From contig CBDCTK010000002.1 in the NCBI GenBank assembly GCA_965222225.1, forward strand, positions 3,328,001-3,392,000: a stretch of DNA of 64,000 bases, in the 5' to 3' direction. The notes beneath the pieces were generated by a model, which saw only the letters and a list, made by a program, of their open reading frames with translations, was not told the DNA's origin and did no database searches. The translations under genes and the position numbers were made by a program. Positions 1 through 64,000 of this stretch are shown one piece after another; positions within the stretch are counted from its first letter, which is position 1; the number at the start of each line of letters is the position of its first letter. This DNA comes from Candidatus Poribacteria bacterium (GTDB lineage Bacteria > Poribacteria > WGA-4E > JAJDTR01).

Positions 1-40
1 ATCCACGTTTCTACACACCCGTCGCGTCGCTGGTGCTTTC

Positions 41-69
41 AAAGGCTGGTGCGCAGTGCGCACCCTACA
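41..69 (-). repeat. Intact GTAG-type REP-like hairpin (GTAGGGTGCGCACTGCGCACCAGCCTTT)
   Basis: GTAG tetramer followed by an imperfect palindrome. A near-identical intact copy is at 8790-8818, and interrupted or partial copies are at ~2927-2982, 5440-5503, 20309-20372 and ~52576-52596. Confidence 0.7.
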
Positions 70-149
70 AGATGGCAATTCAGTATTGTACTTTTGTACA
101 AAGTCTAGCTTAAGTTTTATCAGCGATACAGCCAAAACAAATCCACGGA

Positions 150-497
150 CTAAACGTAAGGCACAATCCAATGTAAGAGCGTATCAATCAGCGAAATCAG
201 AAAGGCGGCGATGAGGGTATCAAACAGTCCTTTTACCTCAAACTCCGAAATCAATTTGTCGGTCAACCACAGCAGAAAAGCATTAATCACAAAATAGAAT
301 AGACCGAATGTCAAGAATATCAAGGGTAGCGAAAGGAAAACCAGGATTTGCGTTAGCAATAGTTTCAGGATCCCGTATACGAAGGCAACAAAGACCGCCG
401 TCGCGAACCCCTTGATGCGCACGGATGGCAGAATGCGCGTCACGACAAAAACAGATACGCTAAGAGTGAACCAGTTGAGTAACCATGTCACAAGCAT
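150..497 (-). CDS. Phage holin family / YvlD-like small membrane protein
   Basis: 115 aa with four hydrophobic segments and an LSLPLIFLTFGLFYFVINAFLL motif typical of YvlD/DUF360 4-TM proteins. Confidence 0.75.
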   Translation of the reverse strand: MLVTWLLNWFTLSVSVFVVTRILPSVRIKGFATAVFVAFVYGILKLLLTQILVFLSLPLIFLTFGLFYFVINAFLLWLTDKLISEFEVKGLFDTLIAAFLISLIDTLLHWIVPYV

Positions 498-553
498 AGA
501 ATTTTTCCGGTTCTTCGTTGGCTCGTGTCAGATGAAGGTGCAAAGGGAACTTG

Positions 554-587
554 AGAAACCGAGTTTTGAAGAAAAAACTCGGTTTCT
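554..587. repeat. Dispersed palindromic repeat GAAACCGAGTTTT-n-AAAACTCGGTTTC
   Basis: Perfect inverted arms. Further copies at 2718-2749 and 62860-62891, all intergenic. Confidence 0.75.
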
Positions 588-617
588 TGCACGGTTTCTT
601 AACATGAGCGTTTTCGT

Positions 618-1421
618 TTATTTTCCAAACCGCCGCTGGCGTTTGCTGTAATCGCGGATGGCACGGAGAAAGTCGATTTTTCTGAACGAAGGCCAAAAAG
701 TATCGCAAAAATAGAATTCCGAATACGCGCTCTGCCATAGGAGAAAACCTCCGAGTCGTACCTCGCCGCTGGTACGGATGATCAGATCCGGGTCCGGCAG
801 ATTGGAGGTATAGAGGTGCGGCGTAATCCGATCAACGCTCAATTCGTCAGCGACCTGCGCCAGATCCTTGCCTGCAGTCAGCTCCGCGTTCAAATGCTCT
901 CGACATGCCTCAATAATCTCCTCCCGTCCGCCATAGGCAACAGCCACATTCAGTATGAATTTGTCGTAATCCTTAGTGGCTTCCTCCGCGGCGCGGATAG
1001 CTTCTTGAAGACTCTTTGGCAGAAGTTCAATCTCGCCCATTGCGCGGACTTTAATCTGGTTGGTGTGTAACCCCTTGATAGTGACCAAATCTCGCATCTT
1101 TTTCTCAATTAGGTTCAAGATGCTGGTTACTTCAGACTTTTCTCGTTTGAAGTTATCCAGCGAAAAGATCCAGATGGAGAAAATCTTGACTCCCATTTCG
1201 TCGCACCAGTGGAGCACGTCTTCAAGTTTGTCCGCTCCGTCATAGTGGCCTCGAATTAAATCCGCGAAGCCGTTCTTCACGGCATAGCGACGGTTTCCAT
1301 CAAGGACAACTCCAATGTGGTACGGGATTTTCCAATGACTTGCTTCCCTTTCCAACCGCCGCTGATACATGTTGTAGAATACTTTTTTTACGCTTCCTTT
1401 AATGAAAGTCCACGGATTCAT
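618..1421 (-). CDS. uppS: cis-prenyltransferase (undecaprenyl/polyprenyl diphosphate synthase)
   Basis: HIGVVLDGNRRYA, AYGGREEI, DPDLIIRTSGEVRLGGFLLWQSAYSEFYF and RQRRFGK motifs. Confidence 0.92.
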   Translation of the reverse strand: MNPWTFIKGSVKKVFYNMYQRRLEREASHWKIPYHIGVVLDGNRRYAVKNGFADLIRGHYDGADKLEDVLHWCDEMGVKIFSIWIFSLDNFKREKSEVTSILNLIEKKMRDLVTIKGLHTNQIKVRAMGEIELLPKSLQEAIRAAEEATKDYDKFILNVAVAYGGREEIIEACREHLNAELTAGKDLAQVADELSVDRITPHLYTSNLPDPDLIIRTSGEVRLGGFLLWQSAYSEFYFCDTFWPSFRKIDFLRAIRDYSKRQRRFGK

Positions 1422-1555
1422 AACGAAACCTCTTCACGTTTTCCCGTATCAACGGGATAACACCATAATCTAGAATGAATGCATTTGGGCGATTAAATCA
1501 TTTACAAACGTGCCTTTTATCCGTTCGTCATCATAATCACCGCACTACATTTAGT

Positions 1556-2599
1556 TAGGAGTTACGCAGTTGGCTGAAGCGTATAAAGAGGTTGTGCCAA
1601 ATAAGCCCGTACCGCATCTCTGACAATAGAGAGTTTTGCATCAAACCAACTGATACCGGTATGATAGCAATAGTGCTCAATTCTCAGAAAGGCTCTCAGC
1701 GCTAAACCGATATGATTTCTTTGAGTGCGAGCAGAGCGCACTTGTGCGCGTTCAATGCCAACAAATTGCTTAATCCCGCGATGATATTCTTCTATTGTCC
1801 AAGACCATTCGGCATATTTGAGACGCGTCAATTCGTCCATCTGTAAATCATTCGTTGCCCAATATTCAATGTCACCTTCTGGAGTGTCAACCTTAAATAC
1901 TCGAATCAATCCATAGCCTTTGAGATGGACAATTGTACCTGTTGATTCACTCGGAAGCGTACTCACCGGACGGTTACCGGAATAATCTTTACTGACAAGT
2001 CGGTTGGCAGCTAGACGAGTAAGCCACTTCCAACCATGACCTCGCACCGCTTTTAGATTCTTTAGACTGGCATACCAACTATCAAAACACACACATTCAG
2101 GAGCAAAACCGCGTGTTTTCGCTTCTTCAAGCATGGCGCGGAAATGCTCATTCTTCGTCAAGCCGTCTTTGGCTTTATCATAGATTCGATAATCACACGG
2201 AATATGTCTATCGCCATCCGTCCGGAGCAAAGTGACCAAGTTAATCCCATTCACAACTCGGTGGTGTTTCCCTGACCAGTGTTTTGTCACGAGTTCAATC
2301 TTTTGTGAATAAGGTTTATCCAGAGTCGAGTCATCTATAACTAAAATTCCGGATTCTAATTTCACCTGATTTCTCGATTCTTGCCACAGTTTGCCAGTAT
2401 CGGGTTCCTCTCGATGCAAGAGCCGTGTTATCGAATCGTGAGCCGGAGGATTATCAGCTTGGGGTTGAACTTTTTCCGATTCAAGACAACTGTAACTTTT
2501 CTGAGCGGCTACCAAGAAATCAATATAGTCAGTGTCAGTATATTTAGGGGGATTCATACTCAAATTATAACCTATTTTCACTCAACTGCGTAACTCCTA
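1556..2599 (-). mobile_element. IS701-family insertion sequence, copy 1 (1044 bp)
   Basis: 17-bp terminal inverted repeats TAGGAGTTACGCAGTTG and a 5-bp target duplication TTAGT at 1551-1555 and 2600-2604. Confidence 0.92.
1562..2581 (-). CDS. IS701-family DDE transposase (likely start ATG at 2557)
   Basis: LVIDDSTLDKPY, FDSWY and WTIEEYHRGIKQ DDE motifs. Has R where copy 2 has W (nt 2224). Confidence 0.9.
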   Translation of the reverse strand: MKIGYNLSMNPPKYTDTDYIDFLVAAQKSYSCLESEKVQPQADNPPAHDSITRLLHREEPDTGKLWQESRNQVKLESGILVIDDSTLDKPYSQKIELVTKHWSGKHHRVVNGINLVTLLRTDGDRHIPCDYRIYDKAKDGLTKNEHFRAMLEEAKTRGFAPECVCFDSWYASLKNLKAVRGHGWKWLTRLAANRLVSKDYSGNRPVSTLPSESTGTIVHLKGYGLIRVFKVDTPEGDIEYWATNDLQMDELTRLKYAEWSWTIEEYHRGIKQFVGIERAQVRSARTQRNHIGLALRAFLRIEHYCYHTGISWFDAKLSIVRDAVRAYLAQPLYTLQPTA

Positions 2600-2936
2600 T
2601 TAGTATTATAACATTGAGAAGTCCCTTGGGAAAAGCAAAACATTGCCCAGCCCCAACACAGCCACTCCCGATTTTGGAACTGTGGCGGTCTTCGATTACA
2701 AAATCGCCGATTCCCTTGAAACTAAGTTTTTTCTTGAAAACTCAGTTTCTTTGAACGTGCAGCATTCCGGTAGGAGCAATCGCAAAGCGCGATTCTCGTC
2801 GGCTTTTAGCTTTATTTTCTCTTTTGCCCAAATCAATTGAGGTAACAAACTCTCAGGGCAATCTTATCATTTAGGGGACGGCCCTGTGCCGTCCTATGAT
2901 TTTAGCACCCTCCCCTAGCTGTCCCGAAGGCTGGTG

Positions 2937-2971
2937 GGATTTCTATCGCAGTCATTATTCATTCCTTTGAT
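2937..2971 (-). repeat. 35-nt covarying GA-hairpin element inserted in a REP
   Basis: + strand GGATTTCTATCGCAGTCATTATTCATTCCTTTGAT lies between the REP halves GGCTGGTG and CGCACCCTACA. Confidence 0.85.
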
Positions 2972-3013
2972 CGCACCCTACAACGGCTTGATTGTGCCTT
3001 ACAACAACTGAAT

Positions 3014-4813
3014 TTACACTCTCACGACGGGGTTGCGGTGGAATTTGCGGGCGGCGGACAGGTTTACCCGCTGCTGTGCGGTGGTCGTGATGCGAGCGCG
3101 GCAGGCGCCTTGGACGGCGTCGGGGGCGTCGTTGTGATCCGCTGTCGGGAACTGGCGGAACTGCTTCCAGAACTCGCCGGGTAAGTCGCGCTCATTGAAC
3201 GCTAACCATCCGTTAGCTATAGCAGGCTCGAGCGTGGCGATCCGGTCTTCTTTGTTCTGGTGCTGCTCATGATATATAATCGCGCGGTCATACCGATGCC
3301 GCTCTTTCATCGTACGGAACGCGGCGTCGGTTGACATCTTGATGGTGCCGTCTTTGTCAGGCCGCTGTTCGCAAACGAAGTTGGATTTCGGGTACGCTGG
3401 CGCCAACATCGCCTCGGCTCGCTGTGCCAGCAAAATAGCGTTCTCCATCTGCTCCGTCAACGCCACACGCTCCATCCAAGCGAGCATGACGTATCCGTTC
3501 ACGCCGGAAAGCGAATCGGGATTCATTGATTGACCCCCAAGAAGCGGTTCCCAGGCGATCACGACAGCGCAGGCGAAACTGTTGTCCGCCGCATCGCGTC
3601 CGCCCATGGTGTCAAGGTATGTCGTGAACCCGCCTATATCGTGCCACGGAACGACACGCTCATCATTCCGCCGAAAACCTTCATCGGTCACGGCGAATGT
3701 CATCGCGTTATCCATATCGAATAGTGACATCGACGGATCACGCGCGTCGTTCTGGAGCTCGCGCATGACAGAATGATAGCCGCGCTCGACGACTTCTTTC
3801 CGCACGGTGAGATAAGGCAATTCCGATTTCCAGAGCATCTGGACGCCGGAGCTCATTTCTTTCTCATGGAGCTGGTAGAATCCGTTAGCGTTCTGCTCGC
3901 GTTCGGAATCGTCTAGCGTGGTGTCGCTATAGAAGCGCTCCCACTGTTTCCAGAAGCGCTCGGCAGTGGGGTGATAGATGTCTTTGGGATATGTGACGGC
4001 TTCGAAGCGCAACGTCTCCCAACCAGGGACAGTGCGGAGGTGCTCGGAGAGCGATTCGGGGTGTTTGACAGTATCAACTATCATCGTGTTGGAGTGTTTG
4101 CTCCCCAAGTCACCGGCGTACATAAGATCCGTCATGAACCAATCCCTATCTTCCTCACGCAAATCCGGATTCAGACATCGCTTCGGATCTTCGATATCGT
4201 CGCACAGTTTCAACGTCGGCCGGACATCGCCGATGAGCGCGCCGCGGGGGGAGGAGCCGCGTCCGAGGGGTCTCAACCCCACGCCGTTACTGGTGTCGGT
4301 CTCGGTCTTTGACCACGGATCGCCGACCAAGTCGCCAAAATCTTGGCGGATGAGGGGGTTGCGTTCAAGCACCTGGCGGATCTCGGTTATGCGTTGGCGC
4401 GCCATGCGTTCGTTGCGACCGACAATGAGGATAAACTCCTCCGGCTGCCTATCCATGGCGATATCGAAGTCCTTGTAGCAAATGCGCCAGATAGGGATAA
4501 GCCGGTTGACAAGGGTGGTCTTGCCGGTGCCGCGCGGTGCTTGGACATTTATCTGTTTCCCATAATCACCGGGCTTTATCGTGTTCAGTATTTCAATATG
4601 GAAATCCATTATTTGGTCTATGCGATAGCTGATACCCGCGATGTAGAACCAGATGAATAGCTCGGGGAAGACATAACCGGCGTGGGCTGTGAGAAGGCGA
4701 TAACCCTCCTCATCCTTCCGATTTTTTGTTTCCTCGATCCAATCTTCTGTGGCGTCGAAGCCTATCAATTGCAGCTCGCTGATTAGAGGGACTGATGGAA
4801 CGATGGTGTTCAT
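3014..4813 (-). CDS. Phage terminase large subunit-like protein
   Basis: Walker A APRGTGKT, Walker B-like LCDDIEDP, ELQN motif, and a C-terminal RNase H-like nuclease with KEDRI and FPTADHNDAPDA motifs. Confidence 0.82.
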   Translation of the reverse strand: MNTIVPSVPLISELQLIGFDATEDWIEETKNRKDEEGYRLLTAHAGYVFPELFIWFYIAGISYRIDQIMDFHIEILNTIKPGDYGKQINVQAPRGTGKTTLVNRLIPIWRICYKDFDIAMDRQPEEFILIVGRNERMARQRITEIRQVLERNPLIRQDFGDLVGDPWSKTETDTSNGVGLRPLGRGSSPRGALIGDVRPTLKLCDDIEDPKRCLNPDLREEDRDWFMTDLMYAGDLGSKHSNTMIVDTVKHPESLSEHLRTVPGWETLRFEAVTYPKDIYHPTAERFWKQWERFYSDTTLDDSEREQNANGFYQLHEKEMSSGVQMLWKSELPYLTVRKEVVERGYHSVMRELQNDARDPSMSLFDMDNAMTFAVTDEGFRRNDERVVPWHDIGGFTTYLDTMGGRDAADNSFACAVVIAWEPLLGGQSMNPDSLSGVNGYVMLAWMERVALTEQMENAILLAQRAEAMLAPAYPKSNFVCEQRPDKDGTIKMSTDAAFRTMKERHRYDRAIIYHEQHQNKEDRIATLEPAIANGWLAFNERDLPGEFWKQFRQFPTADHNDAPDAVQGACRARITTTAQQRVNLSAARKFHRNPVVRV

Positions 4814-5243
4814 CTGTTAGTTTCGCCGCTTCGTGGTGCGCTACGTCCTTGACCGGATAGATAGAGCGAGACACGGCAAGCAGGTCGTGGGCGTTGTCAA
4901 TGGAGATGTCGCGTGCACCACGGCGAACTTTTTCGACAAGCTCCAGGATTGCCGTGGAAGCCTTGCCAGCCGTGGCTTGAAGCAATGCGCGACGTTCTTC
5001 GTTAAAGTTCGCTAAAGTTCGTGCGTATATATCACGCCATTTTTTTGAAAAGCGCGTGGACCCCGGGTTAGAAAGTAATGATGCATCAGTAAATTTCTTG
5101 CGGTCAATGTGTTTCCACTTCGGATATTTTTCTATCCATGAATTGACAATCTGCGAGGTCGTCCAGCCATCGTATACACGCCGCCGGATGCCTTCAGCGT
5201 GATCTTCGTCAAATATTTTGAATTTGTCGCTTGTTGTTGCCAT
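4710..5243 (-). CDS. Putative terminase small subunit, or the N-terminal part of a frameshifted TerS-TerL fusion
   Basis: Basic helical ORF directly upstream of terL with a 104-nt overlap. Assignment is by position only. Confidence 0.45.
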   Translation of the reverse strand: MATTSDKFKIFDEDHAEGIRRRVYDGWTTSQIVNSWIEKYPKWKHIDRKKFTDASLLSNPGSTRFSKKWRDIYARTLANFNEERRALLQATAGKASTAILELVEKVRRGARDISIDNAHDLLAVSRSIYPVKDVAHHEAAKLTDEHHRSISPSNQRAAIDRLRRHRRLDRGNKKSEG

Positions 5244-5337
5244 GTTAATTGCGCAAAGATTTAAGTGGTTTATTTTCTAAGAGTCTATGGTAAGTGCTGG
5301 GGAACGGTTTGTAACATTGTCTGAACTGTGATTCATG

Positions 5338-5634
5338 GGATCTGTATCGAACTCACTCATCAGTCGTTTGATCTCATTTGATCCTCATTCAGTCGTGTGA
5401 TTGTTCGTTATTCACTGACTTGATTCCTCCGGCAAATCAAAAGGCTGGTAGGATTTCTATCGCGCTCATTATTCATTCGCTTGATCGCAGTGCGCACCCT
5501 ACAGGGATTTCTATCGCGCGTGCTATAGGATTTACTATGGGAGTTCTATCGGGATTTACTATCGCACAGGATTTGCTATCGCGCTCCCTGTTCAGTCGCT
5601 TGATCGTTATTCACTCGTTTGATTCGTCCTACAG
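5338..5634 (-). repeat. Cluster of nested 35-nt GA-hairpin elements and REP fragments
   Basis: Full units at 5451-5485 and 5569-5604, with stacked left halves (GGATTT.CTATC) and right halves (..TTGAT). Confidence 0.85.
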
Positions 5635-5659
5635 TGGTTGTTTGGCGGACAGATGGAAC

Positions 5660-5809
5660 AAAAAAAGCCCGTCAGCGGTGTCAGTAAAAAGCAGTGGTTA
5701 GTGACCAGCCGCCAGTGACCAGTAAAAGCCAAGATATTCTCTTGGTGTTACTGACCACTAACCACTGACCACAAGCCACCGGGTTTCACAGACTTCCACT
5801 AGCGGGCTT
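5660..5809 (-). terminator. Long hairpin with U-tract (possible terminator/attenuator) containing heptamer repeats
   Basis: Minus strand AAGCCCGCTAGTGG...CCGCTGACGGGCTTTTTTT. The loop carries inverted GTGGTCA/TGACCAC-type heptamers. Confidence 0.5.
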
Positions 5810-5929
5810 GCCTCAGTTGCGATTTTAGTGCAACGCGGTTTGCGTTGTTTTAGGTACGGCGGCCCGCGCGCGCCTTGTCATATAGATGGCTGCGGAGCGG
5901 ACCAATGCCGCGAGGTGCAACAATGGGGA

Positions 5930-5958
5930 ATTATATCATGTTAGGGCCGATATGTCAA
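5930..5958 (-). promoter_or_regulatory. Consensus sigma70 promoter
   Basis: TTGACA (5958-5953), 17 bp, then TATAAT (5935-5930) with a TG extension. Confidence 0.8.
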
Positions 5959-6053
5959 GTGTTAATATGTTTTTAACATTGGGGAAGGCAGTGAGGAGTG
6001 GAGAAGGACAGAAAACGGGGAAACGAGAAGGGGGGAAGTTGGGGGAGGTGAGG

Positions 6054-6134
6054 GGATTGTCTATCGCAGTCGCTATTCGCTCCTTTGATCGTTTGATCTT
6101 ATTCGGTCACTTGATCTTTGTTCAGTCGCCTGAG
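6054..6134 (-). repeat. 35-nt GA-hairpin element plus stacked right halves
   Basis: Full unit at 6054-6089 followed by ..TTGATC fragments. Confidence 0.8.
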
Positions 6135-6376
6135 TGTTATTCATCTCCGAGACGAGATAGACTGTACCTTTGGATTTTCGAGCATGCTCGACCACATCGT
6201 TGGCGCAGCCCCAATATGCAACTAAAACGGCATTGCGCGTGCAGACCCAAGACTTGGCCCTTGTTGTAGCACGACATCAAACGTCCAAGCCTAGCTTACT
6301 TCCGGGTGGTTGAGATATCAGGTTTTTTGTCACGCTCCAGCTTAATAACTCTGTGTTCGTTGAATTGAAAATAGGG

Positions 6377-6421
6377 TTGATTTTCGTCCTATTATGTCTT
6401 ATAATTCTTGTTATAAGATGT
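6377..6421 (+). promoter_or_regulatory. sigma70-like promoter overlapped by an inverted repeat
   Basis: TTGATT-17-TATAAT (6377-6405), with the palindrome TCTTATAA-ttcttg-TTATAAGA over the -10 box. Confidence 0.55.
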
Positions 6422-6488
6422 ACGACCTCCCGGCGAGGTTTACTTTTTTAACTAGCAAATTCAAAAAAAAACGAGGAGTGCTTCACTT

Positions 6489-7481
6489 ATGGCAAACAGG
6501 ACAAAGAAGAGCATGGAACTGAGAAACGATCAGATTATCTTTCGATTCCCGGAGGTATACGGATATGCCGAGTTAGCGATTGAGTTCCAGCGGACGCTGC
6601 GGATTCCGGATGATAACCGGCACTATTATTTGCCGCCGGGGCTGGGGAAATTTCCGCTGAGTCGTGTAGACGACTACCCGGATAACTTACCGAAAACGTG
6701 GAGCAAACATGGCGGGGTGTTCACGCCAATGTATCAAGCAGAGGCGATGTGGATCTGTTTCCACGGCGACTATCCGATGGCGGTGAAGATAGCGGCGGGC
6801 AAGGTCAATACGGTTACCGGGGAGGCATGGGAGGAGGAGCTCAGCGGGGAGCCGCAGGATTACTTGGTGGTGCCGGGTCAACCGTGGTTGGACGGGTTCT
6901 GCGTGGAGAAGGGTTTGATTCGGCAGTTTGTGGCGATGCCGCTGGGAGAGGGCTACACGGCGGAGGAACAGCTTACAGGCGAGGCGGAGCACGGCGGGCT
7001 TCAGATTGCTGTTTATCCGATGAAGCGGTCGATATACGACGAACTGCCACTTGATAAGAACCTGAGCAGAGCAGAATACTATGTACTTCGCGAGGAACCT
7101 CAGATGGGGTTGGCGCCGGGCGGTCTTATGCGGCAAGAGATTTTTGAGGACGAACACGGCATCGATGCATGGGACACTTCGAGCGGCTCGCGTTGTTTCG
7201 TTCATATCGTGAATAGCGTGGAGCTCCTCAAAGTGACGGGTTGCGAGCCGCTAGGGAAGCCGCCGACGGCTCAGGATTACACAAACGCGAAACTGCCTTG
7301 GTACGATTACTACGGGGGCGATTTGAAGGCGGTGCAAGGGGCTAAGAAGCTAGCGGAACTGGACAGCGTTGCGGCTGTTAAACTAAAGAAGGGGGAGGGT
7401 TTTCTGCCGGACAACGATCCGGTGACGCCGGCAGTGGTGAAGAGATTGAGCCGATCGGTGGTCAGGGAGGGTGTATTCTAA
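6489..7481 (+). CDS. Conserved hypothetical protein (FQRTLRIPD...LPPGLGxFPL family)
   Basis: 330-aa ORF with RBS GAGGAG. Motifs FQRTLRIPDD, PMYQAEAMW, QPWLDG and RQFVAMPLGEGYT recall a family of unknown function found in bacteria and fungi. Confidence 0.75.
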   Translation: MANRTKKSMELRNDQIIFRFPEVYGYAELAIEFQRTLRIPDDNRHYYLPPGLGKFPLSRVDDYPDNLPKTWSKHGGVFTPMYQAEAMWICFHGDYPMAVKIAAGKVNTVTGEAWEEELSGEPQDYLVVPGQPWLDGFCVEKGLIRQFVAMPLGEGYTAEEQLTGEAEHGGLQIAVYPMKRSIYDELPLDKNLSRAEYYVLREEPQMGLAPGGLMRQEIFEDEHGIDAWDTSSGSRCFVHIVNSVELLKVTGCEPLGKPPTAQDYTNAKLPWYDYYGGDLKAVQGAKKLAELDSVAAVKLKKGEGFLPDNDPVTPAVVKRLSRSVVREGVF

Positions 7482-7621
7482 GGTAGGTCGAGATTCCTCG
7501 ACACTGGCTGTAGGTAACGACGTTCGTGTTGCCATGTTCACTTGGCGTGCCAGCGATGCTGGAAGGCTTGGGCGGTCGATAAATATGGCAACCGTGGCGT
7601 AAATCTAACGAGGGTTTTATC

Positions 7622-8533
7622 ATGAAGCAGGGGAAGGAATTGGACAGGAGTTTGCGAATCGCCGCGGGTACGGGGGAGGAGATTCGGGCGGAGGTGTCGG
7701 ATAACACGCTCAAGGCGTATGAGCACGCGACCCGCAAGCTGGAAGCTTGGCTAGACGGACGTACCCTAACCGATGCGGTGTTGGCGGAATATATCAGGTT
7801 TCTGTATGCACAGGGGAAATCGCCGGCTACAATCAATCTAGTCGTTTCCGCGGTGAAGTGGATGGCTGAGTACCGTGCGGTTGGCAATGTGGTTGGGGAC
7901 ATGACCGCGCGCGCATTGTCGAGAATCCGCGGCGAAGGTAAAGAGCGCGGGCGCCGCCAGGTAGACGGACTTACGTGGCACGAAGTGGAGCGGGTGTGCG
8001 CGGCGGCGGAATCGTCAGATACCGCGGCGGGCACCCGTGATGCCGCCATGATTAGCCTGATGAGCGATTGCCTGCTGCGTATCTCGGAGGCGGTCGCTGT
8101 GGATGTCGAGGATGTTAAGGACGAAGGGCTTCAGGTGCACGGCAAAAACGCAGACGAGGAGCAGCGGGGCGAAGTCCTGTATATCTGCGAATCGACACGG
8201 CGGTTGATAGAGCGGTATCGAACGAGAGCAGGGATTGCGTCGGGGGCTCTGTTTCGGCGGATTCGCTTCCAGAATCATGTCACTGAAAATCGGCTGGGTG
8301 TGAAGGGGGCACGTGGAGCGATACAGCGGCGGGCGGCGGAAGCGGGAATAGAGGGATCTATCAGTGGACATTCACTTCGTATCGGTTCCGCTGTATCGCT
8401 TGCAGAGGCCGGGGCAAGTGTGAAGGAGGTGCAACGGGCGGGGCGTTGGCAGAACCCGACGATGCCGGCGCGGTATGTGAGGGAAGCGCCGACGGAACGG
8501 AGCCCTGTGGAGCGGTATAAGGATGGGAAGTGA
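7622..8533 (+). CDS. Tyrosine recombinase, Cre-like
   Basis: N-terminal SAM-like domain, LLRISE (R), GHSLR (HxxR), GRW and MPARY (catalytic Y). Confidence 0.88.
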   Translation: MKQGKELDRSLRIAAGTGEEIRAEVSDNTLKAYEHATRKLEAWLDGRTLTDAVLAEYIRFLYAQGKSPATINLVVSAVKWMAEYRAVGNVVGDMTARALSRIRGEGKERGRRQVDGLTWHEVERVCAAAESSDTAAGTRDAAMISLMSDCLLRISEAVAVDVEDVKDEGLQVHGKNADEEQRGEVLYICESTRRLIERYRTRAGIASGALFRRIRFQNHVTENRLGVKGARGAIQRRAAEAGIEGSISGHSLRIGSAVSLAEAGASVKEVQRAGRWQNPTMPARYVREAPTERSPVERYKDGK

Positions 8534-8614
8534 GAAGGCGAGAGCGGAATACGACGAATTTGACCAGTATCGAATCACGCCCTACTGGCGCGAGCGGGTT
8601 CGGGACAAGAAAAA

Positions 8615-8898
8615 GGATTTCTATCGTACGCGATTTGCTATGGGAGCTCTATCGCAGTCATTATCCATTCCCTTGATCGGTCGCTATCCGTTCCCTTGAT
8701 CCTTCGCTGTTTGGTCGGTTGATCCTACTGAATCGCGACCAGGAGGTCGCTCCTACAGGACCTACACTTGCCGTCCCGCCGGGGATTTCAAAGGCTGGTG
8801 CGCGGTGCGCACCCTACAGAGTCGCGATTCGGAGATCGCTCCTACAGAGGATAGGATTTCTATCGCGCTCCTTATTCAGTCGCTTGATCGCACCCTAC
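8615..8898 (-). repeat. Cluster of 35-nt GA-hairpin elements and GTAG REPs between convergent genes
   Basis: Full units at 8643-8677 and 8854-8888, right halves at 8678-8723, and REPs at ~8731-8758, 8790-8818 and ~8821-8847. Confidence 0.85.
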
Positions 8899-11855
8899 AG
8901 GTTCGGTGGGATGCGATAAGCGCGATAGAGGCGGCTCTTTAGGTCGTCCTTAACCTCCGGTTTTGATAGCTTGTTATACAGTTCCACCTTGTTATTGACA
9001 AAATCCAGCAGGATTGTGTCAAGCACTTGTCCAAATTTGTAGTGTCGGTTGCTCTCCGTATTGTCGCCCTCCATAACCTGCCGAAGGTCTTCATTCTCGT
9101 TCACCCTGCGGCGGATTGTGTCAATATCAACCTTGTCTTCCTCGGTGAAGTCTGTCTGATGGGCATTGTTCAACGCCTCAATGATACTGGAGAGCAAATC
9201 TACCTCCGGATCGGCGATGGTGCCCTCTCCACTCCCGATTCCGGGAACTTCGCTGTCCTCCGATTCAAGTTTGAGTTGCAAATCTTTATGGACTTGCTGA
9301 ACGCGAAACGAATCCAAGTCCACCGCTTCCAGCACATCGCTCACGTCGGGGTGCTCCCGTTTCGGCAGCTTTTTGTTGAGGCTGCGAGCAAAGACGTACA
9401 GTTTCTCCAGATCGGCGTCGGTGAAGGTAATCAACTGCGAGATATAGCCGTAGAGGCGGATGTAGCTTTGCAAGGCGGATCGGAACTCCTCTCGTTCCTC
9501 CTCGTCCCGGTCCGACCAGCGTTCGACAACCTCGTCCAAGATGGCCTGTATCAATTCGTCGGGTTGCTCCCCGTCATAAAAGACGAGGCAGAATCGGTTG
9601 ATGGTATCCTCGCTGTAGACGTTGAAATCCTCCAACTGGCGCTGCAGGTCGTACAACCGATTGGGGTCGGTCTCCTCCGCCAGCATCGTCGTCTGGTAAT
9701 ACTGCTGAAAGGCGGCTTGGATTCCGTCGGGTTCGTTCACGAAATCGAGCACCAGCGTATCCGTCTTGCCCTCGACGACGCGGTTCAAGCGGCTTAGGGC
9801 TTGGACGCATTGCAGCCCCTCCAGCCGTTTGTCAACGTACATGGTGTGGAGCATCGGCTCGTCGAAACCGGTCTGGAACTTGTTCGACACAATCAGAATC
9901 CGATACTTCGGACTCTTGAAGGTGTCGGGAATGGAGACGCCCGGCGGCAAACCGTTCATGCCGTTCTCGGTGTAGTCCTCTCCGTTGTCGGTGTCGTGCA
10001 CCGTGCCGCTGAAGGCGACCAGACAACCGTAAGGGAGATTCATCTCGCGCATCTGCTCCCCAAATTCCTGCTTGTAGCGGACGCAGTGAAGACGGGATCG
10101 CGTAATCAGCATCGCCCGTCCCTTACTCCCAATCGTCTTCGCCGTGTGTCGGATGAAGTGTTCAAGCATAATCTTCGTCTTCGTCTCAATGCTGTGCGGT
10201 TGTAGATCAACGTAGTTCGTCAAGGCGCGCAGCGTCCGCCCCGTCTCGTAGACTTTATCATCCTCCGCGTTCTTGACCAGTTGGAAGTACCGCTTGAAGG
10301 TGTTGTAGTTCTGCAAGACATCAAGCGTGAAGACTTCGCTGATGCTCTGTTTCATGGAATAGACGTGGAACGGGAGGAACTTTCCGTCTTCGCCCTTGCG
10401 TCCGAACAGTTCCAAGGTTTTGTTCTTGGGCGTACCGCTGAACCCGAAATAGGAGATGTGATCCTGCGCGCCCCGGAGTTCCATCTCCCGGATAATCCGC
10501 GCGTCCATATCGGATACTTCCGCGCCGTCATCATCGGCGCCCTCGTCCGCCTCTATCCCTCGCGACAGCGATGCCCTTAGGTTGCGCGCCGCCTCGCCGG
10601 TCTGGGAGGAGTGGACTTCGTCAATAATCACGGCGAAGGTTTTGCTTTTGAGTTCGCCGATGGTTTCGGCAATCACGCTGAATTTTTGTATCGTGGAGAT
10701 GATGATGTCCTTGCCGGTTTCCAGGAAGCCTCTGAGTTGCACGGAGGTCTTGTCAACGGAATGGACGACGCCTTCCACCTGCTCCGACTGCTTGATGGTC
10801 TCCTGGAGTTGTTTGTCGAGCACGCGCCGGTCGGTGACGACAATCACCGAGTCGAAGATGCGCTCCGTATCCGTCGGGGAGCGGTAGAGATGCGTCAGCA
10901 GGTGCGCCAGCCAAGCGATGGAGTTCGACTTGCCGCTGCCGGTGGCGTGTTGGATGAGGTAGTTGCGCCCGACGCCTTCCACAACGATAGCCGCTTTCAG
11001 TACCCGGATTACGTCAAGCTGGTGGTAGCGCGGAAAGACCAGTACCGACTCCTTTTTATCTTTCACCGCGCCCAAGCCGGCGTCGAAAACTTTTGTTGTG
11101 ACCTCCTGCTCATGGATGAAGTCCCCAATTAAGTGCAGCAGGTTATCGGGTTGCAGGATATCCTCCCAGAGGTAGGCGACCTTGTGACCGTCGTCGTTCA
11201 CCGGGTTTTCGATATCCCTGTTAAACGGAAAGAATCGGGTTTCGTTCCCCGCCAAGCGGGTCGTCATGGAGACCTTCTCGTTGCCCACGGCGAAGTGTAC
11301 CAGGCAGCGCTTGAATTTGAAGAGCGGCTCTCTGGGGTCTCGATCCTCCTTATACTGTTTCTCGGCGTCCGTCACCACCTGACCGGTGAGGCTGTTCTTG
11401 AGTTCCATTGTCACCAGCGGTAGACCGTTGAGGAACAATGCCATGTCCAGCGATTTTTCGTTTCGCTGCGAATACTTGAGTTGGCGGATCAGGGTGAATC
11501 GGTTCAGCGCGTGGAGGCGTTGATGGTCGGGGTTCATGCCGCTCGACGGACGGAAGTAGGTCAGGCTGAAGTTGCAGCCGCGGTCTTTCACGCCTTTGCG
11601 CAGCACATCAAGGACACCGCGGCGCTCAATCTGCATTGCGATTCGATTGAGGAGCCTATCCGGCGTCGCTGCCCCGTATTCGCGTTTAAGCCGCTCATAC
11701 TCCGTTGGTTGTGTATTTTGAATGAATTTCAGCAACTCCTCGGGAATCAGGCAGGCGTATTTGTCGTAGTCGGGGGATTGGAGTGAACGGTAGCCCGACC
11801 GGTTCAGGCGCTCTTCAATGTGGTCTTCGAAATTGGTTTCGGAGTACGTGCGCAT
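8895..11855 (-). CDS. hsdR: Type I restriction enzyme R subunit
   Basis: HsdR_N nuclease (D...ELKN), HATGSGKS Walker A, IIDEVHSSQ, and FQTGFDEP and QALSRLNR helicase motifs. Confidence 0.95.
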   Translation of the reverse strand: MRTYSETNFEDHIEERLNRSGYRSLQSPDYDKYACLIPEELLKFIQNTQPTEYERLKREYGAATPDRLLNRIAMQIERRGVLDVLRKGVKDRGCNFSLTYFRPSSGMNPDHQRLHALNRFTLIRQLKYSQRNEKSLDMALFLNGLPLVTMELKNSLTGQVVTDAEKQYKEDRDPREPLFKFKRCLVHFAVGNEKVSMTTRLAGNETRFFPFNRDIENPVNDDGHKVAYLWEDILQPDNLLHLIGDFIHEQEVTTKVFDAGLGAVKDKKESVLVFPRYHQLDVIRVLKAAIVVEGVGRNYLIQHATGSGKSNSIAWLAHLLTHLYRSPTDTERIFDSVIVVTDRRVLDKQLQETIKQSEQVEGVVHSVDKTSVQLRGFLETGKDIIISTIQKFSVIAETIGELKSKTFAVIIDEVHSSQTGEAARNLRASLSRGIEADEGADDDGAEVSDMDARIIREMELRGAQDHISYFGFSGTPKNKTLELFGRKGEDGKFLPFHVYSMKQSISEVFTLDVLQNYNTFKRYFQLVKNAEDDKVYETGRTLRALTNYVDLQPHSIETKTKIMLEHFIRHTAKTIGSKGRAMLITRSRLHCVRYKQEFGEQMREMNLPYGCLVAFSGTVHDTDNGEDYTENGMNGLPPGVSIPDTFKSPKYRILIVSNKFQTGFDEPMLHTMYVDKRLEGLQCVQALSRLNRVVEGKTDTLVLDFVNEPDGIQAAFQQYYQTTMLAEETDPNRLYDLQRQLEDFNVYSEDTINRFCLVFYDGEQPDELIQAILDEVVERWSDRDEEEREEFRSALQSYIRLYGYISQLITFTDADLEKLYVFARSLNKKLPKREHPDVSDVLEAVDLDSFRVQQVHKDLQLKLESEDSEVPGIGSGEGTIADPEVDLLSSIIEALNNAHQTDFTEEDKVDIDTIRRRVNENEDLRQVMEGDNTESNRHYKFGQVLDTILLDFVNNKVELYNKLSKPEVKDDLKSRLYRAYRIPPNL

Positions 11856-12062
11856 GGTCGGCGATTAGTACTTTACTACTAATCCCTCCGGGGTTACTCG
11901 TGTGTGATAGTTATGTGAGGGGTGTGCATAAGTGAATTTCTCAGCCTTGGTCGCACAATTTGGGCTGAGCGGAGTGAATCTTATTTACCAAGTTGCTTTG
12001 AATCCCGATCTTATCGGGGCTAATCCCTGCTGAATTTGCGATTTAGACATGCGATTCACATT

Positions 12063-12129
12063 GCGCTCCTCTGGAGCGCAGAGATTGGACGCATCACGAT
12101 TCTATTGACATCGCACTCCTCTGGAGTGC
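12063..12129. repeat. Paired GC(G/A)CTCC-n3-GGAG(C/T)GC hairpin repeat family
   Basis: Two short palindromes about 50 bp apart. The same doublet occurs in opposite orientation at ~27470-27540 and ~36476-36552. Confidence 0.7.
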
Positions 12130-12249
12130 AAGAGGTAGGAAATCTCTATTAAGGAACGCTTTCTCAAAGCTAACCAAGGATCGAAAAACGAGTGTTGCTT
12201 GCTGAAAGAATTTTTCCGACAGGAATAATGGCGCGCTACAGACATATCA

Positions 12250-12307
12250 GGATCTCTATCGCACTCACTATCCGTTCGTTTGATCACTCCTTATCCAGTC
12301 GCTTGAT
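12250..12307 (-). repeat. 35-nt GA-hairpin element plus a right half
   Basis: Full unit at 12250-12284, partial at 12285-12307. Confidence 0.85.
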
Positions 12308-12480
12308 CTCACTCTGGAGCGAAGGTTCCTATTAGACTGTTAGGACTATCTTGTATTATACTTGCTGGAGGCACGAACATGGCGAGGGCTTCGTTGACGT
12401 ATCCATTTTTTCTGTGTCATCTTCTGAATCTATTTCAGTAATAGTTATGCACACGCCTCAGTTATGTGATATGTAGATAC

Positions 12481-12511
12481 AAAAAAGGCGGGTGATGTAA
12501 ATACACCCGCC
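12481..12511 (-). terminator. Intrinsic terminator
   Basis: GGCGGGTG/CACCCGCC stem followed by a U-tract on the minus strand, downstream of the protease remnant. Confidence 0.6.
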
Positions 12512-12537
12512 ACTTTGAAGGCGCGTAAATGTCGTGA

Positions 12538-12793
12538 TTAAGGTTGAAAGTCAAGACTAAATTTGCCTGCCTTGCCATCGTATATCAATACACCAAAGCG
12601 TAAAATATCCATTCCCAGTAAACAATCAACGGTTATATCAATAGGTAATGCGGTTACACGAAAGTCATCAACGTACTTTCCATATGGTTATGTTAGGTGC
12701 GAGAATCAAGGGAAAGTGAGTAGCACGAGACACTTCCATGGGCACAGTTAGAAACTGTGTATCTTGCGCCAAGGTAGCGTCATAGGTTGGCAT
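12538..12793 (-). pseudogene. Degraded retropepsin-like aspartic protease
   Basis: The ATG overlaps the upstream stop. A C-terminal frame reads VDCLLGMDILRFGVLIYDGKAGKFSLDF. No DTG motif is present and the frame is broken. Confidence 0.55.
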
Positions 12794-13068
12794 TATCGTG
12801 CTCTCACCAGGCTTGGCATAAAGCGAATCCTAAACTCTTCATCGGTTATTTCATTGACAAGAAAGTGGGAATCCTTAAATTGCTCATTGCCTTGTTTAAC
12901 TGCATCCAGTTCGTTTTCAAAGATTCCAATTATCTCATCATCTTTGATTAAAACGAACTTTCCCTTGTGATTCTTAACAAGATTCGGCTTATTTTCCTGA
13001 AATGTCTGAAATTCTTTATCTAACATGGCGGTCACGATTATGTCCTCCATTATGTTAGCAAAAAACAC
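12793..13068 (-). CDS. Small DUF5678-like protein
   Basis: EFQTFQENKPNLVKNHKGKFVLIKDDEIIGIF pattern typical of small genes that precede retropepsin-like genes. Confidence 0.6.
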   Translation of the reverse strand: MFFANIMEDIIVTAMLDKEFQTFQENKPNLVKNHKGKFVLIKDDEIIGIFENELDAVKQGNEQFKDSHFLVNEITDEEFRIRFMPSLVRAR

Positions 13069-13123
13069 CTATACATATATTACCATATTGGCTAATTTTC
13101 TATAGCCGGTAAGCATTATTGTA

Positions 13124-14372
13124 CGGAATTAGTAGCTTGTAGCTTTTAGACTGACGACAAACATAAAACTTGGTACCCTGTCGTAAATCTTTTCGTCACA
13201 CGTAGATGTCCATAGTGACTATTCTTCTCGTAGGAGTTTGCTATGGACATTTTGAATCTTATGAAAGAGTTTCCAAATCAAGAATCTTGTCTCAGATTTA
13301 TAGAGGAAAAACGTTGGAAGGACGGTGTTTGCTGTATCCACTGTGGCAGTGAAAAAGTTGGACGCAAGAACAAAAACGACATTACTACTGGTTGGAATTG
13401 CTACGATTGTGAATCTAGCTTTTCGGCTACAGCAGGAACCATCTTCCATGGTACCAAGATACCTCTCCAGAAATGGTTTTTGGCTATCTCAATTCTTTCC
13501 AATGCCAAGAAAAGCATATCGAGTTGTCAGCTTGCTCGTGACTTGGACATGAATCAAAAGTCCGCTTGGTATATGGCAATGCGCCTCCGTGAGAAAATGA
13601 GTGATAGTGATGAATTGCTGAAAGGGATAGTTGAAGCGGACGAAACCTATGTCGGCGGCAAACCCAGAGCAAAATCTAAGAGAGGTAGAGGCACAAATAA
13701 ATCTCCCGTCATCGGCGTAGTCGAGAGAGGCGGTCGGGTGGTTGCTAAATTCATGAAGGTTCTATCTGGTGAAAATATCAGAGAATTCATCCTTAGCAAT
13801 GTCTCACCCGATGAGTCTATTCTTATGACTGATGAATTTCGCTCTTACAATAGTCTGGACGAAGATATCGAAAGACATGTTATCCATCACCAAGAGAGAT
13901 ATGTTTCTGAGGACGGCGTAACTCACACCAACACCATCGAGTCGTTTTGGGCTTGTGTCAAGAGGTCATTCTACGGAACGCATCATCACTACAGCAAGAA
14001 GTGGCTGCCACTGTATATCATGGAGTCTTGCTGGAAATATAATCGCAGAAAAGATGATGAGATTTTCATAAGATTTTTTGATGAATGCTTCACCTGAGCC
14101 ACATGAATTGTTTGGCTATCGGTATATTCTGTCAACGACAACATCATGGTGTGCTGAAAATCCCATAGTGTTGGAAATTAAAATCCCGCAGATAACCCGC
14201 AATGCTCCCGCGAGCATGTACAAACGCTTGGTCAACATGATATGCCTCCATTTCTCTCTTATAGAGATGTATTTTAGTGTGAATCAAGATTCCGAACACT
14301 GTCTAAAATGATTGTACATTAAGAAGAGAAAAGCAAGCAAATCGACCAAAAAGCAGTTAACTACTAAGTCCC
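13124..14372 (+). mobile_element. IS1595-family insertion sequence (1249 bp)
   Basis: Imperfect IRs CGGAATTAGTAG / GGGACTTAGTAG and an 8-bp target duplication TTATTGTA at 13116-13123 and 14373-14380. Confidence 0.85.
13243..14097 (+). CDS. IS1595-family transposase
   Basis: CxxC..CxxC Zn ribbon, TAGTIFHGTKIPL, VEADETYVGG, LMTDE and HTNTIESFW motifs. Confidence 0.93.
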   Translation: MDILNLMKEFPNQESCLRFIEEKRWKDGVCCIHCGSEKVGRKNKNDITTGWNCYDCESSFSATAGTIFHGTKIPLQKWFLAISILSNAKKSISSCQLARDLDMNQKSAWYMAMRLREKMSDSDELLKGIVEADETYVGGKPRAKSKRGRGTNKSPVIGVVERGGRVVAKFMKVLSGENIREFILSNVSPDESILMTDEFRSYNSLDEDIERHVIHHQERYVSEDGVTHTNTIESFWACVKRSFYGTHHHYSKKWLPLYIMESCWKYNRRKDDEIFIRFFDECFT

Positions 14373-14533
14373 TTATTGTATCATCTAAACACAGTGAAAT
14401 CAAGGTTTCCCTGACAACCGACATATCACTTCCTATCATCCTGTCGGGGTGTCTATTCTCATTTTTTCACCATACGTATGAAAAGGGATTTGTAGTCTAC
14501 GACTAGTGGGAGGGTACTAATCACCCGCACGGT

Positions 14534-15727
14534 CTACACCTCGTCCCGGACATCTATCTTGCCCGTCACAACCTCGGAGATGAGGGATTGGCGGTATTCT
14601 TTGAGGAGTTTGATGCTTTGTTCTTCGGTGGAGCGGTGTTCGTCGATTTGGCGTGTCTTGTGGTCAAGGAAGGCAGCGATTTGAAATTGTTCAGAGAGTG
14701 TAGGATATGCGATCTGGATATCCCCAACTTCGGATTCGTTTATTGATGGAACGGTGCCACCTCCCCTGTAGTACCTCTCAAAATCAACGTTTATCATCGT
14801 ATAGTACAAAAGCTTATAGTTTAATTGGGTTGAATATACGGACATCATGTTGTTGTCAATACATGAGTCTTTGACAAGGATATTTCGCTTGTTCAATAGC
14901 AATGCGGCGCCAATTTTCGGAAACACGATGCTCTTTGGTTTATGGAGCGTAAACTTGAAAGCATGAACCTCGTGGGAGGATACGGTATTTTGGGCACACA
15001 ACATTTCGACCTTGTTCGTGGGTAAATTGGTATCAGACACTTTGAAAAAAGGTACTTCCAAACTTGTTCTGCCCTGTAAATCATGCGAGAATCCATTCCC
15101 CGATTTGAGAGAACAGAAATATTTCAATTTTTTGACTTGCCAATACTTGGGTATCTCCCCAATCCAGTCTACCCCTGACGGTTTCATCTCCACATTTGGG
15201 TCAAGCCCCTTCGTCACTGCCTGATGTATCAGGGAGGCACGGTATTCACCCAGGAGTTCTATCTTTCGTTCTTTGACGCGGATGAGGTCGTCGATTTGTC
15301 CCGTCTTGTGGTCAAGGAAGTTGGCGATTTGGCGTTGTGTGGGAATTGGAGGTATTGAGGTTGGTACTTGTCGAAGGACAATCTGTGTTAATAGAGGTTG
15401 TGCAGACCCGCCCGCATAACGATTTAAGTTTAGCCCTCCAAGCAAGTAGTAAATGTATTCTATGTCGAATGAAATATCCTTCGGTTGTCCTACAATTGTG
15501 TTGTCTGAAGCCCAGAAATGCGTCTTGCAGTATTTGATCGAACCGCAATATGCACCCACACGACCAATGATTAAGCCGTTTTGATGTGTATACTCACTAC
15601 TTTGCCCTATCAAGCCGTTCGAACCATAAACTGGATATACTCCATCACCTCCTGGCTTTATGGATTTACCATTGAAGAATCTTAGCACATTGCCGAGCAC
15701 GGTAGGTTTAAAATGACTAGACTGCAT
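14534..15727 (-). CDS. hsdS: Type I restriction enzyme S subunit
   Basis: Two TRDs with conserved PP..Q.QIA.FLDHKT..ID spacers, KPSGVDWIGEIP and C-terminal EYRQSLISEVVTGKIDVR. Confidence 0.93.
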   Translation of the reverse strand: MQSSHFKPTVLGNVLRFFNGKSIKPGGDGVYPVYGSNGLIGQSSEYTHQNGLIIGRVGAYCGSIKYCKTHFWASDNTIVGQPKDISFDIEYIYYLLGGLNLNRYAGGSAQPLLTQIVLRQVPTSIPPIPTQRQIANFLDHKTGQIDDLIRVKERKIELLGEYRASLIHQAVTKGLDPNVEMKPSGVDWIGEIPKYWQVKKLKYFCSLKSGNGFSHDLQGRTSLEVPFFKVSDTNLPTNKVEMLCAQNTVSSHEVHAFKFTLHKPKSIVFPKIGAALLLNKRNILVKDSCIDNNMMSVYSTQLNYKLLYYTMINVDFERYYRGGGTVPSINESEVGDIQIAYPTLSEQFQIAAFLDHKTRQIDEHRSTEEQSIKLLKEYRQSLISEVVTGKIDVRDEV

Positions 15728-15943
15728 TAGTTGAATTCCTACGCGATTATCACTAATTCATGTCCGAATCCGGATTTCTTGGTTTTTAGGATTAAATTAA
15801 CAGGGCGGACTTTATCTGTTGCCATTTACTATTCTGAGAATCCTGATTCTGAAACCTCTGTTAAAATCATCGCCAATCAATTTAGTTTCAGCACAACCGC
15901 CCATAACATAAATGTCTAATTCAGTAAGCTTTCGCCATCCCGT

Positions 15944-16450
15944 TCAAGCGTGTCTACGTAATTGCCGAATGTCATCCTCGCAAATAAATTCAATTGTTAC
16001 GCCATTTCGACAAAATGCGTCGCGGAGTTGCCACCACTGTTTATCCATGGCTTGGAGGATGGGCGGCTTTTCGGCATGGGCACGGGCAACTGCGATAAAT
16101 TTCCGGTCGTCGGGATCGAATTTTTGCAATTCTGGGTCGTCAGGGAATTCTATGAACTCAGTTTGTGAATTTTCAATAGGCGTAATCGGAACCAATTCGC
16201 ACTGCTCCGTGTTTGTCCGATTTCGTAGGCTCCACACGAAAAACCTATCACCGGCGCCCGGTTTTCCACTTTCACTGAGATTTCTTGAATACTCGCCGAG
16301 AATTATCCAATCCGCGTCAAGAATCAATTTCATCTCGCCCTGCATAATCCGTTCTAGCCAGTTAATGCAGGATTCTTCACACTCCTTAAAGTCTTTTCCC
16401 CATTCGCCGTTGGCGAGCCTTGCTACGTTTGTATCTACAATTACCATCAT
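15944..16450 (-). CDS. PIN-like domain protein associated with an AAA ATPase
   Basis: VIVDTNV N-terminus and DPDDRKFIAVA motif. Start overlaps the ATPase stop. Confidence 0.7.
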   Translation of the reverse strand: MMVIVDTNVARLANGEWGKDFKECEESCINWLERIMQGEMKLILDADWIILGEYSRNLSESGKPGAGDRFFVWSLRNRTNTEQCELVPITPIENSQTEFIEFPDDPELQKFDPDDRKFIAVARAHAEKPPILQAMDKQWWQLRDAFCRNGVTIEFICEDDIRQLRRHA

Positions 16451-17721
16451 AATGTGTTTGCTTTCCGACGCTTAATTTCAGCTTTGGCTCTTTCTACAAC
16501 ATCACCTGCGTCATCGCCAAAGAAGTCCCGGGGCCAATTGCTAACGTTGCCGTATTCATCCATCTTCAGTGGTTCAATTTGGGATGTGCCATCGTTGATT
16601 TGGCAGGAATAGAGTGCCATGGCATCCGCCGAAATCTCTCCCTCGGCGATGCGGCGCGTCAAGCGGTGAAGCAGGTGCTCGCTGTGGCTCTCAAGGATAA
16701 TCTGGATATTCCGGTTTTTTACGACATCAATGAGGACATCCGCTAATTCGGATTGTACCTTCGGATGGAGGTGCGCTTCGGGTTGTTCGAGAATAAGGAT
16801 TGATCCTTCGCGAGCGTAGTAGCAGTCAACCAGCACCGGAAAGACTTGGGAGACGCCGAAGCCCACGTCCGTGAGCCGCACCTCGGGACCGCCCTTGTGC
16901 TTCGTGACGCGGACATCGTAACTGCCTTTTTTATTAAGATTGGGTTGGATTCGATAAGAGTCAATCAGATCCAAGCGTTGGAGCCATTCAAGTATCTGCT
17001 TCTCAATGGAGAGGAGTTGTATTCTGCCTGAAAGCAGGGCGGGAATTGCCTTTTCTCCACGCTGTCCGATGTTTTCTGGATGATCGCCCTTCCACGTGTA
17101 CCAGTGCCGTGGGGGTTCGCGCAGTGGGCCTAGGTAGTGGATTCTCTTGAATAGGTTTTCAAATGCGTCTTGGCGAGTCAAAAAAGCTTCCAAATATTTG
17201 TCCGGTCCACCACGCTGTTCAACAACTCCATAGCATCGAAACGCCTCTTTCTGTTTAGTTGAAAAATGTCTTCCGGCTGCATAATCGGGGAACGTGAACG
17301 TGTATCCCGCCCCATCTCTTACTAAATCCCATCTGGAACCGTAGCCCTCGTAACGAAAAGTATGTAAATTAGGATGCTCGGATGTTTTCTCAATGGACAT
17401 CGAAAAGGTTAAGTTTTGTCCAATCTTCATTTCTTCAGGTAGCTCACACGACACGGAAATGCGGAGGCTCAAATTCGCGTTATGTTGGTGGATGACATTA
17501 TCAAAACTGACCAAATTGACAAGCGATTCCTCAGTGCCGAAGTAGAGTGGCTCATTCCACTCCGGTGGACGCTCCACAGTCTGCTTGAGCATGAGCAGTA
17601 CCTGCAGGATACCTGTCTTGCCGGAGCTATTGGCGCCGAAGAATCCGGTCAATGGAGCGAAATCTAATTTGCCTGTGTCTTCCCATGATTTGAAATTCTC
17701 CGCTCTGAACTCGGTTATCAT
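16447..17721 (-). CDS. AAA_21/ABC-type ATPase with DUF3696-like C-terminus (copy B)
   Basis: NFKS, GANSSGKT, YLGPLR, VGFGVSQVFP, LEQPEAHLHP, ESHSEH and NWP..FF motifs. RBS GAAGGAG precedes the ATG at 17721. Confidence 0.85.
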   Translation of the reverse strand: MITEFRAENFKSWEDTGKLDFAPLTGFFGANSSGKTGILQVLLMLKQTVERPPEWNEPLYFGTEESLVNLVSFDNVIHQHNANLSLRISVSCELPEEMKIGQNLTFSMSIEKTSEHPNLHTFRYEGYGSRWDLVRDGAGYTFTFPDYAAGRHFSTKQKEAFRCYGVVEQRGGPDKYLEAFLTRQDAFENLFKRIHYLGPLREPPRHWYTWKGDHPENIGQRGEKAIPALLSGRIQLLSIEKQILEWLQRLDLIDSYRIQPNLNKKGSYDVRVTKHKGGPEVRLTDVGFGVSQVFPVLVDCYYAREGSILILEQPEAHLHPKVQSELADVLIDVVKNRNIQIILESHSEHLLHRLTRRIAEGEISADAMALYSCQINDGTSQIEPLKMDEYGNVSNWPRDFFGDDAGDVVERAKAEIKRRKANTL

Positions 17722-17743
17722 GGCTCTTGTCTCCTTCTCGTAG

Positions 17744-17770
17744 AACGTTAGTATCGACAATCACCGTCAT
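17744..17770 (-). pseudogene. N-terminal stub of a deleted PIN gene
   Basis: Reads MTVIVDTNV just after the ATPase A stop, matching MVIVDTNV of the intact PIN gene. Confidence 0.65.
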
Positions 17771-17772
17771 TA

Positions 17773-19035
17773 CTAGCTTATTCCCCGTCGATCCATTTCC
17801 GCTCTGCCTTGTCTTATCAAGTCGCCGGTGACATCGCCGAAGAACTCCTGGGGCCAATTGCTGATGTTGCCGTATTCATCAACTTGTAGCGGTTCAATTT
17901 CGGATACCCCGTCGTTAATTTGACAGAAATAGAGCGCCGTGTCATCCACGCACAGTTGTTCCTCGGCGGTGCGGAGCATTAAGCGGTGAAGCAGGTGCTC
18001 GCTGTGGCTTTCAAGGATAATCTGCAGATTTTGACTCTTCACGGCATGAATGAGAACATCACCCAGTTCGGATTGCACTTTCGGATGGAGGTGTGCCTCG
18101 GGCTGTTCGAGAATGAGGATTGAGCCTTCGGGTGCGTAATAACAGAGAATCAACACCGGCAGCACTTGGGAGACGCCGAAACCCACGTCGGTTAGTTGGA
18201 TTTCGGGACCGCCCTTGTACTTTCTGATGAGAAATTCGTAATCCTTTTCTGTACCAGAAACGGGAACAAGGCGATAGGAGTCTATCAAACCCAATTCTTG
18301 TAACCACTTCACTATTTGTTTGTCAACTGAGAGAAGTCGAACTCGCCCTGAAAGCATTGCAGGAACCATCTTTTCTCCATGCCGTCCAACCCCTTCTGGA
18401 TGGTCGCCATTCCACGTATACTGATGTCGAGGATATTCGCGCAGCGGACCTAGGTAGTGAATTCGGGCGAAAAGGTTTTCAAAAGCTTCTTCAAGGCCAG
18501 AGAAAAACCGTTGAGTAAAATCAGCAGGTGGAGAGTTGGATGACAAATCCCGAATGCCGTAGCATCGAAATAAAGATTCGATGCGTCCTTTTCCTATGGG
18601 AGTAACGGCATTGTGGTCCGGGCCTTCAGGCAAAATCTCAAAGCAATGCTCACCAACTTGGTAAGAGAACCTGCCTACACTCTTGTTATGGAAATTAAAG
18701 TAAAAATTAAGGACGTCAAGTTCATATGTATTCATAAGCATCTTCTTTTCGGGCACGCGCCACGATACAGAGATGCCAAGACTTATACCATTTCCGGACC
18801 GGTGAATAACATCATCAAAGCTACCCAAGTTGGCCAACGAATGCTCATCACCAAAGTAGAGTGGTTCATTCCAGTCCGGTGGACGCTCCACGGTCTGTTT
18901 GAGCATCAGCAACACCTGCAAGATACTGGTTTTGCCGGAGCTATTCGCACCGAAAAATCCGGTTATTGGGGCGAAACGCAATTTGCCTGTGTCTTCCCAC
19001 GATTTGAAGTTCTGTGCCCTGAGTTTCGTTATCAT
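17773..19035 (-). CDS. AAA_21/ABC-type ATPase with DUF3696-like C-terminus (copy A)
   Basis: Same motifs as copy B, with conserved termini and a divergent middle. Confidence 0.85.
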   Translation of the reverse strand: MITKLRAQNFKSWEDTGKLRFAPITGFFGANSSGKTSILQVLLMLKQTVERPPDWNEPLYFGDEHSLANLGSFDDVIHRSGNGISLGISVSWRVPEKKMLMNTYELDVLNFYFNFHNKSVGRFSYQVGEHCFEILPEGPDHNAVTPIGKGRIESLFRCYGIRDLSSNSPPADFTQRFFSGLEEAFENLFARIHYLGPLREYPRHQYTWNGDHPEGVGRHGEKMVPAMLSGRVRLLSVDKQIVKWLQELGLIDSYRLVPVSGTEKDYEFLIRKYKGGPEIQLTDVGFGVSQVLPVLILCYYAPEGSILILEQPEAHLHPKVQSELGDVLIHAVKSQNLQIILESHSEHLLHRLMLRTAEEQLCVDDTALYFCQINDGVSEIEPLQVDEYGNISNWPQEFFGDVTGDLIRQGRAEMDRRGIS

Positions 19036-19065
19036 AGCCTATACCTCCTTTCCGTCCGTCTAAAT

Positions 19066-20109
19066 TAGGAGTTACGCAGTTGGCTGAAGCGTATAAAGAG
19101 GTTGTGCCAAATAAGCCCGTACCGCATCTCTGACAATAGAGAGTTTTGCATCAAACCAACTGATACCGGTATGATAGCAATAGTGCTCAATTCTCAGAAA
19201 GGCTCTCAGCGCTAAACCGATATGATTTCTTTGAGTGCGAGCAGAGCGCACTTGTGCGCGTTCAATGCCAACAAATTGCTTAATCCCGCGATGATATTCT
19301 TCTATTGTCCAAGACCATTCGGCATATTTGAGACGCGTCAATTCGTCCATCTGTAAATCATTCGTTGCCCAATATTCAATGTCACCTTCTGGAGTGTCAA
19401 CCTTAAATACTCGAATCAATCCATAGCCTTTGAGATGGACAATTGTACCTGTTGATTCACTCGGAAGCGTACTCACCGGACGGTTACCGGAATAATCTTT
19501 ACTGACAAGTCGGTTGGCAGCTAGACGAGTAAGCCACTTCCAACCATGACCTCGCACCGCTTTTAGATTCTTTAGACTGGCATACCAACTATCAAAACAC
19601 ACACATTCAGGAGCAAAACCGCGTGTTTTCGCTTCTTCAAGCATGGCGCGGAAATGCTCATTCTTCGTCAAGCCGTCTTTGGCTTTATCATAGATTCGAT
19701 AATCACACGGAATATGTCTATCGCCATCCGTCCAGAGCAAAGTGACCAAGTTAATCCCATTCACAACTCGGTGGTGTTTCCCTGACCAGTGTTTTGTCAC
19801 GAGTTCAATCTTTTGTGAATAAGGTTTATCCAGAGTCGAGTCATCTATAACTAAAATTCCGGATTCTAATTTCACCTGATTTCTCGATTCTTGCCACAGT
19901 TTGCCAGTATCGGGTTCCTCTCGATGCAAGAGCCGTGTTATCGAATCGTGAGCCGGAGGATTATCAGCTTGGGGTTGAACTTTTTCCGATTCAAGACAAC
20001 TGTAACTTTTCTGAGCGGCTACCAAGAAATCAATATAGTCAGTGTCAGTATATTTAGGGGGATTCATACTCAAATTATAACCTATTTTCACTCAACTGCG
20101 TAACTCCTA
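19066..20109 (-). mobile_element. IS701-family insertion sequence, copy 2 (1044 bp)
   Basis: Same IRs as copy 1 and its own 5-bp target duplication TAAAT at 19061-19065 and 20110-20114. Confidence 0.92.
19072..20091 (-). CDS. IS701-family DDE transposase
   Basis: Translation identical to copy 1 except W for R (nt 19734). Confidence 0.9.
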   Translation of the reverse strand: MKIGYNLSMNPPKYTDTDYIDFLVAAQKSYSCLESEKVQPQADNPPAHDSITRLLHREEPDTGKLWQESRNQVKLESGILVIDDSTLDKPYSQKIELVTKHWSGKHHRVVNGINLVTLLWTDGDRHIPCDYRIYDKAKDGLTKNEHFRAMLEEAKTRGFAPECVCFDSWYASLKNLKAVRGHGWKWLTRLAANRLVSKDYSGNRPVSTLPSESTGTIVHLKGYGLIRVFKVDTPEGDIEYWATNDLQMDELTRLKYAEWSWTIEEYHRGIKQFVGIERAQVRSARTQRNHIGLALRAFLRIEHYCYHTGISWFDAKLSIVRDAVRAYLAQPLYTLQPTA

Positions 20110-20319
20110 TAAATTATACCATTTTTCTAAAATTCAAGTACATTGATTACGTGGAACAAGTAACGAAACTTGCAAGGAGCGGAATAAGAAGCATTGTGTC
20201 CGCACAAAAGCGGCGGGGCAAGGGGTCTCTATTGATCAACCGACCAAATAGGGAAGGCAATAGGTAAATTTACTCGTTATTCACTCGTTTGTGCCCGCTG
20301 GCGCTCTCAAAGGCTGGTA

Positions 20320-20354
20320 AGAGTTCTATCGCACTCCCTAGGCAGTCGCTTGAT
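20320..20354 (-). repeat. 35-nt GA-hairpin element inserted in a REP
   Basis: AAAGGCTGGT-A-[unit]-CGCAGTGCGCACCCTACA, compared with the intact REP at 41-69. Confidence 0.85.
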
Positions 20355-20398
20355 CGCAGTGCGCACCCTACAACTACACTAAATTATACCTTCTGTGG

Positions 20399-22156
20399 CT
20401 ACCCGTCTGAAACTAATTCTAACACGTCCCTCAGCAAGCCCTCGTTTTGACCCTCAAGCGCCCGCATCTCATCGGCGATCTCTTGGGGTGACCGCAGCGG
20501 CGTGTGACGATAGAAATAGCGATTGAAGTTGATTTCGTAGCCCACCTTGTCCTTCTTCCGATCCATCCAACCGTCCGGCAGGTGGGGTTTAATCTCTCGC
20601 CGGAAGTAGTCGCCGATGTCCTCCGCGAAGGGGATGCGCTCGTCCTCTCGCAGCGCGGTGTCCGGTTTCGGAACCCCCTTCTTGTCCTTTACGACCAACT
20701 CGTTTTGCTCGCCGGGGGCATCGCGCTTTTCGACCAGCGGTCTTTCGATAATCACCTTGGTGTAGCCGAAGAACTCGTTCGGATAGATCTTGGAGTGCTC
20801 GCATTCCTCGAAGTTCGTGTAGATGTGCACCAGCCGCTCAATGTGCAACTCGGAGATGAAAACGCTTTTGTTGCCGAGATTTCGTTTCATCGACTCGAAG
20901 AAACCGGCGCCGTTTATTAGTTGGATCTTGCCCCGCCGCCGATCCAGTTTGCGGTTCGTCAGGATCCAGATGTAGGTGGAGATGCTGGTGTTGAAGAAGA
21001 GTTTGTCGGGCAACGCGATGATGCACTCCAGCCAGTCGTTTTCGATAATCCAGCGTCGGATGTTACTCTCGCCGCTGCCGGCGTCGCCGGTGAACATCGG
21101 CGAGCCGTTCAGGACGATTCCTACACGGCTGCCGCGACTCTCCATCTTGGAGAGCATGTGCTGCAGGAATAGCAGCGCTCCGTCGGAACTGCGGGGCGTG
21201 CCGGCTGTGAACCTGCCGCCGGTAGTGCCCGCCTCCGCTTTCACGGCGGATTCATCGGACTTCCAACTGACGCCGAACGGTGGATTGGTTATCATGTAGT
21301 CGAAGCGTTTCCCTTGAAACTGGTCGTCGGAGAGGCAGGAGCCGAGTTGGACCGCGTCGGGGTTTTCGCCGGTTATCAGCATGTCCGATTTGCAGATGGC
21401 GTAGGTCTGCGGGTTGAGTTCCTGTCCTAACAGCCGGATATCGGCGTCCGGATTGATCTGCTCGCGAAAGTATTCCTTGCCAATCGTCAACATGCCGCCG
21501 GTGCCGCAGCAGGGATCGAAGATGCTGCGGATAACCCCCTGTCCGCGCGCCTCCTCGCTGTGTTCGGCGAATAGCAGGGAGACCAATAGCCGCACGACAT
21601 CCCGCGGCGTGTAGTGTTCCCCACTGGTCTCATTAGACATTTCCGAGAATCGGCGCAGCAACTCCTCAAACACCTGTCCCATGGTGTGGTTGTCCACCTG
21701 ATTCGGGTGCAGATCGACCTCCGTGAACTTGTCGCAGAAGATGAACAGTCGATTGTTCCTGTCCAGTCGGTCGATAAACTGATCGAGGTTGAAGTTTTCG
21801 ATGATGTCCCGGACATCCTTGCTGAAGCCGTTGAGGTAGTTGTTGAAGTTGAGACGGATGTTGTTGGGGTCGGCTTTCAGCCGGGAGAGGTCGTATCGGG
21901 AGGTGTTGTAGAAACTGGAATCCGTCTCTTTCAGAATTATCTGCGGCAGGGATTCTTCGGGGACGACATCTTTGAAGCGGCTGTAGGTTTCAATGGATTT
22001 GTCTTTTCGGTCGTCTTCCGTCAAGATGCAGTCCAATCGGCGCAGCACGAGAAAGGGGAGGGTGATGTCGCCGTATTCGTGGGGTTTGAATAAGCCTCGG
22101 AGGACATCGTCGGCTACGTTCCAAACGAGGTTTGAGAGTTCTTGGTAGTTTGCCAT
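20399..22156 (-). CDS. hsdM: Type I restriction enzyme M subunit (N6-adenine methyltransferase)
   Basis: GEHYTPRDVV, FDPCCGTGGML and NPPF motifs. Confidence 0.96.
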   Translation of the reverse strand: MANYQELSNLVWNVADDVLRGLFKPHEYGDITLPFLVLRRLDCILTEDDRKDKSIETYSRFKDVVPEESLPQIILKETDSSFYNTSRYDLSRLKADPNNIRLNFNNYLNGFSKDVRDIIENFNLDQFIDRLDRNNRLFIFCDKFTEVDLHPNQVDNHTMGQVFEELLRRFSEMSNETSGEHYTPRDVVRLLVSLLFAEHSEEARGQGVIRSIFDPCCGTGGMLTIGKEYFREQINPDADIRLLGQELNPQTYAICKSDMLITGENPDAVQLGSCLSDDQFQGKRFDYMITNPPFGVSWKSDESAVKAEAGTTGGRFTAGTPRSSDGALLFLQHMLSKMESRGSRVGIVLNGSPMFTGDAGSGESNIRRWIIENDWLECIIALPDKLFFNTSISTYIWILTNRKLDRRRGKIQLINGAGFFESMKRNLGNKSVFISELHIERLVHIYTNFEECEHSKIYPNEFFGYTKVIIERPLVEKRDAPGEQNELVVKDKKGVPKPDTALREDERIPFAEDIGDYFRREIKPHLPDGWMDRKKDKVGYEINFNRYFYRHTPLRSPQEIADEMRALEGQNEGLLRDVLELVSDG

Positions 22157-22447
22157 GGTGGTTTATTAGGGAATCGGGGATTTGATAACCAGTGAGAAAT
22201 CTCTGTAGCATAGCTGTAGGGAACGCAGATCCGCGTTGCCTACATTAACCCTGTAGAGGATTCCATCTTCGGCAAAATATGAGAATCAATGTGCTGCGAA
22301 TGGATATGATTATGGTCGCTATACGCCAGGCGGTTTGCCACGGATTTCTATTGTAGCATGGGGACATTGGGGATGTCTATAGTGAGTTGGAAGATAGGGG
22401 AGTGGGGTGAGGAGTTCGGAGGAATGGTAGGCGGGGGAACTGTATTG

Positions 22448-22626
22448 GGATCTACTATCAGGACTTTCTATCGCCTTAGGTTCTCTATCGCGCATGCTAT
22501 TCAGGATCCCTATCGCGCAGGGATCTCTATCAGGATTTTCTATCGCCTTCGCTATTCACTCAGTTGATCGCTCCTTTTTCAGTCGCTTGATCTATTCGCT
22601 TCCTTGATCGTTCAGTTGATCCTACA
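22448..22626 (-). repeat. Deeply nested stack of 35-nt GA-hairpin elements
   Basis: Five left halves, one full unit (22533-22568), three right halves, then CCTACA. Confidence 0.85.
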
Positions 22627-22870
22627 AATGTAAAAAGTTGAGCTATGTTTTCAATTGATTTTAATCTATTAAAGGTTTACAATGGACTCAGTGTCCGTTG
22701 ATTGGAGATTACAAATCGCCCTGTGACTTTCTCCACTAGCGTTTTCATGTCCAGAAATGCCCACAGCTAAAAAGAATTGATAAATCTGGCTACGAAACGT
22801 CTCGGTACTGAAAGACAAAGGCAAATCAGTTCCGCGCCTGTCGTTACGAAAAATTAGGAGGATACATGCT

Positions 22871-24121
22871 TTGAAAGTTATAGGATACAGATGCACCTTG
22901 GGTATCGGAATGGCGGTTTTACTGTTTGCTTCACAACTGGTAGCTCTCGCGGAGGACAAGAAAAGCCCGATTAAAGTTGGGGGCGCCATGCGGGCGAACT
23001 ATATCTACGGTACTTACACCGACGATGGCCGAGGCGAGACGATTGGCGATGTCGCGCTTGAGTTATTTCGACTGAATGCAGACCTTGGCATTGACAACAT
23101 CATCGGTAGACTGGAATACCGGTGGTATCCCAGGTATGGGAGCAACTCCAGCGGCTACAGTATGATACATACAGCGTGGCTAGGGTATAATCTGGGCGAT
23201 CTGGGCACTATCAAGGCCGGCGTTATCCGCGCACCTTTCGGGCCCACCGCCTACGGCGTCTCTACTAGTTGGTTCTTTGACCAGCATTTTTATGTTGGGC
23301 TCGCTGACGACCAGGACCTCGGCATCAGATGGAACGCCACCTTTGATAAACTGATGCTTGATGTTGGCTACTACCCCATGAGCGAACCCCAGACGATAGG
23401 AAATAGTCTTGCGAGTTCGCGATATAGCTATGACGTTGTCAAATGGGAAGAAAAAGCCGACGCAGAAGGCACGGTTGAATGGGGTGCCGGTGAAAACGGG
23501 TATGATGAGCAACATCAACTTAACCTGCGTGCAATCTATGCGCTTGAGAAGATTGCGGATGTGGGCGTGTCGATTCAATACGGGTTGCTGAAGGCGGCGG
23601 AAGGCATGGATGATGACGGCGCGAATCACTATGCGCTCTCTGCGCACATGAAGAACGTGTTCTCGGATTTCACGCTCTTTTCACAATTTTCCTATTATGC
23701 GCATAACATTACCGATGAAACTCCTTGGGGCACCGGCGACTTGATTCCAATGGGGGCTTACGATTTTGCTTGGCCCATAGCATCTAAGGGATTAATACCC
23801 GCGCTATCCCTGCGCTACAAGGGTATTGATACATCGGGTATTTCCTGGATTGACAGCGTTATGCCGTATATTGAAGCAAGCACTATCCTGAAAACGGTAG
23901 ATGGTTTCAACAACAGTACGTTGGTGACTCTTGGCGCTAGCTGGACAGTCCGTGGGAACCTGTATATCTACAGCGATCTGGCACTTTCCAACGGCAACTC
24001 CTTTGTCGGTAACGACGGGGATGTCTACGACAACATCTACACAGGGGCCGGTGACGTTGGCGCCAACGGAAATGACTCGTGGAATCGGCGCATTAATTTT
24101 AACTTCGGCTACTATTTCTAA
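22871..24121 (+). CDS. Outer-membrane porin-like beta-barrel
   Basis: Signal peptide, amphipathic beta strands and C-terminal NFNFGYYF. Lies upstream of the BCCT transporter. Confidence 0.75.
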   Translation: MKVIGYRCTLGIGMAVLLFASQLVALAEDKKSPIKVGGAMRANYIYGTYTDDGRGETIGDVALELFRLNADLGIDNIIGRLEYRWYPRYGSNSSGYSMIHTAWLGYNLGDLGTIKAGVIRAPFGPTAYGVSTSWFFDQHFYVGLADDQDLGIRWNATFDKLMLDVGYYPMSEPQTIGNSLASSRYSYDVVKWEEKADAEGTVEWGAGENGYDEQHQLNLRAIYALEKIADVGVSIQYGLLKAAEGMDDDGANHYALSAHMKNVFSDFTLFSQFSYYAHNITDETPWGTGDLIPMGAYDFAWPIASKGLIPALSLRYKGIDTSGISWIDSVMPYIEASTILKTVDGFNNSTLVTLGASWTVRGNLYIYSDLALSNGNSFVGNDGDVYDNIYTGAGDVGANGNDSWNRRINFNFGYYF

Positions 24122-24181
24122 GTGGCTACGCTTGTAGCCGCGGACCGCTACGTCTGTCCAACTAGAAGGAGAATTTTGAAT

Positions 24182-25729
24182 ATGCGTGAAGAAGGAAATC
24201 AACCCCACCTACCGGAGGAAAGGGAGTACAGGAAACTGTTCGGCTTAGACATCTACTTGACTCCCGTATTTGTAATTTCCAGTATCGCCATCCTCATCTT
24301 CGTCGTCGGGGCGCTCGTATTCCAAGAAGGCGCGACAAAGGTTTTCGGAAACACCCGCACGTGGCTAACTACGAACCTTGATTGGTTATTCATGATCACC
24401 GCCAACCTTGTCTTTCTGTTTTGTCTGGTTGTGGCGATCTCTCCACTCGGCAAGGTGCGCCTCGGGGGTGTGGATGCAAAACCGGAATACTCCAACTTGA
24501 CCTGGCTTTCCATGCTCTTCGCGGCGGGCGTGGGCATCGGTCTGCTGTTTTTCGGGGTGGCGGAGCCGATGTACTACCTGCAAAACCCTCCGCTCGGCAT
24601 TACCGCCGGGACGGCGGAAGCCGCGACCGTCGGCATATCGGCGACGGTTTTTCACTGGGGGTTTCACGGCTGGGCAATCTATGGTGTCGTCGGACTCGCC
24701 CTCGGCTTCTTTGCCTACAATCGAGGCCTTCCCCTCACCATCCGCTCGGTGTTCTATCCCCTGCTCGGAGACCGCATCTGGGGCTGGCCCGGCCATGTCA
24801 TTGATACGTTCGCCATATTCGCGGGTCTGTTCGGGCTTGCGACCTCGCTCGGATTGGGGGTTAAACAGGTCACATCCGGCATGAACTATCTGTTCGATGT
24901 TCCCGCAAACAACATCACCATGGTGATACTGATTGTGGTGATTACGGCCATTGCTATGATATCGGTGTTAACCGGTATTAACGTCGGGATAAAGCGTCTC
25001 AGCCAGTTCAACGTAATCCTCGCGTTTCTGTTGCTGGTGGCTGTTATCATTCTCGGTCCAACACTCTACATTTTCCGCAGTATGTTCGATGGGCTTGTTG
25101 GCTATGTTGTTAAGATTGTGCCACTCAGCAACTGGATTGGACGGGAGGACACCGGCTTCTTTCACGGCTGGACCACGTTCTACTGGGCGTGGTGGATAGC
25201 ATGGGCGCCCTTCGTTGGCACCTTCATTGCCCGCATCTCAAAGGGGCGTACGGTACGCCAATTCGTAATATTCGTGTTACTCTTGCCGACACTGGTATGT
25301 TTACTCTGGTTTGGCGCCTTTGGCGGCACCGCCCTTCACCAACACCTCGTCGAGGGCTATACCGGTGTGACCGAGAATGTCAAGTTGGAACTCGCGCTTT
25401 TCAAAATGTTAGATCAACTGCCGTTAACGGCGCTACTTTCCTCCGTCGCTATGCTTCTAACAATCATCTTCTTCGTTACCTCGTCAGACTCAGGCTCACT
25501 CATCATTGACACCATCGCAGCCGGCGGCAAAATGGACGCGCCTGTAGCTCAGCGTGTGTTTTGGTGTTCGATTGAGGGGTTAATCGCCATCGCGTTATTG
25601 CTTGGAGGCGGGCTGAAATCGTTACAGGCGGCGGCGCTCGCAACCGGTTTCCCGTTTGCAATTGTCCTATTGGGAATGGCGGTGTGCGTCTGGATGGGGC
25701 TTCGGAAAGAGGCCGCTAATCCCACATAA
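24182..25729 (+). CDS. BCCT-family betaine/carnitine/choline transporter
   Basis: SMLFAAGVGIGLLFFGVAEP, FHWGFHGWAIY, WTTFYWAWWIAWAPFVGTFIARISKGRT and FVTSSDSG motifs. Start set at the RBS-supported ATG. Confidence 0.95.
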   Translation: MREEGNQPHLPEEREYRKLFGLDIYLTPVFVISSIAILIFVVGALVFQEGATKVFGNTRTWLTTNLDWLFMITANLVFLFCLVVAISPLGKVRLGGVDAKPEYSNLTWLSMLFAAGVGIGLLFFGVAEPMYYLQNPPLGITAGTAEAATVGISATVFHWGFHGWAIYGVVGLALGFFAYNRGLPLTIRSVFYPLLGDRIWGWPGHVIDTFAIFAGLFGLATSLGLGVKQVTSGMNYLFDVPANNITMVILIVVITAIAMISVLTGINVGIKRLSQFNVILAFLLLVAVIILGPTLYIFRSMFDGLVGYVVKIVPLSNWIGREDTGFFHGWTTFYWAWWIAWAPFVGTFIARISKGRTVRQFVIFVLLLPTLVCLLWFGAFGGTALHQHLVEGYTGVTENVKLELALFKMLDQLPLTALLSSVAMLLTIIFFVTSSDSGSLIIDTIAAGGKMDAPVAQRVFWCSIEGLIAIALLLGGGLKSLQAAALATGFPFAIVLLGMAVCVWMGLRKEAANPT

Positions 25730-25893
25730 GATGGGTACCGTGCACTATAGCATCTCCATGAACCCACGAATCCTAGGTGTGTTAGGTCTTAGGCAGTCGA
25801 ACACTCAAAGATGCTTAGTCAGGCGATTCTGTAGGGAATAACGAGGATCTCTATCGCGCTCGTTATTCCCTACAAGAGCCGCGTAACATAAAA

Positions 25894-25956
25894 TCATGGC
25901 TGAAGATCGTAACTCCTGTTACTTACGTCAGTCTTGTCCGTGTCAAACACAATCAT
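25894..25956 (-). pseudogene. VapC/PIN toxin stub
   Basis: MIVFDT start overlaps the end of the antitoxin, then the frame stops after 20 codons next to a REP. Confidence 0.45.
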
Positions 25957-26167
25957 CTAACGCGCTCCAATCTTCCTTCGCTTCCGGCTCAGTGGGATTG
26001 ATGTATTTTATCGGCGTACTACGCAGCGGATATCGGTCTTTTTCACGCCGTTTTGAAACACATTGCAAAATAATGACTTCAACCAATTCCCCTACCTGAA
26101 TCGGCAAATCCTCTAATGTTACCCTTCGATCTTGGCTGATAACAGTTTCAACGCGGTGTGCATTCAT
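25943..26167 (-). CDS. Small antitoxin-like protein
   Basis: 74 aa with a VTLEDLPIQVGELVEVIIL motif and acidic EDW tail. Confidence 0.6.
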   Translation of the reverse strand: MNAHRVETVISQDRRVTLEDLPIQVGELVEVIILQCVSKRREKDRYPLRSTPIKYINPTEPEAKEDWSALDDCV

Positions 26168-26383
26168 TCGAGACGTACTCCCAAATCCAGCTACAGTTCC
26201 TAACCCTACACCAGTTTCTATTTTTGCACATCGATCAGTGTGCTAACTGCAAACAAAAAACTCAATGAAATCCCTCGTGCGGTGCTATTATTGCGTGAAT
26301 AGCGGTTTATGTTTGGATAGGCCTTCGACAGGAATCCCGTTGGTTCGAGGTAAACAACGCTCCGTAGACGGTCGTTACTAAAG

Positions 26384-27448
26384 GTGCATGTATGTGTTAG
26401 CTTTATCTGTGAGTGTTGTTTCACGCTGTCAAGAGGAGATTGCAAGCTGTTCAATTCGAAAAAGACTAGGAGTTTTCTGTTTAGTTCACTCTTCTTAGCT
26501 TTCGTTGTACCCTCCGTTGTTGCACAAACTGATGCTTCGGCGCCTTCCACTGCTGTCTGCTTAATTGGCGACCATTTGGGCATCCCGGAAGCCGACGCAC
26601 ACACCGTGGCAATGCTGGTGTGTGATGAGCTGCGCAAGCAAGGTATATCAATTGGCGAGCCTGTTTACGAGGCGCCGACCTCAGCGAATGTCTATCGCGT
26701 TGTTTTACGACGTCTAGGCGAGAAGGTTTTTGTGCGCTTGAGTCAGGAAAACCCCGTCGGATCAATTCTTATTGTACGCCAAATCCTCTTGGCGAATATC
26801 GAAGAAATGGTCTCAGCCGCACCGAGGCTGGTTGATGCGCTTGTCGGCAGAAAGTCAATCGCTTGCACGGTAGGCATGGAGAATGTTACCGAACAGGAGG
26901 CGCGCGTGATTCGGAAGATAGCGGGTGAGTCTCTTTGGCATATGGGAATCCTCGGAGCCTTCATCCCCGGCACTGATATAGCAGCCGAACCCGGTTATGA
27001 ATTCGGTTGGTCTTATGAGACGCCAGCCTATGCTGTGGGGACCGAGTTTCGAGGCAGAGGACACGACGAATATGGGGACGACGGCAACCGTTTCTCATTC
27101 CACTCTTGGTCGATCGGCGGACGTTACTTCTTCAACAAACAGAATATGTCGCCCTATGCGGGCGGCGGCATCTCCATAGTCGGTGCAAGCTATGAAACGA
27201 AAGGAACGCAAAGAAAGGAGGATAGGATCAGTGACGAGTGGGAGCTGTACGACGATCACGATTCAGAAGAAAAAAGTGGTCTGGGCGCCTACGGTGTCGT
27301 GGGAATAGAGATTCTGCGCCTCGCCCAGAGTCGCTTGAAACTCGAATTGCGAGTGGATAGACCATTCTTTAAGTTGCCATCCCGAGACATGATGCCGGTA
27401 ACCGTGGGTATTTCTCTCTATATTCCCGGCAGTTTCTGCCTGTTCTAA
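26384..27448 (+). CDS. Exported protein with a C-terminal outer-membrane beta-barrel (start uncertain)
   Basis: Hydrophobic signal region and GGRYFF..SPYAGGGIS barrel-type strands. Confidence 0.6.
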   Translation: MHVCVSFICECCFTLSRGDCKLFNSKKTRSFLFSSLFLAFVVPSVVAQTDASAPSTAVCLIGDHLGIPEADAHTVAMLVCDELRKQGISIGEPVYEAPTSANVYRVVLRRLGEKVFVRLSQENPVGSILIVRQILLANIEEMVSAAPRLVDALVGRKSIACTVGMENVTEQEARVIRKIAGESLWHMGILGAFIPGTDIAAEPGYEFGWSYETPAYAVGTEFRGRGHDEYGDDGNRFSFHSWSIGGRYFFNKQNMSPYAGGGISIVGASYETKGTQRKEDRISDEWELYDDHDSEEKSGLGAYGVVGIEILRLAQSRLKLELRVDRPFFKLPSRDMMPVTVGISLYIPGSFCLF

Positions 27449-27734
27449 TTTCAAAGATTGTCCTGTTTTGCACTCCAGCGGAGTGCCATGTTTGTAGTAA
27501 AGGACATCTCCTATTTCCTCGCTCCAGCAGAGCGGCATGACTCTTAGAAATAGAACTATTGATGATAGAACTGACCGGTAGAAATACCGTGCAACCAAAT
27601 GACGCAATCCTCAATCATAAAATGCCTGGCCTCCCTTCTAATCTTTTCAGTTGCACATCCGGCACGGATATTTTGAACTCGTTTTATCGGGATTAAGATC
27701 GTGCGTTTATTTTCGATTATTCTGAAAAAAATAC

Positions 27735-27763
27735 TTGACAATGCTCCACACGCGATTTATAAT
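27735..27763 (+). promoter_or_regulatory. Consensus sigma70 promoter of the iron-uptake cluster
   Basis: TTGACA-17 bp-TATAAT. Confidence 0.85.
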
Positions 27764-27792
27764 AGCCGAAATTTGTTTATAGGTTAATGTTA

Positions 27793-27811
27793 ATTGCGAA
27801 TGAGTCTCAGT
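27793..27811 (+). promoter_or_regulatory. Fur-like 19-bp operator, site 1
   Basis: ATTGCGAATGAGTCTCAGT, 18/19 identical to the reverse complement of 43861-43879. Confidence 0.65.
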
Positions 27812-27879
27812 AGCAATTTGGAATGCCTCACATCAATCGTATCTCTTGGATGAGTGTGTCCATTTTTACGGTACTCGTT

Positions 27880-27898
27880 ATTGAGGTTGAGTCTCATT
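27880..27898 (+). promoter_or_regulatory. Fur-like 19-bp operator, site 2
   Basis: ATTGAGGTTGAGTCTCATT just upstream of the porin start. Confidence 0.6.
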
Positions 27899-27923
27899 GT
27901 CAATAATTTTGAAGTGGATATAA

Positions 27924-29126
27924 TTGCGAACCTTTTCATGTGCTGTTTTTCTTCTCTTAGTAGTTCAAATAATACCTGCTAATGCTTCACGCTTCCAAGT
28001 GTCGGGCTACGGCGCCATCAATTACGCCAACTTCAATTGGGATACTGATCCGGAACGACGTGCCCGCATTGATGTGGAGCGATTTGTCATCTCGCCCAAG
28101 TACAAGGTCAGCGATAACATACGGCTTGAAGCCGAGCTAGAGATCGAGCACGGCGGCACCGGCATCACCATGGAGTTCGACAGATTCGAGGAGTTCGGCG
28201 AGTTCGAAATGGAGGTTGAAAAGGGGGGAGAGGTCATCGTCGAGAAACTCGCCGCTGTATTTGAGATCGAGCCTAAAATCAACGTTCGGATTGGACATAT
28301 CATCGTGCCCGTTGGGCTTGTCTCCAAGAGGCATCGCCCCCAACACTACTTCACCGCCGCCCGCCCCGAGTCCGAATCCGACCTGATTCCAACCATTTGG
28401 CATGAGAACGGGATTGAACTGTTTGGCGAGATTGGCGCGTTGCATTACCAAGCCCAAGTCGTCAACGGCTTGGATTCAACCGGTTTCAGCTCGCGCCGTT
28501 GGATTGTCGGCGGACACCAATTGCGATTTGAAACCGCTAACGCCGAGGATTTTGCACTTGTCGGTCGAGTCGATTACACCATCACCCGGGGAGCGGTTCT
28601 GGGCGTCTCCGGCTACTATGGCGATAGTGCGGACAACCGCCCCAAACCGGACCTGCGGGTTGACGCGAATGTCGGCATCTTTGACCTGCACGGCTTCTAC
28701 GAGGTGGGCGCGTTGAAAGTCCGCGGATTATTTCTTTACGGCACGCTCCAAAATTCGGATCTCGTCTCCAAAGCCAATCGCAACCTCTCAAATAACCTGA
28801 ACGTAAAACGGACTCCTGTCGGCAGCAAAGCCGGCGGCGGATACCTTGAGGTCGGCTACAACCTGCTCTCGTTCTTCAAATCATCATTGAATACTGACAT
28901 CGTCCTAGACCTCTTCGTCCGCTACGATAACTACGATACCATGGCTGCCGTTGAGGGAGAGATTTTTGATAACCCGCGTTGGGAACGTCAAACCTGGACA
29001 TTCGGTGCCAACTATCATCCGCATCCACAACTGGTTTTCAAGGGACACTTCTCCGCGCGCCGATTGGGAACGGAAGTTGACAACAAGGAAGACACGTTGG
29101 CAATCGGCTTCGGATTTCAGTATTAA
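27924..29126 (+). CDS. Outer-membrane porin of the iron-uptake cluster
   Basis: Signal peptide, ELEIEHGG, E.GGEV.VE, IPTIWHENGI motifs and C-terminal GFGFQY. Confidence 0.78.
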   Translation: MRTFSCAVFLLLVVQIIPANASRFQVSGYGAINYANFNWDTDPERRARIDVERFVISPKYKVSDNIRLEAELEIEHGGTGITMEFDRFEEFGEFEMEVEKGGEVIVEKLAAVFEIEPKINVRIGHIIVPVGLVSKRHRPQHYFTAARPESESDLIPTIWHENGIELFGEIGALHYQAQVVNGLDSTGFSSRRWIVGGHQLRFETANAEDFALVGRVDYTITRGAVLGVSGYYGDSADNRPKPDLRVDANVGIFDLHGFYEVGALKVRGLFLYGTLQNSDLVSKANRNLSNNLNVKRTPVGSKAGGGYLEVGYNLLSFFKSSLNTDIVLDLFVRYDNYDTMAAVEGEIFDNPRWERQTWTFGANYHPHPQLVFKGHFSARRLGTEVDNKEDTLAIGFGFQY

Positions 29127-29152
29127 CTTCAAATCAGAAAAAGAGGAATCCA

Positions 29153-30244
29153 ATGAGATTCAACCTGTACGTTTCACGAATCTTTATTTTCACCCTGTCA
29201 ATCCTTCTAGTCACATCGTTATTCTTGGTCGCTTGTAGTGACGACGACGACGATGGAGACCACGCCCAATTTGACGCAGCCACAACGCTCAATGACTTCG
29301 CCAACACCGTTGTACTTGCCACCTACACCGATCTGGACAACAAAGCGGGCGACCTTCTGACCGCCGCGAGAGCGTTGAATTCAAGCAAAACTCAAGCAAA
29401 TTTGGAACGGGCGCGGACAGCCTGGAAGGCAGCGCGACGACCGTGGGAACAGAGTGAAGCCTTCCTATTCGGTCCCGTTGACACGCAAGGGCTTGACCCG
29501 GCGCTCGATAGTTGGCCCGTCAATCGTGTGGATCTCGACGCGGTGCTCGCTAGCGGCGATGTATTAACCGCGTCATCAATTGACAGTCTTGAAGACACGC
29601 TGAAGGGTTTCCACACCATTGAGTACCTCCTCTTCCGCGACGGTAACCAGCGGAAAGCCGCGGACATCACTCCCCGCGAACTGGACTACCTCGTCGCAAC
29701 AACAGAAAATCTGAAAGCGAAAACCGCTCAGTTACGCCTCGCTTGGGATTCGACCGGAGAGAATTTCGCCGCCGAAGTCGCGAACGCGGGAACTTCTAGC
29801 ACCATTTATAAGTCGCAAAAATCCGCGATGCAAGAGATGGTCAATGGAATGATAGCTATCGCGGACGAGGTGGCTAACGGTAAAATCTCGGACCCGTTCA
29901 ATGAGCGCGATACAACGCTTGTCGAGTCGCAGTTTAGCTTCAATTCCATCACCGACTTCCAAGACAATATCCGCGGCATTCAGAATGTCTATCTGGGCAA
30001 ATTCACCGCGGATGGTCAGGGGTTGAATACCTTCATTGCCGGTACGGATGCCGCACTCGACTCCAGATTCCAGACGGAAGTGCAGGCCGCGATTGACGCG
30101 ATTGGTGCTATTCCAGACCCGTTCCGCGACTCAATCACGGCAAATCGCGTAGCAGTCCAAACAGCCATTGAAGCGGTCAGTACCGTTCAACAAACGCTTG
30201 AGCAGGACATCTTAAAGTTGGTGTTAGACAGTAATTTCAATTGA
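29153..30244 (+). CDS. Imelysin-family (peptidase M75 / IrpA-like) lipoprotein
   Basis: Lipobox LVAC, WEQSEAFLFGP, LDSWP, GFHTIEYLLF (GxHxxE) and ESQFS motifs. Confidence 0.9.
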   Translation: MRFNLYVSRIFIFTLSILLVTSLFLVACSDDDDDGDHAQFDAATTLNDFANTVVLATYTDLDNKAGDLLTAARALNSSKTQANLERARTAWKAARRPWEQSEAFLFGPVDTQGLDPALDSWPVNRVDLDAVLASGDVLTASSIDSLEDTLKGFHTIEYLLFRDGNQRKAADITPRELDYLVATTENLKAKTAQLRLAWDSTGENFAAEVANAGTSSTIYKSQKSAMQEMVNGMIAIADEVANGKISDPFNERDTTLVESQFSFNSITDFQDNIRGIQNVYLGKFTADGQGLNTFIAGTDAALDSRFQTEVQAAIDAIGAIPDPFRDSITANRVAVQTAIEAVSTVQQTLEQDILKLVLDSNFN

Positions 30245-30276
30245 TGGACATTAGGTGGCGTTCACGGTCGGCATTC

Positions 30277-30732
30277 TCAATCATGCTCACCGCCCGCTTC
30301 GTTGCTACCATGTTCGCCACCTCCCACTTCAGGATGGGCAGTCCACCCGTCAAAGTTCATGCTTGTTGCCGTTAGTTCGACTTCGCCTTTTGCGCCGGGT
30401 TGCAAGTCCACCGGAGTTGTTGGTCCGAGTTCTGTTCCGTTTGACAAATGGACTTCAACTCGAACTTGCTGTAAAGTCTCGTCGGTGGTGTTTTCCACTG
30501 TACCCTTGAAAGAATTGCTTTGTGCGTCGTATGCCAGAATGAGTCGCGCACCGTTTCTGACATTATCGTACGTCTCGTTCAGCGTGAGTTCAGTGCTTGA
30601 TTCTTCGCCACTATCTTTAAGAATGTCATCATTTGAACAGCCGCTAATGAGACCGACTGTTAACATGACAGTAATCATGATCAGAGTTCCACGAGTGTAA
30701 TTCACGAATGTCTTCCTTTCTGAGGTGTCCAA
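30277..30732 (-). CDS. Small lipoprotein, FxLYD-like beta-sandwich
   Basis: Lipobox ISGC, GTVENTT...VRVEVHL motif and a His/Gly/Glu tail. Confidence 0.6.
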   Translation of the reverse strand: MDTSERKTFVNYTRGTLIMITVMLTVGLISGCSNDDILKDSGEESSTELTLNETYDNVRNGARLILAYDAQSNSFKGTVENTTDETLQQVRVEVHLSNGTELGPTTPVDLQPGAKGEVELTATSMNFDGWTAHPEVGGGEHGSNEAGGEHD

Positions 30733-30848
30733 TTCTTGATTAGACGGGATTTAACTTACGAACGGCTGGTGAAGTGTCTTCGTTTACGTGTTTTGGTTTT
30801 TCATTACTGGTACTTGTCACGACTTAACTCTTTCGCTATACCCGTTGA

Positions 30849-32264
30849 TTGAGTAGCAAGGTCATGGAGTTAAATAATCTTCTATACACGCTGATCCTCA
30901 TCGGATCGCTCTGCATATTGATGGTTGCCTGCGGTTCGGAGGACCTACTTGGTTCACCGGCGGTAGACGACCCGACAAAGGCGCTTTCGGGCGGCGAGAC
31001 AACGGTCTTTGATGCGACAAGCCACGCATTTTCAACCCCGGCGCCCAACCTTTCGGTGGAAGGATTGACCGAGCATCTTGTGGGCGATAGAGAGTTTGAA
31101 GCCGTCTTTGTCACCGTCCCGGCGGAAGTCAATCCGGGGCTGGGACCCGTGTACAATAACATCTCGTGCATCAACTGTCATGCGCGTGACGGGCGCGGGC
31201 GGGCGCCGAGTTCCGGTGAAAATCTCGCCTCCATGCTGTTTCGGGTAAGTCTCCCTAATCCGGATGGCGACGGAACGGGTGCCCCTGTGCCGGTTCCCGG
31301 TTTTGGGACACAACTCAATAACCGCGCTATCTACGGAGTCTCTCCGGAAGGTGAGGTCCTCATCAACTACACCGAAGGTCAGATTACGACAAGCGACGGG
31401 GCCATCGTACACCTCCGGACCCCAAAATATACACTGATTGACCCGTACCAACCGCTGCCGGATGAAGTTCAACTCTCTCCCCGAGTTGCGCCTGTCGTGT
31501 TCGGGTTGGGCTTGCTCGAAGCGGTTCCCGAAGCTACCATCCTTGCCCTGGCAGACGAAATGGATGAGAATAGTGACGGGATTTCGGGGAAAGCAAACCT
31601 CGTTTGGAACATCCAAAAATATGGGCTTAGTCTTGGAAGATTCGGTTGGAAGGCGAATCAGCCGACCTTGCTTCAGCAGATTGCATCCGCCTATAACGAC
31701 GACATGGGCGTCACAACCTCACTCCTTCCGAGGGAGAACTCTAACGGGCAGCCCCAACATGATGGACGAAATGATGACCCGGAACTGAGCGACGAAATCT
31801 TGGAAGCTGTGACATTTTATGTCCAAACCCTCGCCGTCCCCGCTAGGCGGGACCTTGACGACCCCGTTGTTCAGCGCGGGGAGGAGCTCTTCAAAGGCGC
31901 AGGATGTGCCGGATGCCATATTCCATCTTTGAGGACCGGAGTATTACCGGATGTTCCCGCGGTATCCAATCAGACGATTCACCCGTACACCGATCTCCTG
32001 CTACACGACATGGGACCGGGGTTAGCCGATAATCGTCCCGATTTCCGTGCAGACGGTTCCGAATGGCGGACCCCGCCGTTATGGGGTATCGGGCTAATCA
32101 AGACTGTCAACGGTCATACGAACCTCCTTCACGATGGCAGGGCGAGGGGCATTCTGGAAGCAATTTTGTGGCACGGCGGAGAAGCTGATGCCTCACGTGA
32201 GGCAGTCCAGCAGATGTCCACAAGCGAACGCGAAGCCCTGATCGCTTTTCTGGAATCGCTGTAA
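30849..32264 (+). CDS. Di-heme oxidoreductase family (DHOR/DUF1111) lipoprotein
   Basis: GLGPVYN, CINCH and CAGCH heme motifs, GRFGWKA, YTDLLLHDMG, WRTPPLWGIG and LLHDGRAR motifs. Confidence 0.92.
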   Translation: MSSKVMELNNLLYTLILIGSLCILMVACGSEDLLGSPAVDDPTKALSGGETTVFDATSHAFSTPAPNLSVEGLTEHLVGDREFEAVFVTVPAEVNPGLGPVYNNISCINCHARDGRGRAPSSGENLASMLFRVSLPNPDGDGTGAPVPVPGFGTQLNNRAIYGVSPEGEVLINYTEGQITTSDGAIVHLRTPKYTLIDPYQPLPDEVQLSPRVAPVVFGLGLLEAVPEATILALADEMDENSDGISGKANLVWNIQKYGLSLGRFGWKANQPTLLQQIASAYNDDMGVTTSLLPRENSNGQPQHDGRNDDPELSDEILEAVTFYVQTLAVPARRDLDDPVVQRGEELFKGAGCAGCHIPSLRTGVLPDVPAVSNQTIHPYTDLLLHDMGPGLADNRPDFRADGSEWRTPPLWGIGLIKTVNGHTNLLHDGRARGILEAILWHGGEADASREAVQQMSTSEREALIAFLESL

Positions 32265-32641
32265 ATCTTTAGGTACAAGAGAAAGTTCTACGGGAAACCC
32301 CAAGCACGTCTCCCTGCCCCACCCATTCAAAGAATCAACCCCTTCTTCGCAGCGTTCTGTCACCCAACTCGCCCAAAAATGGATTGCCGAACCAAATAAA
32401 CCTGCAAAAAAAATCAACAGGAGTGTTTACTTACGAATAATAAATTGCTACAATTGTACAAGATGCGATGCATTGTGGGTTTCCCTTATACCGGGAAAGG
32501 TGTAACGAAGCGCTATAATTCCGTGGCCTCTTAGCCAATAAACGCTGCGTCAGCTCTTGAGCGCTCGTTTCTTAGAACATTTAGGGCATCTACGAAACTA
32601 CTTTCTCGTACTCCAACTCTTGCTTTTCAGGAGAGAAACGC

Positions 32642-35600
32642 ATGAAAAAAACAACCTCTTTCTCCTGGATTCTCACCATTTGCACAGCGGTACTTGTGAT
32701 CGTAGCACACTCAGGTTACCGTACCGCCTCCGCCGCCATCACCGGAAAGATTTCAGGCATCGTCAAGTCTGAAGCAACTCAGACCCCCGTCGGGGATGCC
32801 AAGATTACCGTTGTTGGAACAAGTGACACCGCCACGACCAACCAGAGCGGATATTATGTTATCGCCAATATCGCGCCGGGAACTTACAATCTGAAAGTTG
32901 GACGGGCGGGCTACAGCTCGCAAACCGTTATGGGCGCTAAGGTGTTTGCCGGTCTAACTACAACCCTGGATCTCGCTTTGGGTACTACCGAAGTTTTCAC
33001 GCTCGAAGAAATAACGGTAACCGCTGCCAAACCGCTGATTAAGCGCGATGTCACCCAATCAACGAGGATTATTGAAGCGGAGGAGATTGCCGCTATGCCC
33101 CGCGATACCGTGAATGGAATCCTTCAAATTCAGGCAGGTGTCTCGCAACTCAATTCCACCGGTACGCTCCACATTCGAGGCGGACGTTCAACGGAAGTCA
33201 AATACCTCATTGATGGCATTCCCGTGAACGATCCCATCGGCAGAAGTCTGGGCGTGAACATTAGCACGAATTCGCTTGAACAGATGGAAATTATCACCGG
33301 AGGATTCAACGCGGAACACGGCGATGCGCAATCCGGTGTGATAAATCTCATAACAAAAGCTGGGGCGCAAAACTTCACCGGCAGATTCAGGTACCGCGTC
33401 GGACAGTGGGCTTCCCATCACGGCGACCCGATATACGGTCCCTGGCTAGATCCCGACAGCGGCTTCCGTCCGGTGGCACTGGAACCCTTCAGGGGAATCT
33501 TCCTCGGCCAACCCTACGATTATCAAACCCCGTATCGTGGGCAGAGAATTACAGTGGAGGAGTTGGCAGCCCGAGAGGGCGATGCTCAGGTCGTCTTCAC
33601 GGAGATTGTCCCGGGCGTGTTTGCCGACAGGATGGAAAACCCGCTTCTTCCCGTCATTGATCCGGAGACCAACGAACCCAAACTGAACCCTGATACGGGC
33701 GAAGTCATTACGACGCCCCAACCTTATCGCGATACCGACGGTACCGTTATTGACTATGAGAACAAACAGGTTACCCTGTTAGACGGTTACATCGTAGATC
33801 TGAACCAGTACAACGGGCTGTTCAACGATACCAAGAAATACGACCTGCACCCAAGCCATATCGGGGAATTTTCGCTCAGCGGGCCGCTGTGGGGGAATCG
33901 GTTGACATTCGCCGCCAGTAGTCAGTTTCGGCGAGATGAGGGCTACCTGCCTAATGCCGATGGAAGGGGATACACAGTTCAGAGCAAACTCAAATTTGAA
34001 GTTACGCCTGACATCAAACTCACGGCAAGCGGGCTGTTCGATCGACGCGAAGCCGATTCCTATGGCGGTTCCCTTCGCTTTTTGCCCGGCGCGATCCCGG
34101 TTGCAGACAGGGATGGGCGGAGCCTGTCCCTGCAGCTTTCGCATAATCTCAACTCCGGCACTTTCTACACATTGACGCTCGGACAATTCCATCGCTCGTA
34201 TGAGAGCGGTCAACCGGGCAAACTATGGGATCCCTTGAACAAAACATTTGACGAAAACGCATGGGATTCGGAAAAATCCTATGAACAGAATCAGGAAGAG
34301 GGAAGAATCAGAAACCCGACCCGGCAGGCGTACAACGATACAAACTATTTCATTGCTGGAGATGACAACGCGTGGACAACCCGAGAATCAACTGCAAACA
34401 TATTTAAGGCGGATTTTTCCAGCCAAGTAACGGAGAATCACCAGATTCGCACAGGTGTTGAGCTATCGACGCACGAAATCTATAATCTCGGCACGACAAA
34501 TAATGGGAGTTCAAACCTCTACATGGAGTTTTATGATGTGACTCCTAGCTCCCTGAGTTTGTATGCGCAAGACAAGATGGAATATGAAGGGATGATTGTC
34601 AACGCAGGACTGCGGTACGAACTCTATAGTCCGGACGGTGCCTCCCCCGCCGATCCGTTAGATCCACTTGAACTTAACCCCGACGGGACAATCAAGTTGG
34701 ATAAAGACACCTACAAAGTTGGGTTGCCCATCATCAAAGATCCGGTCGATGCATCAGTCAAACAGATGCTCGCTCCTCGTCTCGGCATCTCATTCCCGAT
34801 TACCGATCGCGCAAAATTGCACTTTACCTATGGGCATTACTACCAGATTCCGCCTGGCGACGATCTCTATGAAAACCTTAATTTTGATATGCGGGGCGCC
34901 ATCCGAAGAAGAGGGAATCCCGATTTACAACCCGAGAAAACCGTCGCCTACGAAGTCGGGATAGCCCAGCAACTGACTCACGACCTGACGGTTGATGTTA
35001 CGGGGTTCACCAAGGATATCGACAAGCTGGTGAGTAGCGTCCATGTTGATATTATCAACGATTACAGCTATTTCATTAACGATATCTACGGTCGGGTTCA
35101 AGGATTTGAGCTTACCGCGCGCAAGTGGCGCATCGGACGCAGCCCAATTTCCGGCATGATTAATTACACCTATTCCGTCGCGAAGGGGAAGGGCTCCAGC
35201 CGAAATTTGGGCTATCTGACCTATTATCGGCAACAACCTGAAGTCACTGAAAGCCACCCTTTAGCCTGGGATCAGCGGCACGTAGTTTCCGGGACGTTGG
35301 ACATTCAATTGCCTTTTGATGCCGGTATCAACTTGATTGGCAACTACGGCAGCGGCTTGCCCTACACGCCAAATCCGAGTGCGCCGATTAAACCCGACGT
35401 AAACTCCAAGCGCTACCCGCCAACCTACAATGTTGACATGCTTCTGAGCAAGCGAATCCGGATTGGCGGGCTGACGTATACCTTCTTTGCCGATGTCCGG
35501 AATATCTTCAACACCAGAAATCTGGATGACATAATCGATCCGGTGACATACGACCGCTACGGCATCCCGCTCAACTCCAAGAAGCACTCAAGCCCGCTCT

Positions 35601-35650
35601 CTTGGAATTCACCACGTCTGATGATGATGGGGGTGAGTTTGGATTTTTAG
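32642..35650 (+). CDS. TonB-dependent receptor with an N-terminal carboxypeptidase-regulatory-like domain
   Basis: GKISG, LHIRGGR..E..YLIDG plug, TGGFNAEHG..QSGVIN, PRLGISFPI, GNPDLQPEKT and C-terminal LDF. Confidence 0.93.
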   Translation: MKKTTSFSWILTICTAVLVIVAHSGYRTASAAITGKISGIVKSEATQTPVGDAKITVVGTSDTATTNQSGYYVIANIAPGTYNLKVGRAGYSSQTVMGAKVFAGLTTTLDLALGTTEVFTLEEITVTAAKPLIKRDVTQSTRIIEAEEIAAMPRDTVNGILQIQAGVSQLNSTGTLHIRGGRSTEVKYLIDGIPVNDPIGRSLGVNISTNSLEQMEIITGGFNAEHGDAQSGVINLITKAGAQNFTGRFRYRVGQWASHHGDPIYGPWLDPDSGFRPVALEPFRGIFLGQPYDYQTPYRGQRITVEELAAREGDAQVVFTEIVPGVFADRMENPLLPVIDPETNEPKLNPDTGEVITTPQPYRDTDGTVIDYENKQVTLLDGYIVDLNQYNGLFNDTKKYDLHPSHIGEFSLSGPLWGNRLTFAASSQFRRDEGYLPNADGRGYTVQSKLKFEVTPDIKLTASGLFDRREADSYGGSLRFLPGAIPVADRDGRSLSLQLSHNLNSGTFYTLTLGQFHRSYESGQPGKLWDPLNKTFDENAWDSEKSYEQNQEEGRIRNPTRQAYNDTNYFIAGDDNAWTTRESTANIFKADFSSQVTENHQIRTGVELSTHEIYNLGTTNNGSSNLYMEFYDVTPSSLSLYAQDKMEYEGMIVNAGLRYELYSPDGASPADPLDPLELNPDGTIKLDKDTYKVGLPIIKDPVDASVKQMLAPRLGISFPITDRAKLHFTYGHYYQIPPGDDLYENLNFDMRGAIRRRGNPDLQPEKTVAYEVGIAQQLTHDLTVDVTGFTKDIDKLVSSVHVDIINDYSYFINDIYGRVQGFELTARKWRIGRSPISGMINYTYSVAKGKGSSRNLGYLTYYRQQPEVTESHPLAWDQRHVVSGTLDIQLPFDAGINLIGNYGSGLPYTPNPSAPIKPDVNSKRYPPTYNVDMLLSKRIRIGGLTYTFFADVRNIFNTRNLDDIIDPVTYDRYGIPLNSKKHSSPLSWNSPRLMMMGVSLDF

Positions 35651-36124
35651 ATGAAGAATATGAACTGGGATCCCGAACAAATTAGGGATGATTTTTTAAG
35701 CGTTGCTAGGGTGGCAGGAATTGACATTCGGCGCGACGCTATCTGCATTGACCCTCTGGAGATGCCGCACACCCCCCCAAGTCTACCGCGGGGAAAAATG
35801 GCGGTATATGTCTTCTGCGATACAAGGAACGTTCTGAAGGTGGGGAGAGCCGGACCGAAATCTGGAGCTCGGTATAAGAGCCATCATTACAGCCCGAGCA
35901 GGGCGAAAAGCACTTTGGCGGCATCACTGCTGAGAGATGAATGCGCAGTGAAGAGATATAACCTGAATGAGGAGAACGTGGGCGGCTGGATTATGAAATG
36001 CACAGACCGCGTAAATTTCCTACTTGATGCCAACATCCCCAAGAGGAAGTGGGGGCTCAATTTGTTGGAGGCGTTCGTCCAGTGCAGGTTGCAACCGGTC
36101 TATGAGGGAAAGCAAGAATCGTAA
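35651..36124 (+). CDS. GIY-YIG-like nuclease domain protein
   Basis: AVYVF..LKVGRA..R...H and LLEAFVQCRLQPVYE fit the GIY-YIG layout. Confidence 0.5.
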   Translation: MKNMNWDPEQIRDDFLSVARVAGIDIRRDAICIDPLEMPHTPPSLPRGKMAVYVFCDTRNVLKVGRAGPKSGARYKSHHYSPSRAKSTLAASLLRDECAVKRYNLNEENVGGWIMKCTDRVNFLLDANIPKRKWGLNLLEAFVQCRLQPVYEGKQES

Positions 36125-36127
36125 AGG

Positions 36128-36436
36128 GTGATAATTATGTCAACAACCATACAAGGCGTGTATCGCGACGGTAAGATTGAACTCTTGACAACGCCCCGCG
36201 ACGTGTCTGACGATACCCCCGTAATCGTAACCTTTCTGGCGTCCAATTCCATAAATTTAAGGGAACGCGGTATTGACGAAGCACAAGCGGTAGTTTTGCG
36301 TGGGCGTTTGGAATCCTTTGCCGAAGACTGGGAAAGTCCTGAGATGAATGCCTATGACAACTATGAAGAGGCAAAATCCAACCTACAAATTAACGAGCAC
36401 AGTAGAAAAAAGCAGATTGTCTCGAAAGAGTTGTAA
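36128..36436 (+). CDS. Antitoxin-like small protein (DUF104-like N-terminus)
   Basis: TIQGVYRDGKIEL...VIVTFL and FAEDWESPEMNAYD. No cognate toxin follows. Confidence 0.6.
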   Translation: MIIMSTTIQGVYRDGKIELLTTPRDVSDDTPVIVTFLASNSINLRERGIDEAQAVVLRGRLESFAEDWESPEMNAYDNYEEAKSNLQINEHSRKKQIVSKEL

Positions 36437-36650
36437 TGGTCTAGTAGAATGCAGACACTCGCAACTCTCGCTCTTGCGCTCCAGCGGAGTGCGATGTCTA
36501 TAGCACGCGTAGAACTTCTTGCCTTCTGCTCCAGAGGAGTAGCATGTTTGTAAAAATGGACACAGCCTCCTCCATTGTTCCAAGTCCACACAGAAGGCAA
36601 ACTCTATTCTTAAATTTGCTCAAGATTTCGGTTCGGGTAGAAAATTCGAA

Positions 36651-37388
36651 ATGAAGCAACCTAGAGAGTCTGATATCACCGCTTTAACGGCGAAGTTGGA
36701 ACAGATTGCACCGCATGTAAGCAAGCGCGATGATCCGGGTAGGTCACATCCTCCTGCTGTTCAAACCATTGACTGCGTCCTCTCACTCAATAGACCGTAC
36801 GACAAGTTTGTGGTTCCCCGACTGAAGGTATTCATGAATCGGCATTCTGAGATACGCCGTGTCACACAATTGTCCGACTTGATGGCTGGATATTCAACAC
36901 CTCATGAGTTCGTGGTAAATGAACTTAAGTACAATCATGAAGATCGCGCAAGGATTCTTCAGTCCGTCGTAACCTTCGTTCGTTCAGTTGTTGAACAATC
37001 ACCAACAACTCCCGAAGAAGATACGCTCAAACTCTGGGCAATGTGCGCCGAGCCCCAGGATTTCCAAACACTGAACATTAAGGGTTTTGGACTTGCGGGT
37101 TTTCAGTATCTCCGAATGCTCTTCGGCGCAGAGACCACGAAGCCTGACATGCACATTCGCGGATTCATATCTGAAGTTTTAGACCGAAATGTGTCCGACC
37201 TTATGGCACTTGCCCTTCTGGAAGCGGCTTCGGAACGTGCCGGCCTCTCCGTGCGAGATGTTGACAAGTACATTTGGAGGAGTAGAGCGCGGCGGGACAA
37301 ATCCAAATTATCAAAGCGCGAAGAAATGACAGACACCACCTCACCAAATGACGAATTACGTCCCGAGTACGACAAAACATCGCTGTAA
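36651..37388 (+). CDS. HhH-GPD-like (DNA glycosylase fold) hypothetical protein
   Basis: IDCVLSL, IKGFGLAGFQYLRMLFG, KPDMH and D..IW motifs. Confidence 0.55.
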   Translation: MKQPRESDITALTAKLEQIAPHVSKRDDPGRSHPPAVQTIDCVLSLNRPYDKFVVPRLKVFMNRHSEIRRVTQLSDLMAGYSTPHEFVVNELKYNHEDRARILQSVVTFVRSVVEQSPTTPEEDTLKLWAMCAEPQDFQTLNIKGFGLAGFQYLRMLFGAETTKPDMHIRGFISEVLDRNVSDLMALALLEAASERAGLSVRDVDKYIWRSRARRDKSKLSKREEMTDTTSPNDELRPEYDKTSL

Positions 37389-37559
37389 AATGGGATTCGT
37401 GGAAAATATGTGGGGCAATATGCTGCGGGTACAAACATTGTTCGTCTCGCACCAGATGTTGCCGCCGCTTTCCCTAACGAAGAAGCTGTGAATGAAGCGT
37501 TACGATTCGTATTGAAGCTAATGGAGGACGCAAGACATCTAAGCCGCCATCGCGATTGA
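37326..37559 (+). pseudogene. BrnA-like antitoxin with an internal stop
   Basis: DELRPEYDKTSL*NGIRGKY...VRLAPDVAAAFPNEEAVNEALR, with an in-frame TAA at 37386-37388. Confidence 0.65.
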
Positions 37560-37640
37560 TGGAGATTCCCGGTTCGTCGGGGGCTTTCGCCAAACCCAGT
37601 CCTCGCACGATCTATACCTGACTTTCAGGAGAAGTAGAAC

Positions 37641-38229
37641 ATGAAATTTGATTACTTCACCACTCTGTTTCCAATCCTGTCAGGGGTAATGGGAATTTTT
37701 ATTCTGATAACTGGACTTAAAGGGCTCTTGACCAAGCGGCCTTTTTTAATCTCAAATCGCTGGCTGCTCGCGATGATGTTTGTCTTTCTCGCACCGCAGG
37801 GTCTTTCCCCCTTGTTCATTTTGGATGGCGATCCCATAAGTTGGGTATTCCCGTTTCTATACGGGGCAATTCTGGTATTGATGTGGTATCTACTGAAAGG
37901 CTATGTCGCATTCGCTGTCACAGAAACCTCCGTTCGTGAGGCGCTGCTCGCAGCACTCCAAAGGTTAGAATTACCCTATGAAGAAAGTCTTTCCCTAATA
38001 CGGCTTACATCTGTCAATGCCGATTTGCAAGTAGCTGTCCAATCCTGGATGGGAACGGGCACGTCTGGCGGTGCTTAGAGAGATTGTTAATACGATGAAC
38101 GAATACTTCCGCACGTCATCCGTATCGACAAATATGGTTACCTGTATTTTATGGGTAGTCATAGGAGCGGCACTTCTTATCTTCTCCGGAATTTACATGT
38201 TCTTCATTTTGAAACCTCTTAATCTCTAG
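37641..38229 (+). pseudogene. Frameshifted paralog of the downstream membrane protein
   Basis: About 23 nt deleted after WMGTGT. The homologous tail MNEYFRTSSVSTNM continues in another frame. Confidence 0.75.
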
Positions 38230-38241
38230 GAGACATAGAAC

Positions 38242-38856
38242 ATGGAACTCGACTACTTCGATACGATATATTCGGTTCTCTTTCCAATAATGTTTGGAAT
38301 CATGGCAATCTTTTTCTTGGGAATTGGGCTTAGGGCTATCTTAACCAAGCGACCCTTCTTGGTCTCAAACAGATGGTTGCTTTCAATGATGTTTGTTGTT
38401 TTGGTGCCGTGCATTGTATTGTCCTTGACGTCTTTATCTAGCGATATCATGGATTGGATAAGCCCTCTGCTCTATGGGGTTATCCTGCTGATGATGTGGT
38501 ATCAATTGAAGGGTTACGTTGCATACGCCGTCACAGACGCCTCGTTTCGTGAGGCGCTGCTCGCTGCGCTCCAAAGGCTACAGTTGCCCTACGAAGAAAG
38601 CCTTTCCGTGATACGGCTCACATCTGTCAATGCCGACATGCAAGTAGCCGTTCAATCCTGGATGGGAACGGGCACGATTAAAGTCAAACAACGCGAACAC
38701 CGAGCCGTACTCACAGAGGTCGTCAAGGCGATGAACGACTATTTTCGAACGTCGTCTGTATCTACGAATATGATTACTTCAGTTTTTATGGTCGTTCTAG
38801 GGGTAGTCATGACTATTCTCGCACTCGAGCGGACCTTCTTCAAAGGCATCTTCTAA
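38242..38856 (+). CDS. Membrane protein of unknown function
   Basis: 204 aa with 3 N-terminal and 1 C-terminal TM segments. Tandem paralog of the 37641 gene. Confidence 0.75.
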   Translation: MELDYFDTIYSVLFPIMFGIMAIFFLGIGLRAILTKRPFLVSNRWLLSMMFVVLVPCIVLSLTSLSSDIMDWISPLLYGVILLMMWYQLKGYVAYAVTDASFREALLAALQRLQLPYEESLSVIRLTSVNADMQVAVQSWMGTGTIKVKQREHRAVLTEVVKAMNDYFRTSSVSTNMITSVFMVVLGVVMTILALERTFFKGIF

Positions 38857-38902
38857 TCGGATGATGGCGGAGATTCTTGGCTTTATGAATGGGAGGTAAA
38901 CA

Positions 38903-39115
38903 ATGCGACAATCTATTGAAGCTACAATTGATGAACAAGGCAACGTGCGATTACTAGAGCCAATCCAATTGTCAGAACCGCGACGAGCCGTTGTGACGAT
39001 TCTCACCGATGAGCGAGATTGTTCTGAAACCGCATTGCTCAGTGAAGCCGCGCTCGCTGAAGACTGGAAGCGTCCGGAAGAGGATGCCGCATGGTCGTAC
39101 CTACAACAGGAGTAG
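38903..39115 (+). CDS. Antitoxin-like small protein
   Basis: IEATIDEQGNVRLLEP...LSEAALAEDWKRPEEDAAW. Overlaps the toxin start. Confidence 0.7.
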   Translation: MRQSIEATIDEQGNVRLLEPIQLSEPRRAVVTILTDERDCSETALLSEAALAEDWKRPEEDAAWSYLQQE

Positions 39116-39434
39116 TTGTCTTAGTTCCTTTTCCATTTTCTGACTTATCACAAGCGAAGTTGAGACCTGCGGTTGTGTTGGCACACGCGGGTCGGGGGAT
39201 TGGATTCTCTGCCAAATTACCAGCCAGCAATATGAGGATCGCCAAGTGATTACGCTGTCTCACGCCAGTTTTGCTGAGGGTTCGTTGCGTGTGGAAAGTT
39301 ATGCACGTCCAGGGAAGTTATTCACTGCCAACCGTAATCTAATGGTAAAAGAGGTCGGCATCTTGAAATCGGATGTGTTCGGGCAGATTATCAGTGCGGT
39401 TATCAACATTCTCAGTGGAGGTCTTACTCCATGA
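39091..39434 (+). pseudogene. PemK/MazF-like toxin with a -1 frameshift in a G run
   Basis: VVLVPFPFSDLSQAKLRPAVVL, then ILCQITS..SYARPGKLFT in another frame. G5 at 39194-39198 needs G6 to restore the frame. Confidence 0.78.
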
Positions 39435-42400
39435 ATGAAATAGTCGTTGATTCACCTAATGTAAGCAAGGAATCCTCACCTCATATTTTACGAGCAAATA
39501 TGAAACTCACGAAACAGGGCCAAGGCGCAAATCTCTCCCAGATAACACGGCTCATAGCTGCGTTATTCATCATTTCAAACCTGCCCGCAGTGGCGGGCGT
39601 AGATTGGAAGGCGCTTGATGTGGGCAACCTATCCTCTGCCGTCTATAACACCGCGGTTGTCGGTTATCCAAGCAACCCGACCCTAAACCCTTCGGGATGG
39701 TGGCCCGCCGGAACAAACGACTCCTACATCTACGAGGGTGACATCTGGATCGGCGCCAAGAAGGGCGGAGAGGTTGGCGTCTCCTTCTCCGATGGGCGGC
39801 AGTCCGAAATCTGGCCCACCGATGATGCGCCGGAGATTATTTCAAACAAACCGGGTGTGACGACAAAAGGAACACCGACGGGTCAATCAATCTGGTTCAA
39901 ATGCACCGACACCAACCCCGAGGCGAATCGCGAACTAATCCTCGGATTAGAGATTGAGGCCAACGGATTCCAATGGAGTTACGCGCCGCTCTACGATTTC
40001 TTCATCCTGGAGTACAAAGTCACCAATGTGGGTAGCGACACCTTGGAAGATGCATTCATGGCGTTCCGCTACGATGTGGACGTCTCTAGTAGTGAAACCG
40101 GCACGGCGAACTACTCCGCTGATGACTTTATCGCGCTGGACCAGACTCCCGACGCCCTTAATCCCGACGCCCACCCGAACCGCTACCTATCTTACGGATT
40201 CTCCAACGCTTCGGCGCCCGGCTATATTGGCTTGCGTGTTTTGGACGCTTACGTTGGCGATAACCCGCAGAACGCTAACGCGAAGATTCCTTTTACAGCC
40301 CACAAACGGATTACGATTTCCACCGATCCATCGACCGCTGCCGAGATGTACGCCTTAATCAGTACTTCCGGTGTCGATCCTCTGCCCGCAAACTACGACG
40401 ATCAGCGTTTCATTCAGTCTTACGGTCCCATAGAGTCGCTTGCTCCCGGTCAGACGTTTAACATCATAGCAGCGGTGGCAATCGGCGAAGGACTTGAGGG
40501 GCTGCAAGCATCGTCGGACTGGGCACAGAAGCTGTATGACGATGACTATGTCGCACCGGCGCCGCCGCCGTCCCCGAAGGTAGCGGCATACCCCTCCGAT
40601 GGACAGGTGACGCTCGTATGGGAGAGCGCCGGGGGCTGGGTTCATGAAGGAGTCAATAAGAGTATTGAGGAATACATTGATATAACCGATCCGGAGAAGA
40701 TATTCGAGGGCTATAGAGTCTACCGGCGAGATACCTCTTACGATGAATCCACGGGCGACCCCGTGCAAGACTGGATAATGCTGGCGGAATTTGACAAACC
40801 CAGCGCAACCGGCAATTTTCTCACCGTGGCGCATGTCGGTAAACAGTCAGATGCTACGATTGTGGCGATGGGCGATGAACCCTACTTTGCCGATTTCTTC
40901 AAAAATGCTATTTATGTAATCAAGTTCAATTCTAGCACCACCTATGAGGTAATCAACACGACGCTTTGGGAAGTGATGGCGTATAATCCTCAATTCCCGG
41001 CAGACGGCGGCGGGTACGTCGTTTTAAAGGATCCTGCAACAGGCGAACCTTATCCCGACGGCGAGTATCGTTCCGGCGCTCTTATCTACTTTGGCGGGTT
41101 GTACGTACAGATTTCGGATGGTCCCTCGGGGCCCCCTGTCGCTGGCGACATCTTCCGCATTGTTTCCACGCCCTCACAAGCGCTCGGCGAAGACGCTGGC
41201 ATCAAGACTTTCTATACCGATGACGGATTGACGAACGGGATTCAATACACCTACGCCGTTACCTCATTCGATACCGGCAACCCCAAAACCGGGCTTATCG
41301 CGATGGAGAGCAGCCAGATTGAGACTATGGTTCACGCGACTCCGCGCGCGAATCCCGCAGGGCATCGTCACGCCACTGCCGAGTTAGAGGACACCGCCTT
41401 TCAGCGTACGGGCAGCGTCACTATCGAACCAATGCTGCTTGCCCCCAAGAAGGTGACGGGACATCAATATAAGATTGTTTGGTATGGAGCTAAACCAATT
41501 GATGCCGGCGCATTTATCACGGGACCCGGCTATCAACCCCCCGCTTATGAAATCATTGACACGACTACGAATCAAATAGTAGTACAAAAACAACCCTTTG
41601 AGTGGTATGATCCGGGGCACGGAGCTGTTGAAGTGCTTTCCCCGATGTTCGATGGAATCGTCCTGAGGATAAAAGGGGTTGACGTGACCTACGAGAGTCC
41701 GACCGAAAATCCAATCAATAATGTAGAATTATCGAACGGCTCGGTGACAGGTTGGAATGTGGACGTTCAGTCTCCCGGCGCCGGGGAGAACACCTGGCCG
41801 AACATCTTTTGGGCAACCTATTATCGTCCGCATACCTACTCGATAACCTTTGTCGACGATACACATGTCAAAGTGGTGGATGAAGATACAAGCGAAGAAA
41901 TTCAATTCAATTCCGAGCGTGCCGATGGCTACGCCATTCTGACAGGCTCGGGTTGGCTTGACGAATATATCCCGGACGACACTCCCGGTTTCTTTCGGAT
42001 CTTCATACGGGGTGCATACGTTTTCATCAGAGATCCCAACGGTGACATTTCCGCCGGGGATGAATTCACCGTTGAAATGGGCGGGATTGGCGCCCCTCAA
42101 GACGGCGACGAGTTGCTGCTCAATACCGGCAGCGAGACGCTCATCGCCGATGACATTCGTGCTGATCTGGATCGAATCCGCGTCGTACCGAATCCTTACT
42201 TCGTCACGAACCGGGCTGTGATTTCTGAAGGAACGGACAAAATCTTCTTTACCCATCTCCCGCCGAGATGCACGGTGCGAATTTATACCTTGGCTGGCGA
42301 GTTGGTGCGAGAAATTGAACATGAACACACCTCGCCCTTCAATCCCGATGAGCGATTGGCACAGGGTGACAAGGGCGGCACGGAAACGTTTAATCTTCTC

Positions 42401-42514
42401 AGTTACAACAACCAAGCGCTCGCCAGTGGCGTCTACATTTATCATGTTGAAGCACGTGATGAAGGGAATGCTGTGGTCGGGAATAAGATTAGTCGGTTTG
42501 CCATTATTCGGTAG
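39431..42514 (+). CDS. Large secreted protein with a T9SS-CTD-like C-terminal domain
   Basis: APPPSP, FEGYRVYR and NG..YTYAVTSFD (FN3-like). C-terminal IRVVPNPY..FTHLP..TVRIYTLAGELVR..LASGVYIYHV..FAIIR. Confidence 0.8.
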   Translation: MNEIVVDSPNVSKESSPHILRANMKLTKQGQGANLSQITRLIAALFIISNLPAVAGVDWKALDVGNLSSAVYNTAVVGYPSNPTLNPSGWWPAGTNDSYIYEGDIWIGAKKGGEVGVSFSDGRQSEIWPTDDAPEIISNKPGVTTKGTPTGQSIWFKCTDTNPEANRELILGLEIEANGFQWSYAPLYDFFILEYKVTNVGSDTLEDAFMAFRYDVDVSSSETGTANYSADDFIALDQTPDALNPDAHPNRYLSYGFSNASAPGYIGLRVLDAYVGDNPQNANAKIPFTAHKRITISTDPSTAAEMYALISTSGVDPLPANYDDQRFIQSYGPIESLAPGQTFNIIAAVAIGEGLEGLQASSDWAQKLYDDDYVAPAPPPSPKVAAYPSDGQVTLVWESAGGWVHEGVNKSIEEYIDITDPEKIFEGYRVYRRDTSYDESTGDPVQDWIMLAEFDKPSATGNFLTVAHVGKQSDATIVAMGDEPYFADFFKNAIYVIKFNSSTTYEVINTTLWEVMAYNPQFPADGGGYVVLKDPATGEPYPDGEYRSGALIYFGGLYVQISDGPSGPPVAGDIFRIVSTPSQALGEDAGIKTFYTDDGLTNGIQYTYAVTSFDTGNPKTGLIAMESSQIETMVHATPRANPAGHRHATAELEDTAFQRTGSVTIEPMLLAPKKVTGHQYKIVWYGAKPIDAGAFITGPGYQPPAYEIIDTTTNQIVVQKQPFEWYDPGHGAVEVLSPMFDGIVLRIKGVDVTYESPTENPINNVELSNGSVTGWNVDVQSPGAGENTWPNIFWATYYRPHTYSITFVDDTHVKVVDEDTSEEIQFNSERADGYAILTGSGWLDEYIPDDTPGFFRIFIRGAYVFIRDPNGDISAGDEFTVEMGGIGAPQDGDELLLNTGSETLIADDIRADLDRIRVVPNPYFVTNRAVISEGTDKIFFTHLPPRCTVRIYTLAGELVREIEHEHTSPFNPDERLAQGDKGGTETFNLLSYNNQALASGVYIYHVEARDEGNAVVGNKISRFAIIR

Positions 42515-42595
42515 CCGGTATCTCTCAAACGAAGTCCGAAATCTCGTCGGAAACCACGAGAAACATTCGCGCAATAAAAGAATATTGTCACTCGT

Positions 42596-43677
42596 ATGCA
42601 AATGAACTCTAGACACTTTAAGACGGTCTGCGCACTCCTATTCACGGTCATGCTTTTATGGTCGGGGCACGGCCACGCTGTGACCAACGTGGGAACGAGC
42701 GGCGCCCAATTTCTGAAAATCGGCCCCGGCGCCCGTGTCGACAGTTTGGGAGGCGCGTTTGGAGCAATTGCCGACGACGTCACCGCCATCTACTGGAATC
42801 CGGCAGGCTTAAGCCAACTCGCCGCGACGAGCGTCTCCGGCACACATACTGTTTGGCTCGCCGACACACGGTATAACTTCCTCGCCGTCGCCACACCGGT
42901 CGAAAAAATCGGCACACTCGGAGCAAGTGTGACCTTCCTCTCAGTTCCCGACATGGAAATCACAACGCTGGCAAAACCGGATGGTACGGGGCTCTGGTTC
43001 TCCGCATGGGATGCGGCGGTCTCACTGGCGTACTCTAGACAACTCTACGAGAAAGAGTCCGGCGTCAAACTCTCCTTAGGCCTCAATGCCAAGTACATTC
43101 ACCAGCAAATCCATCGGGAAAACGCTAGCGGAATGGCGATTGATGTCGGCCTCTATATCATACAGGTTGGAACAGTTTGCGGATTGGGATGTGTTTCTCG
43201 AACTTCGGACCAGAGATGCGCTTTGGTGGGCCAGATCTTCAGGCGGGAGCTGAAGAAGCGGGTGATCCGCGAACCGCCGACTATCTGCCGTTTCCCGACA
43301 CCACAAATCCCGCCCGCAAGGCGGAGTTGGAAACGGTAGAATTTCCATTGCCATCCAACTTTCGCCTCGGAATCGCGTACGACCTCATTGATGACGCCAA
43401 CAACCTTCTCACTGTTGCAATCGATGGCAATCATCCCACCGACAATAATGAGCGGCTTCACTTCGGGCTAGAGTATTGGTACAAGAAGATGGCGTCCGTT
43501 CGAGGAGGCTACAAATTTCGTCTGGGGCCCGAATCCGCGAAAGATGAAGAGGGAATCACACTCGGATTCGGAATAAATACCAATGTTTCGACAACGGCAC
43601 TGTCTCTCGATTACGCCTTCGCGGACTTTGGGCATCTGCAACAAGCGCATCGGGTTAGCTTGGGGTTGAGATTCTAA
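42596..43677 (+). pseudogene. PorV/PorQ (UPF0164)-family beta-barrel, frameshifted
   Basis: GAQFLKIGPGAR..LGGA, AIYWNPAGL and C-terminal LDYAFADFG.L..AHRVSLGLRF. One base is missing at ~43150 (DVG-TLY). Confidence 0.8.
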
Positions 43678-43760
43678 AGCGTCGTCGTTCTGTTGCACGG
43701 CTTCCTGTACTCGTTGATGTTAACATTTGATGAATCCCAACTGTTAACCTGTAGGCTGGG

Positions 43761-43796
43761 ATCAAGCGAACGGATAGTGAGAGCGATAGAGATTCC
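43761..43796 (+). repeat. 36-nt GA-hairpin element inserted in a GTAGG.TGGG..GAAACCCAAC REP
   Basis: ATCAAGCGAACGGATAGTGAGAGCGATAGAGATTCC, flanked by GTAGGCTGGG and AGAACGCAGTGAAACCCAAC. Confidence 0.85.
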
Positions 43797-43860
43797 ATAG
43801 AACGCAGTGAAACCCAACTATTTAACTTCCGTTCCTACGCTCCAGTCGTCTAATCTATAT

Positions 43861-43879
43861 ACTGAGACTCAATCGCAAT
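43861..43879 (-). promoter_or_regulatory. Fur-like 19-bp operator, site 3
   Basis: ACTGAGACTCAATCGCAAT, 14 nt upstream of the monooxygenase ATG. Confidence 0.65.
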
Positions 43880-43893
43880 AATGAGAGGGTTCC

Positions 43894-44250
43894 ATGATTA
43901 CCGTTGCAAACCGAATCTATGTTGATCCAGCATACGCTGAAGCCTTCGAGGAGCGATTCTACCACCGCGCTCGACTCGTTGACGGAATGCCCGGATTCGT
44001 CTCTAACCAAGTCCTGCGTCCGGTTAATGATGGCGATCCCTACGTCGTATTTACGCTTTGGGATTCACGTAAAGATTTCGAGAACTGGGTGGAATCGGAT
44101 GAGTTCCGCAAAGGACACGCGCAATCCGGAACGCTTCCCAAAGAAGCCTTTACCGGATCGAACAAACTTGAACTTCACGAAGTTTTCTTGGATTCATCCC
44201 GTCCTGACCTCAAGGAGGAACCAAGTGGCGGTCCGTTCAATGTTCACTAA
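43894..44250 (+). CDS. ABM-family monooxygenase, IsdG/MhuD-like heme-degrading enzyme
   Basis: N-terminal Asn (VANRI), AFEERF, MPGF and W.S..DF..W..S..FRKGH motifs. Confidence 0.8.
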   Translation: MITVANRIYVDPAYAEAFEERFYHRARLVDGMPGFVSNQVLRPVNDGDPYVVFTLWDSRKDFENWVESDEFRKGHAQSGTLPKEAFTGSNKLELHEVFLDSSRPDLKEEPSGGPFNVH

Positions 44251-44652
44251 CACAATACGGATGTCACACCGTGTGCTGATAGTGAGACTCATATTCATAA
44301 ATCGGCAGCAACAGAAAAGGCGAACCTATAGAAAAAGAGACAGCGTTGAACCCCCAAAGGTTCGCAGTGGGATCTTTGATCGTCAAGTCCCCGATTTCCG
44401 CTCGTATCTTTCAAGGTATAGGGCAACTTGAATGACCAAAAATGGCTTTGCCACCATTACTCAAACAGGCTCTAAACTGCCGAAATCCTGGTTGATTGGC
44501 AAAAAAGGTTTTGCCCTCTTGCAGGAAACAAAATATAATAGGGACTAACAACAATTGCTGGTTCCTATGAATTATAGATGATGAATCACCATTACGAGGC
44601 ATTAAGGCATTCAACTGCATTAGTCCGAATGAGACAAGAGGAGCAAGCACCA

Positions 44653-46635
44653 ATGCATACTCAAGTTCCTCGTTTCGCTTCCCAACTACGACTTGGACTA
44701 TTCGTTTTCATAATAACCTGCCTTTCTATTGGCACGGGAATCTCGTTCTCGCAGATAGCCGACCCCCAAAACCCTCCATCTACAAATTACCAAGATATTC
44801 GCACATGGGAATTGCCGGATGGCGCCATCCGGCGCCTAGGTAAAGGTGTCCTCGGTGGTTCAGACAGGGCAATTGCCTTTTCGCCCGATGGAAAACACCT
44901 CGCGGTTGCAAGCGGTATTGGCATCTGGATCTACGATGTGGAGACAAGGCGTGAGCTTGCGTTACTCAGCACGGACGAAGTAAGATTAATCAGATCTGTG
45001 GCGTACTCGCCGGACGGGACGATACTCGCCGCAGGAACTGGGAATGGAGTGGTTCAACTATGGGAGGTCAATCGTGGACGACTTCTCGCCCCACTCCGTC
45101 TACCTACATCTTGTTGGCATGGGGTCGATGCCCTTGCGTTTTCACCCGACGGCAGAATCGTCGCGTCGGGGTCACGGGATGAAATCCAATTGTGGGATGT
45201 CGAAAATCAAAGACACCTTAAAACGCTGCAAGGGCATAAGGGCCAAATCTTCTCTGTGGCATTTTCACTCGACGGGAAAACCCTCGCTTCAGGGGCGGAG
45301 GACGCTGCCATCAAACTGTGGGAGGTAGCGACCGGAAAAGACCTCGCTACATTAAGGCACACCAGTAACGTTAAGTCTGTGGCGTTCTCACCTGATGGTG
45401 CAATACTGGCTACCGTAGAATCCAAAAGTGTTAAACTTTGGGAAGTTTCAACAAAGACAAACATCGCAGCACTTGAGCACACGAATGGTGTACACGCGGT
45501 AGCATATTCGCCAGATGGAACTATGCTTGGTATGGCGTCACGCGACGGAATCATATTGTGGGCAGCTTCCACGAAGGAAAAAATCGTTACGCTTGAGCAT
45601 GAGGGCTATATAGGCGCGGTCACGTTTTCCCCTGACAGCAAGATACTCGCGTCAGCGAATACAGATCGCTTTGGCGGCACAGACGGAACAGTGAAGTTAT
45701 GGGAAGTCTCGACTCGTGAACACATCGCCACCGTCAGAGGGCATACGGAGCGAATCACTACAATAGCACTTTCGCCGGATGGGATTACACTTGCGGCGAC
45801 GTTGAGAGACTGGACAGTTCGGTTCTGGGAAGCTGGGACAGAGCAACCCGTCTCTACGGTACGTAAGATAAAGGCCTGGTCTGTGGCATACTCGCCAGAT
45901 GGGAAAACTCTCGCCTTAGGCAGGTCCGATGGGACGGTCCAGCTGTCGGATGTCAAAAGTGGACGACGAGTGGCAATACTACGCGGGCATGGCGGAGGCA
46001 TCGTATCCCTCACGTACTCACCCGACGGTACGATGCTCGCTGTTGGAGCACTAGGCGCGGACGAGCCCTCACACGGAATGGTAAAAGTATGGACAATGCC
46101 GCCTGATCCATGGGAAGTCTTGATGCGACGGGGGCTCCATGAAATTGACGCGGATACTTTGATGGGCGCCTCCGCTATATTTTCGCCCGACGGTAAATTG
46201 TTTGCTGTGAGGTCAAAGGACGGCGTAAGGTTGTTTGATACCGAAACAGGAAAGAGTATCGCCACGCTGCAAGAATCTTATAGTATCTCTGTCGCATTCT
46301 CGCCTGATGGGGCAATGCTTGCTGCCGGGTCAGATGATGGGCTCAAGCTATGGGAGATTTCCACAAAGAATAATACAGCGACACTAAGGAAAGAGACAGA
46401 GTTAGGTGCCTACTCTATCGCGTTTTCGCCGGACGGTAGGATACTAGCGATGGGAATGCACAGAAAGATTGAACTCTGGGATTCTTCAATCAAACGGAAT
46501 ATCACCACGCGACATGGGCATGGCGATGCGGTCTTCGCTGTGGCGTTTTCGCCGGATGGAAAAACACTTGTAACGGGATCGCGTGATGGCACTGCTCTGC
46601 TGTGGAACACGGCTGATTTAACCAAGCGCCAGTAA
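44653..46635 (+). CDS. WD40-repeat protein (exported)
   Basis: About 14 SVA(F/Y)SPDG..LA...D..V.LW repeats. Start set at the RBS-supported ATG. Confidence 0.93.
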   Translation: MHTQVPRFASQLRLGLFVFIITCLSIGTGISFSQIADPQNPPSTNYQDIRTWELPDGAIRRLGKGVLGGSDRAIAFSPDGKHLAVASGIGIWIYDVETRRELALLSTDEVRLIRSVAYSPDGTILAAGTGNGVVQLWEVNRGRLLAPLRLPTSCWHGVDALAFSPDGRIVASGSRDEIQLWDVENQRHLKTLQGHKGQIFSVAFSLDGKTLASGAEDAAIKLWEVATGKDLATLRHTSNVKSVAFSPDGAILATVESKSVKLWEVSTKTNIAALEHTNGVHAVAYSPDGTMLGMASRDGIILWAASTKEKIVTLEHEGYIGAVTFSPDSKILASANTDRFGGTDGTVKLWEVSTREHIATVRGHTERITTIALSPDGITLAATLRDWTVRFWEAGTEQPVSTVRKIKAWSVAYSPDGKTLALGRSDGTVQLSDVKSGRRVAILRGHGGGIVSLTYSPDGTMLAVGALGADEPSHGMVKVWTMPPDPWEVLMRRGLHEIDADTLMGASAIFSPDGKLFAVRSKDGVRLFDTETGKSIATLQESYSISVAFSPDGAMLAAGSDDGLKLWEISTKNNTATLRKETELGAYSIAFSPDGRILAMGMHRKIELWDSSIKRNITTRHGHGDAVFAVAFSPDGKTLVTGSRDGTALLWNTADLTKRQ

Positions 46636-46697
46636 ATTCGCTAAATTTGTCTCACGGCGCACAACTACACTCGAGTCGTAGGTGGGAATTAGGCACC

Positions 46698-47261
46698 TCA
46701 ATCGAAGTATTCATCCTCCTCAAATCTCGCACACGATTCAAATAAGGGAAACGGCGGCGGCAAATTTTTACTTGGATTATTCAGTCTGAAGGAAATCCTG
46801 TTGTTGTCAAGAGGACTTCTGATTGAGATGGAGAACTCTGAGACTTCAATGCAGTTTTCGCACTTGGTAGGAAACTGTTGTGTGGATCTTGGATTGTCAA
46901 AATAAAACATAAATTCCGTATCATACCCTCCTCTTCCAATGCGACGATTGTTTCCTATCTTTAAGATACGATAATCTTGTGCGGAAATCTCCCACTCGTT
47001 GACCGCGTGGCCGTCCTTTGAATACTGCGCCCAAACGCGAATTCCGTCAAAGAAATCAAGGATAACCGCCTTTCTCGGACTCGCATCTTTGGAAGGCACA
47101 AACTGACGAAACGAGCGATCATCCAACGCATCTTTTATCTGTTCTCCCTCGTCTTCACCTACCGGCTGAAATAGACCGTCAGAACCGCATGAAGATGCGA
47201 GAAGAAGAACGGATATGAGAAAAATCGATGTTAGATGGAATTCCACCCTAGCGAATAACAA
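46698..47261 (-). CDS. Hypothetical lipoprotein
   Basis: RBS GGAGGTG and lipobox-like LASSC. Confidence 0.65.
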   Translation of the reverse strand: MLFARVEFHLTSIFLISVLLLASSCGSDGLFQPVGEDEGEQIKDALDDRSFRQFVPSKDASPRKAVILDFFDGIRVWAQYSKDGHAVNEWEISAQDYRILKIGNNRRIGRGGYDTEFMFYFDNPRSTQQFPTKCENCIEVSEFSISIRSPLDNNRISFRLNNPSKNLPPPFPLFESCARFEEDEYFD

Positions 47262-47413
47262 GATTCACCTCCATGTAGGTAGGATTGAACGGGAATAAGC
47301 ATGATTCATCTTTGCGAACCAATAATTCACTGCTTCTCAAGAGGTCTGTCTTGTCAGATATCTAAAGTGAAACCCAACTATCCACTAAACGGCATCTCTA
47401 ATTATTAACACGA

Positions 47414-48163
47414 TCAATCTGCACTCGAGTTCGTCTTTAGGGCATAAACTTCTTCTAAAAATACGTCGTGATCAATCTGGCCGCCGCCCGCCATCCTCTG
47501 GGCAATCGGTGTCCCAATTGTCCGAGCGAGTTGCAATCGGCGCAATCTTGGAAGGCTTTCCCGGCGCGAGAGGTACTCCCGTATCGCACCCAGTTCGGCG
47601 TCCGTCACCTGTTCAGGCTGAATCCGGTCCGCATAGACAAGAGTCTGCTTTCGCACAGTCGGCGTCTTCGCCGGATGGGGGGACGCCTTGGCGTCCTCTT
47701 TAACGACAAGCGTGCCGGCAGCCAAGTCGCCCAGCCGCTGCCAATTTTTGTTTAACAGCATGGTAAGTAATCCGACGCCGTAGGCAAAGGGAAGCATATC
47801 GACAATCCGCACTATATTGCGAATCGCCGAATCGGAAAAGCTGATCGGATACCCTTGTGCTTTGATGACCCGCAAGCCAAGGACACGTTTACCCGGTGAT
47901 TGACCATTCGTCGCGATTTCGAATATCATGTAGTAGCCCCATTGGAGCGCGAAGGTAGCAATCCCTGCAAGCGCCGCTAACCAGTTGCCAAGTCCCTCAT
48001 CTAGGTCAAGTATCGCACGTATGATAACGTAATAACCTACGAGAAGGATTGGGAGCAGCAAGGCGATATCGATAAGTGCCGCATAAAAACGCGAACCGAT
48101 GCCTGCGACACTATAGGAAATTTTTATCTGTTCGGGGGTTTCAATGGATAAACGTTCGCTCAT
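47414..48163 (-). CDS. RDD family protein
   Basis: IETPEQI, AGIGSRFYAALID, GQSPGKRVLGLRV and QRLGDLAAGTLVV motifs. Confidence 0.92.
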   Translation of the reverse strand: MSERLSIETPEQIKISYSVAGIGSRFYAALIDIALLLPILLVGYYVIIRAILDLDEGLGNWLAALAGIATFALQWGYYMIFEIATNGQSPGKRVLGLRVIKAQGYPISFSDSAIRNIVRIVDMLPFAYGVGLLTMLLNKNWQRLGDLAAGTLVVKEDAKASPHPAKTPTVRKQTLVYADRIQPEQVTDAELGAIREYLSRRESLPRLRRLQLARTIGTPIAQRMAGGGQIDHDVFLEEVYALKTNSSAD

Positions 48164-48273
48164 GTCTTTTGTAAGATTTTCTTGATTTTCAATGGCGTTA
48201 TAAAGAGCGGTACACTACTCAAGACAGATTCCGTACATTCTCCTAAGATAAACCTACCGACGAGGACGGAAAT

Positions 48274-49254
48274 ATGACGCGAGACGAATTTCTCAACAAA
48301 AATCGGCCCATCTGGTCAGAACTGGAGGAGTCGCTAAAGCGTACCCGTCGCTACCGCGCCAATAAGATGTCTCCGACGCAACTTGATCGGTTGGGCTATC
48401 TGTACCGCCGCGTCACCTCGGGCCTGGCGGTTGCTCGCCGTGATTTTCCGGATGACCACTGCGTCCCATACCTCAATGCGCTCGCCGCCCGCGCCCATGC
48501 CGGTATCTACCAATCCGCCCCTTTGAAACGCAACACGATACGTCACTTTTTCTTCGCCGGGTTCCCTGCACTGTTCCGAAGTAACTGCCGCTTCGTCGCG
48601 GCGGCGTTTCTGATGTTTGTCATCGGGTTTATTGCCGCATATTGGATTGCGTTGGAAAACCACGGGCTTGCCGAAAAACTCGCGCCTCAACACATCGTTG
48701 AGACAATTCACGATAAGGAGATGTGGACAGATGTTCCGGCGCTCCATAGGAATCTTTTTGCTTCCTTTGTCATGACGAACAACATCCGAGTGGCTTTCTC
48801 GGCATTTGCGCTTGGCATCACGTTCATGATTGGCACAATGTATATTTTGGCTTTCAACGGTATACTCATTGGCACAGTCGCCGGACTATGCCACGTTCAT
48901 GGGCTTGCTCTTCCACTATGGTCCTTTGTTTCACCACACGGTTATATCGAGTTGACAACCATTTTTATCGCGGGCGGCGCCGGGCTAAAAATGGGCTACG
49001 CCCTGATTGCGCCGGGTTTGCTGACGCGAAAACAGGCGTTGACGGACGCCGCGAAAGTTGCTATTCAACTCATCGGCGGTTGCGTCGTGCTGCTTGTCAT
49101 CGCTGGCGTTATCGAAGGCTTCGTATCCCCTTCGAGTTTGCCGTCAATCATCAAAATCGGATTCGGATTCGCCACGGGCGTGGTGCTGTTCTGCTACCTC
49201 TTCCTGATGGGGCGGCAGAAAAGAGCGCCGATCCCAACGGGAAAAGCCGATTGA
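48274..49254 (+). CDS. SpoIIM-family (DUF95) membrane protein
   Basis: TNNIRVAF, FNG..IG, PHGYIELTTIFIAGGAG and AGVIEGFVSP motifs. Confidence 0.9.
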   Translation: MTRDEFLNKNRPIWSELEESLKRTRRYRANKMSPTQLDRLGYLYRRVTSGLAVARRDFPDDHCVPYLNALAARAHAGIYQSAPLKRNTIRHFFFAGFPALFRSNCRFVAAAFLMFVIGFIAAYWIALENHGLAEKLAPQHIVETIHDKEMWTDVPALHRNLFASFVMTNNIRVAFSAFALGITFMIGTMYILAFNGILIGTVAGLCHVHGLALPLWSFVSPHGYIELTTIFIAGGAGLKMGYALIAPGLLTRKQALTDAAKVAIQLIGGCVVLLVIAGVIEGFVSPSSLPSIIKIGFGFATGVVLFCYLFLMGRQKRAPIPTGKAD

Positions 49255-49578
49255 GCCACTGTCAGAGTCAGGACTCCTCGCGGATTTATGGATTACGCGT
49301 TCTGTTTGTGCACCTCTCCGTCCTTGTCCGCGTCATCCGTTTCCATCCGCTATTTAGACAATCTTGTAATGGTCAGGCTGATGTGCGACAATCATAGCCG
49401 TTTCCCGCTCGGCTTGGATTGCCAAATCCAAGCCTTGACTGATCAGGTTGTCAATCCGCGGGATCGGTGCGGTGCGTAAACCATCTCGTTGACTAATACA
49501 CTATTTAGACAATCTTGAGATAAATCTCCCAAGTCTTCGCTACATTTGCAGCATGGGAAACGTCAGGAGTGAATCGTG

Positions 49579-49752
49579 TCAATGCCGGACGCAACCGAAG
49601 GGTTGGGCGGTTTCGGATTTGCTCTTCCTACCGAGTGAATTCCTTTCGTCCTGATTGAACTCGCGGAGACAACTCATCGCCTCCCATCCCAATTCTGCAA
49701 GTAGGGCGATGGCGGGTTGTTCAATGAGTTGCCCTGAGTTGTATGGATTCAT
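49579..49752 (-). pseudogene. N-terminal remnant of a type I HsdR
   Basis: MNPY...LIEQPAIALLAELGWE...LGRKSKSE resembles HsdR N-termini and is truncated. Confidence 0.55.
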
Positions 49753-50240
49753 TTGAAAATCGTGTCCGTTGCTCGGAATTTGAGGTTGTCTTTTGCCTCG
49801 ATCTCGGCGACTATCTTCCTCACGTCGGTCCGCATCAAAATCCCAAGTTCCCATAGCGTGCGCAAAATATCTGCCAAGTTGACGCAATCTACTCCGTTAT
49901 CCCGACAGTGATGTTTGACCCGTCGTTGGTTGCTAACAAAAATTGCATTCAACCGTTTACAGATTGCGATCGATTCACGCTCTCCTGAACCGAGTGATGG
50001 TGACATAGTCGCCATGAATTGTTGGTCAGCGGCCGTCGGATGATACGTCCTGATTCGCCCCTGCGAGTGCAACGTTATGATGTCTTGTGTAAAGCTGAAT
50101 CCCTTAGCAACTCCTGTGCGTAGCTCGAGTTCCACGGCGGCGGAAATGTTGAGCGAGTCTTCATTAAACACCGTAAACAGTAGGGACACACGCTGAATTT
50201 TAGCGAAGATCGAAAGCACATCCGTATCAATGAAAACCAC
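49749..50240 (-). CDS. PIN-domain protein (DUF3368-like)
   Basis: VFIDTDVL and LGSGERESIAIC motifs. Confidence 0.75.
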   Translation of the reverse strand: MVFIDTDVLSIFAKIQRVSLLFTVFNEDSLNISAAVELELRTGVAKGFSFTQDIITLHSQGRIRTYHPTAADQQFMATMSPSLGSGERESIAICKRLNAIFVSNQRRVKHHCRDNGVDCVNLADILRTLWELGILMRTDVRKIVAEIEAKDNLKFRATDTIFK

Positions 50241-50242
50241 GA

Positions 50243-50593
50243 TTATGCCTCTTTTTCTCCGCCGTTGGGCTTGTGGAGTTTCTTGAGGAGCGAAACACCT
50301 GCATGCAAGTCATCCACCGATTCGACATCAACCGTTTTAGGGATGCCTTTCGTATTCAAAGCCGCATCAAATTCAAAGCGGTGGACGCCCGCTAATTCAG
50401 CCGCTCTGGCAAGCGTAACTTCACCATGTTGATAGAGCAAGATTGCGGCGTCAAGGCGAGAATCTCTTTTAGTAGTGACCAGTTTTTCAAGAGCATCGGT
50501 CATCAACACCGTCAGGTCGGCATAGAGTCCTGCATGTATTAAGGCGTTAATCTCTTTTTCGAGAGTGGGAGAGTCAATTTCAATCTTAAGCAT
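50243..50593 (-). CDS. UPF0175-family antitoxin-like protein
   Basis: AILLYQHGEVTLARAAELAGVHRFEF HTH motif. Confidence 0.8.
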   Translation of the reverse strand: MLKIEIDSPTLEKEINALIHAGLYADLTVLMTDALEKLVTTKRDSRLDAAILLYQHGEVTLARAAELAGVHRFEFDAALNTKGIPKTVDVESVDDLHAGVSLLKKLHKPNGGEKEA

Positions 50594-50963
50594 GGCTATC
50601 TTTCCTTTCCGTTGCGATGCGGAAGTCGGCTACTTGAACTTCTCTCGCCTCGGCGAGTGCCGCATTGAGATTCCGCACCACTGTGTGTCTTCTGATGTAT
50701 TGGCAAAATCACTGGGTAACGTGTGATGATACGTTCTCATCCTGCCCAATCCGTTCCTTCGTGGTGTACCGTTCGAGAAGTGCGGCCACGGTTTACCATC
50801 TCAACCATTGTTCGAATCTTTCTTCCAAGGCTGTCTAGCGTTCCTTGCTAAGAAATGCTTCTTCGCCGGTTGAACCGGCATCAAAGAATGGTTAGCACAA
50901 CTATTGCTATCCCCCCACCGTATCCTGTCCACGTAATGAGAAGAACTACTGTCTGACCCGATG

Positions 50964-51185
50964 TTAATCTCCTTGCATTCCAGGTTGCAACGTTACCAGC
51001 GACGGTTGACAGTCCGCCGCTGACAGTAGTATGCCGCCGCTGCTTGGTATCGTGCTTGTTAACACCGAAGAACTGTCAACCATCTCGTCGTCATCCGCCG
51101 CTTCCTCATCGTAATCGCAGCCCAGTGGAAGTAACATCAGTAGAAGACTCATCGTCGGAAAATTTATGAGATAGACCGATTTCAC
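50964..51185 (-). pseudogene. Possible truncated lipoprotein
   Basis: LLPLGC lipobox and acidic linker, followed by an early stop. Confidence 0.35.
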
Positions 51186-51273
51186 CGGCAGGTATCACCT
51201 CTTACGAAGAAAAATTGTTGAGGCCGGGACAACCATTCTACAGGGACGTGGCCTAGTTGACAGACATCAACGG

Positions 51274-52347
51274 TTACTCACGCACTTCACCGGACCAATC
51301 CCGCCAGATATCGCCATTTGTGTTGTCCAGCACGAGTGGGTCGGGGAGTGACTCGGGTGTTTTCTTAAAACCGTAAATTGTCGCTTGACGGATAACGTCG
51401 TTAGACGCGTTCTGTCCCGCGATGTGCAGGATTTTGGTGTGCCACAGTATGACAGTACCACTAGGCCCATGACAATCGAACGGTTGGGTATCCTCCTTGA
51501 TTTGCCTAATGACAGGGTCGGTATAACCGCCCGCCCTGCGTACCGTCAGATGTTTGTCTGTATGCTTCTCACCAGCTTTGAAAGCCTTCCACTGTTCCCG
51601 CCAGATCGGCTCGTGGCTCCCGGGCCACACGGTAAACCCGCCGGAGTTCGGCGGCACATCGGAAATGTAGGCTGACATCTGCAGCCGCCATCGGCCGTAG
51701 CACGCACCGTCGGAATGGGCACCGGGGTAATCGGGGGCATGAGGCGGGCTATTCGGTAGGGTACAATATAATCCACGAGTCCCCTGCCCATTGAGCCACA
51801 CCGGTCCGGTTTTGGGCAACCGCAGCGCAGGCTCTGTCGTGAAGGCGCCCTTTGATGGCCAACCCATCGAGTGCCCCACATGGGAGTTTAGTCCTCCCAC
51901 GGTGTCGTCGCACATAAAGCACGGGCCTGTCGTGTAGCCCGACTCGTCAAGTCCGGCGGGCCACACTACTGACCCCCTCCCGAGAAGTTGCTCGGAGACT
52001 CGCCACAAGGCGCGGGGAGCTAGGTTGAGCATCAATTCCGACGCCCCATTGCGGATTGTGAACCGGTGTCCGCCGCCGCTGAAATACGACTCACCTCCGC
52101 TCTCGGGCCGCTGTGCCTGCAACTTGGCGCTCTCCTCCTCGGTGATGGGCACCCATGTGGAGGGGTCGTCCCTGTTCATACGCGGAAGGTGGGCTTGAAT
52201 CACCTCCCACGTTTCGTCCCGTGCCTGGTGGCAGAGCGCAGCGTCGAGAACCCCTTTAAGAACTAGGAATCCGTCACGCTTGAACTGGGCAATCTGGTCT
52301 GTCGTCAAGGGTTCAATCGACTTAATACTTGGGACTGACACGGTCAT
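51274..52347 (-). CDS. Phytanoyl-CoA dioxygenase (PhyH) family protein
   Basis: LT..QIAQFKRDGFLVL, HSD (HxD), GGFTVWPGSH, G..GTVILWH..ILH and R motifs. Confidence 0.88.
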   Translation of the reverse strand: MTVSVPSIKSIEPLTTDQIAQFKRDGFLVLKGVLDAALCHQARDETWEVIQAHLPRMNRDDPSTWVPITEEESAKLQAQRPESGGESYFSGGGHRFTIRNGASELMLNLAPRALWRVSEQLLGRGSVVWPAGLDESGYTTGPCFMCDDTVGGLNSHVGHSMGWPSKGAFTTEPALRLPKTGPVWLNGQGTRGLYCTLPNSPPHAPDYPGAHSDGACYGRWRLQMSAYISDVPPNSGGFTVWPGSHEPIWREQWKAFKAGEKHTDKHLTVRRAGGYTDPVIRQIKEDTQPFDCHGPSGTVILWHTKILHIAGQNASNDVIRQATIYGFKKTPESLPDPLVLDNTNGDIWRDWSGEVRE

Positions 52348-52499
52348 TTTCCTTTTACTGTTGACATACTCATTGGGTATTTCTGACAATGCCCTTTGAG
52401 TTTACAAATCTCGTAGTTTCCCGAAAAGTCAAGGGACTGAAACTGAAAGTGTAACACACAATACATTTCTACAAATAAGAACCGGCACAATCCTGTAGG

Positions 52500-52715
52500 A
52501 TCAAAGGAGCGAATAGCGACTGCGATAGGGATCCCAGCGCGATCGATGATCGTCAAATCGTCGATTTCCCCTCTTACTGCGCACCAGCCTTTGAAAGCGT
52601 CGGCACGGGATCAAACGAGTGAATAACGATCGACTGAGTGATGAACGAAGGATCAAGGGAATGGATAATGACCGCGATAGAGTTCCCATAGAAGATCCCG
52701 TGCGATAGAGATTTC
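52500..52715 (+). repeat. 35-nt GA-hairpin elements including a triple nest
   Basis: Full units at 52500-52534 and 52652-52686, the latter inside two split outer copies spanning 52610-52715. Confidence 0.87.
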
Positions 52716-52785
52716 ACGGGTAATAGTAAGTCAAATGCCCAAAAATGGCGCTACTATCTATTTTTCAAACAGGTTCTAAAGTCAT

Positions 52786-55700
52786 TCAACATGTCTGAAA
52801 CTGACAGAGATTTACTTCCCTCCACGTTACAAGGTGTTGCTTCAGGCTTCTTTTCAACCACTTGCGTTCGTACATTGTCACATGGTTTGCCGCGGCGTGC
52901 TGACGTGTTTGCTTGGCAAACTCGCGATTCGTGATAATAATCGGCTGAAAGATGGCGTTGTATCTTTCCTCATAAAACGACTTTGCCGCTAGAATCTCAT
53001 CCACAGCTTCATTTCCCGGTTTGCCCCCTTCTTTACGTTGTTTGACCTGTATTAGCAATCCGCTGGTTCCCTCTTGGCTATGGTAGGCAATGACATCTGC
53101 CCCTTTGTCACCGGAAAAGGGTGTTAATTCAACACGATATCCTTGGGCTTGAAAAAGGGTAGCAACGAAGGCCTCAAAGAATGCTGGATCGAGTGCGTCA
53201 GCATCTTCTATCGTCAGCGGTGGTCCATCTTGTGGTTGGGATCGCGTTCGTCGTAGTTCATCCAGAATCTCTGTGCGAGTAACTTCGGCTTGTTCAGTGG
53301 GAAACAGCGTGCCCTGCGAAAGCTGGCGTTTTCGTTCAAGAAGTTCGTGCAGAACCACATCAAACGTCGGAAACTTGGGATGCGTTGCCATTGGCAGGTA
53401 AATATGCACGGGGCGCGTTTGCCCTATTCGGTAGACTCGATCACTCGCCTGATCTTCTTTGGCGGGATTCCACCAACGGCTATAGTGAATGACATGGTTC
53501 GCTTCCGTGATATTGAGCCCAACGCCAGCGGCGAGCGGGGACATGATGATAGCGTTGAAACCCGGTATGGCTTGAAAACGATTAACAGCTTGTTGCCGAC
53601 TCATCTTCATCGAATTTCCCCGTTGTGCGCTACCGGGCGTGTCACCATTCACGATAGAGATGTTCGCCAATCCGAAACGTCCTTGAATGACACGCTTCAA
53701 TAGATGCTGTGTTTTTCGACGTTCCGCAAACAGAATCACCTTTTCTCCATCATCAGCAATCTTTTTGAGAAGCTTTACTGTCACGAGCAGTTTTGCCGAT
53801 TGTTCAATCAAGTCTGGTGTAGGAACTTCCTCCCATTCAGAATCGGCCAACAGTGGATGGTCGGATATGTCTCGCAACTGGTGAAGAACCCTCAAGATAC
53901 TGTTCGGAGATTCCGGGCCCGTTGATTCGCTCTCGTGTACGGATTGAAGCGTAGCCACATAGCGGTCTGCCTGATTCAAAGGCATCTCTAATTGGCACTC
54001 TTGAACATGGATGTGTTTTTCGGGGAGATCTTTTAGAATGTCGGTTTTCAGTCGTCTCTTGAAGTGAACCCCGATGCGCTCTCGAATCTGATCCCCAAGT
54101 GCGCGAATGTTGGTATCAGGATGCTTAAGCGGGCGGCAGAAGTCTCGATCGAAGTTTTTCGCGCTGTCAAGATATCCCGGCGCTACAAAATCCGTAATAC
54201 ACCACAAATCCATTAGCGAATTTTCAACGGGCGTTCCCGTCAACGCAAGCCGAAAATCGGTTTTAAGCGCTTTCACGGCATTGGTGACCAATGCCCCCGG
54301 TGTCTTGATCCGCTGCGCCTCATCAATCACAACAGCAGCCCAGGGAATCAACCCCAAGTCTAACTGAAAGTCGCGAACGGTCTCATACGTGGTGAGTACC
54401 AGCTTGGCAGTTCGCAGGCGGTCTACATCAAGTGCCCCGCGGCGGCGGCGAAGTTCCGAGATTCGTTCCGCGCCTTCAAGTTCAGGAATCTCGTGGTTGA
54501 TTTCGCGCTTGAAGGCTTGCAGTTTCTTTCCGTACAACGTGATGAAATCTAATGAGCCTCCGTCAAAAAACTTTGGATACTCTGCTTGCCAATTTTATAG
54601 GAGCGCAATGGGAGCAACTATCAGGTGCGGCCGTTGCAAGTGATATTTAGCGTGGTGCCACTCCAGAAAACAGAGCACTTGCAGCGTTTTGCCGAGTCCC
54701 ATGTCATCGGCGAGCAAACCGCCGGGGTATTTCTCCTCCCAAAGTTGCTGTGCCCATGCAATCCCCTCCTCTTGATGCGGCAGGAGTTCTACTTCCTGTT
54801 TTAAATTCGGCGAAGGTTCTAGTAGATGACGAAACGGTTCTTTGACCGGTGGATCGGGTGTTGGTTGGACGTAACCGGGATCCTCAATATTTTCCTCGAT
54901 AATCAAGACCGGGGGCTCCAGCTTTTCATCCGGGCACGGTGGTTTCTTTCGGCGTTTGAGTTGCTTTTCGATGAATGGAAGATATCGCTCAACCTCGGAA
55001 ACGGGGAGTTGCCCATCTTTCCACGTCACCATTTTTTTGCCGGTCCTGTTTGCCCGATCAATCAAACCTTTCAGTTCGTCTAGTTCTCGCTGATCTTTGA
55101 CTGGTATCTTCGTGCGCTTTCCATCCTTGTCTTCAACGATAATGCCGGGAATCCATTCACTTTTGTAGGGCGAAATGAACGGATAAACCTTTGGTTGGTA
55201 GACTCCGATCGCACGGACGCGATGACTGAAAGAAAGGGGCTCATCTGTAGTTGGATCCAGTTCAACAATATCCGGATTGAAGTATGCTTGTGGCTGTTTG
55301 GCAATCTCGTCCAGTTCCTCACGGGAGACGCGACGAAAACGCTTAACGGAATCTAGTGCCTCTCGCTGCTCTTTCCGGAAGAGCACACGGGTTCGCGCAC
55401 CTTCAGGTTGGGAGATGTTGTATACGGCCTCAGGGTTCGGAAACTTGTCAAAAACCTCTTCAAACTTCGCGCCGTCAACTCCATCTACGTCAGGGATAAT
55501 CTCAATTCCATCTCCCGCCTCACGCAGACGCAAGCGAACGGTTCTCGGCGCGACAACATTCTCCTGATTCAGATAACAATCGAGTGCAGCCCCAGTCTGT
55601 GTCGCCAATCCTTTTATCGTTGCAAACTTGAGTAGATTCGCTTCGAAAATTTTGTCGTGCGCTTCCTGTTTATTGAAGGCATCTAATTCCTCTAATAGTG

Positions 55701-56154
55701 AGAATTGTTCGCCTGTCAGGAGATATGCCCACTCTGCTGTCAAACGCAACACGCAGCCGATCCGTTCTGGATGCAAGGGTTTTCGATCCGGTTGTAGAAA
55801 CTGATAATTGTAACGAAACTCCGGCTCATTGAGTGTCCCGCGTGAACCAATCTCAAGGTCAAATGGATACGGCTCCGGCAAACCGAGCAAACTCTGTTCA
55901 ACGAAGTCGAGACGACACACTTCCTCACACGGCATGAGAATCTCCGTGTCTGAGGATTCTGCTTGACCATTATCGAGCAGTTCCTTAAGCAACACCCATT
56001 GTGCCTGAGCATGATAGGCATTCGCTGGCAGGTTCTGGGCGTGTTTGGTCACTGAAAGACTATCCAACGGAGCGGTAAACCGAATGCCTGTTGGAATTTC
56101 CTGCCAGTTGAATTGTGGCGGCTCAGATTTGCTCTTTCCAAACAGGTTTAACAT
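52786..56154 (-). pseudogene. zorD: Zorya ZorD (SNF2 helicase plus Mrr-like nuclease) with an in-frame stop
   Basis: GGLLADDMGLGKT, DEAQRIK, LTGTPVEN, WWNPAKEDQASDRVYRIGQ and C-terminal GDKGADV..IQVK. TAA at 54597-54595 interrupts APIALL*NW in frame. Confidence 0.88.
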
Positions 56155-56159
56155 AGCAA

Positions 56160-57554
56160 TTACCCTTCCAACCAATAACCTCGCACTGGATCAATTCCAA
56201 GTTCATCCGTGATCCACGATTCAAATTTTTCCTGCCAATCGTAGCCCTCTGATTTTCTGTGAATTACACGATCTCTAGCGAAATACATGTTACGTAACTC
56301 CGCCATGTTATACGCCAAATTACCCAAATCAAACGGACGCTCCGCGTTATCATAGACATAGCAAGCTCCCGCGGTGCTGAACTCAACAAAAGTATGGTCG
56401 CCCATCTGAATGATGAAGGCGTGTTGATCAGGATTCCCACCCGTCAACTTCGCGGGTCGTCGTTCCTCATAATATTTTAGGGCTTGTGGGTTGTTCCTGA
56501 TGAGGTTCTGTACATTGCCGCGCAGCACCGGCCGACAAAATGAAATTCGTTCAAGATACGCCAACCAAAAGGCTTTTCGGTAAGCAAATTTCCGGTCATT
56601 GCAGGCTTTCGCAACGACATCAAAGAAAAACCGAAGGTCTTCTTTTGTGATCCATCCCGTAAAAATTCGTCTCGCTTCATCGGAAACGCCACGCCAATTT
56701 GCAACGTTTCCCGTAATTCTCGGGTCTTTCCATTTTCCGAGAACGTAGGATTGAACTGGTTGCCGAAAATCATCGAAAGCGTCAATGCCAAGTCTTTCAA
56801 TAGTTCTCGACACGATAGCACGGCTTGCGTTGTCGTCTCCATGCACCTTAACAAATTCGATGATGTCTGCAACAGTCTCCCGATCAAGGCGATGGTTGCT
56901 CTCGAAGAGTTCTTCGACATACGCCATTCCAACGATACCGAAGTAACAATAGTCGTGCATTTGAGTGGGCAACTTAAGATGCGACCAAATATCCGATAAG
57001 TTCACCCCGTCCCGTAACAAACTCATTGCTAGCTGATTAGCTCCGCTCTCTTCACAATACCACGCTAAATTGGCTTTGAGGTTCTGAAAAAACTTCTGGC
57101 GTCCTTCGTAATTTGCGAGGTGTCTTCTGACAAACGCGCGCAACAACCCCGCTCCCCACGCATCCCATGCTCGCAGCAGGGCATTAAAAACGCCGTGCAA
57201 CTGGCGCATGCGGAACCGGTCTTCAATGAGTTGGAGCGCGTCGCGGAGCTCCGGTGTGTCCACAATCCGGTGAAGATTAACCTCGGAGTAGGTCAACGCC
57301 CACGCAAGCCGCCGGATGCGTCTAAGCGAGTCAAACTCGGTATCCAGCCTTCCAGTTCGGATGGCATTGAAGAAGAGGTGATAAATCTCACGCAAATCTT
57401 CCTTCGCGGGAATATTGCACATACTATTATGCTTCCTTTCTATTCCCTCCAAATCCGAAACTATCTTTGGTGGTATTGCAGTAGGCTTCGGCGCGCGACG
57501 AACGAACTCGTCCGCATCGAAATCGAATTGAAGCAATTCTCTGGCCGAATTCAT
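56160..57554 (-). CDS. zorC: Zorya ZorC (EH-signature domain)
   Basis: DPR...W, FF, R..FW..Y, FVEFS..GACY and H...WQ motifs. Lies between zorB and zorD. Confidence 0.85.
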   Translation of the reverse strand: MNSARELLQFDFDADEFVRRAPKPTAIPPKIVSDLEGIERKHNSMCNIPAKEDLREIYHLFFNAIRTGRLDTEFDSLRRIRRLAWALTYSEVNLHRIVDTPELRDALQLIEDRFRMRQLHGVFNALLRAWDAWGAGLLRAFVRRHLANYEGRQKFFQNLKANLAWYCEESGANQLAMSLLRDGVNLSDIWSHLKLPTQMHDYCYFGIVGMAYVEELFESNHRLDRETVADIIEFVKVHGDDNASRAIVSRTIERLGIDAFDDFRQPVQSYVLGKWKDPRITGNVANWRGVSDEARRIFTGWITKEDLRFFFDVVAKACNDRKFAYRKAFWLAYLERISFCRPVLRGNVQNLIRNNPQALKYYEERRPAKLTGGNPDQHAFIIQMGDHTFVEFSTAGACYVYDNAERPFDLGNLAYNMAELRNMYFARDRVIHRKSEGYDWQEKFESWITDELGIDPVRGYWLEG

Positions 57555-57576
57555 TTTACCTCCTGTGTACTCCTAT

Positions 57577-58299
57577 TCAAGGAGAACGTATTCCAGGTTC
57601 AATCTCCAATAATTTCTCCGCCGTCGGCGACACCATATCCCAATCCCGTAACCGAAACTGAAATTCGACGCGGCGGTTCTGGGCGCGCCCTTCTTCCGTA
57701 TCGTTAGGCGCAATCGGCTGGACGAAACTCCGCCCGTTTGCGGACAGTAATTTTTTCAAATCCTCCGCGTAACGAAACGCCCCAAACTCTTTTGCAAATA
57801 AATATGCGGCCACACTATTTGCGCGGCGAAGGCTCAGTCTGAGATTATACTCATACCCACCAACATTGTCCGTATGCCCCTCAATAATCACCTGTGCAAT
57901 ATGTTCCTTCACCAGGGGATCGGAGAGCAGAATCCCCACATATTGGGGAGTAAATTGTCGAAGGAACACCTTTCCCGTCTCCTTAAGTTCAGCTTTCCCG
58001 AAATCGAACAAAACGCCCTCAGTGATGCGGATTACCCCGGTGTCAGGGTCAACTTCAACATCAAAATCGGAAAGTTCTTGAAGTAATCGACTGATGAGTA
58101 GCTTTTTGATTCGTTCCCGGTCGTCAAGTAATTCTAATTCTCTTCGCTTTTCCTCCATCAGGTTTTCAAGCCGCAACATGACAAAAGAAAGCAGAAGCAC
58201 GAAAATCAGCAGTAACCCTGCCATCAAGTCACCCAACGATAGACTGAATGGGTTTTCGTCGGAAAGCGTCTTGGATTTCGGTGGTAATCTTCGCATCAC
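57577..58299 (-). CDS. zorB: Zorya ZorB (MotB/OmpA-like)
   Basis: SLGDLMAGLLLIFVL TM with conserved Asp, IEGHTD, NLRLSLRRA and NRRVEF motifs. Confidence 0.92.
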   Translation of the reverse strand: MMRRLPPKSKTLSDENPFSLSLGDLMAGLLLIFVLLLSFVMLRLENLMEEKRRELELLDDRERIKKLLISRLLQELSDFDVEVDPDTGVIRITEGVLFDFGKAELKETGKVFLRQFTPQYVGILLSDPLVKEHIAQVIIEGHTDNVGGYEYNLRLSLRRANSVAAYLFAKEFGAFRYAEDLKKLLSANGRSFVQPIAPNDTEEGRAQNRRVEFQFRLRDWDMVSPTAEKLLEIEPGIRSP

Positions 58300-60443
58300 C
58301 TATTGCCGGACATGGACGGTAGTCGATCAATCCGATCGTTCAACTCTTCAATATTATCACGTTGTTCTTGGATGCTTGCATCCAGTGACTGTACCGCACT
58401 GGCCAACTGAGTAGCTAACCGTGTGAGATAATCATTGATTGACTCACGGGTGGTTTCGGCGTACTCACTTAATCCTTTTTGAATCTCCGCGAATATATCC
58501 TTCAATTCATCCCGTATCTCAGGGAATTGTTCAAGGGTGTCATTAAGCATCCCGTTGAGTTGTCGAATTGTCTCACGATTCGCTGCGAGATAGTTCTTGT
58601 TTTCTTGATTAAACGCCTGGCTCGCTTGAGTCAACTGTTGACCCGCGGTTTCAAGGCGATTAGCGCCTAGCATCAACTGACTGGACAAAGTCTGGGTCGT
58701 CTCAATCATTTGGCTGACGCTTGTTACGGTTGTATTCATCTGTTCCAACATGTCGCGTCCTCTCGCGAGTGCTTCCTGCGAGTTAGCGATTTGAGCGTTG
58801 ATAGCTCTAATTTGATCGCCTTGTTGATTTAGTAGCGCGCTGACACTTTGCTCTCCTGCTTTAAGGATTGACTCAAGCCGTCCGGCTGATTGATCAACGA
58901 GTTGCCGCATTCGATCTGTTGACTCCGTAAAGGCTGCCGAAGTTTGCGAAGTGATGTTGCCGATAGCTTGCTGCTGCGTATCAAGGGTCGAAGTGAGTGC
59001 CTGTTGTAAGTCGGTAATTGCTGCTTCAAGCGTTTGGATGCTTTGATTAGAAACCGCCTCAATATCCGCCATCCGTCGATTCAACTGTTCGCCTGTCTGA
59101 TTTGCAGACGATTCCAATAACTCGCGCATCCGGGTTGTCATTGCCTCGGACTCTGTGGCATTTTGTGACGCAGTAGACGTGATTGATTCTTGCAATTGGG
59201 TAATTGTGCTTTGGAGCGCTTGAATACTCTGATTAGTTGCCTCTGACAGGCTGGACTGTTGTAGATCGACAGCGCTTTGAAATGCGTTGAGCATTCGGTC
59301 CATCAGGTTTTGTAATTGCCCAGTCTGTTCTTCGGATGTTGCGGACAATAATTGGCGACTGCCGTTAATCTGCTCCTGCACACCTGCCATCATGCTTGTC
59401 AACTGCTCGGGTAAAGTTGACAAACTTTCGCTTGCACTGCGGACAGTTTCCGCAAGCCCCTCCAATTGTGCAGTAGTTGACCCTGAGAGCGATTCATGGA
59501 ATTCTTCAACCAATCGTTGGATGGCATCTGTCGAAGATTCTTCCTTTTGTCGTTGCAATTCCTCTACAGCTTTGTTAAGGCTATCCAGACTCGGTGTCAA
59601 CTGTTCTGCCATCGCACTGCTGAAGGCTTCGGGGGCGTTGTGAAGTTCCTGAATGATTTCTTCGCGCCCCTGTGTCATCGCACTCTTAATCTCGTTTGCC
59701 AAATCTGTCGAGAATGATTTGAGCGCCGCTGTCTGTTGTGCGAGTTCGTCTTCTTGGCGAAACAAGATCGCTTCTTGTGTCGTCAGCGTGAACAACTTAT
59801 CGAGTGCGCGTTGTAGATTCGTGATGGCTTGACTTATCCGACCCATGCGCCGCTTTTCAAATAGATTGAACACAAGCGAAACAGACATTCCCCAAACGGA
59901 AGTCACAAATGCTGTTGATACACCCGATAGCAGCGTTTTGATAGCATCGCCAATTTCCTCAATCTCGGTAAAGTCAATCCCCGCAAAGGGTCTCAATCCC
60001 CAAACAAGCCCAACAAAGGTACCAAGAATTCCGAGTCCAACCAATAGGGCGGGCACGCTATTCCAAAACCTAAGGTTCAATTGTTGATCCAAGAGGCGGT
60101 CCTCGCCAAAGAAAAGTGATGAGTCGTCCGTTTTATATACAACTTCTGGGTCTTCACGAGGATGCTCAATTAGTGAATCCTCAAACTCCTGCCATGCTTC
60201 AGCGAGGTTATTGCGTTCAAAACTGATTTTCAAGTTGTGCTTAAATGATGGTTGAGCAGGTCTTTTGTATTTGTCCACCTCTTTGCTCAAGCTGTCAATT
60301 CGGCTCGCGCGACGAAAGGTTTTCCGCATTAAAATTATCGACAAGATTATAAAAGTCGAAAGGATTACAGAAATAAAACCGTCCATAATCTTATCGGTCT
60401 CGCCCCACCACCACGGGAGTAATAGATCAATAAATTCGCTCAT
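58296..60443 (-). CDS. zorA: Zorya ZorA (MotA-like head with a long coiled-coil tail)
   Basis: VPALLVGLGILGTFVGL and LLSGVSTAFVTSVWG motifs, then about 500 aa of helical tail. Confidence 0.92.
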   Translation of the reverse strand: MSEFIDLLLPWWWGETDKIMDGFISVILSTFIILSIILMRKTFRRASRIDSLSKEVDKYKRPAQPSFKHNLKISFERNNLAEAWQEFEDSLIEHPREDPEVVYKTDDSSLFFGEDRLLDQQLNLRFWNSVPALLVGLGILGTFVGLVWGLRPFAGIDFTEIEEIGDAIKTLLSGVSTAFVTSVWGMSVSLVFNLFEKRRMGRISQAITNLQRALDKLFTLTTQEAILFRQEDELAQQTAALKSFSTDLANEIKSAMTQGREEIIQELHNAPEAFSSAMAEQLTPSLDSLNKAVEELQRQKEESSTDAIQRLVEEFHESLSGSTTAQLEGLAETVRSASESLSTLPEQLTSMMAGVQEQINGSRQLLSATSEEQTGQLQNLMDRMLNAFQSAVDLQQSSLSEATNQSIQALQSTITQLQESITSTASQNATESEAMTTRMRELLESSANQTGEQLNRRMADIEAVSNQSIQTLEAAITDLQQALTSTLDTQQQAIGNITSQTSAAFTESTDRMRQLVDQSAGRLESILKAGEQSVSALLNQQGDQIRAINAQIANSQEALARGRDMLEQMNTTVTSVSQMIETTQTLSSQLMLGANRLETAGQQLTQASQAFNQENKNYLAANRETIRQLNGMLNDTLEQFPEIRDELKDIFAEIQKGLSEYAETTRESINDYLTRLATQLASAVQSLDASIQEQRDNIEELNDRIDRLPSMSGNR

Positions 60444-60477
60444 AACCCTCCTCGTTCATGATTGATTTGAGAGTGCC

Positions 60478-61842
60478 CTAAATCCGAGACTTCGCCTTGA
60501 GCTCAAGATACTTGTTCACCACTTCCATCGTCAACTGGTGCGCCGGAACATCAAGCGTGATGACGCCTCGACTCCGCAGAATCTCCAACATCGCCTGTTT
60601 CTCCTGCAGCAATCTCTCGGCAATTGCCCGTTGGTAGACTATTTTGGAACTCGTCGGCTTCTGTGTGGCGAGTGCGATGATGCCGGAGTCCGTCAACGTC
60701 ACACAGGCGATGAGGTGGTGTCTGGCGAGCGTCGTCACATAATGCGCCAGTCCTTCCGCCGCATCCCTGTCCAAGATATCCGTAAAAAGGATAACCAGCG
60801 CGCGTTTACGCTGCTTCGACGCCAAGAATTTGAAGGCGGTCTCGAAATCCGGCTCCACCGGATAAACCTGCAAGGCGTAGGTAGCTTCTAGCATGGCGAG
60901 GAATTGCTTTTTGCCCGGTTTGGGGTCTAGGTATCGGTGCACGGTGTCTGAAAAAGCGATTAAGCCCACCTTATCCCCTTTGAGTGTTGAAACGTAGCTT
61001 GTCATGAGGGTGGTGTTGATGGCGTAATCCAGTTTAATCATCGCTTGCCCTGAGTTCGACGCTGCATCCGGTGTGTCATCCTGTTCTTGCGCCTCTGTCA
61101 GAATCGGCGATGCCATCAGCCTGCCGGCGTCCAACATAATCACCACGTCCTGGCTGCGTTCTGTCTCAAACTCCCGGACAATCGGTTTTCGGTGTCTCGA
61201 AGTCGCCTTCCAATCGACGCGGCGGATGTCATCATCGGGTGTGTAATCACGCAGCCGCTCGAATTCCGTCCCCTCGCCAAATTGCCGTGAGTTTTTCAAT
61301 CCAAGTTGACCCAGCATCCCGCGTCTCACCAGCAATTCGTACTGTCGAATGGCGTGCAGGTTGGGATAAACCTTCACCTCTGCTGCCGCCTTGACCCGAC
61401 GTTGGCGGATAATCAGCCCCAAAATCCCCCAACACTGTACGTGGATGTCCCCAAAATGGTAAATGCCGCGGCGCGATGGCGTGAGTCGATAGACGACGTT
61501 TTCACCTTCGCCCGCATCCGCATAAATTTCGTGAATTACACGGTCAAACCGAAACGTCGGAGGAAAATCATCCTTCAGTCGCAACCGTAAACCATGGCGA
61601 GAACGGTTGATAACGCGCAGCGTCACGACGTTTTCCGCACCCAACGAGAACTTGGAGTTCATCAGGCGGGTAACCTCAACCCTTGTGAATAGCGGGGTTT
61701 TCACGTAATCGACGAGGCAAACGACCAACAGCAGCGTCAGATAGACGGCATCGACTACCAACAAATTGGGCGAAACCGAGTAAAGCATAATCGGAATCGC
61801 TGACGGCAACAGGAAGCCGAGAAGCCGTTTACTAAATCGCAT
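60478..61842 (-). CDS. DUF58 / VWA-like protein
   Basis: VKVYPN, GTEFERLRDYTPDDDIRRVDWKATSR and MLDAGRLM motifs. Confidence 0.92.
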   Translation of the reverse strand: MRFSKRLLGFLLPSAIPIMLYSVSPNLLVVDAVYLTLLLVVCLVDYVKTPLFTRVEVTRLMNSKFSLGAENVVTLRVINRSRHGLRLRLKDDFPPTFRFDRVIHEIYADAGEGENVVYRLTPSRRGIYHFGDIHVQCWGILGLIIRQRRVKAAAEVKVYPNLHAIRQYELLVRRGMLGQLGLKNSRQFGEGTEFERLRDYTPDDDIRRVDWKATSRHRKPIVREFETERSQDVVIMLDAGRLMASPILTEAQEQDDTPDAASNSGQAMIKLDYAINTTLMTSYVSTLKGDKVGLIAFSDTVHRYLDPKPGKKQFLAMLEATYALQVYPVEPDFETAFKFLASKQRKRALVILFTDILDRDAAEGLAHYVTTLARHHLIACVTLTDSGIIALATQKPTSSKIVYQRAIAERLLQEKQAMLEILRSRGVITLDVPAHQLTMEVVNKYLELKAKSRI

Positions 61843-61891
61843 GCGGGTTCCTACCTATTGTTTGAATCACGGATTAAACTGGTGGCACGAA

Positions 61892-62845
61892 CTAGCGCGG
61901 GATTTCCAATTCGGCGAGCAATCTCTCAATCACGTTGTCCGCGGACAGCCCCTCAATTTCCGCTTCCGGTTTCAGAAGCACCCGATGCCGATAGACATGC
62001 GGGGCTAAGCGCTTCACATCATCCGGCAAGATGTAACCCCGTCCCTGTATTGCCGCGTAGGTTTTGCACCCTAATAGCAGCGAGATTGACGCGCGCGGAC
62101 TGCCGCCCAAAATGAGGTCGTCCGAACTGCGCGAGGCTTCGGCAATATCCACAATGTAGTTGAAAATGGAATCCTCAACCGTGACCGCCTGAATCGCCGC
62201 TTGGCATTGCAGAAGTAAATCCCTATCAATGACACCTTCAACCCCGGCATCCGCAAGTTGAGAGGCATCGAAGCCGTTGTGATAGTTAATCAGCACCTGC
62301 TGCTCCATCTCTCGCCCCGGATAATCGACGCGCAACTTGAATAGAAATCGATCCAATTGGGCTTCGGGAAGCGGATAGGTGCCTTCGTATTCCACTGGAT
62401 TCTGCGTTGCCATTACCATAAACGGCGCAGCCAGTTCGTGGCGGACGCCGTCAATACTGACCTGCCGCTCCTCCATACATTCGAGGAGCGCCGATTGAGT
62501 CTTTGCCGGAGCACGGTTGATTTCATCTGCCAGCAAAACGTTGGTGAAAACCGGTCCCCGCTTTAGGTTGAATTGATGCGTCCCGAGATCATAAACGCTC
62601 GTCCCGACAATGTCCGATGGCATGAGATCGGGCGTGAATTGCACCCGGCTAAATTCACCCGACACCACCATCGCCAACGTTTTCGCAATGAGAGTTTTGG
62701 CAGTACCGGGGACACCTTCAAGCAGTACATGCCCGCCGGATAGGAAACCGACCACTACCAGTTCAAACAGTTCCTCCTGCCCGACGATGACCTTTCGGGT
62801 TTCCTGTTTCATTCTTTCAAATACGCCTTGAATTAAATCGGACAT
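61892..62845 (-). CDS. moxR: MoxR-family AAA+ ATPase
   Basis: [44 protein letters not shown] and [14 protein letters not shown] motifs. Start set at the RBS-supported ATG. Confidence 0.95.
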
Positions 62846-62968
62846 AGTCCTCCTATTCTGAAACCGAGTTTTTCCTTGAAAACTCGGTTTCTTTTTCGCG
62901 CAACCGAGTTGGATGAGCAAACATCAACTCGTTGATTTCCCCTCTTCTCATTGCACATCCGGCGTGGG

Positions 62969-63313
62969 ATCAAAGGAACGAATAGATCAACCGAGCGAAT
63001 AGCGAGGACGATAGAGATCCCACTGCGATAGAGATCCCTAAAGCCCCAATTTATCGGGATTGGCATTATGCTTTTTTAATCGGCGCACTCCCCACCTTCT
63101 CGGTCTGATTGACGAATCCAGACCATCAATTGAGCGAATAGCGAGTGATCAAGCGACCGGCAAGGAAGCGCGATAGAGCTCCGATAGAAAATCCCATGCG
63201 ATAGAGTTCCCATAGAGATCCTTTCCAGCCCGACCCTACGAGAGATCCCACTTAGCCAATCCTAATCCGCGTAATCCGATCAAGCGAGTGGTTAACGAGT
63301 GCGATAGAGATCC
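62969..63313 (+). repeat. Clusters of nested 35-nt GA-hairpin elements
   Basis: Full units at 62986-63020, 63148-63182 and 63279-63313, with flanking halves. Confidence 0.85.
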
Positions 63314-63477
63314 CGTAATCCGCGATTCAGACAATTACTAAAATTCGCAAGCCTAGACCTTATTCTTTTAGCGAATGAACCACTTAATGTTCCAGCAGAT
63401 ATTGCCAAGACTCATCGTTAGCATAGACGATTTAGTCCACGTACGTCATCCGCTACGGTGGGTACGGACAGCTTCCC

Positions 63478-64000
63478 TCAAAACATCCGGGGGAAATCCG
63501 AAATGCTGTCAACAACCCATGTCGGATTTGCAACCGGGTTTTCCAACCGACTGGGTTGGAACTTCCCGGTCCTGACTAAAACGCTTCTCATCCCCATTCT
63601 TTCGGCACCCAGGATGTCGGTTGTGATTTCATCGCCAACCATAATAACTTCGTTAGGCGAAAACTGGAGACTATCAAGTGCAATTTCGAAAAAGAGCTTA
63701 CTCGGTTTGCCCATTACCTTCGCCGTCTTGGTTGAAGCATATTCGAGAAGCGCTACAAATGCGCCGCAATCCAACATAATACCTTCCGGCGAGACCCAAT
63801 AGGGTGACCTTTGTAACGCAATGAGTTCGGCGCCACCCATTAAAAACCGAAAGGCATGATTCAAGGAGCGAAAATCGAACCTGTCTCCATAGTCGCCAAC
63901 GACAACAAAATCGGGAGAATCATTATCTGTTGGTATCTCGTTGAAAAACGCTTTGACGAAATCATCCACCATAAAGTAGCAACGCGCTCGGGGTTGTGAA
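63478..64000 (-). CDS. HAD-superfamily subfamily IIA hydrolase (5' end outside the window)
   Basis: VMGKPS, MVGDEITTDILGA and LVRTGKF motifs. Confidence 0.88.
   Translation of the reverse strand, partial: SQPRARCYFMVDDFVKAFFNEIPTDNDSPDFVVVGDYGDRFDFRSLNHAFRFLMGGAELIALQRSPYWVSPEGIMLDCGAFVALLEYASTKTAKVMGKPSKLFFEIALDSLQFSPNEVIMVGDEITTDILGAERMGMRSVLVRTGKFQPSRLENPVANPTWVVDSISDFPRMF

Follow-up and report, generated by a model that had tools for sequence, protein, structure and literature searches.

A 64,000-nt stretch of a Candidatus Poribacteria genome (the window) contains a short repeat, scattered between genes, whose variable bases seem to complement one another around invariant G and A bases. 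What is this repeat, is its pairing under selection, and does it move? The source genome is a MAG of a sponge-associated, uncultured bacterium. We give a probability of about one half to the reading that the 35-36-nt repeat is a family of non-autonomous mobile DNA elements in two Candidatus Poribacteria genera: a mini-element recognised by its structure and spread by a single-stranded DNA route through a RAYT-type Y1 enzyme.

We searched the window with the pattern ATCAANNGANNGNNNANNGANNGCGATAG, allowing up to 2 mismatches. This search returned 17 matches, where 0.02 are expected by chance: 13 are exact, and of the others 2 carry a single mismatch and 2 carry two. The number 17 was reached in none of 100 shuffles. 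All 15 copies of the original prediction were recovered where it had placed them, and its hand counts proved exact: 12 of 15 copies have a perfect inner pair, 11 of 15 a perfect outer pair, and six of the seven exceptions are G-T wobbles. The seventh is the G-A at 43761. The 15 copies had been described as intergenic, and none of them overlaps a credible gene; the crude ORF calls at 5378-5701 and 5886-6269, which overlap copies, were taken as spurious because their translations consist of repeat sequence. The window also holds two degenerate copies and 10 fragments beyond those listed originally (Table 1). The leftmost coordinates originally assigned to minus-strand copies include the 6-7-nt tail.

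Table 1. Copies and fragments of the element located in the window.
Feature	Position	Strand	Evidence
Full copy inside GTAG-REP (GTAGGGTGCG / element / CACCAGCC)	2936..2974	-	pattern; nhmmer 41.9 bits
Degenerate copy, 2 fixed-position mismatches	5344..5372	-	pattern
Full copy	5450..5488	-	pattern; nhmmer 44.0 bits
Full copy, nested; host 5' fragment at 5604-5623	5568..5607	-	pattern + profile
5' fragment of host copy, split by insertion at 5568-5607	5604..5623	-	profile positions 5-24
Full copy; 5' fragment of another copy at 6099-6116	6054..6092	-	pattern + profile
Full copy, nested; host 5' fragment at 8678-8702	8642..8679	-	pattern + profile
5' fragment of host copy	8678..8702	-	profile positions 3-27
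Full copy adjoining 3' end of type I restriction R gene	8853..8891	-	pattern + profile
Full copy, nested; host 5' fragment at 12285-12308	12249..12285	-	pattern + profile
5' fragment of host copy	12285..12308	-	profile
Degenerate copy, 2 mismatches	20235..20263	+	pattern
Full copy, loop GCCTA	20320..20357	-	pattern + profile
Full copy, nested; host 5' fragment at 22569-22592	22532..22571	-	pattern + profile
3' fragment	25844..25868	-	profile positions 16-40
Full copy, outer pair G-A	43758..43796	+	pattern + profile
Full copy, GTAGG before it	52498..52535	+	pattern + profile
5' fragment	52607..52629	+	profile
Full copy	52650..52687	+	pattern + profile
Full copy, 1 mismatch; then 3' fragment at 63022-63038	62985..63021	+	pattern + profile
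5' fragment of host copy, split by copy at 63145-63182	63125..63147	+	profile
Copy with 1 mismatch, second GA = AA	63145..63182	+	pattern + profile
Full copy	63277..63314	+	pattern + profile

The unit is 35-36 nt long. Its consensus is (A)TCAA-ab-GA-cd-G-NNN-A-d'c'-GA-b'a'-GCGATAG, followed by a 6-8-nt tail ending in CC (A-R-ATCC in the source genus, TCTT..CC in the second genus). On one strand the unit forms a hairpin whose two-base Watson-Crick steps are interleaved with purine-purine steps, namely AA/GC, the tandem GA/GA, and the loop-closing G..A pair. The supported structure consists of three invariant pairs (ATC/GAT) and two 2-bp steps, with AA/GC and GA/GA in between. The loop is G-R-A-Y-A in most copies, which fits the GNRNA type of RNA pentaloop. 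A is almost entirely excluded from the position 5' of each conserved G, as is T from the position 3' of each conserved A. The element contains no ORF and for this reason is non-autonomous, as had been proposed; it is among the smallest mobile-looking DNA elements seen.

The exact pattern occurs 704 times in the genome, with 289 distinct cores. Across these copies, columns 5-21 form 514 Watson-Crick, 162 G-T, and 28 other combinations; the corresponding counts are 660, 18, and 26 for columns 6-20, 662, 22, and 20 for columns 9-17, and 591, 95, and 18 for columns 10-16. The four pairs carry 0.85, 1.14, 1.25, and 0.45 bits of mutual information, respectively, and any other pair of columns at most 0.28 bits. 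In a cross-genome set of 150 copies (13 from the window and 137 taken from other Poribacteria records), pairing holds in 98.2% of cells, with changes on both sides in 229; none of 500 shuffles reached this level, and no more than 49% of cells pair in slid controls. The four pairs predicted to be under structural selection, and only those, covary within the genome and across genomes. Pairing in the element is selected. The wobbles on the folding strand (297 G-T versus 30 A-C in the 704 copies) pick the same strand as the original prediction. Folded with RNA parameters, the top strand of all four copies tested has the hairpin proposed there as its minimum-energy structure. With these parameters the hairpin alone is weak (-2.7 to -9.6 kcal/mol, z-scores -1.2 to +0.5), and with DNA folding parameters it is not predicted at all. 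At one orthologous place in four related genomes, each genome has a copy, and the stems are different yet complementary. The place of the copy beside the restriction gene is occupied in related genomes by other stem variants, or the copy is absent.

A profile search of the genome gave 1,443 matches, of which 993 had an E value below 0.001 and 792 were full length. The copy number with fragments is about 1,000-1,400, or 0.82% of the genome DNA. Crude ORF calls overlap 127 of the 894 profile matches above 25 bits, and the element shares with canonical REPs a high copy number and a mostly intergenic placement. Among 176 genomes searched, high copy numbers were confined to two Poribacteria genera; these belong to different families, and the fixed bases of the 29-nt core are identical between them, with different tails. 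Stray copies are concentrated on small contigs of other bins. The probability that the pattern reflects chance, or an assembly or library artefact, is negligible, and no support for this reading was found. The count in the window was matched by no shuffle, and a control pattern read backwards had no matches in all 176 genomes. Sequencing runs of nine studies contain the window, and contigs of four runs cover it, so the repeat is not the artefact of a single assembly; the original prediction had left a library artefact to be checked. Hundreds of copies are present in 14 separately assembled genomes.

For each of the 704 copies, we asked over 14 x 14 offsets whether the corresponding empty site was attested elsewhere in the genome. 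Empty sites were attested for 26 copies with a 36-nt block and for 16 and 11 copies with two 35-nt blocks; none of these sites carries a target duplication. Sites either hold the whole unit as a precise block or lack it, without target duplication, and the ends of this block vary by one base (35 versus 36 nt). G stands at base -1 in 650 of 704 copies, and C or G at base -2 in 626; the element lands 3' of G, mostly after C/G-G. The four bases just upstream read TGCG in 82 copies and AGCG in 73 copies out of 704. The best-attested sites are G^CGATAG, GCG^CAC, and GCGA^TC, and three landing sites lie in REPs (GTAGGGTGCGCACTGCG^CACC, GTAGGAGCGA^TCTCC, and GGGG^CGACAGG). Insertion sequences of E. 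coli and Pseudomonas also target REPs as landing sites; those are full-length and encode a transposase, whereas the element, for which REPs are likewise preferred landing sites, is 36 nt long and encodes nothing.

The favourite landing site is the G^CGATAG of an earlier copy, which results in self-nesting. The 5' part of a host copy in sense orientation is abutted by 155 of the 704 copies (22%), with break points after base 23 in 68, base 12 in 28, and base 19 in 22; a further 27 copies lie inside an antisense host. Identical cores recur in different surroundings (18 copies of one core have 18 flanks, and 47 copies of another have 41). The precise filled/empty comparisons, the nesting, and these recurring cores support the mobility that had been suggested. 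Short-read contigs break at copies of the element; because of this, filled/empty polymorphism is not demonstrable at the level of reads.

Copy orientation is associated with the sign of the GC skew (odds ratio 0.24, p = 2e-19; 0.15, p = 2e-40, with the gene-orientation component removed), and the heads of GTAG-REPs are biased likewise (odds ratios 0.23 and 0.35). This bias is common to the element and the GTAG-REPs and is tied to replication-type strand asymmetry. Judged from GC skew and the position of dnaA, the folding strand is mostly on the leading-strand template. Within 30 nt upstream, GTAG is found in 256 of 702 copies versus 33 of 702 for CTAC; the element is intermingled and co-oriented with canonical GTAG-REPs. 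The distance from the start of GTAG to the core peaks at 10 nt (83 copies), followed by 9 (33) and 17 (27); the 17 copies at distance 5 and the 13 at 6 nt are the only ones that would allow a gap of 1-2 nt.

A link to HUH/RAYT genes had also been suggested, and it is only circumstantial: Y1 genes are plentiful, with five Y1_Tnp matches in the genome and several classes of RAYT/TnpA-kind Y1 HUH enzymes encoded by these genomes. However, no Y1 gene has the element consistently at its flanks or shares its distribution, and no cognate enzyme was identified. A truncated RAYT lies inside the densest cluster of elements and REPs (C2:1.50-1.60 Mb; 52 plus and 11 minus copies). In single genomes a Y1 gene has copies on its flanks (L001, L005, L158), but its homologues elsewhere do not. 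Against L001, a subclass-1.2-type Y1, as the cognate enzyme, it has its own conserved end hairpins in all genera; in some genomes the element is merely inserted into these hairpins. Against L005, which is truncated and has two flanking copies, intact homologues elsewhere have no copies nearby. The remaining RAYT types have GTAG-REPs of their own on their flanks and occur in genera without the element. In the source genome, the HUH half is missing from the RAYT that goes with the commonest host REP. A miniature derivative of IS200/IS605 was rejected, the resident IS200-like gene being flanked by GCCCCAG.GGGGCGACAGGTG hairpins, unlike the element.

The element belongs to the REP/SDR kind. SDR4-6, the small dispersed repeats of Nostocaceae, are said to be 21-27 nt long and to have copies nested within copies. 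As far as the excerpted descriptions go, SDRs and the element are alike in being tiny mobile-looking modules that have no coding gene and insert precisely; the element is longer (35-36 nt), is found in a different phylum, and has a tandem G-A hairpin and a skew-linked orientation that these excerpts do not attribute to SDRs. SDR5 is reported to insert between the third and fourth bases of GCGATCGC (excerpt of PMC4390886). The block of the element also follows ..GCG or ..SG and starts with ATC, but the full SDR5 octamer in this excerpt, GCG^ATCGC, is not its target. Among cyanobacteria rich in this palindrome, a passage on Nostocaceae citing Elhai et al. 2008 (Genome Res 18:1484) places no SDR-like repeat outside this family.

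With REPs and BIMEs (REPINs) the element shares short, high-copy, intergenic hairpins amounting to about 1% of the genome, stem bases that vary with complementarity kept, and a non-Watson-Crick feature in the stem. It differs from them in inserting as a block into other repeats and into itself, and in having no conserved REPtron. For E. coli REPs, an excerpt of PMC3333891 states that a stem mismatch is needed for enzyme binding and that the enzyme acts on ssDNA only. The canonical REP, as defined in an excerpt of PMC6006769, has GTAG/GTGG 0-2 nt 5' of the hairpin foot and 7-20 fully paired, G+C-rich basal bases. By this definition the element is not a canonical REP: it has no intrinsic GTAG/GTGG 0-2 nt from the foot, and its stem is made of 3+2+2 pairs interrupted by AA/GC and GA/GA. 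In the parts of both papers considered here, the spread of REPs is modelled rather than observed. The same parts describe, for IS200/IS605, an imperfect one-strand hairpin recognised by shape, insertion 3' of a short target without duplication, and replication-linked orientation (PMC3333891, PMC6006769). The element resembles these subterminal hairpins in these respects, recognition by shape being, for the element, part of the proposed mechanism; it has one hairpin instead of a left and a right end. Its orientation relative to the skew is also opposite to that of IS608/ISDra2, which lie on the lagging-strand template according to the excerpt of PMC3333891; this opposite arrangement counts against the favoured mobile reading.

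The original prediction recognised no described REP, CRISPR, or Rfam family, and our searches agree. The covariance models of Rfam 15 gave no match at the gathering score in the whole 64-kb window, and none at E up to 1 in positions 5300-6200. A CRISPR array was rejected, as copies are dispersed on both strands and the local arrays have 14-16-nt REP-head linkers and no unique spacers. A MITE was rejected, as the terminal sequences, (A)TCAA and ..ATCC, form no inverted repeats and removal of the block alone restores empty sites.

In the reading that we favour, the element would move as single-stranded DNA. Its shape and two single-stranded tags would serve for recognition, and a Y1 HUH enzyme of the RAYT/TnpA kind would cut and join it in trans. 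Copies without an intact hairpin would not be recopied, which would account for the covariation. More tentatively, the element may be a hyperparasite of the REP/RAYT system: a 36-nt ssDNA transposon, one of the tiniest mobile DNAs known, with a purine-zippered hairpin as its only 'gene', hijacking domesticated RAYTs, landing in REPs and its own G^CGATAG tag, travelling on the strand opposite to the IS608-type, and possibly joining nascent lagging-strand DNA.

Three other readings were weighed against this mobile one. The hairpin might be a recognition site that serves the host as RNA or extruded DNA, for example for a nucleoid, termination, or RNA-stability protein, with spread being secondary through recombination or gene conversion. 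The core shared by two genera of different families despite different tails, the complementary stems at the orthologous place, the G-R-A-Y-A loop, and the agreement of the RNA-parameter fold with the proposal in all four copies would suit such a site; in one metatranscriptome run, copy bins are far deeper than gene bins, a weak hint only, as summed contig depth does not show transcription. We regard this reading as rather unlikely. Orientation is almost independent of the flanking genes (179:127 between plus-strand genes and 113:100 between minus-strand genes), and occupied intergenic regions show no preference for convergent ones (convergent 120/552, divergent 128/551, tandem 519/3,215). Moreover, 22% of copies split, and so destroy, another copy; precise insertion of a block into unrelated repeats is the behaviour of mobile DNA; and Rfam gave no match even at the permissive E value. 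Movement by another route (reverse transcription of a small RNA, a nuclease or recombinase other than Y1, or hairpins as places of template switching or priming in lagging-strand synthesis) seems unlikely to us. The folding strand has the sequence of the nascent lagging strand, which misfits the IS608 model but would fit joining or copying at nascent lagging-strand ends; the variable block ends and the failure of any Y1 gene to match the distribution of the element point the same way. Yet neither the interior nor the surroundings of copy clusters yielded a candidate gene, and the nearby multi-copy sequences proved to be DDE-type insertion sequences, none of them abutting a copy. There are neither the terminal inverted repeats nor the target duplication that a DDE enzyme would leave, and 2.9 million viral contigs contained no match.

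The element could also form the apical module of long composite REPs, which would run from a GTAG head through a basal stem to this hairpin, and be propagated by their cognate RAYTs only as a part of them. Several observations point to this arrangement: copies in the second genus lie between the two arms of a GTAGGTTGGGTT..AACCCAAC REP flanking a RAYT, the commonest core in the source genome follows GTAGGGTGCG in 21 of 47 copies, the repeating unit of arrays is a GTAG head plus core without the usual tail, and the orientation bias is common to both. Nevertheless, 413 of 704 copies have no GTAG in the upstream 40 nt, and elsewhere its distance ranges from 5 to 17 nt. Flanks able to pair over at least 6 bases are found for only 13.3% of 406 non-nested copies versus 5.2% of 2,000 control sites. 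The block also turns up in unique DNA, within its own copies, and in REPs of several families unrelated to one another, and two genomes of a third genus (G030 and G033) have the same RAYT and REP type with no copy of the element. We consider this composite quite unlikely.

The family bears on the spread of REPs and other very small repeats and on the role of RAYTs in cells. The footprints of this family are clean, with boundaries defined to one base, a defined landing rule, and a strand bias, and hundreds of nested events order insertions in time. The approximately 290 natural stem variants in one genome are a ready-made compensatory-mutation experiment, and the invariant G-A steps provide a simple structural hypothesis that is testable with oligonucleotides. 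The element takes up about 1% of a genome in an uncultured, sponge-associated phylum and is of a kind that standard palindrome and Rfam searches miss. It also matters for the assembly and binning of Poribacteria MAGs, through contig breaks and stray copies. If the hyperparasite reading were true, the family would provide direct genomic evidence that RAYT-type enzymes still move DNA, and a minimal substrate for testing such movement.

All 15 copies of the hairpin repeat listed in the original prediction were found in the window, together with two degenerate copies and ten fragments beyond that list. The pattern matched 17 times with up to two mismatches, compared to 0.02 expected by chance, and none of 100 shuffled sequences reached 17. 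The earlier hand counts were reproduced (inner pair perfect in 12/15 copies, outer pair in 11/15, G-T in six of the seven exceptions), and the copies were correctly described as intergenic: none of the 15 is within a credible gene; two crude ORF calls do overlap copies, but the peptides they encode derive from the repeat. Neither tRNA genes nor Rfam families were detected in the window as a whole, in agreement with the repeat not having been recognised as a described Rfam family; over positions 5300-6200, there was no Rfam match at E values up to 1. A library artefact had been named as a possible refutation. The window stretch is present in sequencing runs of nine studies, contigs from sequencing runs aligned to the window terminate inside copies, and sequencing depth spikes at the copy-holding bins of three DNA runs and one metatranscriptome run, which shows that the repeats are real.

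The genome bearing the window (5.70 Mb, two contigs) contains 704 copies with the exact pattern, representing 289 distinct cores. A profile built from the 704 copies matched 1,443 places in the genome at E up to 1, of which 993 had an E value below 0.001 and 792 were full length; together, the matches occupy 46,985 bases, or 0.82% of the genome. Allowing up to four substitutions gave 1,260 non-overlapping matches, versus 9 in 2 Mb of shuffled sequence. The changes in 596 degenerate copies are spread across every fixed position; the G-A bases are therefore conserved as much as the tags, not more. The element is real and strongly supported. Coordinates are collected in the table.

Coordinates of copies, genes, and other features in the window and in Poribacteria genomes (G000, the genome bearing the window, with C2 one of its contigs; G066, another bin)
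Location	Feature	Remarks
Window, 2.9-22.6 kb	Nine listed copies	Minus strand
Window, 43.7-63.3 kb	Six listed copies	Plus strand
Window, 1556-2603	DDE-type insertion sequence	339-aa transposase; Pfam DDE_Tnp_1 and DDE_5
Window, 3014-4813	599-aa ORF	P-loop; no Pfam match
Window, 7622-8533	Tyrosine recombinase	Phage_integrase
Window, 8895-11855	Type I restriction R subunit	
Window, 24000-28000	Cumulative GC skew peak	Minus-to-plus switch of the copies in the 22.6-43.7 kb interval
G000 C2, 1,545,633-1,545,950	Sixth Y1-type gene	Found by protein search only
G000 C2, 3080255-3080728	L001, IS200-like Y1 gene	Subclass-1.2 type
G000 C2, 4780180-4780440	~160-nt composite repeat	About 20 other places
G000, 2.61 Mb	Best dnaA match	Adjoins the cumulative-skew minimum
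G066 C72, 8552-13985	Dense small contig	10 copies in 5.4 kb

Base counts at each position of the 704 copies were used to extend the unit on both sides. G stands at position -1 in 650 copies, and either C or G at position -2 in 626; the tail 3' of GCGATAG reads A-R-A-T-C-C-(C), its length varying by one base. Between its G and its closing A, the loop has A or G (415 and 279 copies), A (627), and T or C (600 and 89). A is almost absent as the 5' neighbour of every conserved G (e.g., column 6 is A in 1/704), as is T as the 3' neighbour of every conserved A (e.g., column 9 is T in 5/704). Stable sheared tandem G-A pairs follow the context rule pyrimidine-GA-purine, and we take the element's avoidance of A before G and of T after A to be this rule. 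In the second carrier genus, the 29-nt core is identical, and the tail is TCTT..CC (26 distinct copies from loci of that genus).

The pairing of the hairpin is under selection. At the four proposed pairs, Watson-Crick or G-T combinations are found in 676, 678, 684, and 686 of the 704 copies, and the mutual information of these pairs is 0.85, 1.14, 1.25, and 0.45 bits, respectively; all other variable column pairs, loop columns included, reach at most 0.28 bits. As an internal control, these other column pairs disfavor subfamily structure as the cause of the covariation, and the contrast persists on the 289 unique cores. The predicted covariation was thus confirmed within the genome, and it was also found across genomes in a set of 150 distinct copies (13 from the window and 137 from other Poribacteria records). 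In this set, 98.2% of the cells pair, and none of 500 shuffles reached the score; changes on both sides occur in all four variable pairs (229 cells), and pairing falls to 15-49% when the partner is slid by one to three columns. The non-canonical cells of the 704 copies comprise 297 G-T or T-G versus 30 A-C or C-A. This asymmetry picks the ATCAA... strand, as predicted, as the one that folds, or that at least has a single-stranded phase.

When RNA parameters were applied to the folding strand, its minimum-energy structure was the proposed fold in 4/4 copies, closed by ATC/GAT or, where the flank permits, by GGATC/GATCC; at -2.7 to -9.6 kcal/mol, the energies are small, and shuffles do no worse. 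RNA parameters give credit to tandem G-A pairs. Folding with DNA parameters did not predict the proposed hairpin, which we take to reflect the parameter set and a weak hairpin, not evidence against pairing. The hairpin is therefore weak by itself; together with the strong covariation, this points to a hairpin kept for protein recognition rather than for thermodynamic stability. A likeness to K-turns or hammerheads was rejected, since the G-A pairs have no adjacent bulge and there is no Rfam match.

The proposal that the element is mobile is backed by filled and empty sites, by nesting, and by identical cores in unrelated flanks. In the empty-site test, the block was removed at 14 left by 14 right offsets, and the joined 10+10 flank was sought elsewhere in the genome. 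Removal of a 36-nt block, TCAA...CCC, worked best, with 26 cases, followed by removal of two 35-nt blocks, with 16 and 11; no case had a duplicated target. The empty forms are other repeats, among them GTAGGGTGCGCACTGCG^CACC, with up to 39 empty copies, and GTAGGAGCGA^TCTCC, with 43; the element itself is also among the attested empty forms. The idea that the three bases ATC are duplicated at the ends, or act there as a crossover core, was rejected because it did not restore the attested empty sites. Contigs of four runs end inside copies at the window; among the joints listed, none skips exactly one block.

Directly 3' of the 5' part of a sense host copy, that is, a copy split by another, lie 155 of the 704 copies. 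The host breaks after base 23 (G^CGATAG) 68 times, after base 12 28 times, after base 19 22 times, and after bases 18, 17, 10, 25, 8, 7, and 21 in 12, 10, 6, 5, 2, 1, and 1 cases, respectively; another 27 copies directly follow CTATCG of an antisense host, and the window has at least five nested pairs. Breaks and flanks together give a landing rule 3' of G, mostly following C/G-G, with the conserved tag of the element itself as the preferred target. Insertion into hairpin loops was rejected as a general rule, the enrichment being modest (13.3% versus 5.2%). Identical cores occur in different flanks (18 copies in 18 flanks, 14 in 14, and 47 in 41 for the commonest core). At one orthologous intergenic place, four related genomes have different, still complementary stems and two have no copy; the region is too variable to tell independent insertion from divergence in place.

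Among 176 genomes of the phylum, the family is numerous in only two genera: 10/10 genomes of the window's genus have 459-1,094 exact copies each, and 4/4 genomes of a second genus, from another family, have 142-166. Another seven genomes hold between 1 and 17 copies each; in the five of these bins inspected, copies are confined to a few small contigs, and mis-binning is as likely as transfer. Dense small contigs in bins of other genera (that of G066, and others in G010, G125, and G146) are probably mis-binned contigs of the window's genus. A backwards-read control pattern had no match in the 176 genomes, and a viral contig collection had no match to the element. Among the papers listed by full-text searches on Poribacteria, none was found to deal with such repeats; the lists of REPs by subclass that accompany PMC6006769 could bear on whether REPs of this phylum have been catalogued. 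In the window, the surroundings of the 599-aa ORF, the tyrosine recombinase, and the type I restriction R subunit resemble an island of mobile and defence genes. The DDE-type insertion sequence at 1556-2603 has about 24 copies at 100% identity in the genome and is 86-96% identical in related genomes, which points to a very recent burst.

Many copies are located in canonical REPs. GTAG occurs within 30 nt upstream in 256/702 copies, versus CTAC in 33/702, and the distance from GTAG to the core peaks at 10 nt. In the window's genome and related genomes, inverted REP pairs flank genes of the RAYT type (REP-associated Y1 HUH enzymes), with one REP family per RAYT type, so these REPs are genuine. 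Five Y1_Tnp matches were found in the genome: an intact protein of 157 aa with a tyrosine motif that fits subclass 1.2 of Quentin et al., a 247-aa class-2-like protein, and three that are short, broken, or truncated. The sixth Y1-type gene goes with the commonest host REP and sits in the middle of the densest copy cluster (52 plus and 11 minus in 100 kb); its HUH half is lost, and its homologue in the Poribacteria genome G001 is intact. In G001, the RAYT associated with the GTAGGGTGCGCACTGCGCACC REP is intact at locus L196.

The suggested connection to HUH/RAYT genes is circumstantial: the genome is rich in Y1 genes and REPs, but no cognate enzyme was found. L001, which has 13 homologous loci (L007-L019), is flanked by inverted copies in the window's genome, yet it has its own conserved hairpin ends in 14 loci from four genera. 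These are inverted GCCCCAG.GGGGCGACAGGTG hairpins on both sides, often in two or three tandem copies, and GCTCCAG.GGAGC at the fourth-genus locus; the element is only an occasional insertion there, at GGGG^CGACAGG in some genomes. A published survey gives no associated REP for subclass 1.2. The truncated RAYT L005 has two inverted flanking copies and was rejected as well: five other genomes of the same genus carry intact homologues of it, none with a copy within 1.2 kb. RAYTs of the L003 and L158 types are each flanked by their own GTAG-REP family and are found in genera without the element. An autonomous parent was also rejected; the sequences that recur in the vicinity of copies belong to DDE-type insertion sequences (24 and ~46 copies), and these do not adjoin the element.

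The composite repeat (..CAGGTATGTAGCAGCCAACAATGAAAACATGAAAAAAC..CCACCGATTATTCAAACAGG) is located 3' of a GCCCCAG.GGGG hairpin; it may have arisen from the IS200-like element as a miniature form, or it may be a small RNA gene. At locus L195 (genome G005), the REP upstream of the RAYT gene carries a different small insert, again at the GCG^ site. This insert begins with ATC and has a perfect 7-bp hairpin (ATCGGTG..CACCGAT) and a GATCTTAC tail, which suggests that small hairpin modules inserting into REPs form a wider superfamily with common ends.

The orientation of copies is almost unrelated to the way in which the flanking genes point (179:127 between plus-strand genes, 113:100 between minus-strand genes). 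It tracks local GC skew, with a Spearman's rho of -0.44 (113 bins of 50 kb) and a Fisher's odds ratio of 0.24 (p = 2e-19); after removal of gene-orientation skew, the odds ratio is 0.15 (p = 2e-40). Because the association is negative and the folding strand is rich in G, the copies cannot themselves cause the link. The GTAG-REP heads have the same bias (odds ratios 0.23 and 0.35). The window shows the switch, with minus copies at positive skew and plus copies at negative skew; its skew peak could be a local strand-asymmetry switch, either an inversion breakpoint or a terminus-like point. The dnaA match beside the cumulative-skew minimum indicates skew of the usual sign, which, given the negative association, would place the folding strand mostly on the leading-strand template (nascent lagging-strand sequence), although we infer the replichores from a MAG skew profile that changes sign many times.

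One structured strand, block insertion without duplication 3' of a short, loosely defined target, an invariant non-Watson-Crick feature in the stem, replication-linked orientation, and association and co-orientation with REPs are footprints of Y1 HUH enzymes on single-stranded DNA. Trans-mobilisation by a RAYT-type enzyme is the most likely mechanism, with a probability of roughly 0.5; only copies with an intact hairpin would be recopied, which would give rise to the covariation. Against this mechanism, or unexplained by it, are that no enzyme fits the element's distribution, that the orientation is opposite to that described for IS608/ISDra2, that the block ends vary by one base, and that the RAYT in the genome's main cluster is broken. 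Mobility of the element by another route is unlikely.

The metatranscriptome depth spikes are only a hint of transcription and do not demonstrate it. That the element is a host-serving RNA or DNA recognition site is unlikely, if the least unlikely of the alternatives to RAYT-type mobilisation. An apical module of composite REPs is the least probable of these alternatives. The element works like REPs, yet it lacks two of the features that define canonical REPs in PMC6006769, a GTAG 0-2 nt away from the hairpin foot and a stem fully paired over at least seven bases. The element is not a MITE, an Rfam family, or, with its copies dispersed on both strands, a CRISPR array. Closest in behaviour, compared by description only, are the small dispersed repeats of Nostocaceae, which differ in size and phylum; according to PMC4390886, one of them inserts after the third base of GCGATCGC.

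Other Poribacteria loci (L167-L186 and L187-L199) contain several RAYT types, each with its own GTAG-REP family, for example GTAGGCGGGGCATCTTGCCCCGC, GTAGGAGGGAACTCC..TTCCCGAC, GTAGGTGCGGTTTCCAACCGCACC, and GTAGGTTGGGTT..AACCCAAC. The element could serve as a marker of binning errors, and the RAYTs and GTAG-REPs of the Poribacteria constitute a rich REPtron set in an uncultured phylum.

Follow-up and report, generated by a model that had tools for sequence, protein, structure and literature searches.

Nested copies of a 37-nt intergenic repeat with a one-strand covarying hairpin and a recurrent G^CGA-like junction in Candidatus Poribacteria

The window analyzed here, a stretch of 64,000 nt from a Candidatus Poribacteria contig, contains 43 long open reading frames (ORFs) that cover 79.5% of its length. 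In its left part, two copies of an insertion sequence (positions 1555-2600 and 19065-20110) lie in direct orientation with about 16.5 kb between them; they are 100% identical over the 300 nt compared, and each encodes a 339-aa DDE transposase (PF01609/PF13546). The bracketed stretch carries type I restriction-modification genes (hsdR, 8895-11855; hsdS, 14534-15727), two AAA_15/DUF3696 ATPase genes and an IS1595-type transposase gene, while hsdM (20399-22156) lies just outside; the stretch is possibly a composite mobile unit. Positions 52786-60443 are occupied by a Zorya-like set of defence genes, which encodes a large membrane protein (58296-60443), an OmpA-domain protein (57577-58299), an EH_Signature protein (56160-57554) and a SNF2 helicase with an Mrr nuclease domain, which is split into two ORFs (54595-56175 and 52786-54537). 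The product of the gene at 60478-61842, a DUF58/VWA protein, was used to find 32 loci in species-representative genomes for comparison. Nine of them (L001-L009) are from Candidatus Poribacteria, with 81-98% protein identity, and the other 23 (L010-L032) are from Actinomycetota, with about 30% identity. At the matching place in L006, the SNF2/Mrr helicase is encoded by one long ORF (16347-19715).

The spacers between the genes of the window contain many copies of a unit of about 37 nt. Its consensus, drawn from the regions named in the original prediction and from all similar places in the window, is (G)GATCAA-N1N1-GA-N2N2-GAATA-N3N3-GA-N4N4-GCGATAGAGATCC(C), with GATCAA as the constant left arm and GCGATAGAGATCC as the constant right arm. 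There are 16 full copies in the window, along with about 30 half copies. Seventeen segments of the window scored at least 17 against the consensus, a score reached by no segment in 20 first-order Markov resamplings, and 29 segments scored at least 12, against a resampled mean of 0.25. A simpler 12-nt pattern matched 50 times (19.4 expected), a number reached in 0 of 100 shuffles. The 16 full units are grouped into 11-14 clusters and none touches a long ORF, all 16 being intergenic. Alignment of 44 full units, the 16 of the window and 28 from the comparison loci, gave a unit length of 36-38 nt and 30 combinations of the variable dinucleotides, and neighbours within a stack differ. The sole inverted match between the unit ends is the 5-nt GGATC/GATCC; the longer terminal inverted repeats that characterize a MITE are absent, and target duplication was not seen in five filled/empty comparisons.

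Full units occur at 2-8 per 21 kb in L001 and L003-L007, and L002 carries degenerate traces only. L008 and L009 (81% protein identity) and the 23 actinobacterial loci yielded none. A covariance-model search gave 48 matches at E ≤ 1, all in the window and L001-L007, most of them being the training sequences of the model. The region 52495-52730 had no blastn match in 72,556 plasmid or 50,697 phage records, and Rfam 15 gave 0 matches, whether the window was searched at the gathering score or 52400-52800 at E ≤ 1. We conclude that the repeat is real and restricted to this lineage.

The variable dinucleotides of the unit are paired, N1 with N4 and N2 with N3, and standard pairs were found in 94.2% of the cells of the 44-unit alignment. 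All four variable pairs vary on both sides, and the observed covariation score was reached in 0 of 500 shuffles; pairing falls to 20-41% once the partner is slid by 1-3 columns. The resulting fold, ab-GA-cd-GAATA-d'c'-GA-b'a', has a 2+2+2 stem with an invariant GA/GA block. The 172 pairing cells comprise 138 Watson-Crick pairs, 24 G.T, 2 A.C and 8 others. As G.T on this strand is A.C on the other, the 24 G.T against 2 A.C argue that pairing is selected on the GATCAA strand only, and this strand-specific pairing points to a single-stranded DNA or RNA stage. Nearest-neighbour folding of six sequences as DNA gave -1.6 to -2.9 kcal/mol (z -0.06 to 1.6), not better than shuffles. It is thus covariation, and covariation only, that argues for the hairpin, and a protein or non-canonical G.A pairs would probably be needed to form it.

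Covariation with G.T tolerance is typical of RNA elements, and the units could be sites that serve the host, either as an RNA hairpin that stabilizes or terminates transcripts or as a protein binding site; selection would then keep the arrays, and nesting would be a by-product. The intergenic placement of the units and the position of several of them just downstream of genes in sense orientation (2936-2972, 8854-8889 and 20321-20355) agree with such a role. However, by hand reading some 3 of the 11 cluster regions run antisense to the genes on both sides, orthologous copies decay, such as the L002 copy of 63148-63182, whole spacers are replaced between close relatives, and Rfam offers no match even at E ≤ 1. 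We consider a host-serving role very unlikely.

The full and half copies were parsed by jumping alignment against the consensus, with half counts read by hand. The three-layer nest at 52608-52715 (+ strand) sits at a G^CGA-like site in a degenerate copy of a host repeat of about 230 nt. Its outer left half (52608-52629, +) covers consensus positions 0-21, with N1=AC, N2=GT and N3=AC. The degenerate middle left half (52630-52649, +; N1=CT, N4=AG) extends to position 23 and has the GA at 52628-29 in common with the outer half. The innermost full unit (52650-52687, +), of the GG/AT/AT/CC variety, gave a covariance-model match of 54.9 bits. It is followed by the middle right half (52688-52699, +; positions 27-37, ATAG...) and the outer right half (52700-52715, +; positions 22-37), in which N4=GT complements N1=AC of the outer left half.

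Other units on the + strand are a single full unit at 52498-52535 with TGTAG directly before it, a single full unit at 43759-43796, and a two-layer nest at 62967-63038, composed of a left half (62967-62984, to position 17), a full unit (62985-63021) and a right half (63022-63038, from position 21) with AG/CT. The cluster at 63125-63221 (+) has one left half, a full unit with an odd loop and three right halves. A further single full unit (63278-63314, +) lies within tandem 9-mers, GCGTAATCC. Units were also seen inside short tandem repeats elsewhere: the same kind of 9-mers surrounds units both in the window (63255-63330) and in L002 (within 8400-8900), and TTACGTA-like repeats do so in L001 (17940-18060). 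The apparent flank duplication at these sites is the tandem repeat itself.

On the - strand, the nest at 5552-5623 consists of a left half (5604-5623), a full unit (5569-5603) and a right half (5552-5567) with AC/GT, and is adjoined by partnerless right halves at 5504-5551 (-). The cluster at 5337-5487 (-) includes a full unit (5451-5486) in hairpin 1 of the host repeat, left halves at 5405-5424, 5387-5401 and 5374-5384, and a second full unit (5337-5373), with no right half; the cluster at 6058-6133 (-) likewise has three left halves, one full unit and no right half. A second three-layer nest, at 8615-8725 (-), has left halves at 8704-8725 and 8678-8702, a full unit at 8642-8677 and two right halves in 8615-8641. 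Single full units occupy hairpin 1 of the host repeat at 2936-2972 (-) and 8854-8889 (-), and a left half and full unit lacking the right half lie at 12250-12308 (-). The composite at 20222-20355 (-) comprises a full unit in host-repeat hairpin 1 (20321-20355) and a left half (20274-20291); the composites 5405-5503 and 20274-20372 are paralogous, with 78% identity. The deepest cluster, at 22447-22622 (-), has three left halves, a full unit (22537-22568) and five right halves. A partial unit covering positions 10-36 (25845-25871, -) lies at the centre of a GTAG-tagged palindrome, and its left part appears to have been lost by deletion between two copies of a 9-nt word.

The original prediction took these clusters to be copies of the element inserted into one another, with left halves on one side, one full unit in the middle and right halves on the other. 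This order was confirmed, as 35 of 36 half units are on the expected side (hand count). The outer halves of the nests at 52608-52715, 5552-5623 and 62967-63038 carry AC/GT, AC/GT and AG/CT as claimed, and the five left and three right halves reported for 22447-22622 are correct when that cluster is read on the + strand. Layers were then paired from the inside out, with classification and break points read by hand, and the outer halves were rejoined. All 21 matched layers fit, with 0-4 consensus positions lost and none doubled, which was matched in 0 of 100000 partner shuffles. Left halves that end by position 21 are always paired with right halves that begin by position 22 (7/7), whereas left halves that reach position 22 or beyond are paired with right halves that begin at 26 or later (14/14; Fisher p 9e-6). 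The order of the halves and their fit support the reading in which one unit is interrupted by another, whole unit, and each nest would have arisen by serial insertion.

Complementarity of the dinucleotides across the inserts, which had also been proposed, held for some layers and failed for others. Seven layers split the outer unit before N4 and are informative; three of these, the three nests just named, are fully complementary, and of the other four one shows a wobble and three a mismatch. Watson-Crick pairs occupy 9 of 14 positions across the seven layers (p 0.04 with N4 drawn from the pool of all units, 0.08 with N4 permuted among the seven), and the count of fully complementary layers gave p 0.08 (pool) and 0.16 (permuted), so that this signal is weakly significant at p of about 0.04-0.16 depending on the control.

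The stacked halves belong to different sequence varieties, which excludes local slippage and favours insertion, as predicted. Growth of the arrays by replication slippage or tandem duplication of half units would also leave a tandem order, whereas the order is nested (35/36), the left halves within one stack differ in their variable dinucleotides, and the left and right break points are complementary. Slippage is contradicted as the main process, in which role it is most improbable. It is likely as a secondary process that adds or removes halves: the right halves are near-identical direct repeats of 11-14 nt that could expand or contract, and unmatched right-half runs are found at 5504-5551 and 63183-63221.

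About 9 left and about 11 right halves are partnerless. The clusters 5337-5424 and 6058-6133 consist, apart from full units, of left halves only, broken at unusual positions, and some left-only stacks are broken at positions 8, 10 and 15-17. Deletions between direct repeats would be a natural source of such orphan halves, and the partial unit at 25845-25871 is a good example. The further suggestion that insertion is ongoing was not borne out, as no two full units of the window are identical. Inner units also do not appear younger, the mismatch at constant positions being 5.2% in inner full units against 3.6% and 4.1% in outer halves, a weak comparison, since the parser takes well-kept segments only.

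The usual nest reads ...GA-NN, GATCAA...GATCCC, ATAGAGATCC, in which the complete inner unit replaces the GCG of the outer unit (positions 24-26). Among 29 left junctions counted by hand, 16 are at positions 23/24, 5 are right after the loop GAATA (position 17), 2 are after position 19 and 6 are elsewhere, some of these six with 1-4 filler bases. In the 44-unit set, 13 full units are directly followed by ATAG... and 20 are preceded by GA-NN. When N3 is GC, the sequence after the loop again reads GCGA. The idea that the element creates its own insertion site is thus upheld and sharpened to the outer GCG (16/29 junctions) and the position after the GAATA loop (5/29). The junctions lack target duplication, as had been stated, and this absence argues against DDE transposition, in agreement with the original prediction; the losses, by contrast, amount to 0-4 nt instead of the 0-8 nt given there, and most junctions are identical instead of ragged. 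Units within a cluster are co-oriented except for one case among the nests, an inverted inner unit in L004 (7402-7439). In L006 (9849-9921 and 19875-19947) and L007 (1032-1104), units also form head-to-tail dimers whose second member is missing its first 2-4 bases; the dimer junction GATCCAGCAAG is found twice in L006. They represent a second, non-nested mode of clustering.

Templated patching of breaks had been put forward as one possible source of the nests. In this reading the units are filler: when breaks at fragile hairpins are repaired, sequence is copied in from other units, and no dedicated enzyme is involved. Random breaks patched in this way would hardly give a stereotyped junction or complete inner units, and fixed ends and a fixed site argue against such patching: in most nests the inner unit has the same first and last base, and 16/29 junctions fall at one position. 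The strand-specific covariation, moreover, shows selection on the structure of the unit itself. The features that patching would account for are the location of insertion sites within or beside hairpins, the loss of a few nucleotides and occasional gain of single bases at junctions, and the stacks of truncated left halves with 1-4 nt fillers (5374-5424 and 6058-6133). Taken together, patching is quite unlikely.

The commonest host of the 37-nt units is the repeat of about 230 nt, which has terminal inverted repeats and contains three hairpins; one of these carries a GTAG tag (GGGTGCGCA/TGCGCACC), and the other two have the form GCCCC...GGGGC. Copies were located in the window (7-70, 8764-8830 and 52560-52780), L001 (6330-6560, without units), L003 (20540-20757), L004 (7708-7944, 9757-9858 and 11361-11608), L006 (19721-19876) and L007 (964-1195). 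Units in the host repeat occupy three fixed spots, namely the loop of hairpin 1 (GGGTGC^GCAC...) and, in hairpins 2 and 3, the 3' foot. The sequence at these two hairpins is GGGG-CG-A in the empty copy, and 4 of the 6 filled copies whose right flank was examined read GGGG-[unit]-A. The same junction is thus seen in nests and in the host repeat, so that a G^CGA-like site and the loss of CG are common to insertion into the element itself and into other sequences. The intact palindromes of the host repeat, rather than an outgroup, suggest that the polarity is insertion and not precise deletion. Origin of the unit as a fragment ligated into GATC sites was rejected, as the empty sites contain no GATC.

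Other GTAG-tagged hairpin repeats, of the form GTAGGTGCGGTT...AACCGCACC or the palindrome TGTAGGGAATAACGA/TCGTTATTCCCTACA, were noted in L004 (7320-7510), L006 (8138-8429), L007 (8829-9004), L005 (within 8436-9003) and the window (25833-25880). The genus therefore has classical REP-like families besides the 37-nt unit, and GTAG-tagged hairpins act as targets for units in these genomes.

Comparison of the related species revealed filled and empty versions of several sites. The nest at L004 11482-11553 corresponds to the empty L001 site GGGG CG ACAGG, the unit at L001 8346-8381 to an empty paralog, and the nest at L004 7380-7447 to the intact, empty loop of a GTAG-tagged hairpin in L007. In the spacer that separates the HAD hydrolase and MoxR genes, the entire nest 62967-63038 and the single unit 63278-63314 have no counterpart in L002. 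No target duplication was found in five filled/empty comparisons. For the cluster 63125-63221, the L002 ortholog has the same innermost unit with the odd loop and the same outermost halves but other middle layers, with two left halves and a single right one in L002 against one left and three right in the window. With the inner unit and the outermost halves in common and the middle layers differing, secondary deletions are required. In the L002 copy of the inner unit (63148-63182), the left arm and one base of the stem have been lost. The spacer 62921-63477 is unrelated in sequence to its counterpart in the closest relative (L005 8456-8983), with flanking genes 93-95% identical, and the length of the HAD hydrolase/MoxR spacer ranges from about 135 to 1300 nt in nine relatives. 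Nests identical in depth across relatives would have spoken against repeated insertion; instead, related species show empty sites or different layers. The elements turn over among related Poribacteria species.

Two nests of L004 (813-850 and 11505-11542) have identical inner units, nearly identical outer units and different flanks. Together with the paralogous composites 5405-5503 and 20274-20372, these common inner units indicate that some nests spread whole; such nests appear to have multiplied as wholes and not by new self-insertion. A broader reading is that the nests are real but mostly spread as one or a few ancestral composites, carried in the host repeat, as an outer unit with cargo, or by gene conversion via the arms. 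The L004 pair, the 78% identity of the paralogous composites and the identical tandem junction GATCCAGCAAG at two places in L006 are as this reading expects, and the stereotyped junction could reflect common descent. Yet four nests have the inner variety GT/CC/GG/AC, and their outer left halves are of three plainly distinct kinds (the two in L004 being nearly alike), the same junction (G, unit, A) is found at two host-repeat hairpins without any outer unit, and there are 30 varieties among 44 full units. We regard spread mostly as ancestral composites as unlikely, though less so than the patching of breaks.

The reading that we favour, and hold to be probable, is that the unit is a miniature element, mobilized in trans, whose target is G^CGA at hairpins, including the hairpin of the unit itself. 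It would be mobile DNA of about 37 nt, neither coding nor autonomous, that is present in a group of related Candidatus Poribacteria species. Insertion would involve whole units with fixed ends and no target duplication, at the short G^CGA site, with loss of CG or the whole GCG, and the target would be the 3' foot or the loop of hairpins. The unit would carry its own target 3' of its hairpin (positions 24-27), and also after the loop if N3 is GC. Because the unit carries its own target site, new copies would often land in old ones and build nests, which later would be eroded by deletions between direct repeats to leave partnerless halves. The moving intermediate may be single-stranded, and a trans-acting enzyme encoded elsewhere presumably moves the unit.

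A Pfam scan for candidate enzymes covered 86 ORFs, of which 50 are in the window and 36 in non-syntenic parts of L001-L007 (159 long ORFs are listed for L001-L009). No HUH (Y1_Tnp) protein, reverse transcriptase or unit-adjacent recombinase was found among the 86, one phage-integrase-family gene (7622-8533) excepted, and the mobile-element genes in this set encode DDE transposases only (IS4/5-like and IS1595-like). HUH chemistry had been proposed as the route of insertion. Strand-specific pairing fits a single-stranded intermediate as in HUH Y1 systems, and in the window the units are all on the - strand left of about 26 kb and all on the + strand right of 43 kb. The sign of GC skew changes at about 26000-30000, with a cumulative skew peak near 26-28 kb that is independent of gene orientation, so the units lie on the C-rich strand on both sides of the change. 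As a general rule, however, a replication-strand bias was rejected, as the units of L004, L006 and L007 are mostly on the G-rich strand. With this bias contradicted in three loci, no Y1/HUH domain in the 86 ORFs, no GTAG tag on the unit, no inverted pairs and 2-3 target bases lost, HUH chemistry is rather doubtful. In its fullest form our proposal is tentative, a possibility that we place below even likelihood: an uncultured phylum may harbour, in this unit, a new class of mobile DNA that is ultra-small (37 nt) and is moved by a putative enzyme via a single-stranded intermediate, the enzyme reading the GA/GA hairpin and the constant arms and joining the unit at a G^CGA hairpin foot or loop.

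Several known systems resemble the unit in part. Elements of the IS200/IS605 family and their miniature derivatives insert without target duplication next to a short specific target of 4-5 nt, depend on hairpins of one strand, keep the target intact and have a hairpin at each end. The unit likewise shows no target duplication and a one-strand hairpin, and a G^CGA-like site recurs at its junctions; it differs in losing 2-3 target nt on insertion, in having one central hairpin and in a replication-strand bias that is not reproduced across loci. The nested MITEs of plants and cyanobacteria, which exceed 100 bp and have terminal inverted repeats, target duplications and DDE transposases, resemble it in that elements lie inside copies of their own family.

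By description, the closest known kind are the small dispersed repeats (SDR) of Nostocaceae. SDRs are 21-27 nt long; a hairpin with conserved flanks is common to some of their families, which are found in tandem heptamers as well as one within another. SDR1-8 of Nostocaceae were reportedly described by Elhai et al. in 2008. Like the Poribacteria unit, they are very small dispersed repeats thought to be mobile, but the unit is longer, at 37 nt against 21-27 nt. The passages on SDRs in two later papers (PMC4390886, PMC5861425) name no enzyme, and the first of these places the insertion of SDR5 exactly between nucleotides 3 and 4 of GCGATCGC, at GCG^AT. The right-hand junction of most Poribacteria nests is also GCG^AT(AG), but the Poribacteria unit loses GCG on its left side, whereas SDR5 keeps it. 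SDRs are described as found only in Nostocaceae in the relevant passage of PMC5861425, whereas the host here belongs to the Poribacteria.

REP and BIME sequences, too, are short intergenic hairpin repeats, often clustered, whose abundance varies between related genomes; they are presumed to move via single-stranded DNA, and REPs are also targets for other insertions. GTAG-tagged REPs were treated by Di Nocera et al. 2013 (PMC3733652), and REPs and RAYTs by Bertels and Rainey 2011 (PMC3116915); the passages of these papers that concern such repeats mention neither Poribacteria nor nesting. Unlike REPs, the unit has no conserved GTAG/GTGG tag, with GTA before GGATCAA at 3 of about 15 outer left ends (hand-read), and its weak 2+2+2 stem includes the GA/GA block. 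Its copies are co-oriented and nested, in contrast to the inverted pairs of REPINs, and no Y1_Tnp domain, as expected of a RAYT, was detected in the 86 ORFs of the window and parts of L001-L007. A literature search that included Poribacteria extragenic palindromes found no description of this element.

The spread of repeats only a few tens of bases long through bacterial genomes is an old question, and for REPs the role of RAYTs rests on limited biochemistry. The Poribacteria element offers a clean handle on this question, with fixed ends, a one-strand covarying hairpin and a recurrent short target. Because the nests preserve the sequence before insertion, in the form of the outer unit, the chemistry of the junction can be read directly. 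If our reading is true, the nests record the insertion history of the unit itself, and with both a structural requirement and a target defined from sequence, the movement of tiny non-coding repeats would become directly testable. The intergenic spacers of these sponge symbionts are remodelled quickly, which matters for the assembly and comparison of their genomes.
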